Virus record (IMG/VR): IMGVR_UViG_3300005613_000001
Coordinates: 248,001-312,000 of that record
DNA: 64,000 nucleotides
Strand: one strand, 5' to 3'
Position numbers and translations under genes: made by a program
The notes under the pieces: generated by a model
Told to the model about the DNA's origin: nothing
The model's input: the letters and a program-made list of their open reading frames with translations, nothing else
Databases searched by the model: none
Shown: positions 1 to 64,000 of the stretch, piece by piece
Layout of the letters: every line of letters begins with the position of its first letter
Numbering within the stretch: position 1 is the first letter of the stretch

Positions 1-163
1 GAATGGGTTCGTCATCATTTGACCGCATAACGGGGATTGGGGCCTCGGGTGAAATCCTTTTTACATCCACCTTGTAATACTCATCAATCATTAGGTCGCC
101 CAAAATGGCTATACGAGGCGATCTTAAACGGTTATCTGTAAGGTATTGTGCTATTATGCTCAT
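1..163 (-). CDS. rfaE: Heptose-7-phosphate kinase (HldE/RfaE, PfkB family) N-terminus, truncated by the window edge
   Basis: Hand translation MSIIAQYLTDNRLRSPRIAILGDLMIDEYYKVDVKRISPEAPIPVMRSNDDEPI...; GD-x-MID and RISPEAP-x-PV match the HldE N-terminal signature; not in the ORF track. Confidence 0.75.
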   Translation of the reverse strand, partial: MSIIAQYLTDNRLRSPRIAILGDLMIDEYYKVDVKRISPEAPIPVMRSNDDEPI

Positions 164-239
164 AACATAATGAGAGTAAAATCATACAATATTAAATATA
201 AATAAGGCAAAGGACATTCCGTAAATACAAGGTGGTATT

Positions 240-935
240 ATGATACACAATCAGAGAATTTATCAAATAATAATTCGAGGAGAAAGAAACACAGGAACAC
301 ACTGGTTGCATTCCCTATGCCGAGAGAATATTAAGAACGTGAAAATAGGCAATAAGGCATACTTATGGAAGCACGGATTTTTTCTAGGAAAAGAACCTAA
401 AAAAACAACACATTTAATTTTAGTGATTACAAAAGATGTATATGCATGGGTTTATTCATTGTATAAGCGCCCATATCATGTGAAAAGAACTTCAAATTTA
501 AATCACTTCATAAGAAGGCCATACCAATCATTCTGCACTACTAAATGGTTCGTCAAACACATGAAGCAAACTATGTATAAGGAGTTAACCTTTGAGAAAA
601 AACCAAATGGTAAATTATACGAAAACATCATACAACTAAGAAATGCAAAACATCGCCAATGGCTATCATTAAGAGGAGAGAGAAAAGTTGAATTTATAAA
701 ATACGAAGACCTATTTGCAACTCCTGAGAAAGTTATTGATACAATATGTCAAAAATACAAGTTACAGACCAAAAGATTCACAAACAAAATGGGTTGGCGA
801 AGTCAGTGGTCATCTCCTAAAACATATAAAGAAAATGATCCCAAAGCTCGCTTTAATAAAAAACAAATCCAATTTATAGCCGCTGAAAATGATTGGGAAA
901 CAGAGGCTCTCATAGATCAAATCGCCATTAAATAA
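240..935 (+). CDS. Sulfotransferase-like protein
   Basis: N-terminal GERNTGTHWL (5'-PSB-like loop), KDVYAW...SL, IKYEDL; TAAATA at 222-227. Confidence 0.55.
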   Translation: MIHNQRIYQIIIRGERNTGTHWLHSLCRENIKNVKIGNKAYLWKHGFFLGKEPKKTTHLILVITKDVYAWVYSLYKRPYHVKRTSNLNHFIRRPYQSFCTTKWFVKHMKQTMYKELTFEKKPNGKLYENIIQLRNAKHRQWLSLRGERKVEFIKYEDLFATPEKVIDTICQKYKLQTKRFTNKMGWRSQWSSPKTYKENDPKARFNKKQIQFIAAENDWETEALIDQIAIK

Positions 936-936
936 C

Positions 937-1722
937 CTACATAGTTATCTTGGGTAAATCTTCCATTCCTAACGCATATCGGAAAGCGCTAGATATCATA
1001 AAATTACTATTAAGCCAATCATTTGGAGTGAATTGGAAACAATGTCTTGGAGCATCTTTCTTAAAATGCGATCCAAAACAAATAGCCCAGATAACAGGCG
1101 CGGGGAATTTCTTTCTGATGAACTTAGACCAATGTTTATTAGAAAGAAATGCAGCAGCAGCCTCACTTATGGGACATGGACGCTGATAGTGTAACCCATA
1201 AACATCACCAGATACCCTGCTTTTATTTAACATTACGGCCCCAATAGCGTGCCAACTAGGAACCTTAAATTTAGTTTTTTTTAATAGCTTATATTGCTTA
1301 CGTAAGTATCTTTTTAATGTTGGACTATTAGGCTTTGCAATCATTAAATTTACAGATAGCCACTTTGTTGTCCCTGGCGAAAGCTCATCAGCCATAAATG
1401 TGGCCTTAGATTTCTCAAGACGATCAGTTAAAAGAGATAAATTATTCAAACAAATTACATCTACATCTACAAAAACCCCGCCATATTTAGTCAGAATTCT
1501 TGGCTTAACATAATCTGTCTTGTGTGCCCATTTCCTAATTTTCTCCCAATTTTCCGTCAAATCCGGCAAATACTCTCTGATGTTTTTGCTGTTTAATAAA
1601 TGAAAATCAAAGTCTTGAGAATTATGAAGCAGTGTTTTGAGTCCCAACTCACAAAGCGGGGGCATAGGGGGTCCATCCCAAAAACACCAAAGATTTTTTA
1701 GTTTGGGTTCAACTTCTTGCAT
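937..1722 (-). CDS. Glycosyltransferase, GT32/capsular polysaccharide synthesis type
   Basis: LWCFWDG, KTDYVKPRILTKYGGVFVDVD (DxD motif). Confidence 0.75.
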   Translation of the reverse strand: MQEVEPKLKNLWCFWDGPPMPPLCELGLKTLLHNSQDFDFHLLNSKNIREYLPDLTENWEKIRKWAHKTDYVKPRILTKYGGVFVDVDVICLNNLSLLTDRLEKSKATFMADELSPGTTKWLSVNLMIAKPNSPTLKRYLRKQYKLLKKTKFKVPSWHAIGAVMLNKSRVSGDVYGLHYQRPCPISEAAAAFLSNKHWSKFIRKKFPAPVIWAICFGSHFKKDAPRHCFQFTPNDWLNSNFMISSAFRYALGMEDLPKITM

Positions 1723-1734
1723 AATCTATATATA

Positions 1735-2793
1735 TCAACCATAAACCGTATTATGCGTCCGGTTAACCCTTACAAACGTGGTACATTTAGATAGATCTCT
1801 TAATTTATCAGTACCTACATAGGCGCAAGCTGATCTCAAGCCTCCTGTAATTTCCTGTATGATATTCCTAACTGTCCCTTTATATGGCACAGTGACGCAT
1901 TTCCCTTCTGCTGCACGGTACTTCTTTAGCCCGCCTGAATATTTCTCATTTGCCCTCTTGGAAGACATGCCATAGAAAACTAATTCTCTACGACTATGTT
2001 CATATTCAGTTCGCACACCATCTTTATCCAACCAATCTCCCTCACATTCGGCTGTCCCTGCTAACATTCCACCCAGCATCACAAAATCTGCTCCCGCTGC
2101 AAATGCCTTCACTACGTCACTGGGCTCTCTACACCCTCCATCTGCGCATATGTGCCCACCATGCCCATGAGCAGCATCGGCACATTCAATAATAGCACTC
2201 AATTGTGGGTAGCCAACACCCGTCACACGCCTCGTTGTACAAACACTTCCTGGCCCTATGCCTACCTTAACAATGTCTGCCGCCCCAGAAATTAACAATT
2301 CAGAAACCATCTCGGGAGTACAAACATTCCCCGCCATAATTACTGCATCGCTGCCAACAGCCTCTCTAAGTCTTTTTGCTCTATCTTGGAAAAATTCCGT
2401 ATAGCCATTGGCCGCGTCCATGCAAAAATATTTAATTGGATAACAATTACCCATTACAGCCCTAACATCAGAGAGTTTGGCAAAATCTTCATCCTTGATG
2501 CCCATTGTGTAAAACATTGCTTGCTGGTCAAAGTGCTCTGCCAAAGATTCGAACTCATAATGCTTATGCAAACAAGTTAACATCCCTTCAGATGATAATG
2601 CCTCGGCCATCGCAAAAGTGCCAGTAGAATCCATGTTCGCCGCAATAATGGGAACGCCCGTCCATGTCGCAGTGGAATTCAAAAACTTGTAAGTCTTTGT
2701 CAAATCTACCTTTGAACGACTCACTGTTTTAGATCGCTTCGGACGAATTAGAACATCCTGAAAATCCAACTTGATATCATTAATAATTTGCAT
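1735..2793 (-). CDS. guaC: GMP reductase
   Basis: KLDFQDVLIRPKRS, ANMD, DAANGY, KVGIGPGSVCTTR, ADGG, FYGMSS, GGLRSACAYVG. Confidence 0.95.
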   Translation of the reverse strand: MQIINDIKLDFQDVLIRPKRSKTVSRSKVDLTKTYKFLNSTATWTGVPIIAANMDSTGTFAMAEALSSEGMLTCLHKHYEFESLAEHFDQQAMFYTMGIKDEDFAKLSDVRAVMGNCYPIKYFCMDAANGYTEFFQDRAKRLREAVGSDAVIMAGNVCTPEMVSELLISGAADIVKVGIGPGSVCTTRRVTGVGYPQLSAIIECADAAHGHGGHICADGGCREPSDVVKAFAAGADFVMLGGMLAGTAECEGDWLDKDGVRTEYEHSRRELVFYGMSSKRANEKYSGGLKKYRAAEGKCVTVPYKGTVRNIIQEITGGLRSACAYVGTDKLRDLSKCTTFVRVNRTHNTVYG

Positions 2794-2836
2794 TATAATT
2801 CCTCTATTAAAGACAAATTAACATACTTGGGCATAC

Positions 2837-4249
2837 TTGTCAATGATAGATGTAGCACTAGCCACCAAAAATCGCACCGAACAATTCAAAAGCACTGTCA
2901 TTAACCTAAATGAGCAAGCTGTTGCTCATAAAATATTTCTATACGTTCTAGATGGAAATAATAACAATGAAATATCAGATTTTATAAAATCTAAACAGTG
3001 GAACTTTGCCAAAATACAAATCAATCAAGATCAACAAATCTTTCCCGATACAAAAGATTTAAACTGGCCTAAACTCTATAACTGGATAATCAATCAAGGC
3101 AACTCTCCATATGTCACATATTGGAGCGATGATATCATTGCAGACAAAGACTGCCTTAAACTTGCCCGTGAAAAATTAGAATCTAATGAAAAATATGGGG
3201 CGGTTGTTTTCGGAGGCTACAAAGACAGCCGATGGGAAAAAATAGGCCATCTAACTACGCCTCTGCAAACAATCCCATGCATCAATTATGGGCTTATCAA
3301 AAGAAAAGCGTTTGTAGACATTGATGATAAATACCAATTCTATCATGCAGATAGCGACCTGTCCCTTAAAATACTCTCCGAAGGATGGACAATCTACGTT
3401 GAAAATAAATGCAAAATAGATCACAAACGAGGCGAATGGGAAAACCCAGCCTCATTAGAAGAAGGCCAAAAGAAAGACAGGCAACGCTTTCTCGGCAAAT
3501 GGGCCAATTACTTTCCTGAGCATCTTTTTGAGTATCTAGATGACCCCTCAGACGCAGATGAATACCTCGCTAAAATCAAATTAGGACACGAAAGGATGTA
3601 TAACAGCAAAGCGGTTATTTGCACAATATTAAAACATCGTGATCCAATATTATTTAAACGCCTAGACAATTTAGCTAAGCTATTTAAATCTGCTCAAGTT
3701 ATTGTGGTGACAAAAGATTTTTACCTGGAAAGAAGGATAAAATTAGAAGGTTATGACTTCCAGGTTTTTTGTGCTAGAGAAAGCCTCGCAAATATGAGAA
3801 ATATCTACATGAGCGCCATGGAATTGCTAACTCCTAAACCTCAATATTGTCTTGTGGTAAACCCAGAAGTCTGCATCAGTCAAAACGGAATAGCACATAC
3901 AATTGGAAGCGGAGGGTGGCACGCTGTTGGTTCTAACTCTAGACTTCTAGGTAATTCAAATGAATTTTATTTCAGAGGGCCTAGCACCTATACAGATAAT
4001 ACAGGGGGGCGTATGAAAAAACATGATGCATGGATTGAAGACACACATCAAAAAACACCACAAAGAACAAAAAGACTGATTCCAGCCGCAAACTGCTTTG
4101 GAGACTTAATTATTTATAAATACTCTGCCATTGAAGGGTTGCGATATAACAAAGATGGTCACACAGGGTTTAACAAAATGATGAAAAGCCGAGGGTATAG
4201 AAGTATTAAAGTGAATCCAAATCAATTTACATTCAACTGGTACAAGTAA
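2837..4249 (+). CDS. Two-domain glycosyltransferase (GT2-like N-terminus plus second GT-A-like domain)
   Basis: YWSDD, FYHADSDLSLK in N-half; LANMRNIY and ANCFGDLIIYK in C-half. Confidence 0.6.
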   Translation: MSMIDVALATKNRTEQFKSTVINLNEQAVAHKIFLYVLDGNNNNEISDFIKSKQWNFAKIQINQDQQIFPDTKDLNWPKLYNWIINQGNSPYVTYWSDDIIADKDCLKLAREKLESNEKYGAVVFGGYKDSRWEKIGHLTTPLQTIPCINYGLIKRKAFVDIDDKYQFYHADSDLSLKILSEGWTIYVENKCKIDHKRGEWENPASLEEGQKKDRQRFLGKWANYFPEHLFEYLDDPSDADEYLAKIKLGHERMYNSKAVICTILKHRDPILFKRLDNLAKLFKSAQVIVVTKDFYLERRIKLEGYDFQVFCARESLANMRNIYMSAMELLTPKPQYCLVVNPEVCISQNGIAHTIGSGGWHAVGSNSRLLGNSNEFYFRGPSTYTDNTGGRMKKHDAWIEDTHQKTPQRTKRLIPAANCFGDLIIYKYSAIEGLRYNKDGHTGFNKMMKSRGYRSIKVNPNQFTFNWYK

Positions 4250-4736
4250 ACTCAATCACATCAAATCCATCACACGCCTCAATTAATTTAGATTTCCATT
4301 CATCCCCCAATTGAGGAAAGAATACATCCCCTTTATGTTTCCCCTTCACTTTGCTGACAATGATCTTATCTACTAAGCCCTCTTTGAGAGCCGAAGCGTA
4401 GATTTGTCCTCCTCCAATAATGAAGATTTCCCTATCGGGCATATTATCCTCAGCATATTGGATAGCGGATTGAAGATTAGAGCAAACAAAAGGTGCGCCT
4501 CTCTCTAGTTGCGACTTCAACCATGAAACATCTACCATTCTTGTCGAAACAATTATATTTTGACGATTGGGTAGGGGCCTTACGGGCAGGGATTGCCAAG
4601 TTCCCCGACCCATAATGACCACTTGCCCAACAGTCAATTCCTTAAAACGTTTTAAGTCGTGAGGAAGATACCAAGGTATTCTTCCATCACAACCTATTAC
4701 ATAATCTTCGTCATGTGCTACTAGAATCGTCTTCAC
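4233..4736 (-). CDS. folA: Dihydrofolate reductase (start moved to GTG at 4736)
   Basis: VAHDEDYVIG..GRIPW..PHDLKRFK, VIMGRGTW.SLP.RPLPNR.NI, FIIGGGQIY, GDVFFP. Confidence 0.93.
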   Translation of the reverse strand: MKTILVAHDEDYVIGCDGRIPWYLPHDLKRFKELTVGQVVIMGRGTWQSLPVRPLPNRQNIIVSTRMVDVSWLKSQLERGAPFVCSNLQSAIQYAEDNMPDREIFIIGGGQIYASALKEGLVDKIIVSKVKGKHKGDVFFPQLGDEWKSKLIEACDGFDVIEFTCTS

Positions 4737-4860
4737 AGCATTTCTTCTTTTCTGGACAGGTACATTCTTCCTCAGGGACACAATCCGTCTTCTCTGGCTC
4801 TGGGCACTTATCTGTTTGCTCGCAGCACTGATCGTCTTTCTTCTCAGGACAACAACTCAT
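4711..4860 (-). CDS. 49-aa Cys-rich, metallothionein-like peptide
   Basis: Hand translation MSCCPEKKDDQCCEQTDKCPEPEKTDCVPEEECTCPEKKKCCEDDSSST (10 Cys); GGAGG 5 nt upstream of ATG; fills the thyA-folA gap. Confidence 0.7.
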   Translation of the reverse strand: MSCCPEKKDDQCCEQTDKCPEPEKTDCVPEEECTCPEKKKCCEDDSSST

Positions 4861-4870
4861 ATTAGCCTCC

Positions 4871-5797
4871 TTAAACGGCTACAGGGATTTTAATGACAGG
4901 TTGGGGGTTATAATCTGTTATCTTAAAATTATCCATCGTATAGGAATCAATATCCGAGGCGGGTTCTACTTCTAATTTTGGACAATCCACTTTAGGTCTT
5001 GAGAGGTATTCTTCTACCGCCTCAATTTGATCTACATAAATATGTGAATCTATTGTATGGTGAACAAATTCATATGGTTTATATCCAGTTTGTTGAGAAA
5101 GCATATGAATAAGTGCCGAATAAAAACAAATGTTATATGGAACACCTACAGGGAAATCACAGCTTCTTTGTGTAAGAACACCACTTAATTTATCTTCATG
5201 CACAAACACTTGGAACGTGTAGTGGCAGGGTGCTAATCTCATCATATCAATTTGCTTAGGATTCCACAGGGAGAATAAATTGCGGCGACTGTTGGGATTG
5301 GTTTTTAATTGTTCTATCATCCAAGCAAGTTGATCGAAGCCACCCAAGCCATAAGTTTTGTATTCATAAGTTTGTTCCATTTCAAGTTTCAATCCAATAC
5401 AATAATCTCTAGGAGAATTTCTTGAGCCTCCAATCCCATTACCATAGTCTCCACCAAAATGCCTCAATTGAAATCCATAAACCGGACCTAATGAGGCGGG
5501 GGCATAACCGTGTTTCTTTTCAAACTCTTCATCTACCCACGGAGTCCAGAAATCCGCCCCTAATTTTTTAAGGTCATTATTATTGGTAGAGCCACTTATG
5601 AACCAGAGCAATTCTGCAAACACTGCCTTGGGCCATATTTTGCGACGGGTAAGCAAAGGAAAGTATTTGTCTATTTTATAGCGAGATTGGATGCAAAATA
5701 CAGCAAGGGAATCTACACCCGTTCTATTCTCTTTTTTAACGCCCTCATTCAAAATGAGTTCTAGGGCTGCATCATAATCATCAAGCAGGTAGGTCAT
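4871..5797 (-). CDS. thyA: Thymidylate synthase
   Basis: RTGV, FPLLT, ELLWFISG, LGPVYGFQLR, SRR...WNP, LAPCH, QRSCDFPVGVPYN, DSHIY. Confidence 0.96.
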   Translation of the reverse strand: MTYLLDDYDAALELILNEGVKKENRTGVDSLAVFCIQSRYKIDKYFPLLTRRKIWPKAVFAELLWFISGSTNNNDLKKLGADFWTPWVDEEFEKKHGYAPASLGPVYGFQLRHFGGDYGNGIGGSRNSPRDYCIGLKLEMEQTYEYKTYGLGGFDQLAWMIEQLKTNPNSRRNLFSLWNPKQIDMMRLAPCHYTFQVFVHEDKLSGVLTQRSCDFPVGVPYNICFYSALIHMLSQQTGYKPYEFVHHTIDSHIYVDQIEAVEEYLSRPKVDCPKLEVEPASDIDSYTMDNFKITDYNPQPVIKIPVAV

Positions 5798-6117
5798 ACG
5801 TATTGCTTACATTCGCTAAAGGGCAATATTTCTACAAAGTGGTATGGCACAGTAGAATCATCATCATATTCTTCCGGTTTTCCCTCAATCTTATACACGG
5901 CCATGCGGGCATCATCGGGGGTGTGTTTTATTTTCCAAAGATCCATCACCTTTTGACCTAATGTTTTATCTTCTTGATCTTCAGTCAATTTTGCAATATG
6001 CATCTTCGGAGGGAGGGGAGAACTAAGGGATACAACCGAACTGGTCAACCCGTCTAGCGGACCACCATAATGAATTGTGTCAAATTCGTAGCCGTATCCA
6101 TCAATATCAATTTTCAT
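5794..6117 (-). CDS. Hypothetical protein
   Basis: ORF overlaps thyA start (ATGA); contains GGPLDG motif common in small phage proteins. Confidence 0.6.
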   Translation of the reverse strand: MKIDIDGYGYEFDTIHYGGPLDGLTSSVVSLSSPLPPKMHIAKLTEDQEDKTLGQKVMDLWKIKHTPDDARMAVYKIEGKPEEYDDDSTVPYHFVEILPFSECKQYV

Positions 6118-6120
6118 TTA

Positions 6121-6166
6121 GGACGGCGACCAGGATTCGAACCTGTTAGCCCAAACGCTCACCGTC
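6121..6166 (-). ncRNA. tRNA-like minihelix (acceptor stem plus T arm, no D or anticodon arm)
   Basis: GACGGTGA pairs with TCGCCGTC (8 bp, one GU); CAGG-TTCGAAT-CCTG T arm; 13-nt connector. Confidence 0.45.
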
Positions 6167-6308
6167 AAAGGCGGAATTTTATCGAAGTAGAGCCGGAGGT
6201 AATCATTAATCTCTAACATTAAAATTCTTCACCATGCTGTCATATATCCGGGTACAAACAGTTGGAAATTCCGCAAACCATCGGCGTTGTAGCGCCTGCA
6301 TTAACAAT

Positions 6309-6337
6309 AATATAGATATATTGCGGTTAAAAGTCAA
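6309..6337 (-). promoter_or_regulatory. sigma70-like promoter for the hypothetical-thyA-folA-guaC region
   Basis: TTGACT-N17-TATATT. Confidence 0.5.
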
Positions 6338-7320
6338 CAAGATAAAACAGACTCTAAAATTGAATCGCTTAACACCCTTAATTCGGGGTGACACGGAAAG
6401 CATATTATTCGGTTATAGATGTCATTCGCCACCGAAGAATCATCTATTGGCTGATAATACCTGTGTAATTTAATATAGGCATTATCTAAAGAAGGTGGGC
6501 AATTGCTTAACAAGGGCACGCAATGTGGAATGTGCTTTATCTTACGAGTGATTAGGGGAGTTTTCCCAAACTTAACCCCTATTCTCACAACTCTTTCATA
6601 TTGCTCTATGTAATCTCGTCGCATTTGATCTACAGTAGCCAATCTCTGCAAAATAAAAGAGGCGGCGGGGTCGGACATCTTGCCATTAAAGGCAGTATTT
6701 TTTATAGATTGCGTCTTCCACTTACCAAAATTAATAATAGCTCTAAACAATTCATAATACTTCTTCTCTATAACAGCACAGCCTCCTTCTCCAAACCCCC
6801 AAGGCTTCGTGTGATGAAGACTAATAACTTCATTAACATCATGATCCGGCAAGGCGTCAAACGCAGAGCATGAATCACAAATTACAATCTTGCCTTTTTT
6901 TTTGTATTTCTTTACCGAATCCACTACACCAAATGGATTTGTAATCAAAATAGCGTCATACTCATCGTCACCAATTAAATCAAGATTTATCATCCCTTTT
7001 TGATCGCAGTCAATTACCTTTGCTTTTTTTAAAGGGCCTTGCTTTGCACAATGAAAATTGAAACTTGAGACTACCCAACGTAATTCTTTCCCTGCTAGGT
7101 GGTTATGCATTTCAACAAGGGCAAAAAGCGCCAAAGTACCACTCGCACAAGCAACCACAGCACTCTTGTCTTGATTAATATTTAAAATATCAGCTAATCT
7201 TTCCTCCAATAGTATAGACACGGGGCCAAAGTTGGTCCAATGATTAGATAATACACTCCGGTTGAGTGTATTTTCTATAAAATCCCAATTTACAGGCTTG
7301 TTTTCTACGAAAGAAATCAT
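6334..7320 (-). CDS. DegT/DnrJ/EryC1/StrS family PLP aminotransferase
   Basis: TNFGP, ASGTLAL, VICDSCSAF, SLHHTKPWGFGEGG, NGKMSD, FPCHP. Confidence 0.85.
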   Translation of the reverse strand: MISFVENKPVNWDFIENTLNRSVLSNHWTNFGPVSILLEERLADILNINQDKSAVVACASGTLALFALVEMHNHLAGKELRWVVSSFNFHCAKQGPLKKAKVIDCDQKGMINLDLIGDDEYDAILITNPFGVVDSVKKYKKKGKIVICDSCSAFDALPDHDVNEVISLHHTKPWGFGEGGCAVIEKKYYELFRAIINFGKWKTQSIKNTAFNGKMSDPAASFILQRLATVDQMRRDYIEQYERVVRIGVKFGKTPLITRKIKHIPHCVPLLSNCPPSLDNAYIKLHRYYQPIDDSSVANDIYNRIICFPCHPELRVLSDSILESVLSC

Positions 7321-8556
7321 ATGGATAAAATTGCTGTTTTCCCTTGCGGATCAGAAATCGGACTGGAAATTGCTAGATCTTTTCAGGGGATTAAAAATGT
7401 AAAACTTGTTGGCATCTCCTCAGTACCTAATCATGGTAAATTTATATACAATGATTATATTGAAATTGATGGTTCAGTAGACGACCCTAATTTCATCTCT
7501 CAATTCTCTAACCTTATCAGAGAAAACGATATAGATTTTATTTTCCCTGCCCACGATGATGTCGTTTTATCATTTGCACAACATTTTGACACAAAAACCA
7601 TAGGCTCGCCCCATAAAACGTGTTTGATTACTCGCTATAAAAGCCAAACATATCGACACTTTAACAAAATCATAAGAACCCCCAAATATTGCGATATGAA
7701 CTATCCGCTTTTTATAAAACCAGATAAAGGGCAAGGCTCAAAAGGGTGTCACATCGTTAGAAACGCTAAAGAACTAAAATTCTATTTAACTCCCGAAGTG
7801 CTCGCATTGGAATATTTACCAGGAGAAGAATACACCGTAGAATGTTTCACGGATTATAAAGGACAACTCTTATACTGCGCCCCGAGACAAAGAAGAAGAA
7901 TAAGCAATGGCATCAGTGTGAATACAAACAATGTTTCTTTGTCGCCTGATATAGAAGCTATGGCAAATGCTATTAATGATAATTTAACATTAAACGGGGC
8001 ATGGTTTTTTCAAGCTAAATACAGTAGAACTGATGAATTGACTCTAATGGAGATCGCCCCAAGGATCGGAGGTTCTTCAGGATTAAGCAGAATCAAAGGA
8101 GTAAATCTTCCTGTCTTAAGTTATTTCAATCATCTAAAACAACCCGTGACCGTAGCCCCTAATGAATTTAATGTAGAACTAGACAGGGCTTGGAGTAATA
8201 AATATAAATTAAATATTGATTATAGCCACCTGTATGTTGATTTTGATGATTGCTTATACATAGATGGCAAAATAAACAGTGACCTAATTAAGCTTATCGT
8301 GCAATGCCGTAATGAAGGTAAATCAATTCACCTATTAAGCAAACATAGCGGGAATTTACATGAAATCTTACTTAAACTAAAAATAAAAGACTTATTTGAC
8401 ACAGTAGTACAGATGCCCAAGCATACTAAAAAATCATATTACATAAACCGTACTAATTCAATATTTATAGATGACTCATTTGAAGAGCGACAAGATGTAT
8501 ATAAAATCATTAGAATTCCAGTATTTGCACCGGATGCCATAGAGGGTTTATTATGA
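7321..8556 (+). CDS. ATP-grasp protein with C-terminal HAD-like domain
   Basis: VFPCGSEIGLEI, FIKPDKGQGSKG, EYLPGEEYTV, LMEIAPRIGG; HAD-like YVDFDDCL and FIDDSFEER. Confidence 0.8.
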   Translation: MDKIAVFPCGSEIGLEIARSFQGIKNVKLVGISSVPNHGKFIYNDYIEIDGSVDDPNFISQFSNLIRENDIDFIFPAHDDVVLSFAQHFDTKTIGSPHKTCLITRYKSQTYRHFNKIIRTPKYCDMNYPLFIKPDKGQGSKGCHIVRNAKELKFYLTPEVLALEYLPGEEYTVECFTDYKGQLLYCAPRQRRRISNGISVNTNNVSLSPDIEAMANAINDNLTLNGAWFFQAKYSRTDELTLMEIAPRIGGSSGLSRIKGVNLPVLSYFNHLKQPVTVAPNEFNVELDRAWSNKYKLNIDYSHLYVDFDDCLYIDGKINSDLIKLIVQCRNEGKSIHLLSKHSGNLHEILLKLKIKDLFDTVVQMPKHTKKSYYINRTNSIFIDDSFEERQDVYKIIRIPVFAPDAIEGLL

Positions 8557-9281
8557 ATGAAAAAGAATTTTTAGATTCAGTAAGCAAAACATACAAAATG
8601 GAAGGCTCCCCCTATAATCAAGGCAAAAGATCAATAGCCATAGGAGTTTTTAGTGAATTCATCAAACCAGGAGGAACAGCACTAGAATTAGGATGTGCTG
8701 ATGGATATGAGACTTCATTAATCTCAAAACTAGTCTCCAAATTAGATGTAATAGATGGTTCTATACAATTCATAGAAGATTGTATGTTAAAATGCCCAGA
8801 GGCCAATTTTGTGCATGACCTATTCGAAAATTACTCTTCAAAACAAAAATACGATTACATCTTTGCCTCTTACGTGCTTGAACACGTAGCAGATGTGTCT
8901 CCTGTATTAAATATGATAAAAAGCCACCTGAAACCGGGTGGTCTATTTTTTACAGTCGTACCCAATGCTAATTCATTTTCCAGACAATTAGCAGTCAATA
9001 TGGGCCTAATCAAAGACTTGAAAGGTTTAACAGAAAACGACATTAATCACGGGCATAGAAGGGTATATGATTCATTATCTTTATGTAGAGATTTAAAAGA
9101 CGGTGGATTTACAATAATAGATAGAGGCGGAATACTTTTTAAATTGCTTGCAGACTTTCAAATGGATGAAATGCTGAATTCAAAAATAATCACAGACCAA
9201 CATTTGCAAGGGTTATTTAAAATGGGTGTGCTTTATCCTAGTTTGTGTGATTCAATATATGCCATATGTAAAATCATATGA
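8553..9281 (+). CDS. Class I SAM-dependent methyltransferase
   Basis: ALELGCADG, YVLEHV, LKPGG.....VPNA, GHRRVYD. Confidence 0.85.
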   Translation: MNEKEFLDSVSKTYKMEGSPYNQGKRSIAIGVFSEFIKPGGTALELGCADGYETSLISKLVSKLDVIDGSIQFIEDCMLKCPEANFVHDLFENYSSKQKYDYIFASYVLEHVADVSPVLNMIKSHLKPGGLFFTVVPNANSFSRQLAVNMGLIKDLKGLTENDINHGHRRVYDSLSLCRDLKDGGFTIIDRGGILFKLLADFQMDEMLNSKIITDQHLQGLFKMGVLYPSLCDSIYAICKII

Positions 9282-10211
9282 AGAAAATATGTTCTTTTTG
9301 TATTTTTCCCTATAATTCATATCTTTTCCCCTATGATCCATATTACAGGACACCATCTTCATTGCCTCTGATGTTTTCTTATCTGGCTTCACCAGCCACC
9401 CCCACAACAACTCATATGCAAATTCATAATAAAAAATATCAAGTGCCCTTCCTATATCAATCATAAACGAATTACGCAGAGTGGCATGAAGCTTGTAAAT
9501 AAACCAACTTGCAAGCGCCCCCGCAACAAACAAATATATTGTCTCATCTTGATGGTTACTTTTTACTTTCTCTAAAATTTCATCAATAAAATCTGTTGCT
9601 GTTCTATAAGGAATATTTATATGACTATAATTTTCAAGCCCCGCTCGCTCCCCAAAATCTAAAAAATAAGGAGGGCCTACTATTACTATCCTACGATTCT
9701 TATACTTATTCAAAAACTCAATCAATTGCTTATTGATAGCATAAGATCTAAAAATTCCACCATGAAACAAAATGTCTTTATGCCTAATAAAATCATTCAT
9801 AATTTTATGCAGATGTGCAATACGTTTACTTTTGTATTTCATGTGTTGGCGTTTGGCTCGGCGGTAGTGATGAGCAGTATCATTGATGGCATATAAAATA
9901 TTTTCATCAACTCTTGATGTTATCAACTTCAAAATGTCAAAATATATTTCATCTTTTACAAACCATTTTGTAGTTTGTTTAACCATACCAGCAGCTAACT
10001 CTTTAAGATCCGCCTCAGAATCTATATTAAATTCACGATCAGGAAGTGCTTTATATATAAAATCCCAAACGGCGTGTTGGTGTTTCACGAAATAGAAATA
10101 GTTTTTAGAATCAATCCTATCGGAAAAATAATGCATTTTAGGTAAATGTACCTTAATATTATATTTTTCACTCAGGACAACTGACTTGATCTTAGGCTTG
10201 ACATGTATCAC
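9252..10211 (-). CDS. Putative GT-D-fold glycosyltransferase-like protein
   Basis: RIVIVGP, LFVAGALA, MIDIGRALD resemble GT-D family motifs. Confidence 0.35.
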   Translation of the reverse strand: MIHVKPKIKSVVLSEKYNIKVHLPKMHYFSDRIDSKNYFYFVKHQHAVWDFIYKALPDREFNIDSEADLKELAAGMVKQTTKWFVKDEIYFDILKLITSRVDENILYAINDTAHHYRRAKRQHMKYKSKRIAHLHKIMNDFIRHKDILFHGGIFRSYAINKQLIEFLNKYKNRRIVIVGPPYFLDFGERAGLENYSHINIPYRTATDFIDEILEKVKSNHQDETIYLFVAGALASWFIYKLHATLRNSFMIDIGRALDIFYYEFAYELLWGWLVKPDKKTSEAMKMVSCNMDHRGKDMNYREKYKKNIFSSYDFTYGIY

Positions 10212-10557
10212 AAAAGCCTCCGGCCTTTACTTTGCGATTGCACCTTGAACAATATGCTTGAGATGGAAAACCTCTAGTCACCATACCAATGCCGGTAGGT
10301 CTAGCAAAAGTAGCCACAGCATTCGTGCCTGTTGAAACTTCACTTAATTTAGCTTCATTCTCAGCCAACCACTCCTTAAAGCCTTTTTTCTTCTTCTTGG
10401 GAAGCCCCTCATGTTTGGTGCTAGCAAATTCTTCTGCATCTCCGGGTTTAATAGTTTTAGCAATTTTCTTTACTTTTGGACTAGCACATTTCTCGCCTTT
10501 TTGACAAGCATGTACCATTCCCATAAGTTGTTGTTGGCTTTTACTGACTGCTGGCAT
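10192..10557 (-). CDS. Conserved phage hypothetical protein with C-terminal Zn ribbon
   Basis: MPAVSKSQQQLMGMVHA, EFASTKHEGLP; internal GFKEWLAENE; CxxC...CxxC. Confidence 0.65.
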   Translation of the reverse strand: MPAVSKSQQQLMGMVHACQKGEKCASPKVKKIAKTIKPGDAEEFASTKHEGLPKKKKKGFKEWLAENEAKLSEVSTGTNAVATFARPTGIGMVTRGFPSQAYCSRCNRKVKAGGFCDTCQA

Positions 10558-10566
10558 TATTCATCC

Positions 10567-10974
10567 TTACATCATAGGGGGCGATTGACCTTGAGCCGCT
10601 GGACCCCATCCTTGTTGTAACATCTCATCAAATTCTTCTATTGGAATCGTGAAGCACCCCTCATCTGCGTCCGCTTCTTTAGGATCTTCGTCCTTCTCAT
10701 CCTCGCCTTTAGCGTGAATCACCTGTTGGGCTAAATGAGGGTTATTTGACGACGCTATTTGCAACTCCACATGAGTTGGCTCTTCGTCATCGGGCGTAAA
10801 AGCTTTAATGATGGTGGGCAACATATTATACATCTTGTCCCCAACTCTACCCGAGTAGGGTATATTTTGCCCTATGAATGCTGCATAATCTATATCCAAC
10901 ACGTCTTTGTGAGCCTGAAGATGAGACGGCTCTTTCTCATCTTCTTCTTTTTTAAGCCATTCGCGGAACTTCAT
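10567..10974 (-). CDS. Acidic hypothetical protein with CTS-like N-terminus
   Basis: MKFREWLKKEE; TATATA 5 nt upstream. Confidence 0.65.
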   Translation of the reverse strand: MKFREWLKKEEDEKEPSHLQAHKDVLDIDYAAFIGQNIPYSGRVGDKMYNMLPTIIKAFTPDDEEPTHVELQIASSNNPHLAQQVIHAKGEDEKDEDPKEADADEGCFTIPIEEFDEMLQQGWGPAAQGQSPPMM

Positions 10975-11047
10975 ACAGATATATACCTAATAAAAAACCA
11001 TTTTCACTTCGCTAATATTATATATAAAATAGGAGAAAGGCACAATA

Positions 11048-11503
11048 ATGGCTCAATTCGGCTCTGATTTAAAACATTTCGTCACATTATGGAATGAGAG
11101 CGAAGAGGTTAGAAACCAAATAAAAATACTGCTTGACGGTCAAAACCTCGTCATGTTCTTTAAAAAGGGGGATTCTATTTACGGATGCCCTGAAGAAAGT
11201 CGTATTACATACGCCATTATGAAAAATCCAGATGATGAAACATCAGATAAATGGATAGATGATGCTAACTTCATGGCTATGAATTTAAATAAAGCTCTAA
11301 TGGGTGCCAAAGTGCATAACATCTTCGCAAATAAGGACATAGGAGAAATTAAAGTATTAGACAAATCTAAAGTAGAAGATGCATTAGTAGATTTAGCAGC
11401 AGCCTTAGGAAAAGAACTAAAAGCAGAGAAGTTAGCTCCCAAACCAGACCAACCAAGCAACACCCCGACATCAAAAAGTGACGTGCCTCTGGGAGAAAAA
11501 TAA
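11048..11503 (+). CDS. Hypothetical protein
   Basis: ORF with AGGAG upstream; coupled to next gene by TAATG. Confidence 0.65.
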   Translation: MAQFGSDLKHFVTLWNESEEVRNQIKILLDGQNLVMFFKKGDSIYGCPEESRITYAIMKNPDDETSDKWIDDANFMAMNLNKALMGAKVHNIFANKDIGEIKVLDKSKVEDALVDLAAALGKELKAEKLAPKPDQPSNTPTSKSDVPLGEK

Positions 11504-12177
11504 TGGCTCTACCATTCGTGCCGGATAATCACAAACGCAAATGGCATTGTTTCGTGTGTGGTCTAATGTTCGAAGAATTTGAACCATTCAAACAACACAT
11601 ATTAGAAACACATGACGAAGGCAGAGACTTTGTAGTTTGCCCACTAAAACGGTGTGGCGCTCCTGTGCGAGATATGAAATCACACTTTAAGGTGAAGCAC
11701 CCTCGGGAGAAGCTTCCTAGAGGCGTACAAATGAAGGCTATCCTCTGGCGGGATCGCAAAGGCAAAAAAGGAAAGCTAGTAACCAGGAAACCCAAATTCA
11801 ACGAAGGGTGTGTCATATCCCAAAAAATGAATGGAAAAGAAATCCATTATAGATCGGGGTACGAACGAGAAGTGTATGGATTACTAGAAAGCCTAAACGA
11901 AGTTGTTGAATATGACACTGAGACGGTGGAAATCCCTTATTCTTTTAATGGTCGTCAACATAAATATTTGCCTGATATACAAATCATCTTTGCAAACGGG
12001 ACCGTAGAGTTGTGGGAAATCAAACCCGCCTCGCAAACTAGCGATCCACGTAATTTAGCCAAATGGGATGCAGCTAGATATTATTGTAATGTGCGTGGGT
12101 GGAAATTCAATGTGGTGACAGAGGTTGGCATTGGGAAGCTCAGGAGGGAGATTAAACGACGAAATCTTGCTCAATAA
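11503..12177 (+). CDS. T4 gp4/TnsA-like PD-(D/E)xK nuclease with two N-terminal C2H2 zinc fingers
   Basis: CFVC...F..H...H and CPLKRC...H...H; YRSGYE, IPY.......YLPD, WEIKP, AKWDAA..YC..GWKF.VVTE. Confidence 0.75.
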   Translation: MALPFVPDNHKRKWHCFVCGLMFEEFEPFKQHILETHDEGRDFVVCPLKRCGAPVRDMKSHFKVKHPREKLPRGVQMKAILWRDRKGKKGKLVTRKPKFNEGCVISQKMNGKEIHYRSGYEREVYGLLESLNEVVEYDTETVEIPYSFNGRQHKYLPDIQIIFANGTVELWEIKPASQTSDPRNLAKWDAARYYCNVRGWKFNVVTEVGIGKLRREIKRRNLAQ

Positions 12178-12449
12178 ACATCCCCATTTTTTTCACAAGC
12201 CCCATCTTCATAAGGCCCGGCAATCCTACGATAAAGTTCTAATTTAACTCCCTCTAGAACTCCAATAGCACGATTTAACCATTTATATCGCCAACCAGTG
12301 TGAGGCTTCATTCTTTGATTGATGAGCGTAGTAATGGTGTAATTCATCACACCTTCTATCTCTTTATCTGGTATTTCCAGCAATTTATAAACCAATTCTC
12401 TAATCTCATAATCCACTGTAACTCTTTGCTCTTTTTTAATATACGGCAT
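12171..12449 (-). CDS. Conserved phage hypothetical protein
   Basis: MPYIK, MNYTIT, GVLEGVKLELYRRIAGPYED...NGDVY. Confidence 0.7.
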   Translation of the reverse strand: MPYIKKEQRVTVDYEIRELVYKLLEIPDKEIEGVMNYTITTLINQRMKPHTGWRYKWLNRAIGVLEGVKLELYRRIAGPYEDGACEKNGDVY

Positions 12450-12458
12450 TGCTTATCC

Positions 12459-12650
12459 CTAATCGTAATAATCTAAATCTTCTCTATTGGGGTTTATTGA
12501 AATCAATAACAAAAACATAAACGCAACAACAAAAATGAAAGTCTCATACCAATCCAATTTGTAATCAAGCCAACTTTCAGCTTCTCGCTTGACCAAAAGG
12601 GGCATACAGACTACAAAAATCAAAGCTATTAAGCTCATCAAATATATCAT
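12459..12650 (-). CDS. Small membrane protein
   Basis: Two hydrophobic segments; in operon. Confidence 0.55.
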   Translation of the reverse strand: MIYLMSLIALIFVVCMPLLVKREAESWLDYKLDWYETFIFVVAFMFLLLISINPNREDLDYYD

Positions 12651-13078
12651 ATCGTATCGCCTTTAACGACCACATATGAATCTTCATCTTCGTGATGTGT
12701 AGAAAACTCCACAAAAAACGTATCCGCAAGACCTATAAACCTGTGTCTTAACCCCGGTGGAACATGAAAGGCATCCCCAGGATTTAATATAATCTCACAA
12801 GCATTCTCCATATCATCATCTTCTGAGAAGAGTACATGCATCTTGCCAGAAATCATAAAGAACACTTCATCTTTAATTTTATGATAATGGAAACTACACT
12901 TCTTACCCTTTTTCAAAAACAAACCCTTCCCGCAATATCCTTCATTCCAAATCCAATCCTCATACCCCCAACCTTTAGGCACAAAATTGCGAGTGGCAGG
13001 ATCAACAAAGTGTTTCTTCCCCTCTTCAATTGACTTAACTATTTTATCTCGTTCTTGAATCAATTTCTTATTATCCAT
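12647..13078 (-). CDS. Cupin-domain protein (sugar isomerase-like)
   Basis: PKGWGYE, CSFHYHKIKDEVF, GDAFHVPPGLRHRF, EFSTHH. Confidence 0.8.
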   Translation of the reverse strand: MDNKKLIQERDKIVKSIEEGKKHFVDPATRNFVPKGWGYEDWIWNEGYCGKGLFLKKGKKCSFHYHKIKDEVFFMISGKMHVLFSEDDDMENACEIILNPGDAFHVPPGLRHRFIGLADTFFVEFSTHHEDEDSYVVVKGDTI

Positions 13079-13697
13079 ATTTCTTCTCCACATAGGGAAT
13101 TACAATGTCATCTACTTTTTTGTAAAGATCACTTATTGACCCAGAGTTAATTATAAAAAGATCAAATAGGTCTGCTGGTTTAGGAGTGGGCTCTTCAAAT
13201 GCATCAAGAGCAGCACCCCAAGCATGGTGTATCTCTCCCTCTACTGCGTATTTTGCACACCAATCAAGATAAGACTTCAGTTGTGCTTCAGATGGATGGT
13301 CTATATCATTCTCATGTCCTGGCCTCCAAAGAAGAATAGAAATCCCACCCCTATCCTTCACTGCCTGAGCTTCATTTAAATATCTTACATCTGATATAAC
13401 TAAAGGTGTCTCGCCCCTAAAAACCCGATCTACCCAAACAGATGGTTTAATCTGGCGGAGTCCATCACCAATCTGCTGTAAAGCAAAACGAACTGTGTTA
13501 ATGTAACCTACGGGAATTTCATCCATTCTTTTCCATTGCTCAACAAATTCCCAAGTCTCCCCAAACGCCTCCATAAATATATCTTTGACCCCATTGCCAA
13601 AGGCTTCCCTCTTCCAACCTGGGAGCTTGGAACCTAAATAATCGGATAGAACATCCTTACCACTAGCAATTTGCCCTGCTACAGATACTATTTCCAT
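13071..13697 (-). CDS. Deoxynucleoside monophosphate kinase (T4 gp1-like)
   Basis: AGQIASGKD, LQQIGDGLR, VISDVRYLNE, GGISILLWR, HPSE. Confidence 0.85.
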   Translation of the reverse strand: MEIVSVAGQIASGKDVLSDYLGSKLPGWKREAFGNGVKDIFMEAFGETWEFVEQWKRMDEIPVGYINTVRFALQQIGDGLRQIKPSVWVDRVFRGETPLVISDVRYLNEAQAVKDRGGISILLWRPGHENDIDHPSEAQLKSYLDWCAKYAVEGEIHHAWGAALDAFEEPTPKPADLFDLFIINSGSISDLYKKVDDIVIPYVEKKYG

Positions 13698-13748
13698 TTT
13701 ATTTTCTCCACAATGCTTTTATATTACTAAATTAAGAAAAAGTCAACA

Positions 13749-14033
13749 ATGAAAAGAAAAAAGAAAAAAATCAAAGAAATCTGCGGGAATTGCAGACTTT
13801 ACAATCACGAAGAGGGAGAATGTAAAGTTACCGTGCTCGTAGGCACAGAAAAATTTAATATGCCCGTATTCCCCAAGGACAAGTGCCACATGGAAGAATT
13901 GGGCATAGAAATTAAAGAAATCCGGTGGTGGGCGGAAGATCCCGAAACAGGCGAAAAAACAGAAGGTGATGGAATTGTAAAAATGGAATACCCCACCGAC
14001 CTTGGCCTTTGGGAAGGATTTTTAGAGGAATGA
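13749..14033 (+). CDS. Hypothetical protein
   Basis: ORF, CGNC motif. Confidence 0.55.
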   Translation: MKRKKKKIKEICGNCRLYNHEEGECKVTVLVGTEKFNMPVFPKDKCHMEELGIEIKEIRWWAEDPETGEKTEGDGIVKMEYPTDLGLWEGFLEE

Positions 14034-14659
14034 ATGTCAACGTAGATATTGGTGGATTAGAAGGGCTTTGTGCTTGTTTCAACGACCCATGTTGGAATGA
14101 CTTCTTCGCTGATTGCTGTCAATGCTGCCCTTCATCATCATCATCATCATCTCTACTTGGATTATCAATAGCTAAAATGCAAATGGTTTGGCTTGATTGG
14201 GAAGTATTCGGACCCGGAGAAGATCAAATACAAAAGAACCTCCACAAGCACATCGTTGAAAACACGTCATACACCCTAAGCTTTGAAGCTCGATGCAATA
14301 GCCCCGCTCAACTTCATATACATCTCGGGGACAAATTAGGACTAACAATTAACGATTATCAATCTGAGCCAATAGAATATGAGATAGCCCGACTCCCTGA
14401 CCATTGGACTCCTTATCAATTTGAATTCACAACAAGCACTCTTCCCACTGCTCGTAACTTGATTTTCCGAGCAAGCCTAGAATATACAGACAGCCTATAT
14501 GTGAAGAATGTGGTGGTAACCAGAGAATCTAATGCAGTAGAATTGCCCTTCTGGGAATTTGGGGCTGCTCAAGAAAAAGAACAAATAAAAAGGGGCGTAA
14601 TAAGTAAAATTAAAAGCCTTGTATCTAAAATCAAATTCATTAAGGGAATATTGTTTTAG
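14030..14659 (+). CDS. Hypothetical protein, Cys-rich/poly-Ser N-terminus and possible CBM4/9-like domain
   Basis: CCQCC, (TCA)n Ser run, YTLSFEAR...W..Y.FEFTT. Confidence 0.5.
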   Translation: MNVNVDIGGLEGLCACFNDPCWNDFFADCCQCCPSSSSSSSLLGLSIAKMQMVWLDWEVFGPGEDQIQKNLHKHIVENTSYTLSFEARCNSPAQLHIHLGDKLGLTINDYQSEPIEYEIARLPDHWTPYQFEFTTSTLPTARNLIFRASLEYTDSLYVKNVVVTRESNAVELPFWEFGAAQEKEQIKRGVISKIKSLVSKIKFIKGILF

Positions 14660-14883
14660 TAAGGCTGCTGCATTTGTTGAGCCGTTTGCTGTGCGTGTCC
14701 AGTATTCTGGGGATCATAAATTAATGTGGTCGCATAAACCCCATCTCTTTCCTCGGTGCGACTCTCAATCCCAGGAGGCAACTTATTGGTGCCTAACTTC
14801 TGAGCTAATTGCTGAACAGCCTTCGCATGAGCCGACCGTGCATTCGTGTCAATAGCTCTGGAAACTACACTCCTTGAACCCAA
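14656..14883 (-). CDS. Hypothetical protein, possibly the frameshifted 3' part of 14865-15080
   Basis: TTG start with no RBS, in the -1 frame at a TTTT run. Confidence 0.35.
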   Translation of the reverse strand: MGSRSVVSRAIDTNARSAHAKAVQQLAQKLGTNKLPPGIESRTEERDGVYATTLIYDPQNTGHAQQTAQQMQQPY

Positions 14884-15080
14884 AAGTCTCGGTCTTGGGC
14901 TGATATTGGCGGATTTTGAGCCGGGCCTTGAGGTTGTTCGCCTCCCATGAACTTGCCTAAACCCATACCTGCGCCAACTAATGCACCACCTAAAGCGGCT
15001 TTTCGTCCAAGTTTACCCCAATCAACTTCAGCGTAATATTCCGGCTGATTAACTTCTAGCCATTCTTTAAATGTTTGCAT
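14865..15080 (-). CDS. Hypothetical protein with CTS-like N-terminus and hydrophobic segment
   Basis: MQTFKEWLE; TATATA 6 nt upstream. Confidence 0.55.
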   Translation of the reverse strand: MQTFKEWLEVNQPEYYAEVDWGKLGRKAALGGALVGAGMGLGKFMGGEQPQGPAQNPPISAQDRDFWVQGV

Positions 15081-15098
15081 AATAAATATATAAACATT

Positions 15099-17111
15099 CT
15101 ACACCATTTTCTTAGCCGCCTCGCAAATTTGATTAATAGCCTCATCCTTCATCTTCAATGCATCCTTCACCTTCCCCGAATTAGATGCTACATCAAGTGG
15201 TGTGCGGATTCCAGAAGCCCAAAGCCTCTCAGCCCTAACCTTGCCAATATTGGGAATTCCACACAAATCAATCAATTCCGCCCTAACTCCATATTTAATT
15301 CTCATATTGAGGCGGGACAGGTATTGTCTCTGTTCCCACCTTGCACTCATGCTATCAATAGCCTTTAACACTTCAGCAAGTCGTGGAAAATCAAACTGTA
15401 GTCCTCTCATGAGCCCAAGGAAGGCTGTTGGGTTCCGGCCTCGCAGTAATTCATAGTAAGCATAACTAGCCTTAATAGCAGGCTCATACATATTTGGCAT
15501 TACGCGATTAGTGCGAGCAAGATAGGTACTCATGCTTTCTCGTTCTAATTTACTCACAATACCAAACTTATGCGTGTCTATATTGCCAAGGGCCAAAGAC
15601 AGATAGTAGTCATCATCTTCATGCCCACTTTGAAACAATAAGTTGAAATTCTTCCTTAGATCAGATACATCAAAAGGAGAATAGTAAAACATGCTGGCTA
15701 CTTTACCAACAGAAGTAGCTCTAAGACCAAAACCATCCTCAATTATAGCACCACACTTTTCCAACAATGCAAGAGTGCCCTCTAAAATATCCTCTTCTAA
15801 ATCTTGAGCTTGCCAGTTTGCCAAGCTTCGCTCATACCAATCATAAATATCTTCAACGGTTTTGACATGCCCGTGATGAATCTCACTAACCAGATGGAAT
15901 GCCAATACTTTATAATGACCACCAACATTCTCCAACAGTTGAGATTTAATCAATTGCGGTTTTTTAAGTCGGTCCTTATAGTGATCGTAATTGCTAGAAG
16001 GGAGTAGAATATAAGCGTCCCCACTAGGATCATAGGCAGGACGACCAGCGCGGCCAACCATCTGCCAAATATCAAAATTATCAACCTCGCTAAGCCCACG
16101 ATGCACCCCCGTAACAACAACTCGTCTTGCTGGTAAGTTCAACCCCCAAGCCAATGTACTCGTAGCTATAATTACCCTGAATTTAGGATCAGTACGAAAC
16201 TTGTTTTCTAATGCAATCCTCTTATTTTTTTCAAGATTAGCATTATGGAATTCACAATCAATACTAGAACCCTGTAAAAGCCGTTTCAGCAACTCCCCTG
16301 TGCGCTTAGTGTGAACAAACAAAAGGAATTTGTCATCAGGATACCGCTCAACCAAAGATAAAGCATGCTTGGCTTTTTCTAATTCCTTCTCATCATAGGT
16401 AGAGCCCCCATCCCAACACTTCTCATAGTAAATCATTAAAGGACAAGGACGATATGTAGATTCTAATAAATAGGTCTTCTTATCAGTTAAAGTCCCTGAT
16501 AACCAATCTCCCATTTCTACTACATTTGGCATAGTCGCAGATAGAAAAACAATCCTTGCTGTGGGGTTGATCTTCGTAAATTTCATTAATCCCACTTCTA
16601 AATGGTCACCCCGATTGGGAACCGTAAGCAAGTGCGACTCATCCACAACCAACACCCCAACATCCTTGAGAAACTGACTTTTCTCAGACCTCATATTCCG
16701 ACTACGGGAGTTCAACATCTCCGAAGTCATAATGATTAAATCAGCCGCCTCTAATTCTTCTTTTCTATCTGCGGTAAGTTGATAATCCCCAGTACAAATC
16801 GATAAATTTAAATCCGAAAAATGGTGTGATTCATCGGTCCAATCATCTATCTTTTCCTGTGCCAACGCCCTTAATGGGCTTAAATACATCGCCTTACGCC
16901 CATTCTCTCTAATCTCATGTGATATTGCCAACTCCGCACATACTGTCTTACCAGCACTTGTTGCAGCAGCAATAACTTGGTTAGCATCCTCATTGAAGAA
17001 TTCAAACACCCTGCTCTGGACAGGGTTAAATTCTTCAAATGGAAAGTTGGCATACGGAAATGAATTGGATTTCACCAGTTCATTCTGATCTTCAACTTTT
17101 ACTACTGCCAT
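15099..17111 (-). CDS. Ski2/Hel308-like SF2 helicase with C-terminal HhH
   Basis: FNPVQ, AATSAGKT, DESH, LSAT, HNA, ATSTLAWGLNLPA, QMVGRAGRP, IPNIGKVRA. Confidence 0.9.
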   Translation of the reverse strand: MAVVKVEDQNELVKSNSFPYANFPFEEFNPVQSRVFEFFNEDANQVIAAATSAGKTVCAELAISHEIRENGRKAMYLSPLRALAQEKIDDWTDESHHFSDLNLSICTGDYQLTADRKEELEAADLIIMTSEMLNSRSRNMRSEKSQFLKDVGVLVVDESHLLTVPNRGDHLEVGLMKFTKINPTARIVFLSATMPNVVEMGDWLSGTLTDKKTYLLESTYRPCPLMIYYEKCWDGGSTYDEKELEKAKHALSLVERYPDDKFLLFVHTKRTGELLKRLLQGSSIDCEFHNANLEKNKRIALENKFRTDPKFRVIIATSTLAWGLNLPARRVVVTGVHRGLSEVDNFDIWQMVGRAGRPAYDPSGDAYILLPSSNYDHYKDRLKKPQLIKSQLLENVGGHYKVLAFHLVSEIHHGHVKTVEDIYDWYERSLANWQAQDLEEDILEGTLALLEKCGAIIEDGFGLRATSVGKVASMFYYSPFDVSDLRKNFNLLFQSGHEDDDYYLSLALGNIDTHKFGIVSKLERESMSTYLARTNRVMPNMYEPAIKASYAYYELLRGRNPTAFLGLMRGLQFDFPRLAEVLKAIDSMSARWEQRQYLSRLNMRIKYGVRAELIDLCGIPNIGKVRAERLWASGIRTPLDVASNSGKVKDALKMKDEAINQICEAAKKMV

Positions 17112-17668
17112 AATTTATTAAATCCTATTCTCACTAAAGAGATTACATCAGCAGCATCTTCCATTGCCGTGTGTGCTACCTCTTTGTCAATGCCCGCCCG
17201 CTTCAAACACTCATTAGAACCAGGAAGACACTCATCATCGGGGCGGACGAAAAACATGGCGGGATCAACAACTCTATGGTGAATATTCACATGGTTATTA
17301 AAATCAGGAAGCCTATCCAAGAATTTGGCGTCAAAACGAGCAAAATTCTTCCCAGCGGCGGTGATCTTCTCGCCCAACTCAAAACCATTAGATTCTAAAA
17401 ACTTGGAAAATTCATACCCAACATTTTTAGGCTCAAGGAAAACATGAGAATCATCACCGTTTGCTAATTTCGTGAAAATCTTGGGATGCATTGACAACGC
17501 ATAGGGTTGCCCCACATACACTTCATGCATCACGTAACAGTGGAAATAAGGGAGGCGTTCAATGGATCTCTGGTCTGCGGTGTCATCAATAATCGCCGCA
17601 AATTCAAGAACCTGACAGTAGTTTTCATCTAAACCAGTCGTCTCTAAATCAATGCTCACGTATTTCAT
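17102..17668 (-). CDS. DEDDh 3'-5' exonuclease
   Basis: SIDLETTG, GKNFARFD, HTAMEDA. Confidence 0.85.
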   Translation of the reverse strand: MKYVSIDLETTGLDENYCQVLEFAAIIDDTADQRSIERLPYFHCYVMHEVYVGQPYALSMHPKIFTKLANGDDSHVFLEPKNVGYEFSKFLESNGFELGEKITAAGKNFARFDAKFLDRLPDFNNHVNIHHRVVDPAMFFVRPDDECLPGSNECLKRAGIDKEVAHTAMEDAADVISLVRIGFNKLWQ

Positions 17669-17685
17669 TTCAATTCTCTCTTTCT

Positions 17686-17727
17686 AAAAAAATAGCCCCG
17701 ACCCCGTGTGCGTTGCGGGGTCAGGGC
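17686..17727 (-). terminator. Intrinsic terminator-like hairpin
   Basis: GCCCTGACCCCG...CGGGGTCGGGGC followed by a T run. Confidence 0.55.
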
Positions 17728-17738
17728 ACTCTACCACT

Positions 17739-18017
17739 TTACCGTTCCGACTTCTCTTTACGTTCTCTTTCTTTAATAGAGCGTTTTTTTGCTTCCTTGT
17801 CAACACAATCTGTAATTAAATCTAACATATCAAAGAATTCATTCCCCGATTTGGCTGATGATAGCCACTTATCAAGCTCTGAGCTTCTAGCTAGCAACTC
17901 CGTCGCTTCGGACATATCACCGCTATATCGCTCAGTCAAACGGGATTCAAGGAAAGTTAAATTATCATCAGATAGTCTTCCAACGTACTCTTTTACAATA
18001 AATTCGGGCTTTTTCAT
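17739..18017 (-). CDS. Hypothetical protein
   Basis: ORF, GAGG upstream. Confidence 0.6.
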   Translation of the reverse strand: MKKPEFIVKEYVGRLSDDNLTFLESRLTERYSGDMSEATELLARSSELDKWLSSAKSGNEFFDMLDLITDCVDKEAKKRSIKERERKEKSER

Positions 18018-18028
18018 ATTAAAACCTC

Positions 18029-18358
18029 ATGGAAAAAATTATAAACAAACAAAAACTTGAAGAATTGTTGACAGCCCACTGGGCTGACATCCTAGACGTT
18101 AGAAAGTTAATAGCACACGTCATGCTTAACGTCCGAGATGAACAACTAAAAACATTCGTAGAAGATACCCTCCCAGATAAAGGTGTGGAAATTACGATTA
18201 CAAGATTCGCCATTCAGGATGATGGCTTTCTTCTGTGGGTTGATTTCACCATTCCCAAAGAGAATGGCTTTGCCATTGGCACTTGTGAAACACATCTATC
18301 AAACTCCGGTGTGCTTACTACCACTGAAATAGTTGGTCAATTACTTAAACGACGTTGA
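18029..18358 (+). CDS. Hypothetical protein
   Basis: ORF divergent from 17739-18017. Confidence 0.6.
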   Translation: MEKIINKQKLEELLTAHWADILDVRKLIAHVMLNVRDEQLKTFVEDTLPDKGVEITITRFAIQDDGFLLWVDFTIPKENGFAIGTCETHLSNSGVLTTTEIVGQLLKRR

Positions 18359-18638
18359 CCATTTTAAATACGTCTCCCTCTTCGCTTTCATTCTCGTCAA
18401 GGATTATACACTTGTTCCCAATAAATTTCAATCCTAAATTATAAGAATCTAATGAAACTGATCGATCTTCTTGGGTGGTCGTCACCGAACAATAATCCTC
18501 TTTTATATACGTGCCGTGTTTTCCCTCCTGCAACATCCCTATCTCTAATGATATTCCATCGGGAAGCCGAATGTCTAATGAACCGTGATTCCTTAAATAT
18601 TCGATAACTAGATACTGAATCTTATCCTTCCGTGTCAT
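18345..18638 (-). CDS. Hypothetical protein
   Basis: ORF with GGAGG upstream. Confidence 0.6.
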   Translation of the reverse strand: MTRKDKIQYLVIEYLRNHGSLDIRLPDGISLEIGMLQEGKHGTYIKEDYCSVTTTQEDRSVSLDSYNLGLKFIGNKCIILDENESEEGDVFKMVNVV

Positions 18639-18689
18639 CTTGCCCTCCTCCCTTACTCTAATATTTACGAGTAATAAAGGGGGTTTCGA

Positions 18690-19136
18690 TTAATAAAAGT
18701 TAATTTTATCGGGAGTTACGTAACTGTATTGGAAACCTTCATAGCTGCAATCTTCGCCTTTATTTTGATATGGGGCGGCGATTGCTTTCCCCTTTTTATC
18801 CCTAATCAGGGTCCAACAGTATATTTTCCTCCCGTCCTTCAGCACTTCCACAAGGGATAGTTTCTGTTCACCGAGGAACAACTTGGCTAATTTGCAAATT
18901 AATACAAATGGCAAAAACGGGACTTCCTTACCCAACACCTGAAATGTTTCCAAATAATGGTCGCCATAATCATGCTTATTGAAATGCAAAATTACATCAT
19001 AACCATCAACCGTCGCCTCAGTGAATTTTAAGAAGTTGATTATTTCCTCATCTTGAGGCGACACGGTTGGGAAGTTATATGGAACTAACTGTTCCGCCAT
19101 CCTCTTAATTCGTCCAACGGTATCGTAGATATTCAT
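18690..19136 (-). CDS. Hypothetical protein
   Basis: ORF; TATATA 5 nt upstream. Confidence 0.6.
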   Translation of the reverse strand: MNIYDTVGRIKRMAEQLVPYNFPTVSPQDEEIINFLKFTEATVDGYDVILHFNKHDYGDHYLETFQVLGKEVPFLPFVLICKLAKLFLGEQKLSLVEVLKDGRKIYCWTLIRDKKGKAIAAPYQNKGEDCSYEGFQYSYVTPDKINFY

Positions 19137-19160
19137 TATAATATATATGAATAAGTAGCA

Positions 19161-20120
19161 TCAATATAGCTTTGACAATTTCTCAATTTGTTTTATAGAA
19201 ACAGACCTGACTTTTTTCGACCAAAACGATATTTCAGGAAGATTATTAAAATCACGACAATTTTCCACAAGCCTTTTAACAAACCAACTCCTAGTTCGCT
19301 CTAAGTCTTCTGATAAATCCGCCTCAAATTTTAATACTTCAAAAACATCCATCGGATCAAGCAGTAATAGTGACGACCAACGATCATTCTTCCTGTAAGA
19401 GCGGGGAATGGGTCGATTCTTAGCCATATCTGTGAAATGAATTAAGAGGCGTATCCAGTTTTCCAATAGGGTGGAATTCCTACACCCTTCCGCCTCTATG
19501 ATCCGATACTCGATTGTATCCCTACGACCACGACAGAGATGATATGTGTTAATGGTTGTGTATTTCGTCTTGCCTAACTCTTCAACTAACAAACTGGGAA
19601 ATAATTCTTCATCATGCTCAAACAGATCCATCATTGCTATGAATTGGGAGTGCCGATTGCGTTTCCTGTGTTCGGGTACAGAATCTATAAAAACCGCTTC
19701 ACATTTAACCCAATGTGCCAAAATGGAAGCCACTTCCGGCTCAGAACAGTCGGAAACATCCACATGCACATGCAGGGAACACCTGCCATCGGATTTTATC
19801 TTGGAATCATCATTTATCGCATCCACCAACCTACAAAGTTTTCTCAGTCCATGATTGCCCTTACAAATAGGAGAGCAAATCTCCATACCACAACTTGCAT
19901 CGGGCTTTACCACCCAACAAGCATTATTGTTCGTCTCCTCATACCCCCATTTGGCTATTCTCACTGGTTCTATGAATAATTTTGCAATCAACTCCCCTAC
20001 ATAGTGAATGCCGTCTGGGTCGCTGCCTATATGACGGCTCCTTCCATCAAAAGCGTTAATTTCAATTTCAACACCAAATCTTCGATCTGTGTTGAATATT
20101 AATTTGTCTTGAGATTCCAT
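19161..20120 (-). CDS. Putative amidoligase (COOH-NH2 ligase, Amidoligase_2-like)
   Basis: RRFGVEIE, DASCG.EICSP, SLHVHVD, KY..IN, TIEYR. Confidence 0.8.
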   Translation of the reverse strand: MESQDKLIFNTDRRFGVEIEINAFDGRSRHIGSDPDGIHYVGELIAKLFIEPVRIAKWGYEETNNNACWVVKPDASCGMEICSPICKGNHGLRKLCRLVDAINDDSKIKSDGRCSLHVHVDVSDCSEPEVASILAHWVKCEAVFIDSVPEHRKRNRHSQFIAMMDLFEHDEELFPSLLVEELGKTKYTTINTYHLCRGRRDTIEYRIIEAEGCRNSTLLENWIRLLIHFTDMAKNRPIPRSYRKNDRWSSLLLLDPMDVFEVLKFEADLSEDLERTRSWFVKRLVENCRDFNNLPEISFWSKKVRSVSIKQIEKLSKLY

Positions 20121-20206
20121 AATTTGATTTTATTAAAAAACCCAACAAAGATCAAGCTTGCAATTTTAGAATATTTTTGTATAATATTTCCCCAGGAGGA
20201 TTGTCT

Positions 20207-20701
20207 ATGAGTTCTAAAAAAAATTACCAATGCCTAATGATTAAAACCAAAGATAACAGGCATTTTTTTACCTACCAAAAAAATTTCCCCCAACTAATTG
20301 AGTTTTCTAAAACCTTCGGAGCCGAAATCTCCGTTGTAAAGGTGAAAGAAGCAGAAGTATTACAACTCGATGAATTGGCACCCGCCTTCTGTGATGCAAA
20401 TTACCAGCATGAGCCTGACTATGATCTCATAGAAGTGAAAATAGCCGAATTTAAGAAAATTGGGCCAAAGCCACCCAAAACAAACAGAACAAAAGCATTA
20501 GAAACAGCAGCACAAGTGAGAAGCTATGTGCTACAAGAATTCATCTCAGGAGAAGTAGTATCCCTTCATCGTGTCCTGAAAAAATTCAAAACACTAAGCA
20601 TCTCTACCGTTTGCAACCATATCCGCACCGTTAAACAACAACTTGCAAAAGAAGGATATGAAATTAAAAAAATTGGGGCGGGAAAATATCAGTGTGTCTG
20701 A
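20207..20701 (+). CDS. Hypothetical protein with probable C-terminal HTH
   Basis: GGAGG upstream; SISTVCNHIR...GYEIKKIGAGKY resembles a winged helix. Confidence 0.55.
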   Translation: MSSKKNYQCLMIKTKDNRHFFTYQKNFPQLIEFSKTFGAEISVVKVKEAEVLQLDELAPAFCDANYQHEPDYDLIEVKIAEFKKIGPKPPKTNRTKALETAAQVRSYVLQEFISGEVVSLHRVLKKFKTLSISTVCNHIRTVKQQLAKEGYEIKKIGAGKYQCV

Positions 20702-22867
20702 TTATTCAAAATCCCAGAAAGGCACCACTTCTGCATCCATCGCAGCCTGATTGCTTCCCTGGATGGAACACTCACAACATAAAGTTAAAGTTCCCGTGGT
20801 AAGATTCTCATTGACGAACCCATCCATATTAGGACTTTGAGTGATGTCAAAATCTGGAGGATCGCCTTCACTAGTGCAATTATCTTCTTCAAGAATCCAA
20901 TTTGGATTGGTAAACATACTCCAACGCCAAAGAACGTTCCCACATTCACACTCGCAACAAGTAGTCAAAGACTGATATAAATACTGACCATCATCCTCAG
21001 GCTCTACTGCAATGCAACCACCCGAACAATCTTCGGCCAATACATCCCAACTTGAACCATTCCATTCATATGTGGTTTCTCCGCACCAGCACTCACAACA
21101 AGTAATAATTTCCGTTTGACAGTCTGCCATGTCTTCGGTTGGTTCGGATGGCTTGCAACCATCCGAACACTCATCCTGAATCATCTCCCAACTGAACCCG
21201 CCGCCCTTCCACGATGCCCACCCACAACCGCAATCAGGCGGCATTTCAGCACAATAAGGAGGCACACAGCAAGATTCATAAGTATCGCCAGTAGTTAATT
21301 CCCATTCATTTATAATACCAGGGGGCGGATAATGCGGGATGCAGTCGCCAGTACATCTGTCATCTGATAGACCCCATTCGCCAAAAGAATTAACCATCCA
21401 CAAAGATGTGCCACATCTGCAATTACTGCAAGGAACTGTAGTCGGCCAACCGTAAATCCTTTGCAGGTGGGGGGCCAAATCACTTCCATCCCCCTCATTA
21501 GCCAGCGATTCACTCTCATAATTCCCTTGTTCCATTAGCCCTCCCATCTCATGCACTAAACCAAATACATGACCTAATTCATGAGCGGCTACATTTGCTA
21601 CGCTAGAACCATCATTGGGAGTTCCTTCCTCAGTTGCGCCTGTATCGGATCTGCGCCAATCAGCAAGAGGGTTAAAATGTATATCGCCGTGCTGCCCACC
21701 AATGACTCCTAGTTGTTCGGGCTCCTCGCCTTCTCCACCACACTCATAAAATTCCCCAGAGGCATGATGGGCGTGAGCAAGAGTGCCGATACTTAAATTA
21801 TGGAACGCATAACGTATATCGCCAACGCTAGGATAATCAGCCAATAAATAGGTTTCACCATCAATCCCAGTATTTGGAACATCCCCAGACTCGTCACCCA
21901 AAACGCTAAAACTTAAAGTTAAATCATTTGCATATCCGTTCGCTCTGCTAAAGGTGGTATTAAACAAATTCGCCCACCAGGCATGAGCTAAATCAGTATC
22001 AGCTTTAAATTCTGCGGCACTAGGAACCCCATCGTCATCTCCTAAAGTCTCTACGGACAGACCCGCTTCATACTTGGTAGGTGGATGAACATAACTTACT
22101 GTAATAGTAATTGATTGAGGACCACATGCCAACTTGGCTACCGCCTCTTTAATTTCAGGCCAAGGTTGTCCAATCGTTCTTCCATAATCACTCCCCGTAG
22201 TTGTAGGCAGTGTGTCAATATCAGAATTTCTTGCACATCTAGCATCTTGAATGTCCCCATCTTCTTCTGTTCCTAAAACGGGAGGCGGTAGCGGAGAGCA
22301 ATCAGGGCCACAACCATTATTTAACAACATCCATCCAGTGCCATAGAAAGAACCACACCAATTTGTCCCAGTTGAAACAGAGGTACTTAAACTCCGACAA
22401 CCAATCCACATCCATTTAGATAAACCACAACAAGACCCTGATAGTTTTACACAATCTGTGGCAATCACAATGGGGTTGTAACCAAAGGCTCCAGGCCCAG
22501 CAACAATTTCATTATCAGGATAAACAGGAACACAACATTCATCACATTTATTGTTGCCTAGTTTCCAAAAATAAGGAGGATTATGAAGGTCGCTAATATT
22601 TATAACATCGCCCGCCGATTGTCCTAATACAGTTGAATTGCAATCATACAACAACCATTTGCAATCCCCACAATCAGCAACCGCAGCAGCGGCTTTCATA
22701 CAAGAAGAGGGAGAATCTCTAAGCGGACGATCAGAAGGATCATCCGTATTGTCTTTATATTGTCTGTTATTGATTTTAATAGAGGCGGGGGATGCATACC
22801 CGCCTTTAGTTAAAATCAATGAATCAGGCACATCCTGCGGCCCACAATTATTAACAAACCTAGCCAT
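20702..22867 (-). CDS. Cys/Trp-rich repeat protein with matrixin-type metalloprotease domain
   Basis: LAHA, GDIHFN, AAHELGHVFGLVH plus Met-turn (GLM); repeated CG...W...W...C..C modules; TATATA upstream. Confidence 0.75.
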   Translation of the reverse strand: MARFVNNCGPQDVPDSLILTKGGYASPASIKINNRQYKDNTDDPSDRPLRDSPSSCMKAAAAVADCGDCKWLLYDCNSTVLGQSAGDVINISDLHNPPYFWKLGNNKCDECCVPVYPDNEIVAGPGAFGYNPIVIATDCVKLSGSCCGLSKWMWIGCRSLSTSVSTGTNWCGSFYGTGWMLLNNGCGPDCSPLPPPVLGTEEDGDIQDARCARNSDIDTLPTTTGSDYGRTIGQPWPEIKEAVAKLACGPQSITITVSYVHPPTKYEAGLSVETLGDDDGVPSAAEFKADTDLAHAWWANLFNTTFSRANGYANDLTLSFSVLGDESGDVPNTGIDGETYLLADYPSVGDIRYAFHNLSIGTLAHAHHASGEFYECGGEGEEPEQLGVIGGQHGDIHFNPLADWRRSDTGATEEGTPNDGSSVANVAAHELGHVFGLVHEMGGLMEQGNYESESLANEGDGSDLAPHLQRIYGWPTTVPCSNCRCGTSLWMVNSFGEWGLSDDRCTGDCIPHYPPPGIINEWELTTGDTYESCCVPPYCAEMPPDCGCGWASWKGGGFSWEMIQDECSDGCKPSEPTEDMADCQTEIITCCECWCGETTYEWNGSSWDVLAEDCSGGCIAVEPEDDGQYLYQSLTTCCECECGNVLWRWSMFTNPNWILEEDNCTSEGDPPDFDITQSPNMDGFVNENLTTGTLTLCCECSIQGSNQAAMDAEVVPFWDFE

Positions 22868-22896
22868 GCATGTATATAATGGCTAGGTTTGTTGAT

Positions 22897-24096
22897 TTAG
22901 CTGCTACTTCCGATTTTCTTCTCAAGATCTTCAGCAGTAATTTCAGTTTCCTCAACTGAATCACTGTTAGTCAGATCAATTGCATCTCCAAAAGCAGATA
23001 AGTATTTCTCTACTTCATCCTTGCTTTTAGCATCAACTATCGCTGGACAATCTAATAATAATTCCACAGGAACATCATTCCTCACCTTGCTGCTTCTGAA
23101 AGTAATAGTCTTCCCATCAGCATAAGGTTCTTCAACTTGGAACATCCCCGCAGAGCCCGTAGATTTAATTCTTTTAGACTTTAAGAAAATACCTAGCAAA
23201 CCACCCAAAGGATTAATGCCACTATCAAAATAAAGCTGTACGCCTTCTGTCTCCCAATGAGGGCTAAAGGACCGACATTTCTTATTTTGAACCTTGATAT
23301 TAACCCCAATGGGGATTTCCAAGTCTGTATTTTCAATAATCTTATGAGGAGAAACCCTAATGCGACAAGAAGCATAGAATTTCAAAGCCTCACCACCACC
23401 AGCAGTTGTCTCAGGAGAACCAAATAATACGCCAATCTTTTGACGAACTTGATTCACCACAAATAAGGAGGCGTTGTTCTTATCCAAAACACTAGTCAGC
23501 TTTCTAAATTCCTTGCTGCAAATCTTGGCTCGTTCACCGGGCTGCTCGTTGCCACCTACAATTGACTTGAATTCTGTCTTTTTGTAATTCTCAGGCAAAT
23601 CGGTTTCCCTGAATTCCCTTTCGCATGGTGAAGCCCCAATAGAATCGTATATGAAACAAATAGGTACTTCTGGACCTTTCTTCTCACGAATCTTCCTGAT
23701 TACGTTGTAAATCTTCAAGAATGATTGCTCTAGAGTCTCTGGTTCAAAGACAATCAATTTTGTGGGATCAACGTGACCAGCAGCTACAGCGAAATCTCTG
23801 TTCGTAGCATGCTCACAATCCAAATAAATTGCATAACCATTAAGCTGTTGAACCCCATGAAGAACACTCATTCCCACTAAAGATTTTGAGGCGGCTGGGG
23901 GTCCGTAGATTTCGGTGATTTTACCACCAGGGATGCCGCCTCCAATAAATCGACCACTATTAATATAATTAAGGGCTAAATTACCCGTATCAATAAAATA
24001 CTTTGTGTTACCAACATCAGTCAGCATTACGCCGCCGTGGTTTTTAGTTAAATCGTTATAAACATCGTCATATTCAGCAGTTTTCTTTTTTGCCAT
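22897..24096 (-). CDS. uvsX: RecA/UvsX recombinase
   Basis: IDTGNLALN, GKITEIYGPPAASKS, YLDCE, YDSIG, VNQVR, GGEALKFYAS. Confidence 0.92.
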   Translation of the reverse strand: MAKKKTAEYDDVYNDLTKNHGGVMLTDVGNTKYFIDTGNLALNYINSGRFIGGGIPGGKITEIYGPPAASKSLVGMSVLHGVQQLNGYAIYLDCEHATNRDFAVAAGHVDPTKLIVFEPETLEQSFLKIYNVIRKIREKKGPEVPICFIYDSIGASPCEREFRETDLPENYKKTEFKSIVGGNEQPGERAKICSKEFRKLTSVLDKNNASLFVVNQVRQKIGVLFGSPETTAGGGEALKFYASCRIRVSPHKIIENTDLEIPIGVNIKVQNKKCRSFSPHWETEGVQLYFDSGINPLGGLLGIFLKSKRIKSTGSAGMFQVEEPYADGKTITFRSSKVRNDVPVELLLDCPAIVDAKSKDEVEKYLSAFGDAIDLTNSDSVEETEITAEDLEKKIGSSS

Positions 24097-24117
24097 ATTG
24101 TTACCTCAAGTTTGATA

Positions 24118-24172
24118 AATAAAACGGGGGCTGTAGAGACCATCGACCCGATCAATGGAACCCACAGCCCCC
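24118..24172 (-). terminator. Long imperfect hairpin with T tail between SSB and uvsX
   Basis: GGGGGCTGT...ACAGCCCCC-GTTTT. Confidence 0.5.
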
Positions 24173-24197
24173 AACCCAACCATATTAAAATTACTCA

Positions 24198-25148
24198 TTA
24201 CAGTTCATGCAACTCTTGCATGAAATCAGTGTCCGCCATTTGCTCTTCCGGCTCTTCTTTGGCTGCTACGGGAGCAGGTTCAGGAGTCGGGGCGGGAGCG
24301 GGAGCGGGATCAGGGGTGGATTCTACCACCACACCACTCACCACAGGGGTCTCATCAACGGGAGTGGTTTCAGTTTCCGATACAACACCTTCAATGTTGT
24401 ATTTGGTGGGATCGATTCCACCTTCCTCATCTGGAATAGCACCAAAATGAATCTGAAGTTCCCGATCAATAAACTCGGCGGGCTTAACATTCCGCAGAGG
24501 ATCTAAGTCATGGCATTCCGCCAACATCTTTTCAATTTCATCAGGAGTTCCCAACGGAGTGGGATCATCATTAAATTCAGAATCATTATATCTTGGGAAA
24601 CCTCCGACCATTTCCTTGACGATTACCATATCTCGGCCTTCCTTGCCTGTTACGTCAAAGATGTTGCCCAAAGGCTTCTTTCGTTCGTCACCCACACAAG
24701 CACGAATAATCAGCTTGTGAATGGTTTTCCCAGTGGAGAAGATTTTAACACCTTCTTGGCTGGGATCGTTGCGAACTATCGCATTGTAGTAGAATCTTTC
24801 AATCGGCTTAATTGCACGGGCTTTATCAATGTAACCTTGAGCGGTTTCACCAGTGCTTCTATTCGCTAGGCTCCACAGATGGTTATAAACGTCGCAAGCT
24901 GGGCATACGCCGGGCTTGCCTACCCATTTACCACCTTGAAGTTCTTTACGACAGTGAATACTCTTGCCATTAATCATATGCAATCTAGTTGATTGAAATG
25001 GCAACTTCATGCCGTGTGCGGGGGGGAGTAATCGGAGAGAAACTTCGCCATTTTCCTTTGGCATTTTGACAAACTTTGCGAGAAAGTCGTCACTCTTATT
25101 TTCCGATAGTCTGTCTGCCTCTTGTTTAATTCCGTCAAAAAAGTCCAT
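24198..25148 (-). CDS. Single-stranded DNA-binding protein, T4 gp32-like
   Basis: LRLLPP, CPAC, RFYYNAIV, VKIFSTGK, FDVTG..G, YNDSEF; acidic C-tail. Confidence 0.85.
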   Translation of the reverse strand: MDFFDGIKQEADRLSENKSDDFLAKFVKMPKENGEVSLRLLPPAHGMKLPFQSTRLHMINGKSIHCRKELQGGKWVGKPGVCPACDVYNHLWSLANRSTGETAQGYIDKARAIKPIERFYYNAIVRNDPSQEGVKIFSTGKTIHKLIIRACVGDERKKPLGNIFDVTGKEGRDMVIVKEMVGGFPRYNDSEFNDDPTPLGTPDEIEKMLAECHDLDPLRNVKPAEFIDRELQIHFGAIPDEEGGIDPTKYNIEGVVSETETTPVDETPVVSGVVVESTPDPAPAPAPTPEPAPVAAKEEPEEQMADTDFMQELHEL

Positions 25149-25186
25149 AATAGTACCTCTTGGTTAAAGTGAAAGTTGATTGTGTT

Positions 25187-25215
25187 GTTATATTATAAAG
25201 TTGGGTAAAAGTCAA
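25187..25215 (-). promoter_or_regulatory. sigma70-like promoter of the SSB gene
   Basis: TTGACT-N17-TATAAC. Confidence 0.55.
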
Positions 25216-25224
25216 CTAATTTAT

Positions 25225-25635
25225 TTATTCATCTGCGGTCGTTTTCATGCCACTTATTATGCGTTTTTCGTAACCTTTTTTGGCCTTTTTTTCAGCCTCT
25301 TCATGAAGGTGTTTCATTTTATCTTCAAGCGTCTTATACCCCTCTTTTTCAAGCATTTCGTTGAGATCTTCCCTCTCTGCCATCTCCTTTTTATATTGCT
25401 CTTCGAGGGCTTTCAAAACCTTCATGTTCTTCTCTATTTTCAAGGCTGTATCGTCAGGATCATCAGCCTTACGATAAGGCTCAATTTTATTTCTAGTTTT
25501 TTCCTCAATCATCTCAAGTTTCCTTTTTTTAGACGCCTCGGCTCTAGTGGCTTTTCTCCGAGCTAAAACCTTTTTCTTAGCTGCCTTTTCACGCTTCTTC
25601 TGCTTCACTTGCTTCTTCGCACTTGGCTTGCTCAT
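25225..25635 (-). CDS. Basic, coiled-coil hypothetical protein
   Basis: Lys/Arg/Glu-rich ORF. Confidence 0.6.
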   Translation of the reverse strand: MSKPSAKKQVKQKKREKAAKKKVLARRKATRAEASKKRKLEMIEEKTRNKIEPYRKADDPDDTALKIEKNMKVLKALEEQYKKEMAEREDLNEMLEKEGYKTLEDKMKHLHEEAEKKAKKGYEKRIISGMKTTADE

Positions 25636-25647
25636 TTTTATCCCTTT

Positions 25648-26427
25648 CTATCTGATATCCGTAGCTCCGCCTTCTACAACACCGTCCCAACGAAGCCCAT
25701 CATCGCTGAGACCGCCTCCGCCGCCGCCTCTTAAACTAGGCATATCACTATCAAACTGCCCACCACCAACTAAACCTTGCCCCTGTGCAACAAAACACGC
25801 GGAAGGAACAAGTTGGGCCTTTCCCAAATCATCTTTAGTTTTGTATAGCATTGGCAACTCTCTACCCGCTGCAACCTCTCTGGGGTCTTTTTCTTCTTTA
25901 AATATCGGGTATAACTTGCCCCTGGTAAATTGCCCTTTCACCATCCCAGCACGCACCATATCATCTGTGGGATCAAATATCTCATTCCTTATAGCCTTCT
26001 CTCCAGAAGGAGCAGGCGTCTTAGCTATCGCTTCATGGGGGTGTGCGGTCGGAACCGGAGCAGTCGGTTTAGCCATCGCCTCATGGGGGTGTTGTGAAGG
26101 TAATTGCGCAGGACATGATGGTGCCTCTTGTACTGGGTGTGATTCTAAAGCCCCGGCAATTGAATCTAAAGTGAATTTCTTATTCTTTATAACAATGCCG
26201 CCCTCTGTTTCCCTGAATTTAATCTTCTTCTTAGAAAGCTCTGTAATCTCTACATCTACCACCCAAATATCCCGCCTCGCAAGTTGCATCATTATTGTGG
26301 CGGCAAGCTTTTCTAACGGAACGTCTTCAAAGGGATCGCCTACTTTCTTCTTAAGCTCATCCACTTTGTCCGTATCATATCCATCTTCGGTCTTTTTATG
26401 ATATTTATATGTGAGTTCGTATCCCAT
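25648..26427 (-). CDS. Hypothetical protein with internal Pro/Ala-rich duplication
   Basis: HPHEA(M/I)AK occurs twice. Confidence 0.65.
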   Translation of the reverse strand: MGYELTYKYHKKTEDGYDTDKVDELKKKVGDPFEDVPLEKLAATIMMQLARRDIWVVDVEITELSKKKIKFRETEGGIVIKNKKFTLDSIAGALESHPVQEAPSCPAQLPSQHPHEAMAKPTAPVPTAHPHEAIAKTPAPSGEKAIRNEIFDPTDDMVRAGMVKGQFTRGKLYPIFKEEKDPREVAAGRELPMLYKTKDDLGKAQLVPSACFVAQGQGLVGGGQFDSDMPSLRGGGGGGLSDDGLRWDGVVEGGATDIR

Positions 26428-26431
26428 TTTT

Positions 26432-27052
26432 TCACCTTTGTACTATGCCCACTCCATACCGCGTTTTAAATGTAATTGGTTCCCTATTCTGGGTCTTACA
26501 AAAATCAAAATAGGCTTTCTTGGCATGCTCATGACTACTGATATAATCCATTACTATTAACCCATCTCCCGCCATGTGTTGCCAAATCATATCTAAATAA
26601 TCCCTATGCCGATCATATGTCATCTCCTCATTAATAATCACCGTATCCCAATTTCTTTTGGCAAAATAATCAACAAAGGCATCGTCAGTAATCTCACCCA
26701 AATAGAAATCAAATCTACCCTTGAATACACTTTTAATGTTCGCCCTTGCTAATCTTAGAGAATAATACTCCTCGGTCTTTTCTTGGAAGCCTAAAAACGT
26801 TTTTACCGTTTTACACCCTTTTAAAAAACACCCACTCAATAAAGCCAATCGCGTCCCAATCTCTGCTACCGACTTCGCCTCAATTAATGTGCCCAAATAA
26901 TAATAAAATGGAGCATATGCAGGGTCCGTATATGGAGCAGTCTTACGTGATGACTCCTCTATAACCCTGAACTTATCCAATAATATTCTAGCAGGAATTA
27001 AACTTTTTGCAAGTTTAGAATCCAAGATTGGCTTTAATTTAGAGGCGTTCAT
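26432..27052 (-). CDS. Methyltransferase-like protein
   Basis: AKSVAEIG; DGLIVMDY. Confidence 0.45.
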   Translation of the reverse strand: MNASKLKPILDSKLAKSLIPARILLDKFRVIEESSRKTAPYTDPAYAPFYYYLGTLIEAKSVAEIGTRLALLSGCFLKGCKTVKTFLGFQEKTEEYYSLRLARANIKSVFKGRFDFYLGEITDDAFVDYFAKRNWDTVIINEEMTYDRHRDYLDMIWQHMAGDGLIVMDYISSHEHAKKAYFDFCKTQNREPITFKTRYGVGIVQR

Positions 27053-27309
27053 TTAAAAGTAAATAAATTTTTGAGGCGTTGCATAAATGTAATCTTAGGT
27101 TTGACCTCAGACTCTACTGGTTCATCCAGTAGCATTTCAACAGCATCTTCTAAGTATTCTACTTCATCACAATCTTCTGGCTCTGGGTCTTCGGGATGAG
27201 GAGTAGAAACCTCTGCAAGACATGTCTTCGCTAATATAAAACGACTTTTATTGGCTGGTTGAGGGACAACAGCCCCATTTACTACATTGGCTCTTTTTGG
27301 ATCAAACAT
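27049..27309 (-). CDS. Hypothetical protein
   Basis: ORF overlapping the next gene (ATGA). Confidence 0.55.
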   Translation of the reverse strand: MFDPKRANVVNGAVVPQPANKSRFILAKTCLAEVSTPHPEDPEPEDCDEVEYLEDAVEMLLDEPVESEVKPKITFMQRLKNLFTFK

Positions 27310-27322
27310 ACTTTATAGTAGT

Positions 27323-27361
27323 AAAAAAAAAGCAGATTAGAACGACAAGTTCTAATCTGCT
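27323..27361 (-). terminator. Intrinsic terminator
   Basis: Perfect 13-bp stem AGCAGATTAGAAC/GTTCTAATCTGCT, 5-nt loop, then a T run. Confidence 0.8.
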
Positions 27362-27362
27362 C

Positions 27363-27512
27363 ACCTTAGCAAGCGAGGTTTATGACCTCTTTTGAAAGCC
27401 GCTGGATTTTGCCATAGGCATGAAATCCCCGTGTAGCGTTACTTCCGTTCTGATCGCCTCATTCACACGGACCAGGCGAACATCAGAAGATTGAGACCAT
27501 ATAGGCCAAGGT
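27363..27512 (-). ncRNA. Candidate structured ncRNA (~150 nt), family unknown
   Basis: Ends pair (ACCTTGGC/GCTAAGGT); three internal hairpins and a possible pseudoknot; AT-rich promoter box upstream; terminator downstream; no ORF. Confidence 0.55.
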
Positions 27513-27563
27513 TATAATTATATATGTGTATTATTTCAAAACATGTAAGATAAATACAATATC

Positions 27564-28181
27564 ATGGACGTAAAATATCCAGAGGAAAAAGCGTGGGTAG
27601 ATTTTTACAATCGCAAATGTTGCTCATATGATAAATTCTACTTTAATGGCAACAACTGCTTTGACGGCCCTAACTTCCAAAAAACATGTAAAGCATTAAA
27701 TTTAAATTTTGAAAACAAACAACTTCTAGATGCTGGCTGTGGAATTGGCAAGTTAGCAGTGTTTTTGGCAATTGAAAACCCCACCCTAAAAGTATTTGGC
27801 ATCGATTACTCAAAAATGAGACTGAAGCAAGGAGCAAAAATGGCAGCGATCAGTAATGTTAAAGATCGATGTAAATTTCGCCTAAAAGACATTAATCTGT
27901 TTGTTGAAAAAACCCCCTTGACCTTTGATATAATATTCTCATTTGAAACCTTTGAACATCTCTTACATCCACATAAAGCCATGCGTAAATTAAAAAAACT
28001 CCTAAATCCAGGGGGTATAATATTGGGATCAGTTCCCTTGGGCAGAGGAGGAAGACAACATTTAAGTGGCTTTAGAACCGAAAAACATATAGAAAGAATA
28101 TTAAAAGTCAAAACTCTCTCTCTTTCCGGGGTCACATTTAGACGGCGCAGTACCAGATTATTCTTCTACCAGAAGCCATAA
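27564..28181 (+). CDS. Class I SAM-dependent methyltransferase
   Basis: LLDAGCGIG, GIDYS, FETFEHL, LNPGG. Confidence 0.85.
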   Translation: MDVKYPEEKAWVDFYNRKCCSYDKFYFNGNNCFDGPNFQKTCKALNLNFENKQLLDAGCGIGKLAVFLAIENPTLKVFGIDYSKMRLKQGAKMAAISNVKDRCKFRLKDINLFVEKTPLTFDIIFSFETFEHLLHPHKAMRKLKKLLNPGGIILGSVPLGRGGRQHLSGFRTEKHIERILKVKTLSLSGVTFRRRSTRLFFYQKP

Positions 28182-28189
28182 ATACAAAT

Positions 28190-28831
28190 ATGCTACTCGA
28201 CGAAAACAAAATTAAATTCAAACGAATACCAGGGCAAGAACTCCTTGAAACCAAGTATAAATTGGTCAAAGAGGGGCTGATCGCCAAACAATCACACAAA
28301 CGACTATCAACTAATGTATCTTCTCACAACACATACAAGCTAATTAGGATAAGAAAATCCATACACGTCGCTCAGGGTCCGTCGTACTTCGCCTCCGCTC
28401 CCTTGGATCAATGCCCCAATTTGCCCACGCTTACCGAACCAGAACTTATTAGTTTAACCGAACCAGAACTAATCTGTATGACTAATGATGAAATTGGAGT
28501 TTCTCTATTTGCTGTCGAATACACAAGAACGAAATCTATCGTAGGGAAAACGCCTCCTAAAGTTATTGCCACTCCCAAAAAAGGCGGAATTGGCTCAAGC
28601 GTTGCCCGAAAACGTGTCGAAACAGGACAACACGGGCCAATTACAACACGTCGTTCTTTAGAATCAACAAGAAGTCAAAGAGTAGGCACAACACCCACTA
28701 AAGGACAAGGAAAAAGAGGCGGCGGATCAAAACGAATGAATGAAGGTAAACATGGCGTTCAAAAAGAGAGTCGCAGCCTAGCTGCTATTAGAACCGCTAA
28801 AGTTAGCAAGGCTGGCGCTGTTTCTCGTTAA
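28190..28831 (+). CDS. Hypothetical protein with basic low-complexity C-terminus
   Basis: TAAATA 5 nt upstream; LTEPELI duplicated. Confidence 0.5.
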   Translation: MLLDENKIKFKRIPGQELLETKYKLVKEGLIAKQSHKRLSTNVSSHNTYKLIRIRKSIHVAQGPSYFASAPLDQCPNLPTLTEPELISLTEPELICMTNDEIGVSLFAVEYTRTKSIVGKTPPKVIATPKKGGIGSSVARKRVETGQHGPITTRRSLESTRSQRVGTTPTKGQGKRGGGSKRMNEGKHGVQKESRSLAAIRTAKVSKAGAVSR

Positions 28832-31042
28832 TCGCGCACGCACCCTAAGAAATACATCATCCCAACTACCTTCAGTTTCTTGTCTAAATAGCCGAATTGA
28901 AGGATACCAAGGCGATACATCTCCCAAACCCCATCTCCAATCAGGCTTGTAAGGTAATAACCCCCACGCCTCTTTGCCCATCGCACCGGCCAAATGAAGA
29001 ACCGCTGTGTCTACCGATATTACTAAATCTAAAGCATCAACAATAGAGGCGGTATCCTCAAAATCGCCTACCTCCAGATTTAAAGCCATGTCTTGCAATA
29101 TGTCACATTCATCAGAGGTAATATTTTTCTGAAGCGAGTAGAGCTTTACGCCGGGCATCTTAAGTTGTTGAAAGCTTGATACATCAATTGATCTTCTTCT
29201 ATCATTAGGGTGCCGAGGATTGCCTTTCCAACAAATACCCACCTTATACTCATCCCCAATTAATACACAGTCAATTTGAGCGGCAATATATGGTTTATTG
29301 GGAATGTCATAGTAACCCAAAAGATGTGGCAAACTCACAATGGGGATGTGATAATCGTACTGAATCTCGTCACTCTTAATGTCCTTCAGGTGAATCTCAT
29401 CTACGCCCTCACAATGCTCAAGTAAATTAGCAATCACCAAAGAACAAGACAACACTACATGACAGCCCCGCTCTTTGAGTTTTGGCAAGAATCTTACAAA
29501 ATGAATCGCATCACCCAACCCCTGCTCGCAGAATACCACAACCCGCTTACCCTCCAAGTCATCTGTCCCATTCCACTTCTTGTCCGCCCCATATTGATTT
29601 AAATATGCTATCATCATCGGATAGTGATTTAAACGATGCTCGTATTCAACCCACGCCTCCTTATATTTCCCCATGAGTTGATAACAATAAAATAAGTTCA
29701 CATGTGCGCCCGAGAGACCAGGGCGAAGAGAAATGGCTGATTCTAAATACTCAGCAGCTTTTTGCAAATCCAAGGCATCCATATAGGCGCTCCCCAGATT
29801 TGTCATCACATAAGGATCAATCTTATACTCTAAAGATTTTAACAGCACTCCAATCGCAAGATCGCTCCTATCTACATTCCTGTATTGTAATCCCAAATTA
29901 TTCAAAAAAGAGGGATTCTCAGGAACCAATCCAACCGCCGTCTGAGCATGCTCCAAAGCCTTCTCCATATCCCTAGACGCATAACAAATAGATATGTTGT
30001 TGTGAAGTTCCGCATTATCAGGCTCTAACTCAATTGCCTTAGATAATAATGCAATTGCATCGTCAGGCTGTGATAGGTTGTTTTGAACAATCCCCAACAT
30101 TTGAAGCACATTGGTATTGTTGGGCTCTACCTTAAGAGCTTGTTGTAGTAAGCCCACCGCCTCTTTGTCTTTTCCCTGCTTACAGAGAAGCGTAGCACTA
30201 CCTACAGCCTTCTCTACTAAGTTCTGGATAGATTCAGGGGTCCGACTCTTCTTCTTTGTAAATTTTAAAGGAGGCGGCTCTCCGAAGATTCTACTGGAAA
30301 GCTCAATCGTTTCCTCATCAAACAAAGCAAGATATTCTGGGTCGTCTTCGTAATACTTCCACCGATTCATTAAATCCAAGTTTTTGGGCTCATTTACCGC
30401 CTCAAAACTGCTACCCCTACTGAATTCCCATCCTATAGTAGAATTAAAACCCTTATCCGAGAAGATTGCATCGGTATTGAATTCACCACTAATGCTTCTA
30501 CGATATTCCCTATCTTCAAACCACAAATTAAAATCAACCCTCACAGCATTCCTCAAATATTCAGTCTCCCCTAAAAACTCCTTAGCATATTGTTTCCAGA
30601 GATGAATTGTGAACTGATCTACAGCATTAGCTTTTCTCTGTGTCTCATCCTTATCAGATCGAACAATTTTGAGGCGGCTAGCAAATGTATTAAATGGATC
30701 GCGGAGGACAATGATAGGGGTACTCAATACCCTTTGTCGGTGAAGATCCACATAATCTAATGGGTGATCTTCAAAACTCAATAAATTAATCCCTTTGCCA
30801 GAGCCTCCTGCAAGATAATTCACATGCGACTTCAGAACTTCGACGGTTCCATCTGTATTCAACTTACAATTATTAAAATGACGCTTATCGCCGTACCAAT
30901 GGAGCAAAAGCCAATAGATTAAAGCATGATTGCCACTTCTCCGCAGTCCAAAAACATGCAGATCGCCCTTATTTTGAGGCACTTCCACTACATTTTGTTG
31001 GCGAAACAGCATATCTCGTATTTCTTTTAACATTTTTTCCAT
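28778..31042 (-). CDS. Fusion: sulfotransferase-like + TPR repeats + GT9-like glycosyltransferase
   Basis: GLRRSGNHA and LRDPFNTFAS; TPR repeats; EQGLGDAIHFVRF, GICWKGNP, DLVISVDTAVLHLAGAMG, DWRW. Confidence 0.85.
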   Translation of the reverse strand: MEKMLKEIRDMLFRQQNVVEVPQNKGDLHVFGLRRSGNHALIYWLLLHWYGDKRHFNNCKLNTDGTVEVLKSHVNYLAGGSGKGINLLSFEDHPLDYVDLHRQRVLSTPIIVLRDPFNTFASRLKIVRSDKDETQRKANAVDQFTIHLWKQYAKEFLGETEYLRNAVRVDFNLWFEDREYRRSISGEFNTDAIFSDKGFNSTIGWEFSRGSSFEAVNEPKNLDLMNRWKYYEDDPEYLALFDEETIELSSRIFGEPPPLKFTKKKSRTPESIQNLVEKAVGSATLLCKQGKDKEAVGLLQQALKVEPNNTNVLQMLGIVQNNLSQPDDAIALLSKAIELEPDNAELHNNISICYASRDMEKALEHAQTAVGLVPENPSFLNNLGLQYRNVDRSDLAIGVLLKSLEYKIDPYVMTNLGSAYMDALDLQKAAEYLESAISLRPGLSGAHVNLFYCYQLMGKYKEAWVEYEHRLNHYPMMIAYLNQYGADKKWNGTDDLEGKRVVVFCEQGLGDAIHFVRFLPKLKERGCHVVLSCSLVIANLLEHCEGVDEIHLKDIKSDEIQYDYHIPIVSLPHLLGYYDIPNKPYIAAQIDCVLIGDEYKVGICWKGNPRHPNDRRRSIDVSSFQQLKMPGVKLYSLQKNITSDECDILQDMALNLEVGDFEDTASIVDALDLVISVDTAVLHLAGAMGKEAWGLLPYKPDWRWGLGDVSPWYPSIRLFRQETEGSWDDVFLRVRARLTRNSASLANFSGSNSS

Positions 31043-31083
31043 TGTATCTCTCTGGTTTTTAACTTGTGTAAATAAATAACATT

Positions 31084-32505
31084 ATGTCGTCATTCTACAA
31101 TCTTTGGTCAAAAATAACAATCCAAGAGTCCCTTGAGGACTACTATGTAGAATTTTTCGCTAAACTCAAGAGTTATCCAGGCGATGTTTATGTGCATTTT
31201 ACAGATGGTGTTACTGATAATATACCTAAAGGGGCAATAGAACAACCTAAAATCGGCATCAATCCCAGAAATAAAGGCGGATATTACGGCGACCCAACAG
31301 GAGTGTATGCTTTTCCCCGAGATTACGTCCTAAGCGACTTAGGCGTTAACCACTTCTTCTACTCAAAGAAGTATATTTACATTATCCAACTTAAGCCTGG
31401 GCAGCGAATTCTTAATTTGACAACAATAACCCTTCCTGAAGCTGAGGGGGTAGCAGCCAACTTGGGGCTGACTTATGAATTCGCCGCCACCGCCAGGATG
31501 AACTCAGGGAAAGAACCAGGAAAAATACTTTGGACAACCTTCATTGACAATTACAAAAAGAACAAAGGCGGAAATGCCGCTTTTAATAATGCAGTCAGAA
31601 GAGCGGGATATGATGCAATTGTTGATGATGGAAGTGGCATCATACATCATAATGAAAAAAACCAAATAGCCATTCTTAATCCTAGAGGATATAGAGTGCT
31701 TGATATGATGAAAAACCCCATAAGAAGTGGAGTTTCACAACAACGACTGGCAATGCGCATCCTGAAGATAGTAGCAACTCAAGTATTAGGGAAATACTCC
31801 CTAACAACCAGCCGAAGCAGTCGTTCTGAAAAAACCTACCACGCGAAGGGTAGAATTAAGAATAAACCGTTCACTGTATATCTCACCCAATACGAAGAAG
31901 GAACCAGATTCCGAGCAAGTATTGGGATAGGCTCTCACTACATGGATAGCTACATCAAACCCTTCACCATCATAGTGCCAGAGGATACTTACTTTGATGT
32001 AGACAACGAAGCTAAAACCATTGCCGCCGCTATCAATGCAAAACTAGAGAAAACTCAAATCAGGTCCAGCAATAAGAAAAAGGTAGCAGATTTAGCAAAT
32101 GCCTTAGCACAAATTATGGGCTTTACCAAAATGCCCGAACTTGATGAAGAAAGTGCCACCCTAACAAGACGATACAAAAAAGGCAAATTTAGATTTAATG
32201 TTCGCTATAGTATGGGCAAATACACTTTACACATTCGCCTCGATACTCAAGGTTTATATGCAGTATCAATGGACGGAAGCTCAGAAATACCAGAAACAGC
32301 ACTAGAAGGCGATCTAAAATCTATAGCTAAAATGTATCTCATTGATACTTTAGATGATCTGGAAAAAAGAACCTATCAACTCTACAATCCAGACGAAGAA
32401 GCCCACAAAGACCGGGCGATGTCCTATACTCATGCTGAAAAAGGTAAGAGAATGTTGGACTTCTTAGAGTTTATAAGGAACAAGTTTTCAATAACTGTTT
32501 CCTAA
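31084..32505 (+). CDS. Putative ADP-ribosyltransferase-fold protein (N-terminal domain) with unknown C-terminal domains
   Basis: VYVHFT, GVYAFP, AGYDAIVD...HHNEKNQIAILNP pattern; TAAATA upstream. Confidence 0.45.
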   Translation: MSSFYNLWSKITIQESLEDYYVEFFAKLKSYPGDVYVHFTDGVTDNIPKGAIEQPKIGINPRNKGGYYGDPTGVYAFPRDYVLSDLGVNHFFYSKKYIYIIQLKPGQRILNLTTITLPEAEGVAANLGLTYEFAATARMNSGKEPGKILWTTFIDNYKKNKGGNAAFNNAVRRAGYDAIVDDGSGIIHHNEKNQIAILNPRGYRVLDMMKNPIRSGVSQQRLAMRILKIVATQVLGKYSLTTSRSSRSEKTYHAKGRIKNKPFTVYLTQYEEGTRFRASIGIGSHYMDSYIKPFTIIVPEDTYFDVDNEAKTIAAAINAKLEKTQIRSSNKKKVADLANALAQIMGFTKMPELDEESATLTRRYKKGKFRFNVRYSMGKYTLHIRLDTQGLYAVSMDGSSEIPETALEGDLKSIAKMYLIDTLDDLEKRTYQLYNPDEEAHKDRAMSYTHAEKGKRMLDFLEFIRNKFSITVS

Positions 32506-32824
32506 TATTCAACTCGTAGCCTCTTGGATTGTAACCATGTAATCGATCAGGCCAATCATCGGCAGCATCTACAAGCTGGACTACACATTCCGCCGCAATC
32601 CACATTTCTTTGCCTGCCATGTCAAATCTAGATGGATCAAAATACTTGCCAGTACAAGATTCTACATAAGCCGTGATAGGCGAGAAAACGCGATCATCTT
32701 CATTCTTTAATCCGCGAATCTCTTTAAATTGAACACCATCTCGCTCAGTCACAATGTAAAACCAATTGTACTTATCAGCTACTTCAGAAAAAGCTTTTAT
32801 AAAATCAGATGCTCTGCGTATCAT
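32471..32824 (-). CDS. Hypothetical protein
   Basis: ORF. Confidence 0.55.
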   Translation of the reverse strand: MIRRASDFIKAFSEVADKYNWFYIVTERDGVQFKEIRGLKNEDDRVFSPITAYVESCTGKYFDPSRFDMAGKEMWIAAECVVQLVDAADDWPDRLHGYNPRGYELNIRKQLLKTCSL

Positions 32825-33071
32825 TTTGTTTATCCTTTTTACTTAAATACTCCATGTATAAAACATGTCTAATTAAAAGATTAATTCCCCAAAGCAACAC
32901 TGGGAGAAATAAAGCAGAATTCTCACCAACATAACAGTCTAATGCAGCTAACACAAAGACGGTAATGCTTAAACAATAATTTAATTTGGGAAGTTTGTTA
33001 GTCCAAGATAGTATGCAAACTATAACTGCAATTGTCAGATATATAACTTGGAAGGTGAGATAATATATCAT
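32805..33071 (-). CDS. Membrane protein
   Basis: Three hydrophobic segments. Confidence 0.55.
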   Translation of the reverse strand: MIYYLTFQVIYLTIAVIVCILSWTNKLPKLNYCLSITVFVLAALDCYVGENSALFLPVLLWGINLLIRHVLYMEYLSKKDKQNDTQSI

Positions 33072-33667
33072 TTCACGCTATACTCCCGCCAAATTTCCAA
33101 ATCATATTCAGCAATTGGCTTCTTGGCTTGTTTTGCTAACTTAATAAACTCCTTCTCAATTTCCCTGTATTTCTTTCCAGATGGCGTACTCTTGGGGACA
33201 TCAAATCCCTTAGCTCGCATAAATTTTAGAATGTGAGTATCAAGTCCAGCATATTCCTGGTCAGGACGACTATGAATCAAAAAACAACGTGCCGTCTTAG
33301 GACCAATGCCAGGAATCGCCTCTAATTCTTCAACTGAGCAGGTTTCTAAGTTCAACCTACTATTTGCCAAAGCAAGAAATGATTTGGATTTCATACCATA
33401 ACAACCAATTCCACAAATCTTCATCCCCGCTGACACCCATGAGTCGTTGGTGTGTAATTGGTTCTTTTTCCTAATCATGGCAAAAGGACTACGGGGCGGG
33501 GTCATATCTTTCATTCGGAACCATTTTCTAGTAAGAGAAAGAAATGAATCCAAACACCGGGCAGCAGTGCGACCATTCTTGCCAGCAGCACAAATCCAGA
33601 ATAAAAGATGTTCTTCTAATTGATTACGATTTAAATTGAAATTTGTAATATTTACAGGATCAACCAT
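33068..33667 (-). CDS. HhH-GPD superfamily DNA glycosylase (Ogg-like)
   Basis: LEAIPGIGPKTA, LDTHILKFM, KYREIEK. Confidence 0.75.
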   Translation of the reverse strand: MVDPVNITNFNLNRNQLEEHLLFWICAAGKNGRTAARCLDSFLSLTRKWFRMKDMTPPRSPFAMIRKKNQLHTNDSWVSAGMKICGIGCYGMKSKSFLALANSRLNLETCSVEELEAIPGIGPKTARCFLIHSRPDQEYAGLDTHILKFMRAKGFDVPKSTPSGKKYREIEKEFIKLAKQAKKPIAEYDLEIWREYSVK

Positions 33668-34175
33668 TAGTTCGTTCCAATACAGCCTTGATTTTATCCT
33701 CTATCAATGCATCTTGTGGATTTACCGACCCAGTAGCAGCTTTAATTTCCAACCCTAGCTTGTCCATTTCTTTCCGTATCATATGACCCAAAGCCTGAGC
33801 ATTATCGTGATTCTTGTCCCATGATCTAAGATAGTTTTTAATTTTATCTAAAACTCGGGTGCAAGCTATAACGTGCTTTGATGCCTTAACTACCTCGGGA
33901 TCAGCTTTAGCAAGAGATTCAGTGAGCGCAACAGTATTAGATGCTTTATAAGCTTGGAATTTCTCAGCATAGGCTACTTCATAATGCATTTTAGCTAACT
34001 GAAGCTGTGCCTGTGCATCTGCCGCCTTTTGACCATAATAATTATAAAGCGAGGCTTCCTTCTGCATGTAATCGTTCAGGGTCGCCTCATTAAAATCTAG
34101 GTCATTGGGATCAATTGTGATATCTTCGGTCCCAACCTTCACAGTTTCAACAATTTTAAGATCTTCTAAATTCAT
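33660..34175 (-). CDS. Probable UvsY-like recombination mediator
   Basis: Helical ORF, DL.FNE..L....SLY.YY pattern; uvsX and gp32-like genes in the same window. Confidence 0.5.
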   Translation of the reverse strand: MNLEDLKIVETVKVGTEDITIDPNDLDFNEATLNDYMQKEASLYNYYGQKAADAQAQLQLAKMHYEVAYAEKFQAYKASNTVALTESLAKADPEVVKASKHVIACTRVLDKIKNYLRSWDKNHDNAQALGHMIRKEMDKLGLEIKAATGSVNPQDALIEDKIKAVLERTNG

Positions 34176-34227
34176 GAATTCCTCCGCAGTGATTATACTA
34201 AATTAAATAAGAAAAGGAAAGCTTAAT

Positions 34228-34890
34228 ATGTCTGACCCAGAAGTTGTTAATATAATATCTTGTGGACGTACTGGCTCCACTCTCTTAATGGGAATTTTAA
34301 ATTCCATTGATGGCTACATGATCCGTGGTGAGAATCTCCAAATATTCCACAAATTATTTGAATTTCATCAATTGGCTAATCGTATAAAGCATTACAAAAA
34401 AGAAACCCATCCTTGGTTCAACAATTACTCAACAGATAATATTAATCAAAATCTTAAACGCCTCTTTTTTGATTTCCTAGACAAAGACCGAACTCATCGT
34501 GTGGTTGGATTTAAAGAAATACGATACGTTTTTGGTGAACACAAGCATCAACGGGGACAATTGCCATTAGTTCCTATGTCACCAAATGAAAAAAGGCTCT
34601 TATTTAAATATTTGGACTTCCTACATGAACTAACCAATTGTAAATTCATCTATAACACCCGAACTATTAGCGAAGTCGTTAAAAGTGGTTGGTGGGCGGA
34701 CAATAATGACTCCCAAAAAATAATCAAAAGATTTGAGCGGATAATGTTCCATTATTGCAATACCAGGGATTTTTGTTTTCATGTCAGCTACAAAGATGTT
34801 ATATCACAAAATTTAAAACCAATGTTCAGATTCTTAAATGAAGAATACAATCAAGAAAAAATTGAAAACGTCCTAAAGATCAGACATTAA
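34228..34890 (+). CDS. Sulfotransferase
   Basis: SCGRTGSTLL, GFKEIR, YNTR. Confidence 0.75.
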   Translation: MSDPEVVNIISCGRTGSTLLMGILNSIDGYMIRGENLQIFHKLFEFHQLANRIKHYKKETHPWFNNYSTDNINQNLKRLFFDFLDKDRTHRVVGFKEIRYVFGEHKHQRGQLPLVPMSPNEKRLLFKYLDFLHELTNCKFIYNTRTISEVVKSGWWADNNDSQKIIKRFERIMFHYCNTRDFCFHVSYKDVISQNLKPMFRFLNEEYNQEKIENVLKIRH

Positions 34891-36371
34891 TCTTTATCAC
34901 CACCCTCCACACTGCTCATTTCATCAAACTTCTGGGTGGTTCTATCAGCATCCTTTTCAACAACCTGACTAACTCTAGAATGATAAGTGCGGTTGTCTAT
35001 CTGGTACATTCTCAAAGTCATTTCGTCGTAACCAATCTCAAAATTAAATCTACTTTTACCCCTTCTATGTTTAATTACATAACCCCTAGCTACACTTGCT
35101 TTTTTCTCATTTTTACCCTGATTAATGGAATAAAGCCCATCTAAGGGGCGGGTTTGACCAAAAGCGTCAGCTAAGTTGTCATCATCAATGAACTTGCTGG
35201 GATCGTCTTGAAGTTCTCGGGCACTTCGGTTGGGCTGCATGGCTGTGAAGCACAAGAAGTCTTCTTCGGTGGCAAACCCTCTAAGATCACGAACTATTTT
35301 AAATCTAGATTCGTGCGTCGGGATACCAGGAGCATCCTTCATTTCGCCAATGTAATCGACAATAACCAAATCTGGGTTGAAGCCCAACATCTTCATTTGA
35401 GAGTGATAGGCTCGGATGGTGTTTACATCTGCCACACCGGCTGGGAATTGTTGGATAACCAATTGCCGTTTATCCTCGTAATCTCTTACCACTTCCTTCA
35501 CCGACTCAATTACCATTTCTTTACGATCAAATAAATGATTAATATTTTCATTTGCTAGTTGGGCATCAAACCTCTCAGCTACGCTATCAACATCCATCTC
35601 GCAAGAAATGTATAGTACCTTTTTGCCCAGAATGAGATTTTTCACAGAACAAGCCACAAGGGCCAAACTTTTCCCCGTACCCGACATGCCCATCCAAGCA
35701 TAAATTTCCCCGCGTGTAGGTCCGCCTCCTGTTAATGCATTATCTAATATTTCAAATCCAGTAGTGAATTTTTCCGCAGTTTCTATATCTTCCCCCATCC
35801 GTTCATATCGTTCTTCCAAAGTATTAAAATAATCTAAACCATCATTGTATTCACGATCAATTGTTACTGCATCTCTGTATATGTCATAAATCTTCATCCA
35901 TGTTTCATCATCTTCATAGCCCTTCTTCAACAGGTTAAATGACTCCCTAAAAGCCACTCGCAAAGCTTGAGCCTTGGCAAACTTCAAGACCTTGTTTTCT
36001 AGGGCTTGCCTGCTGTCTAAACCAGGAATGTAATAGTCGTAAAGCCCTGTTAATTCCCCTTGGGCAGACAATATTGCAGCTTCATCACCCAATGCATCTG
36101 CAATTTCCTGTTGAAGTATAATCCGATTTGGCATCGTCTTATACTCTTCAAAATATTCAAATAGGCATCTACTGATTACTTTGTGATTAATATTCGTAAA
36201 ATATGTTGGTTGGATTAAACTTAAACTCTGCATCAAAAACTGACGGTCTGCCAATAACATGCTTAAAATGAGGCGTTGGTAATCCTCTTCTAAGGCATAC
36301 CGAGCTTTTTGGTCAGCATCGGGATCAACTAGATTTGCTACAATTTCTTCAGGCGTTTTATCTCTGCTCAT
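34887..36371 (-). CDS. Replicative helicase DnaB/gp41-like
   Basis: TTGF..LD...GG..RGE, GMSGTGKS, YISCEM, LVIVDY, TAMQPNR, KHRRG. Confidence 0.9.
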   Translation of the reverse strand: MSRDKTPEEIVANLVDPDADQKARYALEEDYQRLILSMLLADRQFLMQSLSLIQPTYFTNINHKVISRCLFEYFEEYKTMPNRIILQQEIADALGDEAAILSAQGELTGLYDYYIPGLDSRQALENKVLKFAKAQALRVAFRESFNLLKKGYEDDETWMKIYDIYRDAVTIDREYNDGLDYFNTLEERYERMGEDIETAEKFTTGFEILDNALTGGGPTRGEIYAWMGMSGTGKSLALVACSVKNLILGKKVLYISCEMDVDSVAERFDAQLANENINHLFDRKEMVIESVKEVVRDYEDKRQLVIQQFPAGVADVNTIRAYHSQMKMLGFNPDLVIVDYIGEMKDAPGIPTHESRFKIVRDLRGFATEEDFLCFTAMQPNRSARELQDDPSKFIDDDNLADAFGQTRPLDGLYSINQGKNEKKASVARGYVIKHRRGKSRFNFEIGYDEMTLRMYQIDNRTYHSRVSQVVEKDADRTTQKFDEMSSVEGGDKD

Positions 36372-36373
36372 TC

Positions 36374-36688
36374 TTAACCTATAATCTCTATTACTTTCAT
36401 CTTTTGTGCTAATACCCAAGTTCCCCCTTGATTTTTGGGGCGGGTGTAAGTTTCGTAATCCTCAACCTCACATTTCACCCACACTCGTTCATGTCCCTTG
36501 GGTTCTTTTTTTAGATGAGGGGCTTCTGCTTTCAGACATGCGTGCCATCCAGGTCGGAATGCATACCCTTTTGTTCGGTGTGATTCAGCTTGTAGCCATT
36601 CACCAACCTTAATTCTTTGACGAGTGTTAATAAACAGCGGTCCAAGGCTACCATCTTTGCGGCGACGGAAAAGTTTATACACTATCAT
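36374..36688 (-). CDS. Conserved phage hypothetical protein
   Basis: YKLFRRRKDGSLGPLFIN, HRTKGYAFRPGWH. Confidence 0.65.
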   Translation of the reverse strand: MIVYKLFRRRKDGSLGPLFINTRQRIKVGEWLQAESHRTKGYAFRPGWHACLKAEAPHLKKEPKGHERVWVKCEVEDYETYTRPKNQGGTWVLAQKMKVIEIIG

Positions 36689-36750
36689 GAGAAAATGCCC
36701 TCCGCGAAAGCAAAGGGCATTATAGCAATTAAATTTAGATGCGCCAAGTT

Positions 36751-36918
36751 TTAATCATGCTCCTCAAAAGTAAAGGGAGATTCACCGTGATAACCGCCAC
36801 CAGGCCATCTAATATGTATCTTGCTTTGTTTATCCTCGGCTTTTTGGGTAGCTACGGTCCACCCTATAGCCAATCCTGCTATCAAGGCTAATATGCCTAT
36901 CCAAACCCTATCACTCAT
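36751..36918 (-). CDS. 55-aa membrane peptide
   Basis: Hand translation MSDRVWIGILALIAGLAIGWTVATQK...; GAGGA upstream. Confidence 0.55.
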   Translation of the reverse strand: MSDRVWIGILALIAGLAIGWTVATQKAEDKQSKIHIRWPGGGYHGESPFTFEEHD

Positions 36919-36920
36919 AA

Positions 36921-37019
36921 TTAATCCTCTTCCATCTCACGTTTTCTAATTTCCGCAGCCCACTCGTAAATCGCCTTCAAGGTCTCCACCGGGCTATCCT
37001 TTTTTTCCTCATCACTCAT
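36921..37019 (-). CDS. 32-aa peptide
   Basis: Hand translation MSDEEKKDSPVETLKAIYEWAAEIRKREMEED; GAGGA upstream; fills operon gap. Confidence 0.45.
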   Translation of the reverse strand: MSDEEKKDSPVETLKAIYEWAAEIRKREMEED

Positions 37020-37021
37020 AA

Positions 37022-37381
37022 CTAATCCTCTGAAAGATACTTTTGTTTTTCTTGATCTAATAGTTTATGAGAATTATAAATCATCTCATCCCAATTGTCT
37101 TGATGAAATCTCCCTTGCTCATCTTTATAAACAAAATGAACTATCTCAGAGTCAGGGTCATCATCTACCCACACAGCACCCAACTCAACTACCTTTGACA
37201 TTAACTTGCCATCTACCTCCTTGGAAACAATGGCAACAATAGGCATCTTAACCCAATGCCGCTTATATATTCCGTCATTAGCCTCATCGCCAGATTTATA
37301 ACCATACAAATATCCAGCCACAAAAAGCGAGGCGGCGGCAGCAATAAAAATTATCCAATACAGTATCTTAAAGTATTTCAT
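37022..37381 (-). CDS. Membrane-anchored hypothetical protein
   Basis: N-terminal hydrophobic helix. Confidence 0.6.
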   Translation of the reverse strand: MKYFKILYWIIFIAAAASLFVAGYLYGYKSGDEANDGIYKRHWVKMPIVAIVSKEVDGKLMSKVVELGAVWVDDDPDSEIVHFVYKDEQGRFHQDNWDEMIYNSHKLLDQEKQKYLSED

Positions 37382-37956
37382 TTTGAACTCACTAAATAGT
37401 CAAATTCGCTGATTGAAACTTGCCCTGTTCGGATCGGCTTCTCCTTGGTAATTTTCTTACCAAGGGTTTTCTGGCAGTTCCAAGCAATTGCCTTACAATA
37501 TGTAGCGAACTTGGAATCTATTTGAAGCGGCGACTTCTTGGACGGACGGTATTTTCTCGGCACAACCGTCCGCACGATCTTGTCCAACATCTTCTCTTGG
37601 AAAGGACCAAATTTCTGGCGGTTGGCACCATGCCTCTTCCTATTCGCCCACAATTCACAAAGCTCATTTAAAACAAACCGCATGAACTTGTCCTCAGCAT
37701 ACTTCTTTGCAGTCTCTAAACACCTTTCAATATAAACCTGACGCTTATAGTAAGAGCCTGCAATCAATAAGTGCATTCTCAATTCTTGTGCCACATCATC
37801 AAAATCATTAGTGTGATTGTTCTTTGTATTCTTCTTCAACAATTGCCATGCTTGAAAATGACATAATGCTTCAAACTTATCCTGTAGCAACACCCATTCA
37901 TCTTCGCTCACTGAGAAATTATCGTGCATATTTATCCCTTCTTTGATTTCCAACAC
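37378..37956 (-). CDS. Possible sigma-factor region-2-like protein
   Basis: FDDVAQELRMHLLIA and KFATYCKAIAWN resemble regions 2.2 and 2.3; no region 4. Confidence 0.45.
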   Translation of the reverse strand: MLEIKEGINMHDNFSVSEDEWVLLQDKFEALCHFQAWQLLKKNTKNNHTNDFDDVAQELRMHLLIAGSYYKRQVYIERCLETAKKYAEDKFMRFVLNELCELWANRKRHGANRQKFGPFQEKMLDKIVRTVVPRKYRPSKKSPLQIDSKFATYCKAIAWNCQKTLGKKITKEKPIRTGQVSISEFDYLVSSK

Positions 37957-38807
37957 TTCCTATTGAAAGGTTGATTCCCATTGGTTTTTATAAAATTACT
38001 TAATGATGATCCACCCGACAGCCCCTTGACACCCACTCGCAAGGCCCTATCTATTGCATCCCATGTTACTAAATTATAACCATATTCTGAAGCCCACTCA
38101 ATTACACCTGATCTTTTCGTAGGATAATATCCATACTCTTTATAATGCCTTTCAATCCATTTTCTAATAATATTATTACTATATTTCTTAGTGTTTGATC
38201 TATTAATTACATTAAATTGTTCAGCAATTAATTTACTCAAAGAAGTATTTTTAGGCAATCCTCTCCAGCCATTAATCAAACAAGCCTCCAAAGCAGACCA
38301 AGTGATATCCTCATCAGCAAATTCCACTTTACCAGAGGCATGATGCGGAAACTTGCCATATTTATCTTTATATTTTTTAACCCAATTAACAACATCAATA
38401 TCTTTTATTATAGTTTTTCTATTTCCCCAAGAACTATCAGCAATTGGTCTTAAATTATATCCACATTCATAAGACTTCCATTCATCTATCCAATATTGCT
38501 CTCTCTCCGTTAAGTGTTCTAAATCATCTACCCTTTCAATTATAATAAAAATAAAACTTTCATCGCCATACTTATTCCAAGCATTTTGCAGTTTAGAATT
38601 TTTATGAACATTGTTTCTTAAATTGCGAAGATGTGATGTTAAACGATTTCCAACTCCCATTTTGTGTTTTCTTGCCTCAGGCTTAGCCATAGCCTGCCCT
38701 ACGTAGGGAGTTCCCATATTACATACATTGCTACACTTGTTTATGTTTATAATAGCATATACCCCTTGCACCCCTATATATTTGGAGATTTTTGATATTA
38801 CTTCCAT
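37932..38807 (-). mobile_element. Free-standing GIY-YIG homing endonuclease
   Basis: GVYAI...YVGQA, RLTSH, HKNSKLQNAW.KYG, EREQYWID; two similar C-terminal modules. Confidence 0.85.
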
Positions 38808-38844
38808 AACACAATATAGTAATTTAATTACAAAAATTCCCAAA

Positions 38845-40113
38845 TTAAATAGGTATCAAATCATTCAAGGTTGGGCCGGTCTTACAGGATACCTTCAATT
38901 TTAATCCAGGTAGGATATCACTCGGACTTTCTAAGACCTCTCTAGCTACTTGGGATATCCGCTTACACTTGCCTTCTGGCACATACAGACCGTAGCCATC
39001 ATGCACACTGAACCCCAGATAGTTTGTTTTTTCCGACAATTTAATAAGCTTCTCCAAACAGACCATACTTGCAGGAGCTTGAATCACAAAATTGCGTACC
39101 CTGTGAATACTGTCAAACTTACGCACCCTTCCTAAGTAATCTGTGGCATATCCTTGGTGCAATTGCTGATTTTTTACAAATGACATCGCGGAAGGGAAAA
39201 GACAGTTCAATCTATTTACTATGTGTTCTGCAAATTTATTAGAAATTTTCAGCTTTTCAGCAAGCACCGGCGTAGAAATGCCATAAATCACCGGAAGAAA
39301 CGCCAATTTACTGAATTTTCTACGCTTCTCAGAATTGCACTTTTCGCCCGTAACCATCTCAAATAAAGACTCATAAAAATCAGAACCAGACAACATCTCC
39401 GCTAATGATTCATCCCCAGACAACCACTGCAAAACGGAAACCTCATTATGCCTGTAATCTAAATACATGAACCTCTTATGCTCACCCAAAGGCAAAAAAG
39501 CTTCTCGCTGATCTGGACCTAAACTATGTGGGTTAAATCCCCGTGAGAAAGCTACCGCACACTTCAACCTGCCATTAGCCTGGCCCTCAATCTCATAATG
39601 TGCATAAAGAAGCTGCCGCCTCTTTTGATCTACGATTGCCTTTGTCTCCATATGCGGGATCACCTTTTGAATTAAAGGCAGATGAATGGTCTTATAAATA
39701 TCCCGCCAAAAGACCTTATGATTTTCCACAATATCGCTCATATGCCCCATAGCTTCATGCCATGACGCAGCAGTATAATCCTTGGATAAGTACGCCCCAA
39801 TAATTTTAAGATCAGCTAGAACACCATCAAATTTGAAGTCCGCCCCTGTTTTAAATCTAACATAGCTAAAAAAGGGCTTCATGTTCCAACATATAACGTT
39901 ATTACCTTCTTTAAATACAGTAAGACGCAACAAGGGGAGTATTCGTTGCAGATTGTCTTTTAATCCTACTTTAAAGACGTTCTTCTCGGTATGGATTTCC
40001 AGATCAACTCCCGCCTCAGGATTAGTGAAGTCAATTATTTCGGGGCGGGCACGGACAAAGAATGTTGTTTGTTCTCGTACCAATTCTAGGAGTGCTTGGG
40101 CAGACTTATCCAT
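38845..40113 (-). CDS. Divergent family A DNA polymerase (polymerase domain, exonuclease remnant)
   Basis: GQANGRL, motif A LDYRHNE, motif B RKFSK...VIYG, NFVIQAPA, motif C VHDG. Confidence 0.75.
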   Translation of the reverse strand: MDKSAQALLELVREQTTFFVRARPEIIDFTNPEAGVDLEIHTEKNVFKVGLKDNLQRILPLLRLTVFKEGNNVICWNMKPFFSYVRFKTGADFKFDGVLADLKIIGAYLSKDYTAASWHEAMGHMSDIVENHKVFWRDIYKTIHLPLIQKVIPHMETKAIVDQKRRQLLYAHYEIEGQANGRLKCAVAFSRGFNPHSLGPDQREAFLPLGEHKRFMYLDYRHNEVSVLQWLSGDESLAEMLSGSDFYESLFEMVTGEKCNSEKRRKFSKLAFLPVIYGISTPVLAEKLKISNKFAEHIVNRLNCLFPSAMSFVKNQQLHQGYATDYLGRVRKFDSIHRVRNFVIQAPASMVCLEKLIKLSEKTNYLGFSVHDGYGLYVPEGKCKRISQVAREVLESPSDILPGLKLKVSCKTGPTLNDLIPI

Positions 40114-40171
40114 AGTTTAATAATATACCGATTTTCCACTCATAGATCAACTGGGATCTCTATATTAGTAT

Positions 40172-41050
40172 ATGAAGTTATTATTTATCGGGTGCTATTC
40201 AGAAATAGATGCAAAAGGCAGGAACCTTGGCGACTACCTCTACTTGCAAATCTTAAAACATTACTTCAAAGACTATCAATGCAAGTTTATGCACACAGCC
40301 TCTCCTAAATGTACCTCATTTGTAGAAGAATCAGATTATGTTTTAATTGGAGGCGGAGGCTTGCTTTACCCCTCAGAAAAACATCATGAAAATCTACTAA
40401 AATTACACGAAAGTTTAGCTCAACATAAAAAACCATATGGTTTCATATCTTTAGGAATTCAGTGTGCCGAGTGGCGTCTCCAGAACCCAAAGTTTCCATT
40501 TCCTAAATTAAAACCATTTGTAAAAGATGCTCAATTCGTATTTGCTAGATCAAAATTTGATTTAACCATACTTAAGAAAATTAATCCCAACACAACTTAC
40601 TATCCAGATTTGTGTTTTGCTTTATTTAAATCTGGATTATTAAAAAGAAAACCAGAATCTTCCCCCCGGTTTAATCTAATAACAATATCAAGTCAAGAAC
40701 ACATACAGCATTATAAAATTATCATAAGGCAATTAGTAAAACTAGGGCTCAGACACATCCACTTGGTATTCTCTAAAGCAGATGATTTCCCAGATGAAGA
40801 ATGGGATAGACTAAAAATAAAGACACCTGAAATTTTCCGTCCTCCTGACTTAATTTCATGCGCTGAGTATTTTGAAGATGCTTCATATGTTTATACATCT
40901 AGATTTCATGGGTTTCTATTTGCTAAGCTATTGAGAGTAGGACACATCATCCCTATGTTGCCTACATACAAGATTGTTAATTATAATACTTTCGATGAGC
41001 AGCAAGCTATCAATCAGTTACGTCGCATAAAGATGATTCTTAAGTCATAG
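40172..41050 (+). CDS. Polysaccharide pyruvyl transferase family protein
   Basis: NLGD, LIGGGGLL, FARS, PDLCF, TSRFHG. Confidence 0.8.
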   Translation: MKLLFIGCYSEIDAKGRNLGDYLYLQILKHYFKDYQCKFMHTASPKCTSFVEESDYVLIGGGGLLYPSEKHHENLLKLHESLAQHKKPYGFISLGIQCAEWRLQNPKFPFPKLKPFVKDAQFVFARSKFDLTILKKINPNTTYYPDLCFALFKSGLLKRKPESSPRFNLITISSQEHIQHYKIIIRQLVKLGLRHIHLVFSKADDFPDEEWDRLKIKTPEIFRPPDLISCAEYFEDASYVYTSRFHGFLFAKLLRVGHIIPMLPTYKIVNYNTFDEQQAINQLRRIKMILKS

Positions 41051-41428
41051 ATTTCTTATTTATTTCTGCGCATACCGGGGCTTCCCTAAGGCATAGAGTA
41101 TTTATATTACTTCATGTATACTCTATATCTTCATGTTTACATCGTATTAAACATGAGCCACAAGTGAGATAGATCCAAGGCTATAACAGTCTTCTCCCCT
41201 ACTAACAACTTGTTTAATTAGTTCTATGCCATTAAGCGACCAACGCCCACCCCGTAGTGACAGGATCAAACACCTGCTGGTATGTTGGACAAAAACCTTA
41301 CTTTAAGGGGAAACAAGTCTTTCAGTTCAGTGACAAAATACATCATGTAGTTTTATATTCCGATTCTTTTTCTGCAATTAAGGCATGGGGAAGAACACGG
41401 CACAACGTAACCTAATTCCTTGGTGGTT

Positions 41429-41456
41429 ATTATAGTAGGGAGGATTTAATTGTCAA
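41429..41456 (-). promoter_or_regulatory. Consensus sigma70 promoter pointing into an ORF-free region
   Basis: TTGACA-N16-TATAAT. Confidence 0.6.
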
Positions 41457-41477
41457 CTTCCCTACTCTTTTAAAAAT

Positions 41478-42416
41478 ATGAACCAAAAAACAAAACCAGA
41501 TTGGCGTGAGAGATTAGATGCTAAGAATAAAGAATTCAAGGAAAAAGCATTAGAAAATTATAAGGATGACTACGATTTTAGTGTTATGGGGGAATTCGCT
41601 GGTGACTTAGCCATTATTATGGAAAATCAGCGACTTATGAACGATGCGCTCCCAAAAAATGATCCAATTGACCTTCAATTAATATATGATATATACACTA
41701 AGTTCTTAGGTTGGCATCTTGTTTCTATTCAACCCATGCTTGGACCCGCCTCTCTTGTTTATTATCCTAAATTTCAACGGAACGAAGTTTCAGAGGATAT
41801 AGATTTAAACCTTGTTTCGGAGGAAATTGCGGCTAGAACTAGGAAATTAAGAACAGTTGATTTAGATAGCGAAGGCGACCTTTCCGAGCGTATAGCTAAT
41901 GAAATGACCAGAGAAGTTGCAACAGATTTGAGGAATAATGCTGGGACAGTAGCAACGAGAACTGATGCCGATGACAGACCTCTGTATTTAGCTATGATGG
42001 AAGTAAGTGGTGTTATTCATCGCAAGACATTGATTGATGGCTCTAATTGGATTTATACTACTCCCTCTTTAGCGGAAGAGCTTTTTGAACCTTACGGTAA
42101 AGGGGCGACTCTAGTTAAATCGGATGCTGAAATTTACAAAGCTGGCGTTATGGGTGGCCGCTGGTCGGTATATGTTGATACAAAAGCCCCTGAAAATGAA
42201 ATTCTCATTGGTTATAGAGGAAGAGAACCAGACGCTTATTCGCAGCGTAGTTGGTATTATAAGGCGGGATATTTCTACTGTCCTTATATTGCTTTAACTA
42301 AAACTCCTGGCATAAATACAGAAGACTTCTCCTCCCGTGGCGGATATTTAATGAGATACGGGAAAAAGTTGACAAGAGAGGGTGCGAAGTATTATGCTAA
42401 GCTCAAAATAGAATGA
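41478..42416 (+). CDS. Short T4 gp23/gp24-like capsid protein paralog
   Basis: LVSIQPMLGPASLVYY, IAARTRKL, GRWSVYVD, LIGYRG, AGYFYCPYIAL, MRYG. Confidence 0.8.
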   Translation: MNQKTKPDWRERLDAKNKEFKEKALENYKDDYDFSVMGEFAGDLAIIMENQRLMNDALPKNDPIDLQLIYDIYTKFLGWHLVSIQPMLGPASLVYYPKFQRNEVSEDIDLNLVSEEIAARTRKLRTVDLDSEGDLSERIANEMTREVATDLRNNAGTVATRTDADDRPLYLAMMEVSGVIHRKTLIDGSNWIYTTPSLAEELFEPYGKGATLVKSDAEIYKAGVMGGRWSVYVDTKAPENEILIGYRGREPDAYSQRSWYYKAGYFYCPYIALTKTPGINTEDFSSRGGYLMRYGKKLTREGAKYYAKLKIE

Positions 42417-42419
42417 GCA

Positions 42420-43100
42420 ATGGACAGACTTTACCAAATTCTCGAATATAACATGACTCGCCAACAAGCCAAGGCGTTTAAAGTTGCCTTGATTTGGGAG
42501 GAGCTAACTAAGAAGCTCTACCCAGGGGAGCAATGTGGTAGGTTGAATAGAAAAGGTGACCCACGCAAGTCAATTCTCTTTAAATATTGTTATAAATTGG
42601 TCCGCACGATGCAGGGAGTCATTCTTGATGACCAATATCGTTATTATATTCGCGCTCAATTAGACACTCTTAGGAATTATAAAGTTGGGGATTGTCACGC
42701 CAATATTAATCCTAGTTGTTTAGTGGGGAAGAAAGCTTGGTGGAGATGGACAACATGGGCTAAGAAGTTACAATCTATGGAGCGAACGAGCAAAGTAGAG
42801 ATATCGCCATTAGAGTCCAAAATTAAGGCTCGGCTTAAGAAAACTAAAGAGTTTCTTTTACATGAATTTAAAAAACTCCCCACCAAGGAAGATATATGCA
42901 AGGCGTATGAAAGTAGAGCATTAATTAGATGGATTGTATTGGGTAAGGTATGTGGCTATTATGCTGTATTATCGCCCCAGATTGCACAATGCTTAGGCAG
43001 TAAAAACTTTGATGACGCATTCCGGTTTGACACACAGATTTACAGATCACATATTACACCTGAGATCGAGAAGTTTTTTGAGGATGAGTTTGGTGATTAA
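42420..43100 (+). CDS. Hypothetical protein
   Basis: ORF. Confidence 0.65.
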   Translation: MDRLYQILEYNMTRQQAKAFKVALIWEELTKKLYPGEQCGRLNRKGDPRKSILFKYCYKLVRTMQGVILDDQYRYYIRAQLDTLRNYKVGDCHANINPSCLVGKKAWWRWTTWAKKLQSMERTSKVEISPLESKIKARLKKTKEFLLHEFKKLPTKEDICKAYESRALIRWIVLGKVCGYYAVLSPQIAQCLGSKNFDDAFRFDTQIYRSHITPEIEKFFEDEFGD

Positions 43101-43885
43101 TACCACTTCATTCCTACGGACATCGCCTCAATAATTTCATCTCTTGATTGGCTGGGGAAGAAGTAGAAGTCATTATCAGACGGCATGATTTCCCATTTAT
43201 GCCCTCCAAGTGACGATTCCACGTTAGTATTAAGGACTCTTATTTTGCCAGATTGGGGGTCAAAACTTATATCGGTTAGATTTTCTTCCACTCTTTGTTG
43301 GTCGGGGGCTTGTATTCCGTGGCCTCTTACCCCAAGTTTTATGATGTAGTTAGTATCATTGATTTTAGTCACACCTTCAAAGATGAAGATATCGTGGGCA
43401 ACTCGTCTAAACTTATTCGCCATTCCTACTACTAGATTTTCTAGTTCTGGGTATTGTGATTTAGGACTTTCTAGGGGTTGGTTATCTACATATTTTATTA
43501 AATTAAATACTTCGTCAGCTACGTTTTCTTCAAATCCTCCATAACCATCACGATTTATTTGGTAATATTTCTTAGTGAGCCATACTTTATTTCCCTGCAA
43601 GTCTACACCCATCTTAGCTACTTCTAATGCAAGAGTAGGACTGATTTCTAGTTTGATGGCTCCCGGCCTATCCCCCCAATGGATTTCATTAACATATTTA
43701 ATTTTCGCCTTTTTGCCGGGGAGATGACGGTCTTTTAAGAGTCCTGTCAATTCATCTATATCAAAGTTGTGAATTGGCTTTTCTTCCTCAACCCTATTTT
43801 TAGGGGCGGGTTCTTTGTCTCGTTCGAAGCCAAACAGATCATTAAGATCAGTTTCCAGCCATAATTTGAAGTTTAGATCTTTCAT
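43097..43885 (-). CDS. Hypothetical protein with CTS-like N-terminus (start moved to 43885)
   Basis: MKDLNFKLWLE; TAAATA 8 nt upstream. Confidence 0.65.
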   Translation of the reverse strand: MKDLNFKLWLETDLNDLFGFERDKEPAPKNRVEEEKPIHNFDIDELTGLLKDRHLPGKKAKIKYVNEIHWGDRPGAIKLEISPTLALEVAKMGVDLQGNKVWLTKKYYQINRDGYGGFEENVADEVFNLIKYVDNQPLESPKSQYPELENLVVGMANKFRRVAHDIFIFEGVTKINDTNYIIKLGVRGHGIQAPDQQRVEENLTDISFDPQSGKIRVLNTNVESSLGGHKWEIMPSDNDFYFFPSQSRDEIIEAMSVGMKWY

Positions 43886-43911
43886 TGCTACACTATTTAT
43901 GTTAATATATC

Positions 43912-43919
43912 TATAAATA
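43912..43919 (+). promoter_or_regulatory. T4-type late promoter box
   Basis: Exact TATAAATA 4 nt before ATG 43924; back-to-back with a TAAATA on the minus strand. Confidence 0.6.
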
Positions 43920-43923
43920 CAAT

Positions 43924-44229
43924 ATGAAAACATTTCAAATTTGGGTTGAGTCAAGGCAAAAACAGGAAATCGCGGATACTCTGGTATCACAATTGGGATT
44001 AAATAAAGAAACTGGGCTATCTGCGCCCCTTGATAGTTTTGATCCTTCTGATTTAGCAAGCAAAATACAGGGATTGGGCATTTGGAGACAATTATCCCCT
44101 GAAAAACAGGCTGCTGTCAAGGGTAAAATAGATAATCAACAAGGGACCATTGGTGATTTAGTTGATGAGATGATAGAAATTGATACTTCTGGCAACTTAG
44201 GTGGTGTCTCGCCTCCAATTGGAGTTTAA
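43924..44229 (+). CDS. Hypothetical protein with CTS-like N-terminus
   Basis: MKTFQIWVES. Confidence 0.65.
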   Translation: MKTFQIWVESRQKQEIADTLVSQLGLNKETGLSAPLDSFDPSDLASKIQGLGIWRQLSPEKQAAVKGKIDNQQGTIGDLVDEMIEIDTSGNLGGVSPPIGV

Positions 44230-44230
44230 T

Positions 44231-44857
44231 ATGGAATTGTTATTAATCCGACATGCTGAAAGTAATTTCAACTCTCGGAAGTCTAAGCATCTGGATTCAA
44301 AACTCACCGCTAGAGGAAAGAGACAAGGAGGCGAGTGCGCTGAGTTCATAAGTCGTAATTTTGAAGATTTAGAAGAATGGCAAGGGATTACAAGTCCCTA
44401 TTTTCGCACCCTTGCTACATCTAGAATGATATCAAAACGAACGCTGATTCCATTTAAAATTGACTGGCGAGTTCGGGAGTACGGCCACAGGTCGTCTGGA
44501 TATCACGAAAGCACCATCATCAGGGTGCCAGAGAGGCGAGAAGAATTTCCTGAGATTTTTGAGAGTGTCCCACCCAAACCGGAGTGGGCTCATGGATATG
44601 AAACAGAAGATGATCTACTAGAGAGACTTGTAGATTTTATCCAGGCATTAAGAACTGAAAATGGGAAATACATTGTGGTTTCACATGGCGTTCCAATTTA
44701 CACCATGATTCATATTTTAAATGGCTCACATCATGTTCCTGCTTGGGATAGACAAATATTAAATACAAGTATTAGCCATTTTGAAGAAGATCATTTCCAT
44801 TATATCGCTAAATTTGTGAATACAGGGGAAGATCCCAGGAAGAAATTATTACTATAA
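44231..44857 (+). CDS. Histidine phosphatase (phosphoglycerate mutase family)
   Basis: LIRHAES, LTARG, SPYFRTLAT, REY, VVSHG, NTSIS. Confidence 0.88.
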   Translation: MELLLIRHAESNFNSRKSKHLDSKLTARGKRQGGECAEFISRNFEDLEEWQGITSPYFRTLATSRMISKRTLIPFKIDWRVREYGHRSSGYHESTIIRVPERREEFPEIFESVPPKPEWAHGYETEDDLLERLVDFIQALRTENGKYIVVSHGVPIYTMIHILNGSHHVPAWDRQILNTSISHFEEDHFHYIAKFVNTGEDPRKKLLL

Positions 44858-45511
44858 GTGTGTAATTGTAGTAAAAAAATGTGAATACTTAGTGTCGTGG
44901 AAAAAGGACACTATATCATTATAATTTATAGCTGATTTCTTACCTTGGGGATTTGTTGGCCTAAAGTGTTTAATAAGTTTCTTTTGTTCTATTCCTATAA
45001 AATCTTGAACTTCACATAAAGTATCATTCCATCTTCTAACCAAATCTGTATATTGTATTTCAATTGATTGGCAATTGCTAAAAATACATTTCCATAAATT
45101 TGCTTTTTTTGTGTGATTGTCAAAAAATATTTTAACTTGTTGAGGATTTAAAAATATAGAGCAGTTTGGATATTTCTGTTCTTTCTTTTTAATATGCCAA
45201 ATTCTTGTTTTCTTTGCTATTTTAAAAGATAAAAAACAATCAAATAAATTTCTATTTAAAAATATTATCTTGGGTTTCTTTTTTTTTAAAAACATAATTG
45301 AATTAAAATCTCTATCAACTTTAAGTTGATTTAATAATAATTTAAATGTATTGAAATTACGGGCTGTTTTTTTTACATGTTGAAGGCATGTGTTTTTAGC
45401 AAAAGGTTCAAAATTTGAAAATGGTGGAATTTTGATCGATGGATGTTGAGATAAGGCAGAGCAAAGAAGAGTGCTCCCTGATCTAGCTGAAGTGATAATT
45501 ATTGTCGGCAT
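44852..45511 (-). CDS. Sulfotransferase (Stf0-like)
   Basis: TSARSGSTLL, FLNRN, YTDL. Confidence 0.7.
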   Translation of the reverse strand: MPTIIITSARSGSTLLCSALSQHPSIKIPPFSNFEPFAKNTCLQHVKKTARNFNTFKLLLNQLKVDRDFNSIMFLKKKKPKIIFLNRNLFDCFLSFKIAKKTRIWHIKKKEQKYPNCSIFLNPQQVKIFFDNHTKKANLWKCIFSNCQSIEIQYTDLVRRWNDTLCEVQDFIGIEQKKLIKHFRPTNPQGKKSAINYNDIVSFFHDTKYSHFFTTITHL

Positions 45512-46051
45512 TTAATCTAAGAAATCATCCACTTTGGGGTCCATATGCCATTGCATTAATTGTTTAAAAATAACTTGATTAGGAACTCCGTGAATATTTC
45601 TATCTCCCATCTTTAATGCTGCAAATTGAAGTCTGCTTAGATTTTTAATTTTATCTCTCAAGAGTTCAACGAGTTTATCCATTTGTTCTGGCTGGGCGAA
45701 CTTTACTTCATAATTATGAATGTAAGCAGCCTCAACATAGGGTTGCATATGTGATTTCTTAACATTGGTGTTATCAACAAATATCGGGCTGATACCACCT
45801 TCCATTGCTTTTACTACTCTTTCTAAATTTTGCCTATGGAACCAGTGCATTTTGTTAGCAGCCATAGCGGCCCTAATGTTATCTTCGTATTCTTCTTTTG
45901 TTTTGCCTTCCAAATAATCATCTGTTGAGAAGATCACGCCTCCTAGTTCTTTAGCCATTTTTCGCGCAAGGGTAGATTTCCCTGTGCCGGAGATGCCCCG
46001 CATAAGGTAAAGAATGCGACTTTCGTTTTCTAGGAATGTCTTAAAATCCAA
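45512..46051 (-). CDS. P-loop kinase (N4BP2/PNK-like) with CTS-like N-terminus
   Basis: MDFKTFLENE; LMRGISGTGKST, FSTDDY, VDNTN, HGVP. Confidence 0.8.
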   Translation of the reverse strand: MDFKTFLENESRILYLMRGISGTGKSTLARKMAKELGGVIFSTDDYLEGKTKEEYEDNIRAAMAANKMHWFHRQNLERVVKAMEGGISPIFVDNTNVKKSHMQPYVEAAYIHNYEVKFAQPEQMDKLVELLRDKIKNLSRLQFAALKMGDRNIHGVPNQVIFKQLMQWHMDPKVDDFLD

Positions 46052-46607
46052 ATTCTTGCCCGCCTCTTAATTCTGGATATTTCTGCAATATTTCTGGAAT
46101 CTTACTTTCCATTTCACGCATGAATTGTTGTTCTGCGGCTTTGGGATCAATTTCATCGGTTAATCCACTTGATTCCCTTTCTGACGAATGGGTTGCTTCG
46201 TGGACAATGGTGGAGGCTATTTGCAGTACCGCCTCTAAATCATTTCTTGCTTGGCTTAGAATTCTTCTCACATTAACGTGAATGGTATTACTAGATTTAA
46301 TATTTTGGGGCTTCACTCCATATTTTTGGTACATCATGGAGGGGATATTACCCAATTCGTCCTTCTGTACACCTCTGTAGATTAGCCATCTTTCCACATC
46401 TGGTGGTAGAAGTTTCTGATTCTCAGCAGAATTATACATTCCATATGCCCCGGTGGCAAGGTTGGCAATCGTAGAGATATTCACTAGCAATTGCGGTCTA
46501 TAGGCCCTCACAAGTTCTACAGCGATATGAGCCTTATCATAGAGAGCATCTATTTGACGTTCATCCACCTGGGTATCTTGTGCTGAAAACCAATCTTTAA
46601 AATTCAT
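46041..46607 (-). CDS. HExxH metallopeptidase-like protein with CTS-like N-terminus (start moved to 46607)
   Basis: MNFKDWF; STIVHEATH; TATATA 5 nt upstream. Confidence 0.6.
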   Translation of the reverse strand: MNFKDWFSAQDTQVDERQIDALYDKAHIAVELVRAYRPQLLVNISTIANLATGAYGMYNSAENQKLLPPDVERWLIYRGVQKDELGNIPSMMYQKYGVKPQNIKSSNTIHVNVRRILSQARNDLEAVLQIASTIVHEATHSSERESSGLTDEIDPKAAEQQFMREMESKIPEILQKYPELRGGQEFGF

Positions 46608-46638
46608 AATGATATATATATTTTGAAGGAGGTTTATT

Positions 46639-46767
46639 ATGGGATGTTGTGGAGGAAAAAACTCGGGCGGTAGGCGAGGGAGAAGCAAACTTATTAATAA
46701 GAAGAGAATGGCAGCCCTAAAAAAAGAACGGGAAGAGATGGCAAAAAAGGCTAAAGAGGAAAAATAA
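46639..46767 (+). CDS. 42-aa basic peptide
   Basis: Hand translation MGCCGGKNSGGRRGRSKLINKKRMAALKKEREEMAKKAKEEK; AAGGAGG upstream; stop abuts next GTG. Confidence 0.65.
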   Translation: MGCCGGKNSGGRRGRSKLINKKRMAALKKEREEMAKKAKEEK

Positions 46768-47205
46768 GTGGATTTCAAAACGTGGCTGAAAGAGAGAGAA
46801 ACCCATAAGGCTGCTGCTATGGCAGTTGTCTATGAAGGTAGGGTATTAATTTTACATAGAGGCCCTACGGCTCCTTGGATGCCAAATAAATGGAATCTTC
46901 CTGGGGGTGACGTAGAAAAGAATGAATCTCCACATGATGCAGCAATGCGAGAATGTAAAGAAGAGGCGGGCATTGTTCCTAAAAATGTAAGAGCATTAAG
47001 AACGTTTCGTGCGCCTGATTACATCTTAGATATTTTCACGGGAGAAGTTTTGACAGATGCGGTAAAAATCAATTGGGAAAGCCAATCATATGCTTGGGTA
47101 ACTCCTGATAAAATAAATCATTATGGGTATGTGCCATTTACGAAAGAAGTGTTAAAGCAAATATTTTCTTCCCACCATGATATTCGTAGCCCAAGCCCTC
47201 TTTGA
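46768..47205 (+). CDS. NUDIX hydrolase with CTS-like N-terminus
   Basis: MDFKTWLKERE; PGGDVEKNESPHDAAMRECKEEAG Nudix box. Confidence 0.88.
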   Translation: MDFKTWLKERETHKAAAMAVVYEGRVLILHRGPTAPWMPNKWNLPGGDVEKNESPHDAAMRECKEEAGIVPKNVRALRTFRAPDYILDIFTGEVLTDAVKINWESQSYAWVTPDKINHYGYVPFTKEVLKQIFSSHHDIRSPSPL

Positions 47206-47488
47206 TGAGATAATCTGTTAAATCTTGACCATCTTCCATTTGGACTTTGGCTAATGCACGTCCAAATTTATCTTTATTTTTAGCCTCAATTAGTTTAACA
47301 GATTTGTTTTCAATCAATTCTCTGACAAATTCAGAAGCTCTCACCCCTTCATCTGTATGATTTTCAGGCGTATTAATTCCATCTAATCGTATCCTGAATT
47401 TTTGTGTGACGCCAAACCCCAATTCTACTAGGGCATCAAAGGTGTCGCCGTCAACTACTTTTATTACATGTCCATTGTAAGTATTCAT
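47138..47488 (-). CDS. Thermonuclease (SNase-like)
   Basis: KVVDGDT, RIRLDGINTPE, DKFGRALA. Confidence 0.88.
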   Translation of the reverse strand: MNTYNGHVIKVVDGDTFDALVELGFGVTQKFRIRLDGINTPENHTDEGVRASEFVRELIENKSVKLIEAKNKDKFGRALAKVQMEDGQDLTDYLIKEGLGYEYHGGKKIFALTLLS

Positions 47489-47496
47489 ACCTGTAT

Positions 47497-48348
47497 CTAG
47501 GTATGATACTTAGCTATTTCCCACGCAACATCCTCAGCGATAGGACAATTCCCTGTAATTCCTCTATTAGCACAGAAAGGTAGTTGATAGGTAAGGTAGG
47601 GATAAAATCCTTGGATTTCGCCATTAACAGGTATTTCAGCTTGAATACCCTTTTTATGTAATTTCAAGCGTTCATATCCAATCAAAGCACAAGGTTCTGG
47701 CATTCTGAAGTTGAATCCCAACTCAGCAAAACTGGGCTTATTCTGTGTTGGACTAGCAATAGCTCTAATCGCCATAGCATTGAGCTTAGAACCCCATTTA
47801 ATTGCTATCATCCCCCCTTCAAAAGTAGATAGATTCTTTGTTTTATAGAAACTAAAACATCCCGCATCTCCAATGGTTCCTATTGGCTGGTTATAATACT
47901 CGCTGTAATAGGTCACTCCTAAAGCCTGTGCGGTGTCTTCTATTACTACTAAATTATTTGAGGCGGCTATTTCCATGATTGTATCCATGTCGCACATTCT
48001 GCCAAATAGATGAACAGGAAGAATAGCCTTAGTATTTGGCGTGATTGCCGCCTCAATTAAATTGACATCAATCAGATGTCTATTGGGGTCAATATCTACA
48101 AAGACTGGTTTAGCACCGGCTATCATGATTGCTGCTGTTGTAGCCGGAAAGGTAAAGGGTGTGGTAATGACTTCATCTGTGGGTTTTAAATTCATTGACC
48201 ACAGGGGGGCAATTAGGGCTGATGTGCCACTATTTACTGCTATCGCTTCCTTTACATCGAATTGTTTTTTAAATTCATCTTCAAACAACTGGCGGATAAT
48301 CTGCGGCATCGACGTGACCTTCAAATCTGGCGGGGACACCCCACACAA
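47497..48348 (-). CDS. DegT/DnrJ aminotransferase, WbpE-like, shortened C-terminus
   Basis: VNSGTSAL, VITTPFTFPAT, PVHLFG, IEDTAQA, SFYKTKNL..FEGG, NFRM. Confidence 0.85.
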   Translation of the reverse strand: MCGVSPPDLKVTSMPQIIRQLFEDEFKKQFDVKEAIAVNSGTSALIAPLWSMNLKPTDEVITTPFTFPATTAAIMIAGAKPVFVDIDPNRHLIDVNLIEAAITPNTKAILPVHLFGRMCDMDTIMEIAASNNLVVIEDTAQALGVTYYSEYYNQPIGTIGDAGCFSFYKTKNLSTFEGGMIAIKWGSKLNAMAIRAIASPTQNKPSFAELGFNFRMPEPCALIGYERLKLHKKGIQAEIPVNGEIQGFYPYLTYQLPFCANRGITGNCPIAEDVAWEIAKYHT

Positions 48349-48796
48349 TAGTATTATCTTCTACATCATGAGTGACAACTGATCCTGCTCCTACCACTGC
48401 GTTTTCTCCTATAGTAATCCCACAACGTATAGTGGAATTAGCTCCTATAGTCGCCCCTTTTTTAATTAACGTTTGTTCAAATTCTCCCTGTCTGTATGCT
48501 CTGGGCAGCCTAACATTAGTAAACACTACTGAGGGACCAACAAACACGTCATCTTCTATTTCTACACCTTCATAGACGCTGACATTGTTTTGTATTTTAA
48601 CACGATTGCCTATTATCACATTTGGGCCAATATTTACATTTTGACCTAAAGTGCAATTATCGCCTATGATTGCTCCATTTTGAATGTGGCAAAAGTGCCA
48701 AATATTAGTTTCATTTCCTATATCAACACGTCCATCTGCACAAGATGATTCATGTATGTAATATGTTGTTCCATTTGGTAATCTATTAATCTTCAT
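48281..48796 (-). CDS. Hexapeptide N-acetyltransferase, WbpD-like
   Basis: IWHFCHI, LGQNV, KIQNNVSVYEGV, GPSVVFTN, ATIGANSTI, GVPAR. Confidence 0.88.
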   Translation of the reverse strand: MKINRLPNGTTYYIHESSCADGRVDIGNETNIWHFCHIQNGAIIGDNCTLGQNVNIGPNVIIGNRVKIQNNVSVYEGVEIEDDVFVGPSVVFTNVRLPRAYRQGEFEQTLIKKGATIGANSTIRCGITIGENAVVGAGSVVTHDVEDNTIVWGVPARFEGHVDAADYPPVV

Positions 48797-48813
48797 TACT
48801 CTATTATAGAGTA

Positions 48814-49701
48814 ATGAAAAGGAGACTGCAAATGAACTTTGCTATAATTGGCGTGGGTGGTTATGTAGCCAAAAAACATTTGAAAGCCATTAAGGATACG
48901 GGAAATAATCTTCTTGCTGCTGTCGATATACACGATTCAGTAGGTATTCTTGACTCTTTTTTCCCGAGGTGTCAATTTTTCACAGATCTTGAGAAATTCC
49001 TACATTTCATAGAGGGTAAAGTAGATTATGTTGTCGTTTGCACTCCTAATTATTTACATTTCACGCATTGTATGGCAGCGATCAGCTATGGTGCTAATGT
49101 AATCTGCGAGAAGCCCTTAACCCTCACTCCTACTGAGCTTCACATGTTGAAGTGTTTTGCTAGGGATAACAAAAAAACTGTAAATGTTATCCTCCAATTA
49201 AGATTGCATCCTGCCACTGAAGATTTAAAAACCGAGTCTATGAACAATGAAGTAAATCTTCGTTATATTACTCCAAGAGGGCAATGGTATGATGTGTCTT
49301 GGAAGGGAGATAAGAGTAAATCAGGCGGACTGTTAATGAATATTGGTGTCCATATGTTTGATTTGTTGTTACATCTGTATGGTGATATGGAAAGTCAAGC
49401 TGGAACTTACATACATGAAAAAACAGCAGGAGGCACTTTGTTTTTAAATAAGGCCAAAGTGCGTTGGCATCTTTCTACTTTTCATGATGAGTGGGATTCA
49501 CAAGAACCAACACCAAGTAGAATGCTTCAAGTTAATGGAAAGCCACATTGGTTTGATGATGATTTTAACGATTTGCATACATTAAGCTATGAAAAAATCC
49601 TAAATGGAGAGGGATTTACTATCGAAAATGCTAGAAAATCAATTGAATTAGTTAACGCCATATATAAAACATATGAAAGCAATTCTATTCGGGTGGGATA
49701 A
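48814..49701 (+). CDS. Gfo/Idh/MocA oxidoreductase, WbpB/WlbA-like
   Basis: FAIIGVGGYVAKKHL, DSVGILDS.FP, CTPNYLH, CEKPL, SWKGD..KSGG, NIGVHMFD, DLHTLSY. Confidence 0.9.
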   Translation: MKRRLQMNFAIIGVGGYVAKKHLKAIKDTGNNLLAAVDIHDSVGILDSFFPRCQFFTDLEKFLHFIEGKVDYVVVCTPNYLHFTHCMAAISYGANVICEKPLTLTPTELHMLKCFARDNKKTVNVILQLRLHPATEDLKTESMNNEVNLRYITPRGQWYDVSWKGDKSKSGGLLMNIGVHMFDLLLHLYGDMESQAGTYIHEKTAGGTLFLNKAKVRWHLSTFHDEWDSQEPTPSRMLQVNGKPHWFDDDFNDLHTLSYEKILNGEGFTIENARKSIELVNAIYKTYESNSIRVG

Positions 49702-50455
49702 AGATGTAGGTTTGATGGAATTGACCTACAAATGCTATATGAAGTTATGGCCTGGTTGCCCGCTAGAGTTTAGAGTCCCCATTAACGACATTAAAAACCC
49801 TGATTTTGAATATTTTAAAACGAGGCGGAATGTTTCATTACATCATTGTGATTCTCACATGCGAGATACATTCATTGCATTGTTAGATGGTATAGAAGAT
49901 GAAGAATGGATATATTGGTGTATTTCTGATCGTTACCCTGTTGCTCTACACCCAGATATACATAAGCTTTATAAAAGTATAAATGAAGTTCCCAATGATG
50001 TATCAACTATAAAACTGTTTTACTATCTTCGTTCTGACCGCCCATGTAATCAAAAATTTAAAATTGAAGGTTTGGATTTTTATGAAATTAAAGCAAAAAA
50101 CCCGGAATGGGGGTTTTGGCTTCATCAATTTGTAAAATGTAAATGGTTTAAAAACATAGTATTGCACAAATCAATTAAAGATTATAAAAAACCATCACAA
50201 GATAAACCTATTAAGATTAAACGTAAATTGAATGAAATTATGTCAAATGATAAATCAGTAGCTCCACACGAAGATGATAATTTACTCATATTGGGAGAAC
50301 CTTCTATGAGAAAAAATAGGCTGACAAAGAATGGATGTGAAGATTTAAATACGATGAAGTGCAAGCTTACTGGTCGCAAAGTTTCTAGCAAGTCAGTATA
50401 TTGGCCTGAAACTAAAAAAATAAAGCCCGGATATAAGGCTATTCGGGATCTTTAA
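49673..50455 (+). CDS. Hypothetical protein (possibly glycosyltransferase-related)
   Basis: ORF coupled to the oxidoreductase. Confidence 0.55.
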   Translation: MKAILFGWDKDVGLMELTYKCYMKLWPGCPLEFRVPINDIKNPDFEYFKTRRNVSLHHCDSHMRDTFIALLDGIEDEEWIYWCISDRYPVALHPDIHKLYKSINEVPNDVSTIKLFYYLRSDRPCNQKFKIEGLDFYEIKAKNPEWGFWLHQFVKCKWFKNIVLHKSIKDYKKPSQDKPIKIKRKLNEIMSNDKSVAPHEDDNLLILGEPSMRKNRLTKNGCEDLNTMKCKLTGRKVSSKSVYWPETKKIKPGYKAIRDL

Positions 50456-51851
50456 TTACTATTGGGTGACCTTCAGATTTAAGCGTATTGATTCTCTGTT
50501 CGGAGTGATCTCGTAAATAATCATTTATATTAAATAAAAAGTCATAATACTTGAGAACATCCTTATCTCCGGCAGTTCTTAAACCTCTACCCATTCGCTG
50601 AATAACACTATGTTCAGCTTTACCTCCAGCGGCATTAATTAGATTGTGTATTTTAACATCTAAGCCCTTGGAGATAATTTTTTGACTCACAATGGCGACG
50701 ACATTTTCTGATGTTCGTAGTTTCTCTATCACCTCCTTCCGAACACCAACCTTATCTTCTCCCTGAATCCAATAGGAGCCGGGGATCATTTGGTTTAATG
50801 TCGTCCCCTGTGTGAGCCTTTCTACTAATATTAGTGTCCGCCCCTTTAATTTTGTAGCTAGCCGTTGAATTATCCCATGTAAATAGTGATTCTCCGCGAT
50901 GCCGAACTTGACAGCATCTTGGAAAATTTCATAGGGCAATTGTGGGTCATCTATATCAAAGAAGACACATTCTGACCCTGACAGGATACCTCTTTCCTGT
51001 AGTGCTTGGGTTGTGAGTTCTCCTGTGTCGGTAGCTTTAGTTTTGAAAACGGGGCCGAAATACCCTCTTACTTTAAATTTATCTGTGCGGGCATTTTTGA
51101 ATGGCGTAGCACTGATGCCTATTCTAACAGGTGCATTTTTGAGTTTTCTATAAACCGACATTGGCACTTTGCTCATACATGCATGCACTTCATCTACAAG
51201 AAGTGCCTTAATACGAGGAAATAGTTTCTCAAGTTTTTTTACCGATTGGGTAGTTGAGCAAGTGATGATATTTGGTTTTTTCTTAGAGCCATGCAATAAA
51301 CCAACATTATCAAAATTACAATCTTTTAATACATCGTAGTTCTGTTCAGTTAGGTTGATGGTATCTGTTAAAACCAAAGTTGGGGTTCCTGGCGGCAAGG
51401 CACGCATTATGCCTGCGAAGATCGCTGTTTTCCCTGCCCCTGTTGGTGCTTTTACGATTCCTCTCTTGTATTTGAGACTTTGATTTATCAAATCCACTTG
51501 ATAATCACGCAATTCAAAAGACCCTTCTCCTCCTGGCATCCACCTGTTGAGGAAATCTTTATCAACGCTATCATATTGAAATTTGAAGCCACCTGTCTGG
51601 TCATCAATGTCATAGGGTTCTTTGAATTTGTATTTTAGAGCATATTCCACTTCTGGACGTAGGCCCGCGAGGAATCGCCCTTTTAATTTATCAAAGAAAT
51701 CCGTATAACCATCCCAACGCCCCTGTTTAAAAGCTGCCACATGCCAATACCCCTCTTCCCTGAATCGCATGGCCTCCCATAGCTTGTATTTTATAGCATC
51801 ATTAGAGGTTAGGATTTGACCGTATATGTTGTCCAAGCGCAATGTAGTCAT
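50439..51851 (-). CDS. UvsW-like SF2 helicase
   Basis: LRDYQ, APTGAGKT, LVDEVH, GISATP, GLDV, QRMGRGLR, YDF. Confidence 0.88.
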   Translation of the reverse strand: MTTLRLDNIYGQILTSNDAIKYKLWEAMRFREEGYWHVAAFKQGRWDGYTDFFDKLKGRFLAGLRPEVEYALKYKFKEPYDIDDQTGGFKFQYDSVDKDFLNRWMPGGEGSFELRDYQVDLINQSLKYKRGIVKAPTGAGKTAIFAGIMRALPPGTPTLVLTDTINLTEQNYDVLKDCNFDNVGLLHGSKKKPNIITCSTTQSVKKLEKLFPRIKALLVDEVHACMSKVPMSVYRKLKNAPVRIGISATPFKNARTDKFKVRGYFGPVFKTKATDTGELTTQALQERGILSGSECVFFDIDDPQLPYEIFQDAVKFGIAENHYLHGIIQRLATKLKGRTLILVERLTQGTTLNQMIPGSYWIQGEDKVGVRKEVIEKLRTSENVVAIVSQKIISKGLDVKIHNLINAAGGKAEHSVIQRMGRGLRTAGDKDVLKYYDFLFNINDYLRDHSEQRINTLKSEGHPIVIKDPE

Positions 51852-51857
51852 TATTTA

Positions 51858-51885
51858 ATTATATCAAAATCCACTTTTAAATCAA
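51858..51885 (-). promoter_or_regulatory. sigma70-like promoter, probably giving a leaderless helicase mRNA
   Basis: TTGATT-N16-TATAAT, 6 nt before ATG. Confidence 0.5.
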
Positions 51886-51944
51886 GTGGTTAATAGAAAT
51901 ATATAGAGTAGGCATGATGGAGTGCCATTTTGTAAAGGAGTGCT

Positions 51945-52274
51945 GTGTCTAAAACCACAATCGCAATTATTGCATTCATGTGGATTTTCGTGGGGGCTGT
52001 TGAATTATACGATGTTTATTATTCAATAAAACTTGCGGAATATCTCTACGATAATGAACTTAACCCTATTGGAAAGTATTTAATTCAATTGGATGGTGGT
52101 TCTGTTGCGCTTTTCATGGTTATGAAAATCACTGCAATGATTGGCGTTTTGTCAGGTGTCATTTTCTTTTTCCACACAAAGAGATATATTCTAGGATGGC
52201 TGTTCTTAATTTTAGCCTTTTCTTCCCGACTTATATTATTAATATTTCTTGAAACTGGGCACCTTTGGTTCTAG
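51945..52274 (+). CDS. Membrane protein
   Basis: Hydrophobic helices, D..Y.....ELNP motif; AAGGAG upstream. Confidence 0.6.
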   Translation: MSKTTIAIIAFMWIFVGAVELYDVYYSIKLAEYLYDNELNPIGKYLIQLDGGSVALFMVMKITAMIGVLSGVIFFFHTKRYILGWLFLILAFSSRLILLIFLETGHLWF

Positions 52275-52284
52275 ATAGAGTAAT

Positions 52285-52587
52285 ATGAAGAATTTCCGAA
52301 CATGGCTAGAACAGCGACAAAAAGGCAAGAGCCTGCCTGAAACGGGATACCCACATAGATATACGACAATTTATAGGGCTACCAATGAATTTGAATTCAA
52401 ATCAATGGATTATGTAACCCTGAGTCGTAAATGGGCAAAAGAACACGCCGAGCATCAAACGGCTGTGGAAGAAGAACCTTACCACGTTATAAGAGCTATG
52501 GTACAGGCAGATCAAGTTTTTGAGGCGTACAATCCAGGGGAATATTTTTACGACGGACCAACTATTCGCGGGAAGCTTTGCACTTAG
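52285..52587 (+). CDS. Small protein, possible ART-like fold, with CTS-like N-terminus
   Basis: MKNFRTWLEQ; TIYRA, DYVTLSRKWA, NPGEYFY. Confidence 0.5.
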   Translation: MKNFRTWLEQRQKGKSLPETGYPHRYTTIYRATNEFEFKSMDYVTLSRKWAKEHAEHQTAVEEEPYHVIRAMVQADQVFEAYNPGEYFYDGPTIRGKLCT

Positions 52588-52792
52588 GGCAAATTTTGAA
52601 TTCATCTACGATTTCCCAACCCACACCCCCAGGATCATGGGTTTTGACCCTCTTTTTTTTACCACCTAGCTGAATCATCCCTTGATTAGCGTATTTTCGG
52701 TAGGGATATGTCTTGCGCCGCTTCTTTGCAATATAGATGATTGCAGGAATCTTTGGTTTAACTATGGCGTTACATAAATCACAGCGGTACAT
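52562..52792 (-). CDS. Small Zn-finger protein (start moved to 52792)
   Basis: MYRCDLC...CPKC. Confidence 0.6.
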   Translation of the reverse strand: MYRCDLCNAIVKPKIPAIIYIAKKRRKTYPYRKYANQGMIQLGGKKKRVKTHDPGGVGWEIVDEFKICPKCKASRE

Positions 52793-52817
52793 TAAACTAT
52801 AATAGTATGAATTTAAT

Positions 52818-52851
52818 AAAAAAACACCCTCGCTTTTGGCGAGGGTGTTTT
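52818..52851. terminator. Bidirectional terminator-like hairpin
   Basis: AAAACACCCTCGC/GCGAGGGTGTTTT. Confidence 0.7.
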
Positions 52852-52872
52852 CTCGGTTGAAATGCTGTTTAT

Positions 52873-53268
52873 TTAGAAGCAGCAACCACCGTACCAGCCC
52901 CAATGTCGGAATACACGACGAATGGGCTGACAAGCCCGAGGCTGACAGACCCGAGGCTGGCAAGTGGCTTTTGGCTCACATACAGGCGGCGAACAGACTT
53001 CGGGTGCTGGTGTTTGGCATGATTGGCAACCAAACAAAGTACAGCTTCTCCTGAATGTCCGCGTCCTAACCAAAGCTGGCGCACTTGAGGGAGGTTCCAC
53101 GACTAAAGGCGTAACTGCGCCTTCTACCGTTTCTGGAACATCTGCCGGAACTGAGGTTGTTCCCTCAGGAATTTGGGCAGGGGGTTCCGCTCCTTCGGTT
53201 TCTGCTGGTTTGCAACCGATTACGGCCACAGCACCTAGCAACAACAAAACTCCTAGCAGTCGCTTCAT
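52873..53268 (-). CDS. Lipoprotein with Pro/Cys-rich C-terminus
   Basis: MKR + hydrophobic + lipobox VIGC; QP(R)xC repeats. Confidence 0.65.
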   Translation of the reverse strand: MKRLLGVLLLLGAVAVIGCKPAETEGAEPPAQIPEGTTSVPADVPETVEGAVTPLVVEPPSSAPALVRTRTFRRSCTLFGCQSCQTPAPEVCSPPVCEPKATCQPRVCQPRACQPIRRVFRHWGWYGGCCF

Positions 53269-53313
53269 TTGAGCAACCTCCTTGAAAAAAAGGTGGGAAA
53301 TAAGGGGGACTCT

Positions 53314-53502
53314 TTAGCCTTTATCCCAACAACGGACAAAGGCTCCACATAGCTTGCAATGCACATCTCCATCATGCCATCTCATGCTGTAATTGCGAAC
53401 TTCATGATGTTCAGGGTCAGAGCCGCAATTACGACATTTCATTTTGTTAGAACTCAGGTGTCCTACCTCTTCATTAGCCTGAATAACTTGCGTATCATCC
53501 AT
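53314..53502 (-). CDS. Small Zn-ribbon protein
   Basis: CRNC...CKLC. Confidence 0.55.
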   Translation of the reverse strand: MDDTQVIQANEEVGHLSSNKMKCRNCGSDPEHHEVRNYSMRWHDGDVHCKLCGAFVRCWDKG

Positions 53503-53716
53503 TTTGACGATTACTCTCCTTTGCTAATTGTAGTAATTGATACATTCCCAATGCAAATCCTAATACTACTCCCAAGATAACAAAGACGGGTAGTGTTCCT
53601 AATTTGCTATCTACCCAAATACCTCCTACACCTGGGAGTGCCATTGACAATGATATGGTGGTGACTCTAGATACCCACTCCATCGCTACCGCCATTGGTG
53701 GTCTCGGCTCGCTCAT
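53495..53716 (-). CDS. AtpZ/AtpI-like membrane protein
   Basis: PGVGGIWVDSKLGTLPVFVILGVVLG two-TM pattern. Confidence 0.7.
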   Translation of the reverse strand: MSEPRPPMAVAMEWVSRVTTISLSMALPGVGGIWVDSKLGTLPVFVILGVVLGFALGMYQLLQLAKESNRQNG

Positions 53717-54020
53717 TTTCTTCCTCCCGCATTTTTTCTGCTGTTACAGTAAATTTATATTTCTTATCTCGCTCAACCCCTAGCGCACGCATTACGTCAC
53801 CTGGGTAAAGCTGTTCCAAATATGCTTGAACTAATTTTGGCTCAAATTCAACACCACGCATTTGGCAAGTTTCTCTACAAGTTTCTTCTTCTAGTTTTCT
53901 ATCTGTTTCAAAATCTTCTGCGCCGACTACACCAATTTTATCTTCTTCTGACACACCACTCCACAAAAAACACTCTCCATCTCCACTTATCTTTGCAATG
54001 AAGGTGACTTTATTTTTCAT
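53667..54020 (-). CDS. Hypothetical protein
   Basis: ORF in operon. Confidence 0.55.
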   Translation of the reverse strand: MKNKVTFIAKISGDGECFLWSGVSEEDKIGVVGAEDFETDRKLEEETCRETCQMRGVEFEPKLVQAYLEQLYPGDVMRALGVERDKKYKFTVTAEKMREEENERAETTNGGSDGVGI

Positions 54021-54561
54021 TTTTAATGGCTTTTGCTAGGTCTAAGAAAACATTGCCTATTTTAACTAAATCATCAGGAGAATCTAAAGCAATCATCATT
54101 TTAGATTGAAACACACTGTCGTTATCTTCATAGGCTATTACAACTTCTGGAACGACACCTTCCTCTGTTTCCATTTTGTCAAGTTCAACTAGGAATTCTC
54201 CATTCTGCAAGACGCATTTACATTTTGGCTCTGCATCTTTAATGGCTTTATTATAATCAATGTAACCTAGCTCTGTGGCAACTTCCAACAGCTTGTCCCA
54301 ATGCTCATCTCCAATGGCTGCTGGATATGTTTGCATCGCATTATCAGCGGAGAAAACATCAACCAGAAATTTCCATTCTCCTATTTTACTGAACTCTTGG
54401 ACGTTAGGATAAGTCGTTATGCGAACCGGCTTTCCATTTTCGTCATGCCAACACCAGTACGTCCTATGATATGCCCCTTGTGGTGTTTTTTGTGTTTTCT
54501 CTACTTCAATTTCCGCCAGTTTTGGAAGCATGCAAAACTGCACTAAAGAATCTCTATCCAT
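54010..54561 (-). CDS. Hypothetical protein
   Basis: ORF in operon. Confidence 0.6.
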   Translation of the reverse strand: MDRDSLVQFCMLPKLAEIEVEKTQKTPQGAYHRTYWCWHDENGKPVRITTYPNVQEFSKIGEWKFLVDVFSADNAMQTYPAAIGDEHWDKLLEVATELGYIDYNKAIKDAEPKCKCVLQNGEFLVELDKMETEEGVVPEVVIAYEDNDSVFQSKMMIALDSPDDLVKIGNVFLDLAKAIKNEK

Positions 54562-54615
54562 TGGTTTAAATCCTAGTTATTAACAGTAAATACTTCCAGA
54601 ACAAAGGAGGTTTCT

Positions 54616-54837
54616 ATGACATTACTAGCAATTGCATGTCTAGTTCTCGCCGCCTTATTCCTTTGGAGATTTTTCACTCTTAAAAAGCAAAAAGAAGAAG
54701 AATCTGAGGAAAAAGGATTCGTAGTGATCGGAACTACAATTTTAGCTGTATGGCTATTTCCCGGTTCCGCCCTATTAATTATCGGCTTAATTTTAATCGC
54801 CCTGTTATGTGGCGGTTGCGGTGGCTGCGGAATGTAA
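54616..54837 (+). CDS. Small membrane protein ending in CGGCGGCGM
   Basis: AAGGAGG upstream; two TM segments. Confidence 0.6.
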   Translation: MTLLAIACLVLAALFLWRFFTLKKQKEEESEEKGFVVIGTTILAVWLFPGSALLIIGLILIALLCGGCGGCGM

Positions 54838-55641
54838 TCACGCCGCCCCTTTTAACTCCCTGAAAATTTCACTCAATGGTCGAGTGTCAATTCTATCGGG
54901 GCGTTCTATGTAAAGTTGCTTAGAAGCCTTGCTAATTCTAGCAAGGCTTCTAAATTCTTGCTCGTTATTTAATACCATCAAGTATTCTGTGATGATTTGA
55001 TCTGTGGGTGGGAATTGACCTTGAAGGTATACACACAATTTTTCAATGTGTTGTCCATCCTTATAGACATTTACAATATGTCCATTGTTTCCTGGCAACT
55101 GATAAACTAAACCTGATCTTGCCCGAACACTTACAAATCCAAATCTTAAATAGGCGCGATATTGCTTTTCCCCAATCACTCGCCTCAAAGTTTGTCTTGC
55201 ACGTAGTTCTCGCACATCATCCACTGGCCCTAAAGGATTTCTTGTGCGGATTGCTGGTGCTTGACGCGATCTAATTATTTCTTGTAGCCTTTGTTGTGGT
55301 GATTGGAGCGGTGTATAACCTTCAGCATAAAGATAAGGGGCGGGGTCGGTAGGTCCATACCACGCCATTCCCGTAGAGTCTTTCCTGATATAACATGTCT
55401 TATAGGTTTCTATATTGCTACTGCTAGTGATAGTAGCACGGTATTTAGTTGAACCTGAGCCCCAATCCCTCCAAGTATTTTGTCCCCAATCCATAGTGAC
55501 AAATGTTTTGCCATCTTCACCCAAATAACCACTGGTCGTATTATTGTCGTAAACTAGACAATTAGAAGCAGTAGTGGTTTTATTATAGGTGATCGGGTTA
55601 TAGGTGATCGTGTAATCATCACTGGCGGTGTAGCCGGTCAT
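54838..55641 (-). CDS. Hypothetical protein
   Basis: ORF, GGAGG upstream; C-terminal LC...FPPTD motif. Confidence 0.65.
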   Translation of the reverse strand: MTGYTASDDYTITYNPITYNKTTTASNCLVYDNNTTSGYLGEDGKTFVTMDWGQNTWRDWGSGSTKYRATITSSSNIETYKTCYIRKDSTGMAWYGPTDPAPYLYAEGYTPLQSPQQRLQEIIRSRQAPAIRTRNPLGPVDDVRELRARQTLRRVIGEKQYRAYLRFGFVSVRARSGLVYQLPGNNGHIVNVYKDGQHIEKLCVYLQGQFPPTDQIITEYLMVLNNEQEFRSLARISKASKQLYIERPDRIDTRPLSEIFRELKGAA

Positions 55642-55644
55642 TAA

Positions 55645-55995
55645 TTAGCCTCCTGCTACCATTGCTACTGGAAGAAATAAAACTTCCTCAGCGGTGGGAT
55701 CAAATTCTTTCATCACTTGATCGGTAGCTTTGCCATCAACTCCTACGTTATATGGCACTAAACCTTGTTTTACAAGATTGAGAAACATATCCTTCGCATC
55801 TCTAATTTGTTGTAAAACTCGGCTATCCCAAACTACTCGCTTGTCCCCATCATCGGCGGTCATTACCCGAAAAACTCTGTCCAGGTCACTAACCTCATTA
55901 GCATCTTGGACTAAGAGAGAATCAGGAATTTCAACCTCTACAGCAGCCCCTAATTTATTTGCCACTCTAACAACAGGTACGGCTAAGGTAGTCAT
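55645..55995 (-). CDS. Hypothetical protein ending in di-glycine
   Basis: C-terminus EFDPTAEEVLFLPVAMVAGG; GGAG upstream. Confidence 0.65.
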   Translation of the reverse strand: MTTLAVPVVRVANKLGAAVEVEIPDSLLVQDANEVSDLDRVFRVMTADDGDKRVVWDSRVLQQIRDAKDMFLNLVKQGLVPYNVGVDGKATDQVMKEFDPTAEEVLFLPVAMVAGG

Positions 55996-56207
55996 TTGCT
56001 TCTCCTGACTGAATCAATAAATTCTTGTTCTTCGGGTGTGGGTGGAAGTAAAAAATCCAGAAGCCACGGCAAATCATCTCTAATTAGATGAAATGCAGGA
56101 TCGCCAATTTCAAATTTACGTTCTTCATGAGGAAGCTTATAAAGAACTTCCATTCTTTTCTTTTCTATTTCTTTAGCTCGTTCTATGTCTTCAGGCGAAA
56201 AATTCAT
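55992..56207 (-). CDS. Hypothetical protein
   Basis: Coupled ORF. Confidence 0.55.
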   Translation of the reverse strand: MNFSPEDIERAKEIEKKRMEVLYKLPHEERKFEIGDPAFHLIRDDLPWLLDFLLPPTPEEQEFIDSVRRSK

Positions 56208-56503
56208 TGCTTGAAAAAACTAATTATTGCTGCATCTCGTTCTGATCCTTGCCCCTCCTTGGCAATAGATTCATCAGAAACAGCACTAGGAGGCGGGCAA
56301 ATCTCTTCGGCGGGCTTGTTGTCAAAACGTCCCGTTTCTTTTATCACACCATTCTTAATGACTCTTTGGTGTTTGTGTCCGCAATTAGGGCAGACAATTT
56401 CTACTGTCCTATTGAGGGCCATATTGAGGCGTATGAGGATGTATTTCCCACACCCGCCTCCACTCTTAGTACAATAGAATTCTTGCCAAACTCTATCTGC
56501 CAT
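56204..56503 (-). CDS. Zn-ribbon protein
   Basis: CTKSGGGC...CPNC.H.H. Confidence 0.6.
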   Translation of the reverse strand: MADRVWQEFYCTKSGGGCGKYILIRLNMALNRTVEIVCPNCGHKHQRVIKNGVIKETGRFDNKPAEEICPPPSAVSDESIAKEGQGSERDAAIISFFKQ

Positions 56504-56504
56504 T

Positions 56505-56837
56505 CTAATCCCAATCTACGATATCTTCGGATTCAATCCGCTCACGTAGTTCGTCAAGAATCTCTGGATTCTCAGCAATTCTCTTGGCTATTTTAGTAGC
56601 CATTATTTTCTGTTGTTCGTTCATTTTTCTATTAAAAATGAATCCAGGGTCAGCAGGGTAATATTCTTCATCTGTCAGTTTGAGTTCACCAGATTCACCA
56701 ACAAATTCAAAATTATCTCCACAGTTCCAACACTTGAACCCTTCAGGATCAACAGTAGTAACGTCTTCTAAATCGCCTACATTTAGAAAATTCTTTGATT
56801 CACATGAAGGGCATTTAATCTCATGCCAGGTGTTCAT
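56505..56837 (-). CDS. Zn-ribbon protein
   Basis: CPSC...CWNC. Confidence 0.6.
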   Translation of the reverse strand: MNTWHEIKCPSCESKNFLNVGDLEDVTTVDPEGFKCWNCGDNFEFVGESGELKLTDEEYYPADPGFIFNRKMNEQQKIMATKIAKRIAENPEILDELRERIESEDIVDWD

Positions 56838-57232
56838 TATCCCACCGTGAATTTGTCAAGTTCTGTGAAAGTGTTCCCGGCTTGAATCTTAGTGACTTCA
56901 ATGTAGGCATCCAAAGTGCCTGAAATGATGCCCGATTTCACCGTCAGTAATGTGCCTCGTTGCTTGTCTACAAAAGACCACTCTCTGCCGGGAAATCTAG
57001 CTAAATCTTCCCAAGCTTTAAACCACTCACCTGATGGCACGGCAACTTTTAAATTTTCAGCATCAACGTGAAAATGAACTTCACCTTGATTTTCATGAAA
57101 TCTAACTTGTTGCTTCATCTCTGGAACAGGTGTGATAACTTGAGGCGGGGGAGCGGCTGGGGGAGGTCCAACGGTAGCTCCTGGTTTAACCGCAGCGGCA
57201 GGACCAACTTGTGCTTGTCTTTCACCACCCAT
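56837..57232 (-). CDS. Hypothetical protein (start moved to 57232)
   Basis: AGGAG upstream of MGGERQ; Pro/Ala-rich N-terminus. Confidence 0.6.
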   Translation of the reverse strand: MGGERQAQVGPAAAVKPGATVGPPPAAPPPQVITPVPEMKQQVRFHENQGEVHFHVDAENLKVAVPSGEWFKAWEDLARFPGREWSFVDKQRGTLLTVKSGIISGTLDAYIEVTKIQAGNTFTELDKFTVG

Positions 57233-57242
57233 GACTTTTCTC

Positions 57243-57668
57243 CTAATTGCAAAAGAATTGGGGTTCTTCCCCAGGGGCAAACCCCTCGTTGACAACTGTT
57301 GTTTCAGGCCCAATCCCGCCCTTGAATCTATCTGCTAAAGCCTGCAAGTCTTTTTCGTAAGCTAAAACAAAATTATAATTAGGAGTTCCAATTAATACAT
57401 CTTGTCCCGATCTTAACCTTTCTATTGTTTCATCATGAAGGACAAAACAAAATCCTACACCGGGATTAGATTTTAATGATTCCCCATATTCTTCCCAATC
57501 GGGACCATTATATGTAATTAAAATGAATCGTGGATCATTCAAACCCACTTCAAGAGCTTGGAAACTAATTGGGTGGTCCTTCTTCAATTCTGAAATATTA
57601 CCTTCATCAAGACCCAGTATCACTGTGTCATTTTCGCCATCCCCGCCTTTGGTGAGAAGTTTAAGCAT
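57243..57668 (-). CDS. Hypothetical protein (start moved to 57668)
   Basis: MLKLLTKGG...LGLDEGNISEL. Confidence 0.55.
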   Translation of the reverse strand: MLKLLTKGGDGENDTVILGLDEGNISELKKDHPISFQALEVGLNDPRFILITYNGPDWEEYGESLKSNPGVGFCFVLHDETIERLRSGQDVLIGTPNYNFVLAYEKDLQALADRFKGGIGPETTVVNEGFAPGEEPQFFCN

Positions 57669-57682
57669 AGGATACCCATGAC

Positions 57683-57708
57683 AAAAAGCCCCCATTCGGG
57701 GGCTTTTT
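57683..57708. terminator. Bidirectional terminator-like hairpin
   Basis: AAAAAGCCCCC-ATTC-GGGGGCTTTTT. Confidence 0.7.
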
Positions 57709-57711
57709 GAT

Positions 57712-58521
57712 TTAGTCAAGGAAAGCCACATGTCGCATTGCGCGAGATTGGGTTTCGGTATTCATTGTGACTTCGTGCCAAAAGGTCAACACAACGGTTT
57801 TGTGATCGCCGTGACGAATCTTTCCCCGCACGTAAGCTTTGGGGTCTCTTTGCATCATTCGCCAACCGGCTTTTTTCTCTTCTCTGCTCAGTTTGTTGTA
57901 AGCCTTTGCGGAGATACCGTTCGGATGGCGGGAATTCACGTAAACCGTTTGTCCTCCGGTTCGGTAAAGCTCTGCCGCCATATGTGGTTTTCCCCGCCCC
58001 CTTTGAAGTGGTTCATCCTTCAAAATGAGGTTGGGGTCAACTTTTAAATCGGGTCGAGGGATGAAGAACCATTCACCCTGTCTAATTGAGGCGGGGTTCT
58101 TTCTCTTACCCCTCTTCTTTCGCTTCATTTTGGTTGTGGATTCGGAAGCCAAAACCTCGTCCGGTTTCAGAGCTTCCTTAGCCGTTTTCACATTTGAGGC
58201 GGAAGAAGATTCGGGGATTGCGGCGACAAACCAATCCCTTTCGTCGTGACCGCAAAGGAACTTGGCTTTCCCTTCGTCCGTTCTCGCCATCAAAAGCAAA
58301 TGACGATCTTTGGGCTGGGTATCCAAGATTTGCAATTCTACGTCGGCCCCAGCACGGATGGAGAAGTAAGATCCTGCTTTGTCGCGCAGGATGTTCAAAC
58401 TGACACCGGAAAACGGTTGTCGTCTGAATCCCCACCTGTTACGAGGCGGCGTGGTTGTGGGACGAGGCTCTTTTTGCACTTTAGCCCGCGCACCCATTTT
58501 TTCAAATTTGTCGGTAATCAT
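57712..58521 (-). CDS. Conserved hypothetical protein
   Basis: GHDERDWF, RQGEWFFIP, PHM, YVRG.IRH.DH; GAAAGGAAGG upstream. Confidence 0.7.
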   Translation of the reverse strand: MITDKFEKMGARAKVQKEPRPTTTPPRNRWGFRRQPFSGVSLNILRDKAGSYFSIRAGADVELQILDTQPKDRHLLLMARTDEGKAKFLCGHDERDWFVAAIPESSSASNVKTAKEALKPDEVLASESTTKMKRKKRGKRKNPASIRQGEWFFIPRPDLKVDPNLILKDEPLQRGRGKPHMAAELYRTGGQTVYVNSRHPNGISAKAYNKLSREEKKAGWRMMQRDPKAYVRGKIRHGDHKTVVLTFWHEVTMNTETQSRAMRHVAFLD

Positions 58522-58566
58522 GTGAATGCCTTCCTTTCGAGGCGTTCACTATTTAAGTAACCCGCC

Positions 58567-58965
58567 TCATTTTTCAATTGGTTTTTCAGGTTCTTTAACG
58601 GTATCTTCGGGTTTCTCAACTGAATCTTCTGGTTTTTCGGGCTTAACAGGTGGTGCCCATCTGGTACACAACATTTGCCCAGGACCAGTGTAAATTGTAT
58701 ATTCTACGCCTCTGTAGTAGGCATAATGCCAATTCTGGGGTTCTAGAATTTTTGCATCTAGAGTTTGGGTATCATCAATTAACTGTTGGGCAATTTTCTG
58801 TTCAACTATTGCCTCAAGTTGGGACTCTGTAATTGTAATAGTTTTCTCTTTTGGTGCCTCCTTTTTTGGTTCTTTCTCTTGACCGTAAGCTCCTGCTAAG
58901 AACACACAGGCTACGATACTTAGACAACCAATGCACACCACTGCAACAATCGCTCTTGTAGACAT
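58567..58965 (-). CDS. Secreted/exported hypothetical protein
   Basis: Signal peptide-like N-terminus; KPE repeats; AGGAG upstream. Confidence 0.6.
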   Translation of the reverse strand: MSTRAIVAVVCIGCLSIVACVFLAGAYGQEKEPKKEAPKEKTITITESQLEAIVEQKIAQQLIDDTQTLDAKILEPQNWHYAYYRGVEYTIYTGPGQMLCTRWAPPVKPEKPEDSVEKPEDTVKEPEKPIEK

Positions 58966-58975
58966 TTCTACACTC

Positions 58976-59077
58976 CTAAGGGTTCAGATTTTCAACTACA
59001 ATCTCAGCTACGAACAATAGCGTGCCGAATAATGCACCACACAAAGCACCCAACACGGCTATGTCACGATATTTCAT
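58976..59077 (-). CDS. 33-aa hydrophobic peptide
   Basis: Hand translation MKYRDIAVLGALCGALFGTLLFVAEIVVENLNP; ATG at the 3' end of the RNase P RNA. Confidence 0.4.
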   Translation of the reverse strand: MKYRDIAVLGALCGALFGTLLFVAEIVVENLNP

Positions 59078-59379
59078 AATTCTTAATCCCGTAAGCCAAC
59101 TTCTGTTCTATGTTGTCATTTATCTTTTGGCCGCTACCCGTCCTCATCGAGCCGCTCACCCTCTCGGACTGTTTGCGTTGCTGCCTCGGTGGTGCAAGCG
59201 AGATATGCGAGATATGATTCATCGTCAGCGAAGTTATATGGAACAATTCCTATTTGCTCCCAAACTTCGAATCGTTGAATCATATCTTTCAATTATCTCT
59301 CCCACCTTAAGCGGTACAGGCTGGACTTTCCTCACATTCCACTTTCATGGAGTAGTGCGACAACTCGGATTAAGAATTA
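59077..59379 (-). ncRNA. rnpB: RNase P RNA (catalytic subunit), compact bacterial type-A-like
   Basis: GAGGAAAGTCC (59323-59333), AGATAAATGAC and ACAGAA-GTTGG-CTTAC (59091-59106); 13-bp P1; P2 GTTGTC/GACAAC; GNRA-capped P3; P4 AAGTCCAGC/GTTGGCTT with bulged U. Confidence 0.88.
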
Positions 59380-59726
59380 ACTGTATCTATTCTGGTCTTC
59401 CAACGCCAAGTATGTAACCACACTCTAGCATTCTTGGCGTGTTCTGCTACATCTTCACCTGGATGTTTCGCTTCGTGTGGCAACTTCCACCCCGAATTTC
59501 TTTTGAGGCGGTCTTGAATTATTTTTTCTTGTTCCTCAAATGAAGGGGAAGTATTGATGCACACTACTAGATCAAAAGGCCAACAACTGACCACTTTACC
59601 TTTTCTGCCCGCGTGTTTGCCCTTTGTGATTAAAGCTTCTCTATCTTTGTTGTACTGACGCGACATGCTATGGATGCCAGAACTGATAAACAATAGGACA
59701 ATTATTAGACATATAGCTGTAATCAT
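59370..59726 (-). CDS. Hypothetical protein
   Basis: ORF whose stop codon lies in the P1 5' strand of the RNase P RNA; start uncertain. Confidence 0.5.
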   Translation of the reverse strand: MITAICLIIVLLFISSGIHSMSRQYNKDREALITKGKHAGRKGKVVSCWPFDLVVCINTSPSFEEQEKIIQDRLKRNSGWKLPHEAKHPGEDVAEHAKNARVWLHTWRWKTRIDTVNS

Positions 59727-59841
59727 TTGCCTTTGCCTTATTTGTAGTGGGAATCCCACCAATTCCTAATATAATTCTTACCGAAAACTGATTGCCAAAT
59801 GTTACATGGAATATCTATAAACAAGTAGCACAATACATTAA

Positions 59842-60213
59842 TCATTGAGGCGGCTTCCAATACATCGTGCCCGAGAATGGTTTTGATAATCTGTAATCTT
59901 TGTTTCTTCCCTTGTTTGGGATTAATCCATTTCTTCGGTAAAATCGGGTCAATGCAGCTTTCTTTCCTTTGCCGGGTTCAGGGGCTACTATCAAAGGTTT
60001 GCCAACGGATGCTGCAAAATCTTTCAGTGCTGATATTACTGCTGATCCAATTCCTTGGTTTCTACTATCTTTGTGAATTTTAATGTCCGACAATTCTACG
60101 GAGTAAATATTTTCCCAAGCAAAAAGTGACGCTATTTCTGGATACTGCTGTTCCAGAGAAGCCACTAGTTTTTGAAGTTCGCTATTCTCTTCTAGCCATT
60201 GTCGGAATTGCAT
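59842..60213 (-). CDS. GNAT acetyltransferase with CTS-like N-terminus
   Basis: MQFRQWLEENSE; RNQGIGS, RFYRRNG; TAAATA 4 nt upstream. Confidence 0.8.
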   Translation of the reverse strand: MQFRQWLEENSELQKLVASLEQQYPEIASLFAWENIYSVELSDIKIHKDSRNQGIGSAVISALKDFAASVGKPLIVAPEPGKGKKAALTRFYRRNGLIPNKGRNKDYRLSKPFSGTMYWKPPQ

Positions 60214-60220
60214 ACCCTAT

Positions 60221-60415
60221 TTAGGGCTGTTTTCTGATTTCCTGATCTATCTCCCTAACCTCATCTTCTATGCCTGAAATTCCCTTTTTAAATTCAGAGA
60301 TACCCTGGCCCAGCCCTTTCATCGCACCAGGAAGGCGTTTTCCAAAGAGCAGTATCCCTATCACCCCGATGATGATTAGCTCAGTTGGGCCGGGCATACC
60401 TATAAATGCGAACAT
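60221..60415 (-). CDS. tatA: Twin-arginine translocase subunit TatA/E
   Basis: GMPGPTELIII...LLFGKRLP...GLGQGISEFKKG; AAGGAGG upstream. Confidence 0.9.
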   Translation of the reverse strand: MFAFIGMPGPTELIIIGVIGILLFGKRLPGAMKGLGQGISEFKKGISGIEDEVREIDQEIRKQP

Positions 60416-60455
60416 ACAAACCTCCTTATCTATCATACCATAGGATTTCGGAACG

Positions 60456-60728
60456 TCAACTATCCATATTGACAGGAATGGTTGTTACAATTAACAAATC
60501 ATCGGAATCCATACGCTTTGTGACTTCATCATCCCCTGTTGTCCACTTTACGTCTGCCCAACTTCCGTCTTTTGCCACCCTCTTTACATACCCTACAGGT
60601 TTGCACCCCTTTTCAATCACCCAATCGCCTTTTTTTAAATCTCTTCTTATTTTCATGTGTTTTACCTTCGGGGTCAGTGCTGCCGTACCCGTAAACTCCA
60701 CCGTAGACCAACAATATGTGATTGTCAA
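60456..60728 (-). CDS. Hypothetical protein
   Basis: ORF, SH3-like sequence pattern. Confidence 0.5.
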   Translation of the reverse strand: MTITYCWSTVEFTGTAALTPKVKHMKIRRDLKKGDWVIEKGCKPVGYVKRVAKDGSWADVKWTTGDDEVTKRMDSDDLLIVTTIPVNMDS

Positions 60729-61009
60729 GATGCATCCCAGGGTAATGTAATTTGCGACGTATTTACGGTAATGTTGTGACCGTATTCTAGTGTGGGTTTA
60801 GGCAATCTTACCGAATACAAATCCTTTTGCTCCCCAACAGGCTCTACCTTCATCCTGCCTTTTTTACCTTTAAGTCTCTCTACAAGATTTGAGAAAACAA
60901 CAAGTTCGGCTGTAGCACCGTCTTGTAATTTAACCTCCACATTCATCTTGTTGCTAAATTCATCTAAAATTTCACATTCTAACCATACAAACTGTTCATA
61001 TACACTCAT
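60725..61009 (-). CDS. Hypothetical protein
   Basis: ORF, GGAGG upstream. Confidence 0.55.
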   Translation of the reverse strand: MSVYEQFVWLECEILDEFSNKMNVEVKLQDGATAELVVFSNLVERLKGKKGRMKVEPVGEQKDLYSVRLPKPTLEYGHNITVNTSQITLPWDAS

Positions 61010-61025
61010 ATTATAAAACCTCCAG

Positions 61026-61109
61026 CGGAAGGCACGGGACTCGAACCCGCAACCGCATTATACGGCAGGTGATTTCCAGTCACCCCGCTAGCCAATTCGC
61101 TTACCTTCC
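61026..61109 (-). tRNA. tRNA-Ser(GGA), CCA not encoded
   Basis: Cloverleaf GGAAGGT/GCCTTCC, anticodon arm GGTGA-CTGGAAA-TCACC, long variable arm, GGTTCGAGTCC. Confidence 0.93.
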
Positions 61110-61203
61110 CAGTGGGGGCGAGGGTTGTTTTTTCTAACTCAATCCGTTCGACCGAGGCCCCCTGATATATTCTTGGATATTCTAATCTAGTGAGGCTTTA
61201 TTA

Positions 61204-61515
61204 TTAATTGTTCTCCCAAGGGTCTGATTCTTCTTCTTCATCTATATCAACTACCTCTATCTCTCCATCATCATTAACCTTAAGGAATGAAAAATTATCG
61301 GGGCGTTCTCCTTCTGCAATCTTGTGTAACATCATTCCCGCTTGGGCCAAAGCGCTCATACAGTCGTGTGGCCCCATATTTGACACATGACACTCTAATG
61401 TGTCTTCCATATCCGTAAGTCCCGAGCCTTCATCAAACAATATGACGAAGGATTTATTCCTTTTATTTAATTCACCTAGAATTTGACCAGTTGTAGCTAA
61501 TTCTAAATCAATCAT
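61204..61515 (-). CDS. Acidic hypothetical protein
   Basis: ORF. Confidence 0.55.
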   Translation of the reverse strand: MIDLELATTGQILGELNKRNKSFVILFDEGSGLTDMEDTLECHVSNMGPHDCMSALAQAGMMLHKIAEGERPDNFSFLKVNDDGEIEVVDIDEEEESDPWENN

Positions 61516-61519
61516 TTTT

Positions 61520-62524
61520 CTAAGCCTTATTCGCAAGTCTCTTTTTGGCGAGTTTCTTTTTCACAGGCTTCTTTTTAGCTACTTTCACCTTAGCGAGTTT
61601 CTTTTTCACGGGCATCTTTTTAGCTACTTTCACCTTAGCGAGTTTCTTTTTCACGGGCATCTTTTTAGCTACTTTCACCTTAGCGAGTTTCTTTTTCACG
61701 GGCATCTTTTTAGCCAGTTTCTTCTTAGCTACCTTCTTCTTGGCGAGTTTCTTCTTAGCCACCTTCTTCTTGGCTGTCTTTTTAGTTGCCTTCTTTACGG
61801 GTGCCTTAGCAAGTTTCTTTTTGGCTACCTTCTTTTTAACGGTTCTGGTAGGTCGAAGTAGTCTATTAATATCCTTCATTTCTTTAGTTGTGGCATACTT
61901 AGTCTCTACTTTCTTTTTGGCTTTCATTGCGACCTTCCTTTTTCGCAATGGTGGTTTAATCTTGGGCAAATCCATTTCAATTTCGTACTCAAGATAAGGA
62001 GCATCAAAATCTAATATTATTCTTTGACACTTCTCCGCCTCAGCTTTGGAAGTGTACTTGTTGAATGTGTCCCAACAATTTAAAAACCAACCGAGGGGCT
62101 TCTTGTTGTATTGTATTTTCCCCTGTATTTTTTTACCCTCTGCTGTAGTTTGTTCCCAAGCACGCCAACTACCAAAATTTGTGTATAAAGCTTTGTGGCT
62201 TCCATCCCCATTAAAAGATGTTTGGAAAAAACGCTGAATGGAAGTATCTATATTTTCACCATAAGCTCCGCAGATTCGCCACCCCTCATAAATATTACCC
62301 ACCGTAGGTTGATACACATTGCTTTTTATTGACCGCATTTCATCTTTAGCAAACGCTACGAATAGGGTTTGGTTTCTAAAATAAAATAATGTTATAGGGA
62401 ATTCAACATAATGTACCTTAAGGTCATACCCGTTATAGACTACGCGCCTTTGAGGTTCATATTCCCTAAGAACATCTTTTCTATTTGTTACACCCCTAGT
62501 CGTCGCTAGAACCCGATATGCCAT
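61520..62524 (-). CDS. Possible prokaryotic E2 (family D)-like domain fused to a histone H1/Hc2-like Lys/Ala tail
   Basis: VYQPTVGNIYEGWRIC...FFQTSFN; tail of KKKVAKKKLA and KKMPVKKKLAKVKVA repeats. Confidence 0.55.
   Translation of the reverse strand: MAYRVLATTRGVTNRKDVLREYEPQRRVVYNGYDLKVHYVEFPITLFYFRNQTLFVAFAKDEMRSIKSNVYQPTVGNIYEGWRICGAYGENIDTSIQRFFQTSFNGDGSHKALYTNFGSWRAWEQTTAEGKKIQGKIQYNKKPLGWFLNCWDTFNKYTSKAEAEKCQRIILDFDAPYLEYEIEMDLPKIKPPLRKRKVAMKAKKKVETKYATTKEMKDINRLLRPTRTVKKKVAKKKLAKAPVKKATKKTAKKKVAKKKLAKKKVAKKKLAKKMPVKKKLAKVKVAKKMPVKKKLAKVKVAKKMPVKKKLAKVKVAKKKPVKKKLAKKRLANKA
61548..61714 (-). repeat. 45-bp coding tandem repeat (~3.7 copies)
   Basis: Unit starts at 61591, 61636, 61681; encodes KKMPVKKKLAKVKVA. 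Confidence 0.9.
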
Positions 62525-62987
62525 CCTGATTTCCTTTTTCAACAACGGCTGCCGTTATTAATAGGTGTTGGCAAAAGTCGCGGCCAAATACCTCAGCGAT
62601 TAAATTCCATTCACGCTCGTCATTCTGAGCATGTTCCTCAGGAGTAAGCTCAACAATAGGCCCGAATGCCTTTTCCAAAAACCGTTTTCGTTCTGCAATT
62701 TCTTCTTTTGTTGGAAGTGGCTCGTTGGGGCACTCTTGGTTGCGGTATTCTTCATGAATCTTAGGATTGATCTTTTCCGCCATCCTGCCGGGCAATTCAC
62801 GAAGATCATAGTTGAAACCGCAAGTGCAAGGTGCGTAACCATACACTTCAACAGCCCGAAAGACCGCGCAGGGAGCAAAGTGGTTAAGAACCCCCTCACG
62901 CCGGGCTATTACAGGTCTGAAATACCTGTCTTTAAGAAGTTGGAGATGTTTTATTGTACGCTCTTTTTCGTCCATTGATAGCTCCAA
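62496..62987 (-). CDS. Hypothetical protein
   Basis: ORF with PCTCG motif. Confidence 0.55.
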   Translation of the reverse strand: MELSMDEKERTIKHLQLLKDRYFRPVIARREGVLNHFAPCAVFRAVEVYGYAPCTCGFNYDLRELPGRMAEKINPKIHEEYRNQECPNEPLPTKEEIAERKRFLEKAFGPIVELTPEEHAQNDEREWNLIAEVFGRDFCQHLLITAAVVEKGNQDGISGSSDD

Positions 62988-63036
62988 TAAAACAAGCCCT
63001 TATCTACATTCTACCATAGATAAGGGCAAAGGAAAG

Positions 63037-63119
63037 TGGCCTTGGCGGGATTCGAACCCGCACGGGGATACCCCCACATGGTCCTGAACCATGCGCGTCT
63101 GCCATTTCGCCACAAGGCC
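63037..63119 (-). tRNA. tRNA-Leu(CAG), CCA not encoded
   Basis: Cloverleaf GGCCTTG/CAAGGCC, anticodon arm CATGG-TTCAGGA-CCATG, long variable arm, GGTTCGAATCC. Confidence 0.95.
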
Positions 63120-63154
63120 ATTATTAATACTATATAACGAACAACGGAGGCTAC

Positions 63155-63946
63155 ATGTTAAAAGTTAATTGTAATTATGGAAATCATCACGTAAGAGTAA
63201 AGCACAGAAAGTTCATTTCTGTAGCTATTACTAGCCGTTGCAATCTAAAGTGCGCTAGCTGCTCTCAGTTGTGTGGAGTAAGACGAAAACGTTGGGATAT
63301 TTCATTAGATCAGTTAAAAATCAATTTGGATGTAATTAAAAATACTCGCAAGAAATCAAACCGGCTAGTGATAATTTACGGGGGAGAGCCAACATTACAC
63401 CGCCAGTGGGAAGAAGTTTTACAGATACTTAGAACGTACAAAACCCTCCGATTCACTGTTTGCACCAACGGCAGAGTTCGAGTTACTCCTGAAAAAGATC
63501 CTCAAATAAAATATAGAGTTAATACCCTTAAGCAAAAAAACAAAGGAGCAAACATTATGACTTGGCATGCTCCAAAAGACTTATACCCTCGTAGAAGGTC
63601 ACAATCCTTTTGGAAAGCAGCCCAGCGTAGATGTTATTTATGGAAACGTTGTGGTGTTTGTATTTATGATGATCGCGCCTACATATGTACCGTTGCTGCT
63701 GCTATGGATTTTGCGTTGGGAAAGCCTTATGGTTGGAAAGTGAATGGTGAAAACACATTTCACAAAACAGATGAACAAATTAATCAACAAGGAAATATTT
63801 TCTGCCAAAGATGTCAGTGGTGTTTGTGTCAAAAACATCAAAGGGGCCAACATCCCACAATAATATCAAAAACTAATTTTGACATTATGAAAGCTTTGAA
63901 TTTGAAGTGTAAAAAAATAAAACGAGGGATCGTTGCGGTAAAGTGA
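63155..63946 (+). CDS. Radical SAM protein
   Basis: CNLKCASC (CxxxCxxC), GGEPTLH, TNG; C-terminal Cys cluster. Confidence 0.85.
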   Translation: MLKVNCNYGNHHVRVKHRKFISVAITSRCNLKCASCSQLCGVRRKRWDISLDQLKINLDVIKNTRKKSNRLVIIYGGEPTLHRQWEEVLQILRTYKTLRFTVCTNGRVRVTPEKDPQIKYRVNTLKQKNKGANIMTWHAPKDLYPRRRSQSFWKAAQRRCYLWKRCGVCIYDDRAYICTVAAAMDFALGKPYGWKVNGENTFHKTDEQINQQGNIFCQRCQWCLCQKHQRGQHPTIISKTNFDIMKALNLKCKKIKRGIVAVK

Positions 63947-64000
63947 TTACCAATCTTTATAATCAGTTAAATCTAATTCCTCTTTAGTGATATTATTTAC

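What the first reader, a model, noticed from the sequence alone, without database searches (positions are those of the whole stretch)
4711..4860. Hidden metallothionein-like peptide between thyA and folA
49-aa ORF below the ORF-track cutoff with 10 Cys (three CC pairs, a CxC, repeated CPE-K), no aromatic residues, acidic/Lys composition and a strong GGAGG RBS. It overlaps the DHFR start by 26 nt. This resembles metallothionein composition rather than a known phage family. Inference: metal buffering, or a leader peptide coupling folA translation.
Basis: partly seen in the sequence, partly recalled or inferred. Interest (0 to 1): 0.6.

Follow-up and report, generated by a model that had tools for sequence, protein, structure and literature searches.

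The report
Conserved cysteine-rich mini-gene before phage folA
A 49-codon gene between the thymidylate synthase and dihydrofolate reductase genes of a 527-kb phage is real and conserved; it encodes an acidic peptide that is one-fifth cysteine, most likely binds metal like a metallothionein, and belongs to no known family.

Summary
Window 4860..4711 (minus strand) is a 49-codon ORF with 10 Cys and no aromatic residues. GGAGG sits 5 nt before its ATG, and it overlaps the GTG start of folA by 26 nt.

It is not a chance ORF. One exhaustive HMMER search found a single true relative, P0002 (73 aa, 14 Cys). P0002 lies at the same place (g107-thyA-ORF-folA, with a convergent 470-aa gene) in a diverged phage contig, L017. 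Synonymous sites between the two phages are saturated. Even so, the frame is open, the indels are in frame, and 9 of 10 Cys align, four of them through TGC/TGT synonymous changes. The peptide sequence itself is therefore under selection, which excludes a spacer and argues strongly against a leader whose sequence does not matter.

No Pfam, NCBIfam, PHROG, PADLOC, PDB or Rfam match was found, and both structure predictors see no autonomous fold.

My best reading is a cytoplasmic metal-thiolate (metallothionein-like) peptide of a new, narrowly distributed phage family. Its translation probably also delivers ribosomes to the weakly signalled folA start. Metal binding, expression and physiological role are untested. 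More distant relatives lack the gene, so it is accessory cargo at a variable thyA-folA junction.

The parts
4711..4860 (-). Small ORF (49 codons + TGA) encoding the acidic, 20%-Cys peptide. Residues 1-41 are free of overlap. Residues 42-49 are read from DNA that also encodes the DHFR N-terminus.
   Evidence: homologue P0002 in synteny
4866..4870 (-). GGAGG Shine-Dalgarno of the small ORF, 5 nt before ATG 4860 and directly after the thyA stop (TAA 4873-4871).
   Evidence: SD cores are enriched before long ORFs of this genome (34% vs 6% at random positions); L017 has AAAGGAG 6 nt before its ATG
4711..4736 (-). 26-nt dual-coding overlap: the tail of the small ORF and the first 8 2/3 codons of folA. 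It differs from L017 at one base only, a change that is synonymous in folA and D45N in the peptide.
4233..4736 (-). folA (DHFR, 167 aa), starting at GTG 4736-4734. It is preceded only by a purine run (4752-4741) that is a poor SD match.
   Evidence: Pfam PF00186 E 4.8e-40; N-terminus matches relatives; upstream changes are nonsynonymous in the folA frame
4871..5797 (-). thyA (thymidylate synthase, 308 aa), upstream gene of the block.
   Evidence: Pfam PF00303 E 5.4e-86
5794..6117 (-). g107, a conserved 107-aa protein of unknown function. It overlaps the thyA start by 4 nt (ATGA) and is the first gene of the tightly packed g107-thyA-ORF-folA block.
   Evidence: 92.5% identical in L017; homologue directly before folA in L022
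6309..6337 (-). Promoter-like site (TTGACT-17-TATATT, 10/12) at the far end of the 216-nt gap upstream of g107, partly inside the preceding gene's 3' end. It is only a candidate promoter for the block.
   Evidence: consensus match only; the number of such sites in the region is not above shuffles

Best explanation
Window 4860..4711(-) is a genuine protein-coding gene of a huge (527-kb) phage. It sits in a tightly packed block, g107-thyA-ORF-folA. Its product has no hydrophobic core, no signal peptide and no predicted autonomous fold, but it has 10 conserved cysteines arranged as CC / C / CxC modules. The most likely mechanism is therefore that it folds in the cytoplasm around metal-thiolate clusters. 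By Cys count that would be roughly 3-4 Zn(II)/Cd(II) or more Cu(I). In other words, it would work like a metallothionein: a small metal buffer, store or donor, or a thiol sink, made together with the phage's nucleotide-metabolism enzymes. As a secondary effect, ribosomes translating it run over the folA GTG start, which lies 26 nt inside the ORF behind a poor SD. They probably deliver or unmask initiation there. This would replace the direct ATGA thyA/folA coupling seen in relatives that lack the gene. Shown: the ORF, its initiation signals, synteny and purifying selection on the peptide sequence. Inferred: translation in vivo, metal binding, coupling and physiological role. Rough odds: real selected coding gene 0.9; metal-thiolate binder 0.55; contributes to folA translation 0.5.
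For: ORF anatomy and composition. Extreme Cys content relative to all ORFs of the genome. Codon usage typical of in-frame coding sequence. SD use in this genome. The only true hit among 1.84 billion cluster representatives is P0002 (E 9.7e-5 alone; 3e-33 with the profile). P0002 lies between thyA and folA on L017 with the same flanking genes (g107 92.5%, DHFR 66.7%, g470 74.5% identity). Flanking genes have dS about 1-2, with only 31-50% of four-fold sites identical. The ORF nevertheless stays open, its indels are multiples of 3 and it includes an in-frame 75-nt tandem duplication. Nine Cys align, four of them with TGC/TGT synonymous changes, and pN is 0.21 with pS saturated. Neutral simulation at that divergence gives P(open) about 0.12 and P(all Cys kept) about 1e-7 (about 1e-3 even at 25% divergence). 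The sense frame has the most synonymous changes (7 of 20 changed codons, against 0-4 in the other five frames). No autonomous fold: AF2 pLDDT 60.6 and mostly coil; ESM Atlas model of P0002 pLDDT 0.23. The folA start and overlap are conserved. Relatives without the gene have a thyA/folA ATGA overlap.
Against: There is no similarity to any metallothionein or other family in Pfam, NCBIfam, PHROGs, PADLOC or PDB. Net charge is about -8, which is unusual for metallothioneins. They generally offset cluster charge with Lys (own knowledge). Only two lineages are known, so conservation rests on one pairwise comparison of about 34 free codons, aligned by protein similarity. No RNA or protein evidence exists, since no sequencing run could be listed. 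No metal-related genes were seen nearby; the neighbours are nucleotide and sugar metabolism genes. Coupling is inferred from geometry only, and the local RNA fold is no more stable than shuffles (z = 0.01).
Confidence: 0.5

Rival explanations
1. Leader ORF only: the ORF is translated solely to load ribosomes onto the poorly signalled folA GTG start, and the peptide itself has no function.
For: The 26-nt overlap, the GTG start and the weak SD are all conserved in L017. Relatives couple thyA and folA directly by ATGA.
Against: A leader whose sequence is irrelevant should not keep 9 aligned Cys codons across saturated synonymous divergence. It should also not show dN/dS in the range of the neighbouring enzymes. 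A 49-73-codon leader is also far longer than coupling needs.
Confidence: 0.1
2. Protein-binding or regulatory subunit: the Cys-rich acidic peptide, perhaps Zn-stabilised, binds DHFR, another phage enzyme or a host factor and modulates it. It is not a free metal buffer.
For: The peptide stayed linked to folA even where thyA was swapped for a 35%-identical, non-orthologous version. Its acidic, disordered character is common in binding partners and mimics (own knowledge).
Against: The linkage to folA is already explained by the physical overlap. No interaction was tested because no complex-prediction job was sent. No family or structural match points to a partner.
Confidence: 0.15
3. A different cofactor or redox chemistry: an Fe-S cluster, heme bound through the Cys-Pro motifs, or a sacrificial thiol or redox buffer protecting the catalytic Cys of ThyA.
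For: Three Cys-Pro dipeptides, with the short motif C-T-C-P-[ED]-K conserved in both proteins. High thiol density.
Against: There is no ferredoxin-type CxxC spacing (CxxC count is 0). Heme-regulatory CP motifs are usually followed by hydrophobic residues (own knowledge), whereas here they are followed by E or D. No family hit was found.
Confidence: 0.1
4. Not a gene: a purine-rich spacer that happens to be open, or an antisense gene on the plus strand.
For: The ORF is short and its GA-rich codons inflate codon-usage scores. The antisense frame is also open in L017 (93 aa).
Against: There is a syntenic conserved ORF with ATG plus SD in both phages and with in-frame indels. The Cys-retention probability under neutrality is very low. 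The antisense frame is interrupted in the window (38 aa, GTG start), has negative codon scores (-0.18 to -0.24) and has few synonymous changes. No Rfam match or stable RNA structure was found.
Confidence: 0.05
5. RiPP precursor peptide (for example SCIFF/ranthipeptide-like or lanthipeptide-like) modified by a nearby maturase.
For: It is a small Cys-rich peptide with a Ser/Thr tail.
Against: The Ser/Thr tail is dictated by the overlapping folA codons. Pfam scans of ORFs of 90 aa or more in window 1-11.5 kb found sugar and nucleotide enzymes but no radical-SAM or lanthionine synthetase. NCBIfam gave no precursor-family hit.
Confidence: 0.03

Closest known systems
Metallothioneins in the operational sense (polyphyletic class of small Cys-rich metal-thiolate proteins; PMC7387436, PMC10612145)
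   Same: About 5.5 kDa, about 20% Cys in CC and CxC motifs, no aromatic residues or His, no hydrophobic core, no predicted fold without metal, and growth by in-frame module duplication in the homologue.
   Different: No sequence match to any curated metallothionein family. Strongly acidic (pI 4.25). Phage-encoded and embedded in a thyA-folA block. Metal binding unproven.
Bacterial metallothioneins of the SmtA/BmtA type (Pfam PF02069) and mycobacterial MymT
   Same: Small prokaryote-associated Cys-rich peptides thought to buffer Zn or Cu.
   Different: No hit at E <= 10. It lacks the His ligands and aromatic residues of the SmtA zinc-finger-like fold (own knowledge). The Cys spacing differs.
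Phage 'metallothionein' auxiliary-gene candidates reported in metagenomic surveys (PMC13317609; PMC12917443)
   Same: The idea that phages can carry metal-sequestering peptides.
   Different: The two papers list these as AMG candidates without detail. Any such call that rests on known metallothionein models would miss this peptide, which matches none of them.
Translationally coupled overlapping genes and upstream leader ORFs in bacteria and phages
   Same: The stop of the upstream ORF lies downstream of the next gene's start. The downstream start is GTG with a weak SD. Relatives use ATGA overlaps at the same junction.
   Different: The upstream ORF here is under selection for its own amino-acid sequence.

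Membership tests
Metallothionein (operational class) | Low molecular mass (< about 10 kDa) | tested here: met
   5.5 kDa for the window peptide and 7.9 kDa for P0002
Metallothionein (operational class) | High Cys content with CC / CxC motifs; few or no aromatic residues | tested here: met
   20.4% and 19.2% Cys; 3 CC and 1-2 CxC; 0 aromatic residues and 0 His in the window peptide, 1 Tyr and 1 His in P0002
Metallothionein (operational class) | Binds d10 metal ions in metal-thiolate clusters | not testable with these tools
   Needs metal titration and native MS of the peptide. There is only indirect support: no autonomous fold and conserved Cys.
Curated metallothionein sequence families (Pfam, incl. 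PF02069 bacterial SmtA type; NCBIfam) | Significant match to a family profile | tested here: not met
   0 families at E <= 10 for both peptides in Pfam-A and NCBIfam. The PDB profile search also gave 0 hits.
Translationally coupled gene pair / leader ORF | Upstream ORF terminates at or after the downstream start; downstream start lacks a strong SD; arrangement conserved | tested here: met
   26-nt overlap, GTG start and a purine run only, identical geometry in L017
Translationally coupled gene pair / leader ORF | Downstream expression depends on upstream translation | not testable with these tools
   Needs reporter constructs with the ORF start mutated.
RiPP precursor (SCIFF / ranthipeptide, lanthipeptide) | Adjacent maturase (radical SAM/SPASM, LanB/C/M) and a precursor-family match | tested here: not met
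   No such domain among ORFs of 90 aa or more in window 1-11.5 kb. No NCBIfam precursor hit.
Structured RNA leader (e.g. THF riboswitch) upstream of folA | Rfam match or unusually stable or conserved structure | tested here: not met
   Only chance-level Rfam hits (E 2.6 and 4.5, far below gathering scores). Fold z-score 0.01.

The most novel reading that the evidence does not exclude
A phage-specific metallothionein family, unrelated in sequence to all known ones, is co-expressed and translationally linked with the dTMP-cycle enzymes. Through it a huge phage would control Zn/Cu availability or thiol redox state for its own nucleotide and DNA synthesis, or withhold metal from the host. The same ORF would gate DHFR synthesis, so that metal or thiol status and folate reduction are tied together.
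Probability: 0.15. Interest if true: 0.65.

Novelty: new variant of a known kind. Interest (0 to 1): 0.45.

Why it matters
Small ORFs are routinely dropped from phage annotation. This one appears to be missing from the protein collection, which holds its neighbours. Yet it passes a comparative test for selection on its amino-acid sequence. If the peptide binds metal, it would add a sequence-novel, phage-borne family to the metallothioneins. It would also point to metal or thiol management as part of how huge phages run their own nucleotide metabolism. In addition, it is a clean natural example of an accessory gene inserted into a translationally coupled thyA-folA pair that seems to have preserved the coupling by overlapping the downstream start. 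The practical value is modest until binding and expression are shown, and only two lineages carry it so far.

Tried and rejected
- **Word-index protein search** with the peptide found nothing. With the two-member profile it found only P0002.
- **P0001**, the top HMMER hit (1,396 aa, 12 stretches, 29% identity), is a repetitive low-complexity protein and was rejected as spurious.
- **Family, structure and RNA libraries** (Pfam, PHROGs, NCBIfam, PADLOC, PDB sequences, Rfam) gave no usable hit.
- **ESM Atlas** gave no feature hit. Its structural neighbours come from a pLDDT-0.23 model and are meaningless.
- **AF2** gave pLDDT 60.6, so no fold search was run on the model.
- **tblastn against deposited phages** gave only chance-level hits (E >= 0.7).
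- **Back-translated and exact DNA patterns** in IMG/VR and in GTDB genomes found no further copy.
- **Anchoring on folA, g107 and g470** in IMG/VR found no close relative.
- **ThyA and DHFR relatives at 44-65% identity.** L002, L003, L004, L006, L008, L019 and L022 were read and none has the Cys-rich ORF. The contig of P0008 shows no called gene between the upstream fragment and folA, but its DNA could not be read.
- **Sequencing runs:** none was listed, so read laying was not used and there is no expression evidence.
- **+1 frameshift fusion of peptide to DHFR** was rejected. A shift at the TGA would delete the first eight DHFR residues (V-K-T-I-L-V-A-H). This segment is conserved across the relatives and by position should form the first beta-strand (own knowledge). 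Both phages keep separate frames.
- **Extended DHFR start at GTG 4781** was rejected. The changes upstream of GTG 4736 are synonymous in the peptide frame and nonsynonymous in the folA frame.
- **Alternative genetic code** is not indicated. TAA, TGA and TAG all terminate long ORFs.
- **Complex prediction** was not sent, because I do not claim a protein-protein contact.

Full report
**Where the window lies.**
The window is bases 248,001-312,000 of a 527,112-bp virus record, 40.8% G+C and rated complete. All three stop codons end long ORFs, so the standard bacterial code was used throughout.

**The observation.**
- On the minus strand, thyA (4871..5797; Pfam PF00303, E 5e-86) ends with TAA at 4873-4871.
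- GGAGG follows immediately (4870-4866), then a 5-nt spacer, then ATG at 4860.
- The ORF runs 49 codons to TGA at 4713-4711.
- DHFR (PF00186, E 5e-40) begins at GTG 4736-4734, inside the ORF in the +1 frame, so the overlap is 26 nt.
- The peptide has 10 Cys (20.4%), three CC, one CxC, three Cys-Pro and no CxxC. It has no aromatic residue or His, one Val, one Met, 15 acidic against 7 Lys, and pI 4.25.

**Is it more than chance?**
- Within this genome it is the most Cys-rich ORF apart from off-frame readings of a repeat array at 449.9-452.8 kb. The mean Cys fraction of 1,910 ORFs of 40-70 aa is 3.1%.
- Its codon usage scores 0.20 bits/codon. In-frame windows of long genes score 0.24 +/- 0.12, and off-frame windows have a 95th percentile of 0.14. 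The other five frames of the region score -0.24 to +0.08.
- SD cores precede 34% of long ORFs against 6% of random positions, so GGAGG-N5-ATG is a normal strong start for this phage.

**Relatives.**
- The word-index search found nothing.
- The exhaustive HMMER search of 1.84 billion representatives gave one spurious repetitive hit (P0001) and one true relative, P0002. P0002 has 73 aa and 14 Cys. It shares 59% identity over the query's last 33 residues and ends in the same short C-terminal block.
- P0002 is encoded on ENA contig L017 (4,581 bp) and, near-identically, on L018 from a second sample.
- L017 has the same gene order as the window: g107, thyA, the Cys-rich ORF, folA, and a convergent gene of about 470 aa.
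- Amino-acid identities are g107 92.5%, DHFR 66.7% and g470 74.5%. ThyA is only 35.3% identical, so thyA was replaced by a non-orthologous version while the small ORF stayed.
- L017's ORF has AAAGGAG 6 nt before its ATG. It has the same 26-nt overlap with a GTG-initiated folA.

**Selection on the peptide.**
- Between the two phages the flanking genes have dS of about 1-2, with only 31-50% of four-fold sites identical, and dN/dS of 0.05-0.14.
- In the 34 aligned codons of the small ORF that do not overlap folA, pN is 0.21 while synonymous sites are saturated.
- Nine of the ten Cys align with Cys (eight of them in the codons that do not overlap folA), four through TGC/TGT synonymous changes. The tenth lies in a 7-codon in-frame insertion.
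- L017 carries an in-frame 75-nt tandem duplication (2.1 copies) that repeats the module CC-x6-C-x5/6-C-x-C.
- A neutral simulation at the observed four-fold divergence gives about 0.12 for keeping the frame open and about 1e-7 for keeping all Cys. Even at 25% divergence the Cys figure is about 1e-3.
- Of 20 changed codons, 7 are synonymous in the sense frame, against 0-4 in any other frame.
- In the conserved stretch just before the folA start (E-E-C-T-C-P-E-K-K-K-C), 3 of 4 base changes are synonymous in the peptide frame, and all 4 are nonsynonymous in the folA frame. So folA does not extend upstream of GTG 4736.
- Within the overlap, the single difference is synonymous for DHFR and D45N for the peptide. 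The peptide's last eight residues are therefore largely dictated by DHFR.
- Caveats: this is one pairwise comparison, it is short, and it was aligned by protein similarity.

**What it is not.**
- No family match was found in Pfam (E <= 10), NCBIfam, PHROGs, PADLOC or PDB sequences.
- It is not an RNA element. Rfam gave only chance-level hits, and the fold is no more stable than shuffles, z = 0.01.
- It is not an antisense gene. That frame is interrupted in the window and scores negative.
- It is not a RiPP locus. The neighbours are GMP reductase/IMPDH, glycosyltransferases, a DegT aminotransferase, an ATP-grasp enzyme and a methyltransferase.
- It is not a frameshift fusion. A +1 shift at the stop would delete the first eight DHFR residues, a conserved N-terminal segment expected to form the first beta-strand.

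**Distribution.**
- The second assembly of the same phage (L007, L012) is essentially identical.
- More distant relatives (ThyA 55-64% or DHFR 44-49% identical) lack the ORF. L003 and L019 have thyA and folA overlapping by ATGA. L022 has g107 directly before folA.
- L002, L004 and L008 carry other, unrelated genes after thyA; in L002 and L008 these lie between thyA and folA.
- One contig has an unread 75-aa gene at the junction.
- The thyA-folA junction is thus a variable slot, and the Cys-rich gene is accessory cargo seen so far in two lineages.
- Absence from protein databases is weak evidence, since such short ORFs are often not called.

**Mechanism.**
- The peptide cannot fold by hydrophobic collapse. 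It has no signal peptide. Both predictors see little or no structure: AF2 pLDDT 60.6 and mostly coil, and the ESM Atlas model of P0002 at pLDDT 0.23.
- Conserved, densely spaced thiols in a cytoplasmic, otherwise polar peptide are the hallmark of metal-thiolate cluster proteins (established knowledge; definitions in PMC7387436 and PMC10612145).
- I therefore rate a metallothionein-like metal binder as the most likely chemistry, at about 0.55. Its role would be metal buffering, metal donation or a thiol sink during phage nucleotide and DNA synthesis; this part is inference only.
- The strong acidity argues that it is not a classical metallothionein. It leaves room for partner binding or for other cofactors.
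- The conserved geometry suggests that translation of the ORF also serves folA initiation. The geometry is a strong SD on the ORF and a GTG with only a purine run (4752-4741) for folA, 26 nt inside the ORF. This would substitute for the ATGA coupling of relatives. It is inference from geometry, at about 0.5.

**Comparison and novelty.**
- The peptide works most like a metallothionein, but it fails the only testable membership criterion for any curated metallothionein family.
- Metagenomic surveys mention phage 'metallothionein' auxiliary genes (PMC13317609, PMC12917443). A phage metal-binding peptide is therefore not new as an idea.
- This peptide would be a sequence-novel family with an unusual acidic make-up and an unusual location.
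- I file it as a new variant of a known kind, of moderate interest (0.45).

**Limits.**
- No sequencing run could be listed, so there is no expression evidence and read laying was not used.
- The metagenome scan and the large protein searches are exhausted.

Noticed in passing
L017:665-1543 versus window 4871-5797(-): ThyA of the sister phage is only 35% identical (292 vs 308 aa), whereas the genes on both sides are 67-92% identical. This is a non-orthologous replacement of thyA in situ, and it left the Cys-rich ORF and folA untouched.
   Followed up: partly
L002:3864-4436; L004:3980-4597; L008:3957-4834; contig of P0007 (no DNA): The thyA-folA junction is a variable slot. Different relatives carry a 190-aa gene, a 205-aa gene after thyA (L004; no folA seen nearby), two unrelated ORFs, or an unseen 75-aa gene there. 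L003 and L019 instead have a direct ATGA overlap.
   Followed up: partly
window 5794-6117(-); L017:349-672; L022:647-988: g107 is a 107-113-aa protein with no family match. It is highly conserved (92.5% in L017) and always sits just upstream of thyA or folA, overlapping thyA by ATGA in the window. It may be an unrecognised partner of the dTMP-cycle genes.
   Followed up: partly
G000:C1:449896-452847 (outside the window): A long repeat array gives off-frame ORFs with 20-28% Cys, built from short W/S/G/C-rich units. It looks like the shadow of a glycine-rich (possibly collagen-like) repeat gene in another frame or strand.
   Followed up: no
window 2837-4249(+): A 470-aa gene converges on folA, and their 3' ends overlap by 17 nt (4233-4249). 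It has only a weak glycosyltransferase signal (TIGR04440, E 2.4e-4) and is conserved at 74.5% in L017.
   Followed up: no
window 240-2793 and 6334-10211: The nucleotide-metabolism block is embedded in sugar and nucleotide genes. These are a GMP reductase/IMPDH-family gene (1735-2793), capsule-type glycosyltransferases, a DegT-family aminotransferase, an ATP-grasp enzyme, a methyltransferase and a GT-D-like protein.
   Followed up: no
window 4236-4736(-): The nearest named cellular DHFR relatives (37-43% identity) are from Bacteroidota. This is a weak hint about the host, and it sits oddly with the phage's frequent use of GGAGG-type SD sites.
   Followed up: no

Follow-up and report, generated by a model that had tools for sequence, protein, structure and literature searches.

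A shared N-terminal peptide on nine unrelated proteins of a large uncultured phage: a probable T4-type capsid targeting sequence

The 64,000-nt stretch of DNA analysed here (the window) comes from an uncultured phage with a genome of 527 kb and carries nine small, unrelated proteins that share one nine-residue N-terminal peptide (Table 1). Re-reading the open reading frames returned each N-terminus at the coordinate given by an earlier, sequence-only reading, along with the internal GFKEWLAENE that it had placed in 10192–10557; a looser tag proposed at 31084 (MSSFYNLW) does not match the motif and is without support. All nine begin M-x(1-4)-F-[KR/Q]-x-[W/F]-[L/V/F]-E, with the pattern falling within residues 2–10. 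The tagged proteins are 71–262 aa long with at most one domain each, and these domains differ or no Pfam domain is present. Most of their genes adjoin replication and nucleotide-metabolism genes, outside any head module. Five are grouped at 43.1–47.2 kb. A tenth tag, at 60725–61009, is possible but uncertain.

Table 1. Tagged genes and context features of the window
Feature	Coordinates	Strand	Remarks
DUF3008-like module (residues 3–56), then internal tag, then C-terminal part	10192..10557	-	KKKKKG-FKEWLAENE at nt 10380–10354
Tagged ORF, 135 aa, MKFREWLKKEE, acidic, no known domain	10567..10974	-	TATATA 5 nt before ATG
Homologue of T4 gp4 head-completion protein, TnsA-like nuclease fold	11503..12177	+	Context gene
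Tagged ORF, 71 aa, MQTFKEWLEVNQ, MQTFKEWLE start, Gly-rich	14865..15080	-	TATATA 6 nt before ATG
Gp23-like paralogue (T4 major capsid protein family)	41478..42416	+	Context gene
Tagged ORF A1, 262 aa, MKDLNFKLWLE-TDLN-DLFGFE	43097..43885	-	Clade-wide conserved family
Divergent control region, 38 bp	43886..43923	.	TAAATA on both strands, at 8 and 4 nt from two tagged starts
Tagged ORF, 101 aa, MKTFQIWVESRQ, MKTFQIWVE start	43924..44229	+	Divergent partner of A1
Tagged P-loop kinase, 179 aa, DFKTFLENE	45512..46051	-	TTG start, Shine-Dalgarno site
Tagged ORF, 188 aa, MNFKDWF, with HEATHSSERE	46041..46607	-	TATATA box
Tagged NUDIX hydrolase, 145 aa, DFKTWLKERE	46768..47205	+	GTG start, Shine-Dalgarno site
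Tagged protein, 100 aa, MKNFRTWLEQRQ-GKSLPETGY, MKNFRTWLE start	52285..52587	+	TAGATA 7 nt before ATG
Tagged GNAT-like acetyltransferase, 123 aa, MQFRQWLEENSE, MQFRQWLEE start	59842..60213	-	TAAATA 4 nt before ATG
Candidate tenth, divergent tag MSVYEQFVWLE	60725..61009	-	YEQFV, cf. T4 YQEFI; uncertain

The shared peptide is real. Six-frame translation of the window contains 12 matches to F[KRQ]xW[LVFI], eight of which lie 2–5 codons past the start codon of a long ORF. With longest-ORF starts – a conservative choice – six N-terminal matches stand against 0.20 expected (P = 6e-8); an identical pipeline gave seven matches on the real sequence and none on the reversed one, and 200 residue shuffles averaged 0.33, with never more than three. 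In LR756511, a collinear relative of the window at 30–60% amino-acid identity, 20–24 matches were observed against 1–2.7 expected.

The conserved unit is the peptide and not the DNA. Phenylalanine is encoded by TTC or TTT, lysine or arginine by AAA, AAG, CGC or CGA, and leucine by CTT, CTA, CTG or TTG, and comparison of the tag codons revealed no nucleotide conservation beyond the amino-acid requirement. Because synonymous codons vary freely, and because a K/R swap (AAA versus CGC/CGA) changes up to three codon positions, selection acts on the peptide; its maintenance within orthologous families over deep divergence likewise argues for purifying selection. The A1 family keeps the tag down to 35% identity, and close orthologues of the NUDIX protein keep it as MNFKNWFEE and MNFREYMEA. 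The starts at 43885 and 46607, which fall within longer mechanical ORFs, are confirmed by orthologues that begin at the same tag. A Sec/Tat signal peptide – an N-terminal basic region followed by a hydrophobic core of 10–20 residues – was rejected, since acidic and polar residues follow the tags and there is no hydrophobic stretch.

Behind the tag lie very different proteins. Both the P-loop kinase and the NUDIX hydrolase named from the sequence were upheld by Pfam, the former through AAA_33 (7e-15; Zeta-toxin-like or polynucleotide-kinase-like), the latter at 2e-19. The other calls fared less well. The acetyltransferase passes the Acetyltransf_1 cut-off marginally (20.9 bits versus 20.7). For the HExxH peptidase at 46607 the motif, as HExxHxxERE, is kept in three orthologues (orthologue starts include MEFKNWF and MRTWHEFV), but there is no Pfam match and the assignment is weak. 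The label ‘ART-like’ for the protein at 52285 is doubtful, its resemblance to the ART fold being weak and not significant; what it carries is a mobile domain of about 90 aa with invariant R31 and E86 that also occurs inside giant polyvalent proteins.

Pfam boundaries and low AlphaFold confidence place the tag outside the folded cargo domain, and in these models it appears detachable. The NUDIX and kinase domains begin at residues 13–14, in the kinase one residue past the end of the tag. In the AF2 models pLDDT is low over residues 1–10 of the 52285 protein and 1–37 of A1; in the latter a predicted helix (6–18) leads into a disordered linker, beyond which lies a confident globular domain of unassigned fold. 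The divergent partner of the A1 gene is likewise tagged in relatives, and the combination of DUF3008 module and internal tag is found also in LR756511, making two genomes in total.

The boxes that had been noted upstream, six TAAATA/TATATA and a TAGATA variant at 52285, are all in place: TAAATA at 43885, 43924 and 60213, and TATATA at 10974, 15080 and 46607. Seven of the nine starts are thus boxed, while 46051 and 46768 have Shine-Dalgarno sites instead. In LR756511, 16 of the 24 tagged genes have TA[ATG]ATA 3–9 nt before the start, compared with 75 among all 1038 genes (OR 32, P = 5e-14). Fifty-nine of these 75 box-proximal genes are untagged; boxed genes there include those for a gp15-like tail-sheath stabiliser, a gp13-like adaptor and a baseplate wedge protein, and the box is common to tagged genes and to neck, tail and baseplate genes. 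It is not exclusive to them, as some non-structural genes of LR756511 also have it, and no box stands immediately upstream of the genes for the major capsid protein (MCP), portal and protease in that genome. Given that phmmer detected no gp55 or gp33 homologue in LR756511, we infer rather than observe that the box is a T4-like late promoter.

The Gp23-like paralogue in the window indicates that this genome belongs to the T4-type head lineage. Among LR756511 proteins, phmmer matched T4 gp17, gp20, gp21 (3.6e-23) and gp23, and the protease is a Peptidase_S77 (2.5e-27, Pfam) of the gp21 family. The T4-type succession of portal, protease, scaffold and MCP is found in LR756511 and in 29 of 29 further head loci, which comprise every MCP locus of 18 kb or longer; in full, these 29 loci read portal, then a small gene, p616, S77, scaffold and MCP. 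From these relatives we infer that the 527-kb genome containing the window would also have a T4-type head module and an S77 protease. Tagged genes are present within head modules of LR756511 and many relatives: in the former, tagged proteins of 1076 and about 486 aa are encoded shortly downstream of the MCP gene, with a 212-aa ORF between, and many relatives have, between portal and protease, a small divergent gene whose product begins MKTF[KQR]xY[VL]. The clade comprises thousands of MCP homologues and genomes of up to ~670 kb, and the nearest cultured MCP is ~33% identical to its own. Clade-wide, 92 ORFs matching the tag pattern represent 66 sequence families (about 60 unrelated), the tag being found again in 29 related contigs; in the 75 tags from which a logo was built, Glu directly follows the aliphatic residue in 43. 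The cargo consists mostly of small ORFan proteins and, in addition, of enzymes, which elsewhere in the clade include a C39-like peptidase, an HAD phosphatase and a PRTase-domain protein.

A regular expression derived from the window's tags, used with the same ORF criteria on the complete T4 genome, matched only ipII and ipIII (MKTYQEFIAE); ipI (MKTFKEFTS) is a near miss. The capsid targeting sequence (CTS) of the corresponding proteins IPI, IPII and IPIII was reportedly described by Mullaney and Black. It stands on three small internal proteins, has been employed as a protein-delivery tool, and ends I-A-E; the T4 cleavage rule is L/I-x-E. The T-even internal proteins are diverse, and all that they have in common is the conserved CTS, by which they are encapsidated into the scaffolding core (PMC3012670). 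The likeness to the tag begins with its form – an N-terminal peptide of ~10 residues, M-K-T-[Y/F]-[Q/K]-x-[F/W]-[I/L/V], closed by a conserved Glu, to which the tag at 43924 comes closest – and extends to carriers that are otherwise unrelated, fast-evolving, small and scattered over the genome, and to a head built from a gp23-type MCP, gp20 portal, scaffold and gp21-family S77 protease. The predicted maturation site of the clade MCP, AVLLE/NQ, aligns with FLTE/AE of T4 gp23 and has a hydrophobic-L-E shape like the W-L-E of the tag.

There are differences. In the clade Trp is the preferred second aromatic residue, and Glu comes straight after the aliphatic one (W-L-E), whereas the T4 CTS reads F-I-A-E; several tags lack a strict L/I-x-E site. 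Against three tagged genes in T4 there are at least nine in the 64 kb of the window and at least 24 in LR756511, and the cargo extends to recognisable enzymes and to proteins exceeding 1000 aa. The internal copy behind the DUF3008 module is not predicted by the T4 paradigm. Many tagged genes of the clade are near-leaderless behind a TAAATA/TATATA box, unlike T4 ipII and ipIII with their ordinary Shine-Dalgarno sites, and both the hosts and the phages, with genomes of ~0.5 Mb, are uncultured.

Our data thus point to the peptide of this clade, in the form M-x(1-4)-F-[K/R]-x-[W/F/Y]-[L/I/V/F/M]-E, as probably a T4-type CTS. The original proposal, a T4-CTS-like head-packaging tag on late-expressed cargo, drew support from every independent computational test run (the T4 search, the head modules, the box and the polyvalent domains). 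Because the peptide matches the T4 address label, it probably marks proteins that are packed and injected with the DNA. Read from its sequence, the tag would fold as a short amphipathic helix with F, W and L at i, i+3 and i+4 forming one hydrophobic face. The association with the box suggests that late in infection tagged proteins would be made together with virion proteins, many of them from near-leaderless transcripts behind TA[A/T/G]ATA. If T4 is a guide, the tag would then dock its cargo on the scaffolding core of the prohead, and the S77 prohead protease would probably cut it off at or near the conserved Glu; the mature cargo would stay beside the DNA in the head until infection, when it would enter the host. 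The cargo enzymes may plausibly, if speculatively, serve host takeover or counter-defence, and an anti-defence role for tagged proteins, by analogy with T4 IPI, is likewise speculation.

A critical issue is whether the peptide could have another purpose. It could be a generic docking helix for a different shared partner – a phage chaperone, the membrane, a hub of replication or transcription, an adaptor for timed degradation – and a short amphipathic helix could indeed bind many partners. The internal copy after DUF3008, the placement of most tagged window genes among replication and nucleotide-metabolism genes and not in a head module, and the several tags that depart from the T4 cleavage rule are all in accord with this. 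We nonetheless consider it unlikely: in T4 the motif coincides with the CTS and nothing else, the T4 internal-protein genes also lie outside the head gene cluster, and in the clade tagged genes are found inside head modules, share their box with structural genes and encode domains known from injected polyvalent proteins. The proximity of the box (3–9 nt before the start in 16/24 tagged genes of LR756511 and 7/9 of the window) raises a further thought, that the conserved start answers a translation requirement of leaderless or short-leader mRNAs, as an N-terminal coding or nascent-peptide signal. This is very unlikely, given that synonymous and K/R codons vary, so that it is the peptide that is selected; that the tag also occurs on Shine-Dalgarno-led GTG/TTG genes (46051, 46768) and internally (10192–10557); that 59/75 box-proximal genes of LR756511 are untagged; and that T4 ipII and ipIII carry the peptide behind ordinary ribosome-binding sites.

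More improbable still is that the nine genes share a gene-start cassette through common descent or recombination, with the conserved stretch a DNA shuffling signal and the peptide functionless. T-even internal-protein loci are hypervariable cassettes whose 5′ end is conserved, and the cluster of five tagged genes at 43.1–47.2 kb would suit such an origin. The diversity of the T-even proteins is documented (PMC3012670). Against this, the DNA is no more conserved than its amino acids need, no long near-identical repeats were seen across tagged gene starts, upstream regions differ (a box in some, a Shine-Dalgarno site in others), and the peptide persists in orthologous families to 35% identity and in NUDIX orthologues. 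The motif is short, but the probability that chance or composition produced the similarity is negligible: the almost empty reversed-sequence and shuffle controls rule it out, the counts being 6–9 versus 0.2–0.3 expected in the window and 20–24 versus 1–2.7 in LR756511, with the tag again present in 29 related contigs.

Comparison with other delivery systems helps to place a CTS-type tag. There are giant proteins in which the 52285 domain occurs together with NUDIX and GNAT; ART-PolyVal (PF18760) is present in one of them. Polyvalent proteins are described as injected with phage DNA (PMC7824862). Those of phages and conjugative elements (Iyer et al. 2017, cited there) share with the window's cargo the NUDIX, GNAT and 52285-type domains, and delivery into the host along with DNA is the proposed role of both. 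Polyvalent domains, however, are beads on one giant virion-associated polypeptide, whereas the window's cargo consists of separate 70–260-aa proteins with their own address peptides; we rejected the idea that these are themselves polyvalent, since at 71–262 aa and at most one domain each they share only domains with the giants.

In giant phages of the phiKZ-like/SPN3US type, ejection and inner-body proteins are processed by the gp175/gp245 prohead protease (PMC5694885, PMC7411985, PMC10052503). As proposed for the clade, these giant heads are loaded with many different proteins, which a prohead protease trims after Glu and which are ejected into the cell, but the phage lineage is a different one. 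Propeptides are long in their processed head proteins and the cleavage site is S/A/G-x-E, and we know of no short N-terminal tag shared among them. A processing motif of this kind was rejected for the tag, in which an aromatic and then an aliphatic residue precede Glu and which is only ~9 residues long. Encapsulin cargo-loading peptides are also short and transferable and bring diverse enzymes into an HK97-fold shell; they differ in being usually C-terminal, uncleaved, unrelated in sequence, and in serving a cellular nanocompartment and not a virion.

What is put forward here is a known kind of mechanism, CTS-type head packaging, in a new variant: a T4-type label in a clade of very large (~0.5-Mb) uncultured phages, on dozens of proteins per genome, enzymes among them. 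Should the label work as in T4, the proteins that uncultivable giants inject beside their DNA could be listed from sequence; the list would point to host-takeover and counter-defence factors of the first minute, the labels would provide orthogonal packaging tags of natural origin, and tagged single proteins would be an alternative to polyvalent-protein delivery of the same effector domains. It is tempting, if only tentatively, to go further and suppose that short N-terminal address peptides form a general, lineage-specific code for capsid-packaged (injected) proteins in many uncultured phage lineages, of which the W-type tag would be one dialect; were each such N-terminus a capsid address matched to a scaffold of its own, one could read directly from sequence which proteins uncultured phages inject. 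Other recurrent N-termini of 8–16 residues do occur on the NUDIX ‘RGPTAPWMPNKWNLPGG’ family and the 52285-type domain in other metagenomic phages: MKIYRIAQ / MKIYKIS, MNLSESYKKRLQELAG and MKLLFENWREFV, as well as MIKLKSLLEG, xIRKFIRKVLxE and MITTINEYK.

All nine tagged N-termini picked out by the sequence-only reading are present in the window at the coordinates it gave, and its expectation that the motif would be enriched at N-termini over shuffled controls was borne out both there and across the complete genome of LR756511.1, an uncultured 595-kb phage whose positions 359-405 kb are collinear with the window at 30-60% amino-acid identity and on which the genome-wide tests were run. Six-frame translation of the window gives twelve matches to F[KRQ]xW[LVFI], eight of them lying 2-5 codons after a start codon, in ORFs 68 aa or longer. 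With conservative longest-ORF starts, the internal rate predicts 0.20 N-terminal matches in the window and 2.7 in LR756511; six (P = 6e-8) and 20 (P = 1e-11), respectively, were observed. The full pipeline returned 7 matches from the real window and 0 from its reverse (24 and 1 for LR756511), with residue-shuffle means of 0.33 and 2.6, respectively. Counts so far above expectation, and above reversed and shuffled controls, exclude chance as the source of the likeness. A DNA-level cassette signal is excluded too: the codons of the tag vary synonymously (F by TTC or TTT; K/R by AAA, AAG, CGC or CGA; L by CTT, CTA, CTG or TTG), and thus the conserved object is the peptide.

The mechanical ORFs of 43885 and 46607 extend further upstream than the tag; orthologues begin at the tag, and the starts originally assigned to these two genes are therefore right. 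A looser tag claimed at 31084 was rejected, since its spacing and residues do not fit the motif. The window's genome has a further tag, MKTFRQFLLEK, some 9 kb upstream of it. Many unrelated ORFs – including proteins of 489-1076 aa – start with the tag in 29 related IMG/VR loci and LR756511, the tag-bearing ORFs comprising 66 sequence families. The logo of 75 tags reads M-x(1-4)-F(72)-[K48 R24 Q3]-x-[W41 F24 Y10]-[L29 F21 I9 V8 M8]-E(43), placing F, W and L at i, i+3 and i+4, on one face of a helix. Homologues of the 43885 protein (49, on contigs up to 280 kb) keep the tag down to ~35% identity, with a short variable spacer and then DIFGF[DE] behind it.

Four lines of evidence – a T4 control, the head machinery, tags inside head modules and expression class – point to the tag being a T4-type capsid targeting sequence (CTS), and this comparative evidence supports the head-packaging function originally proposed for it. 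When the same regular expression and ORF criteria were applied to the complete T4 genome, ipII and ipIII were the only matches, both with MKTYQEFIAE (ipI begins MKTFKEFTS): the window-derived pattern thus recognises exactly the T4 CTS proteins. The internal proteins of T-even phages are diverse and have only the conserved CTS in common, by which they are encapsidated into the scaffolding core (PMC3012670). A literature search returned no paper linking the CTS to huge phages and none mentioning LR756511.

By homology, the clade is predicted to build a T4-type head. LR756511 has clear homologues of T4 gp17, gp20, gp21 (3.6e-23) and gp23, its protease matching Pfam Peptidase_S77 (2.5e-27). A search with the clade's major capsid protein (MCP; PF07068) matched over 7800 homologues, ~80% identical and carried by contigs as long as 673 kb; the nearest cultured MCP is ~33% identical. 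The window genome's own MCP was neither among the 120 matches listed of these >7800 nor among the best 80 loci of an IMG/VR scan with the MCP. The window itself carries a gp4 homologue and a Gp23-like paralogue, the latter in the midst of the replication region, where it might serve as a vertex protein or a decoy, or be a remnant. Gene order is the same in every one of the 29 MCP loci that reach 18 kb or more: portal, small divergent gene, p616 (a clade head-module gene), S77 protease, scaffold, MCP.

Tagged genes lie inside these modules. In LR756511 the MCP gene is followed, on the same strand, by a 212-aa ORF, and beyond this come two tagged proteins, one of ~486 aa whose start is most likely VDFKEWYF and one of 1076 aa that starts MEFREWF. 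The small divergent gene between portal and p616/S77 begins MKTF[KQR]xY[VL] in many clade members; this start is very close to the T4 CTS, and the position of the gene matches that of the T4 prohead-core genes 67 and 68.

The expression class is marked by a TA[A/T/G]ATA box 3-9 nt before the start codon, present in 16 of 24 tagged genes of LR756511 but in only 75 of all 1038 genes (OR 32, P = 5e-14). Other long genes with the box there encode a gp15-like tail-sheath stabiliser, a gp13-like head-tail adaptor and a baseplate wedge subunit. In the window the box reported upstream of tagged genes was found at seven of the nine, and the strict definition is met by 11 of 95 genes. The box resembles the T4 late promoter, TATAAATA; phmmer found no homologues of T4 gp55, gp33 or gp45 in LR756511. 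A TATA-like box alone was rejected as a mark of cargo: it is found also before genes that lack the tag, among them structural genes and a helicase gene. Many window genes, tagged or not, show a -10-like box (TATATA, TAAATA, TATAAT or TATATT) 3-9 nt before the start and no Shine-Dalgarno (SD) sequence, which implies that leaderless or near-leaderless mRNAs may be widespread.

Given the distance of the box from the start codon, mRNAs of tagged genes would be leaderless or nearly so, and the tag might then be a signal for leaderless translation. This is unlikely: selection acts on the peptide, most box-proximal genes are without the tag, and the tag occurs also on SD-led GTG and TTG genes, internally, and behind SD sites in the internal proteins of T4. 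The internal copies bear on another alternative, that the tag docks onto a partner other than the prohead core. GFKEWLAENE occurs within 10192-10557, as the sequence-only reading had noted, and it stands behind a DUF3008-like module; LR756511 has the same architecture, the C-terminal parts behind the two internal tags being unrelated. The T4 CTS paradigm does not predict such an arrangement, and these DUF3008-linked copies fit a different partner slightly better, an alternative to which we nevertheless give a rather low probability. We retain the T4-type CTS as the preferred reading.

The tag behaves, as far as domain boundaries and models tell, as a detachable handle. Pfam places the start of the NUDIX and kinase domains at residues 13-14, directly behind it. 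The AlphaFold2 model of the 43885 protein (A1 family) has a low-confidence helix at 6-18, a disordered linker at 19-41 and then a confident globular domain; that of the 52285 protein has ten low-confidence residues followed by a confident 90-aa domain (pLDDT 91.5). The maturation site of T4 gp23, FLTE|AE, aligns with AVLLE|NQ of the clade MCP, whose hydrophobic-Leu-Glu shape is like W-L-E of the tag, making cleavage at the tag's Glu plausible.

What is new relative to the T4 CTS appears to be the cargo set of this uncultured megaphage clade, which is much larger and in part enzymatic. In the window the cargo comprises a kinase, a NUDIX protein, a GNAT, an HExxHxxERE protein, the 52285 domain and four ORFans. 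Pfam matches confirmed the proposed NUDIX domain and, marginally, the GNAT domain, and the P-loop kinase matches AAA_33 and a PHROG polynucleotide-kinase family, with a weak sub-threshold match to Zeta_toxin. The HExxHxxERE motif of 46607 is kept in three orthologues. PDB sequence searches with the 52285 and 46607 proteins gave nothing, and fold searches with the A1 and 52285 domains gave no significant PDB match. Among the weak top matches of the 52285 domain, in which R31 and E86 are invariant, ART folds (Arr-2, KptA, ParT, pertussis S1) come up repeatedly; of the ART-like assignment made from sequence there thus remains no more than a hint.

Some of the 179 homologues of this domain are free-standing and tagged (MIFRQWLEE, MDFKTWLEE, MQFRHWLEN), while others sit inside giant proteins: P0297 (1640 aa) joins it to NUDIX, DUF7178 and ART-PolyVal, and P0245 to GNAT. 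ART and GNAT domains occur in polyvalent proteins injected with phage DNA (PMC7824862). Whereas polyvalent proteins hold their effector domains inside giants, the clade would seem, by analogy, to deliver the same domains as separate tagged proteins. Elsewhere in the clade the tag is borne by a C39-like peptidase, a HAD_SAK_1 phosphatase and a PRTase-domain protein, most tagged proteins having no known domain; Pfam gave mostly no match for 20 further ones from relatives, a scarcity that recalls the T4 internal proteins. An anti-defence function of the cargo is conjecture, on the model of T4 IPI.

Among more distant homologues of the NUDIX protein and the 52285 domain, other short N-terminal peptides recur in place of the F-K-x-W-L-E tag: MKIYRIAQ / MKIYKIS, MNLSESYKKRLQELAG, MKLLFENWREFV, MIKLKSLLEG, xIRKFIRKVLxE, MITTINEYK and MNWYKKAQ. 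Their bearers, all homologues of 52285 or 46768, are P0205, P0210, P0229, P0260, P0223, P0237, P0266, P0277, P0316, P0319, P0181, P0182 and P0325-P0335. Other phage lineages may use these as their address peptides.

Coordinates of features in the window, its genome and its relatives
Sequence	Position	Strand	Feature
Window	10974; 15080; 43924		Tagged ORFs
Window	43885		Tagged; A1 family, 262 aa
Window	46051		Tagged; kinase; start TTG
Window	46607		Tagged; HExxH protein
Window	46768		Tagged; NUDIX; start GTG
Window	52285		Tagged; 52285 domain
Window	60213		Tagged; GNAT-like
Window	61009	-	MSVYEQFVWLE, possible extra tag variant
Window	10192-10557	-	DUF3008-like ~57-aa module, lysine run, internal tag KG-FKEWLAENE, C-terminal part
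LR756511	544812-545360	-	DUF3008, lysine run, internal tag KG-FKEWLEEN
LR756511	528598-528945	+	Small divergent head-module gene
L083	5973-6371	-	Small divergent head-module gene
L091; L092; L102; L122			Small divergent head-module gene
LR756511	242240-243133	-	Second, weak gp21-like (prohead protease family) ORF far from head module; phmmer 5.6e-7
Window	41478-42416	+	T4-type MCP paralogue, 312 aa; Pfam Gp23 4e-21, model positions 178-347; 41% identical to LR756511 MCP
Window	1722; 19136; 22867; 40113; 48796; 51851	-	Example starts with -10-like box
Window	27564; 28190; 40172; 48814	+	Example starts with -10-like box
Window	20702-22867	-	721 aa, matrixin-like (Peptidase_M10) zinc-metallopeptidase domain; TATATA box 5 nt before ATG; no tag
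Window	28778-31042	-	754 aa, TPR array; weak sub-threshold C-terminal match to glycosyltransferase family 9
Window	61025-61109	-	tRNA-Ser(GGA)
Window	63036-63119	-	tRNA-Leu(CAG)
Window	63155-63946	+	Adjoining radical-SAM gene
L003 (same genome)	5630-7464		IS605-type OrfB/TnpB gene (Cas12f1-like TNB domain), ~3-4 kb upstream of window start

The window is 100% identical to IMG/VR contig IMGVR_UViG_3300005613_000001 (527,112 bp), of which it takes up roughly 248.0-312.0 kb. Two ENA contigs, 238,844 and 216,527 bp long, cover it as well, and the ENA records for this genome include ERZ27256772 contigs k141_1531274 and k141_412853; a nucleotide search found no match among cultured phages, and protein searches gave distant relatives only. 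Greedy ORF calling yields 95 ORFs and 94.6% coding coverage. The window encodes replication and nucleotide-metabolism functions of a large phage, with a UvsW-like helicase, UvsX-like recombinase, gp32-like SSB, DnaB/gp41-like helicase, DNA polymerase and a further helicase, together with ThyA, DHFR and many sugar- and methyl-transfer enzymes. Around the TPR protein and elsewhere lie DegT-type aminotransferases, a sulfotransferase, methyltransferases, an ATP-grasp enzyme and a His-phosphatase, which with it suggest a sugar- or DNA-modification pathway. The OrfB/TnpB gene adjoins a serine resolvase/MerR-HTH gene, with GIY-YIG and HD/Cas3_HD-like genes nearby.

Follow-up and report, generated by a model that had tools for sequence, protein, structure and literature searches.

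A few described RNAs resemble the element analyzed here, although no Rfam 15 family matches it. The packaging RNA of phi29-like phages (phi29 pRNA) is likewise a phage-encoded, stand-alone, single-copy structured RNA (about 120-170 nt), whose loop-loop pairing seemingly covaries. However, pRNA pairs between molecules to form a ring on the portal, whereas the phages considered here are huge, T4-like in their replication genes, and have no known need for such an RNA; covariation alone does not tell whether the pairing found here is within or between molecules. The SAM-I riboswitch (RF00162) and other aptamers combining a junction with a pseudoknot share with the element a four-way junction closed by P1, a pseudoknot from the P2 loop to a distant strand, a terminator following directly, and a methyltransferase gene nearby. 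In the present RNA, the conserved nucleotides are different, the pseudoknot partner is an internal loop of P3 rather than J3/4, no expression platform is detectable, and the element is not always located in a 5' UTR. The pistol ribozyme (RF02679) appears to contain a similar 6-bp pseudoknot between a hairpin loop and an internal loop of the next helix, but the RNA described here is about three times larger, differs in its conserved positions, and has its own promoter-like box and terminator. The HK022 put RNA and the lambda pR'-tR' "6S" transcript show the same order of a promoter (here only a promoter-like box), a short structured transcript of about 190 nt, a terminator, and a long phage operon; put, however, consists of two simple stem-loops and acts only in cis, while 11 of 53 copies of the present RNA have no operon behind them. 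In phage T4, a small H-type pseudoknot is located directly in the gene 32 leader, whereas here gp32 lies 1.6-4.2 kb further on, behind a terminator and two to four other genes. Finally, a catalogue of candidate structured RNAs mined from IMG/VR lists 8,495 covarying intergenic motifs of 29-151 nt, many of them with terminators (PMC10690425); the text of that paper does not describe the present motif, although an unnamed entry cannot be excluded.

Locus and predicted fold of the RNA

The analyzed window is a 64,000-nucleotide stretch (bases 248001-312000) of the 527,112-bp IMG/VR virus record IMGVR_UViG_3300005613_000001, which is estimated to be complete. The element occupies a 254-bp gap between divergent genes. 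On the plus strand, an ORF encoding a class-I methyltransferase starts at 27564. On the minus strand, a run of tightly packed ORFs starts at 27309 and includes an 86-aa ORF, a 206-aa methyltransferase-like protein (26432-27052), a 259-aa protein (p259; 25648-26427), a 136-aa protein (p136), gp32 (24198-25148), and a UvsX/RecA-like recombinase (22897-24096). The 259-aa protein has no Pfam, PHROG, or NCBIfam match but contains a well-conserved N-terminal domain of about 95 aa. Further along (20702-22867, minus strand), a 721-aa protein very rich in cysteine, with repeated motifs of the CCEC..CG type, has a matrixin-like zinc-metalloprotease domain (PF00413, E 5e-8) and no PHROG match.

The first-pass annotation had proposed, from the sequence alone, a stand-alone structured RNA with a promoter, end-pairing, a pseudoknot, and a terminator on the minus strand, and every sequence element it listed was found at the place given. 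The whole predicted RNA extends from 27512 to 27323 (about 190 nt), with a structured core at 27512-27363 (about 150 nt). It is preceded by the promoter-like box TATATAATTAT (27524-27514). The 5' strand of P1, ACCTTGGC (27512-27505; ACCUUGGC in the predicted RNA), pairs with GCTAAGGT (27370-27363; GCUAAGGU in the predicted RNA), forming 8 bp, one of them G.U. A conserved single-stranded 5' motif, GGUCUCAAUCUUC in this phage, lies at 27498-27486. The P2 hairpin (27488-27448) is formed by TTCTGA/TCAGAA and TCGCCT/AGGCGA and carries the conserved loop L2 (27473-27460). Within L2, CCGTGT (27470-27465) is complementary to ACACGG (27434-27429), which constitutes the pseudoknot. The P3 helix (27446-27394) includes the hairpin GGATTT-ca-TGCC/GGCA-AAATCC (27428-27404), that is, P3b (GGAUUU/AAAUCC), a 2-nt bulge with an invariant A, and P3c (UGCC/GGCA). 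In addition to the helices annotated at first, P3a (GGAAG/CUUUC plus CGCU/AGCG) was identified, which encloses the 3' strand of the pseudoknot and the GGATTT hairpin; the 3' strand forms the whole 5' side of the internal loop between P3a and P3b. The P4 hairpin GAGGT/ACCTC with an A-rich loop lies at 27389-27375, and the intrinsic terminator consists of a stem at 27362-27330 (14 pairs, loop of 5 nt) followed by nine T to 27323. The terminator scan found this single site, on the minus strand only.

According to RNAfold, which gives the same nested helices, the minimum free energy is -70.6 kcal/mol against -47.9 +/- 4.5 for 200 dinucleotide shuffles (z = -5.1), and 0 of 200 shuffles fold as well. 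Search against Rfam 15 at gathering thresholds detected only a tRNA at 63037-63119 in the window. At E <= 10, the locus gave only noise, the best match being STnc240 at 24.5 bits against a threshold of 55, lying on the terminator. ARAGORN found tRNA-Ser(GGA) (61025-61109) and tRNA-Leu(CAG) (63036-63119), both on the minus strand and far away from the element, and no tmRNA. Twenty relatives analyzed at gathering thresholds and fifteen at E <= 10 likewise gave no match and no recurrent family, respectively. The annotated absence of a known family is thereby supported.

Relatives and covariation

BLASTN and MegaBLAST searches against GenBank phages found nothing, and two short DNA patterns (14-15 specified bases) scanned against viral contigs returned only chance matches. 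The relatives were sought through the 206-aa protein, which has 53 clusters of homologues. The first related locus, L002, has a methyltransferase 58% identical and carries the same element just upstream; a strict 20-base pattern found only this locus again. In L002, four double compensatory changes were noted in P1, one in P2, one in the pseudoknot (CCGUG/CACGG becomes CCAUG/CAUGG), and more in P3b. In total, 160 loci around methyltransferase homologues were retrieved. A covariance model built from three close sequences was too insensitive, but iterated nhmmer followed by a covariance model built from 24 sequences (R2) found the RNA in 43 of 126 distinct loci within the 1.5 kb fetched. R2 matches 27371-27498 of the window at 74 bits. 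In addition, two RNA-only patterns scanned against all viral contigs returned 55 stretches, 28 of which were confirmed by R2. In all, 53 distinct RNA sequences were found in uncultured phage contigs of up to 572 kb. Single copies were found in each of the six large records searched, namely, the 527-kb genome and five others of 210-572 kb, one of the six having terminal repeats.

At least five more loci (L262/L346, L263, L269, L378, and L390) carry a diverged look-alike with the same box, the same 5' motif, and a terminator. In L262/L346 (about 1230-1440) and in L378 and L390 (about 1300-1500), the box, the CCUGUCUUC start, and the terminator are kept but P3c is different, so R2 misses them. 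A TBLASTN search with the methyltransferase found a single GenBank phage record, the uncultured 595-kb phage LR756511.1, which carries a weak copy of the RNA just upstream of the gene (19 bits, E 0.0035, filters off). R2 accepted none of the first 100 pattern-matching stretches from cellular genomes; as the last 20 were not tested and the scan was saturated by such decoys, absence from cellular genomes is not shown, and the RNA is specific, so far, to a clade of huge phages.

Covariation supports the core helices, and the pseudoknot most strongly. In the MAFFT alignment A8, 85.7% of cells form pairs, against 62.7% after shuffling and 35-41% when partners are slid by 1-3 columns; the covariation score is 0.679 against 0.258, with 0 of 500 shuffles as high. 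In the independently retrieved set A11, 91.8% of cells are paired. For the pseudoknot, 94.4% of cells are paired and 6 of 6 pairs covary in A8, and in A11, whose model did not contain the pseudoknot, 99% are paired and 5 of 6 pairs covary. The top stem of P2 is paired in 81.5-89.9% of cells, 5-6 of its 7 pairs changing on both sides, and a conserved G-C plus a U.U mismatch sits at its base. P3b/c is paired in 93-98% of cells (93.3% in A8), with 7 of 10 pairs covarying, and P3a in 66-73% (65.8% in A8). RNAalifold on A11 predicts the pseudoknot helix and P3b/c by itself. A mutual-information scan with average-product correction over 53 sequences returned exactly the proposed helices as its top 19 pairs and no further convincing contact. 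P1 is present, with different sequences, in roughly 18-20 of 51 relatives, including the subgroup of the window, and the rest lack it. P4 was seen by eye in most relatives, usually after a J3/4 rich in A, but its alignment is too poor for pair counts. The conserved U.G pair closing P3c (19 of 24; 17 of 17) would be a C.A mismatch on the other strand, which fixes the transcribed strand.

About 20 positions are nearly invariant, including the 5' GUCUUC (family consensus), the CUG...G.AUG of L2, the base after the P2 top stem, and GAUG.UU...G.CA of P3c with its bulged A and its U-A and G-C pairs. In the 5' motif, U8, U10, and U11 of the merged alignment are among the most conserved positions, although no covarying partner was found. 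Inspection by eye for a partner of GUCUUC, for an antiterminator, for CsrA-type GGA sites, for box C/D or K-turn features, and for tRNA T-loop or anticodon mimicry revealed nothing that held across the family; the window itself has GAAUG, not GGAUG, in L2. No conserved ORF was detected: peptides read from the conserved L2 AUG are 2-67 aa long and unrelated, and the longest sense ORF has a median of 28 codons.

Transcription unit and gene context

A (C/G)ATATATA or ATAGATA box, of which TATATAATTAT is a member, lies 5-8 nt upstream of the first structural base in most of the 53 relatives. In the phage's own genome, CATATATA is rare overall (31 copies), but 17 of the copies lie within 60 nt upstream of an ORF start, and it is plausibly a phage promoter element. 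Likewise, TATATAA and related AT boxes are under-represented in the genome (87 seen against about 209 expected) but concentrated just upstream of ORFs. The sigma-70 scan, which requires a -35 element, did not call the box. On the plus strand, the same scan indicated a near-consensus site (TTGAGA, 16 nt, TATAAT; 11 of 12) at 27491-27518, which overlaps the 5' end of the RNA and the palindromic TATATAATTATA and could drive the divergent methyltransferase gene at 27564. A hairpin plus T-run is found 20-57 nt after the modelled core in 48 of 53 relatives.

The RNA heads a conserved block comprising the O-methyltransferase, p259, p136, gp32, and UvsX, while the upstream side varies. The AlphaFold2 model of the 206-aa protein is confident (pLDDT 94), although its Pfam match (Methyltransf_24) is weak. 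According to Foldseek, the nearest solved folds are cation-dependent O-methyltransferases of the COMT type (catechol and caffeoyl-CoA O-methyltransferases) and TrmR/YrrM, the tRNA 5-hydroxyuridine methyltransferase (TM 0.6-0.7, 13-18% identity). A homologue lies near the RNA in 50 of 53 relatives, and p259 follows the methyltransferase gene in 40 of 53 related loci. Among the copies retrieved with the RNA-only patterns, a methyltransferase homologue lies downstream on the same strand, 52-2041 nt away, in all 23 confirmed loci with enough downstream sequence. In one locus, L255, the RNA is inverted, diverges from the methyltransferase gene, and runs into a convergent gene, so the adjacency survives the inversion.

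On the other hand, this link may be plain synteny, since the whole block is conserved in order. Unrelated genes have been inserted between the terminator of the RNA and the methyltransferase gene: one resembling by eye a small heat-shock (Hsp20-like, alpha-crystallin) protein in loci L253, L307, and L330, one with an HCxxGxxRS phosphatase motif in L309 and L315, a LAGLIDADG homing endonuclease in L340, and, in other loci, Glf. Five large records with the methyltransferase have no R2 match, although three of them carry a diverged look-alike. Notably, a 754-aa protein (28778-31042, minus strand) combines TPR repeats with a weak C-terminal GT9 (heptosyltransferase-like) match; its homologue (473-2746) lies directly upstream of the RNA in L002, and a shorter GT9-like gene diverges from the RNA in one subgroup. 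With the Glf-like gene found there, the neighbourhood looks glycan-related.

Interpretation of the element

Taken together, the data are best explained by a gene for a non-coding RNA of a family not present in Rfam 15, and it is more likely than not that this is a stand-alone, trans-acting RNA. Without transcript data (sequencing-run searches gave no RNA run, and the only run listed is a DNA run holding 8% of the sampled words), the transcription unit is inferred: transcription probably starts a few bases after the ATATATA box and ends at an ordinary intrinsic terminator, giving an RNA of about 190 nt. In the subgroup of the window, P1 closes a four-way junction of P2, P3, and P4, and the pseudoknot helix lies between P3a and P3b. 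The annotation of the element as stand-alone is supported by the relatives rather than by the window itself, where the 86-codon ORF starts only 14 nt after the T-run (ATG 27309). As for the function, a partnership with the neighbouring COMT/TrmR-like methyltransferase, with the RNA as its substrate or scaffold, is the leading but only tentative guess, given that this fold family includes a tRNA-modifying enzyme. A more far-reaching and doubtful possibility is a phage ribonucleoprotein in which the RNA is the specific methylation substrate or a scaffold or guide directing the enzyme, with the single-stranded GUCUUC as a recognition element; that would be an RNA-dependent methylation system in bacterial viruses. 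It is also not excluded that the covarying pseudoknot is an intermolecular kissing contact that builds a multimer, as in phi29 pRNA.

The main alternative, which seems unlikely but is not ruled out, is a cis-acting leader of the methyltransferase-gp32-UvsX operon, either a riboswitch whose aptamer controls the terminator or a put/EAR-like RNA that makes RNA polymerase read through it. Indeed, an ORF on the same strand follows the terminator in 39 of 53 copies, the window included, and in many loci read by eye the gap is under 30 nt, leaving little room for a promoter, which is the geometry of an attenuator. The complexity of the RNA, with a pseudoknot and about 20 invariant positions, is also typical of aptamers. 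However, in 11 of 53 copies the next gene is convergent. In one well-diverged subgroup (loci L431, L458, L452, L453, L455, and L444), a Glf-like UDP-galactopyranose mutase gene and a second gene run towards the RNA, and a divergent GT9-like gene precedes it. These copies and the inverted one in L255 keep L2, the covarying pseudoknot, and P3, so selection on the RNA does not depend on a gene behind it. In 47 members, the 5' arm of the terminator is no more complementary to the upstream RNA than 200 shuffled arms (median p 0.53; 11% of cases below 0.05), that is, no antiterminator signal was detected. In addition, the first downstream gene varies (small ORFs, Hsp20-like, phosphatase-like, methyltransferase), and a second box-like motif was seen by eye after the terminator in L262/L346, L286, L281, and L253, in L346 preceding the methyltransferase gene. 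The element is therefore read as a separate, constitutively terminated RNA gene, although read-through may still feed the downstream genes where no other promoter exists.

A self-cleaving or other small ribozyme, also suggested in the first-pass annotation, is very unlikely. The pairing of a hairpin loop with an internal loop and the conserved bulged A seemingly recall the pistol ribozyme, and phages carry many small ribozymes, but no Rfam ribozyme model matches even at E <= 10, a single-copy element with its own promoter box and terminator is an unusual setting for a self-cleaver, no cleavage site can be named, and nothing in the present data supports this reading. A chance fold or a DNA-level signal such as an origin or a protein-binding site, which the position between divergent genes and the overlapping plus-strand promoter-like site might suggest, is effectively refuted by the compensatory changes, and is further contradicted by the U.G pairs that make sense on one strand only, the one-directional terminator, and the cumulative GC skew, which peaks near 52 kb, falls steadily to the end of the record, and shows no inflection at the locus.

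Huge phages are known for carrying tRNAs, tmRNAs, and CRISPR arrays, whereas a complex, single-copy, clade-wide structured RNA of unknown function has not been described for them in the literature found. What is new is the RNA family, as nothing in Rfam 15 or ARAGORN matches it, although an unnamed entry in the IMG/VR catalogue (PMC10690425) cannot be excluded, while its functional class is unresolved. The fold is as elaborate as a riboswitch aptamer, with four helices, a pseudoknot, and about 20 invariant bases, and even so the element seemingly behaves as a separate gene. This points to a ribonucleoprotein, a binding RNA, or a catalytic RNA that these phages need alongside their replication and recombination genes.
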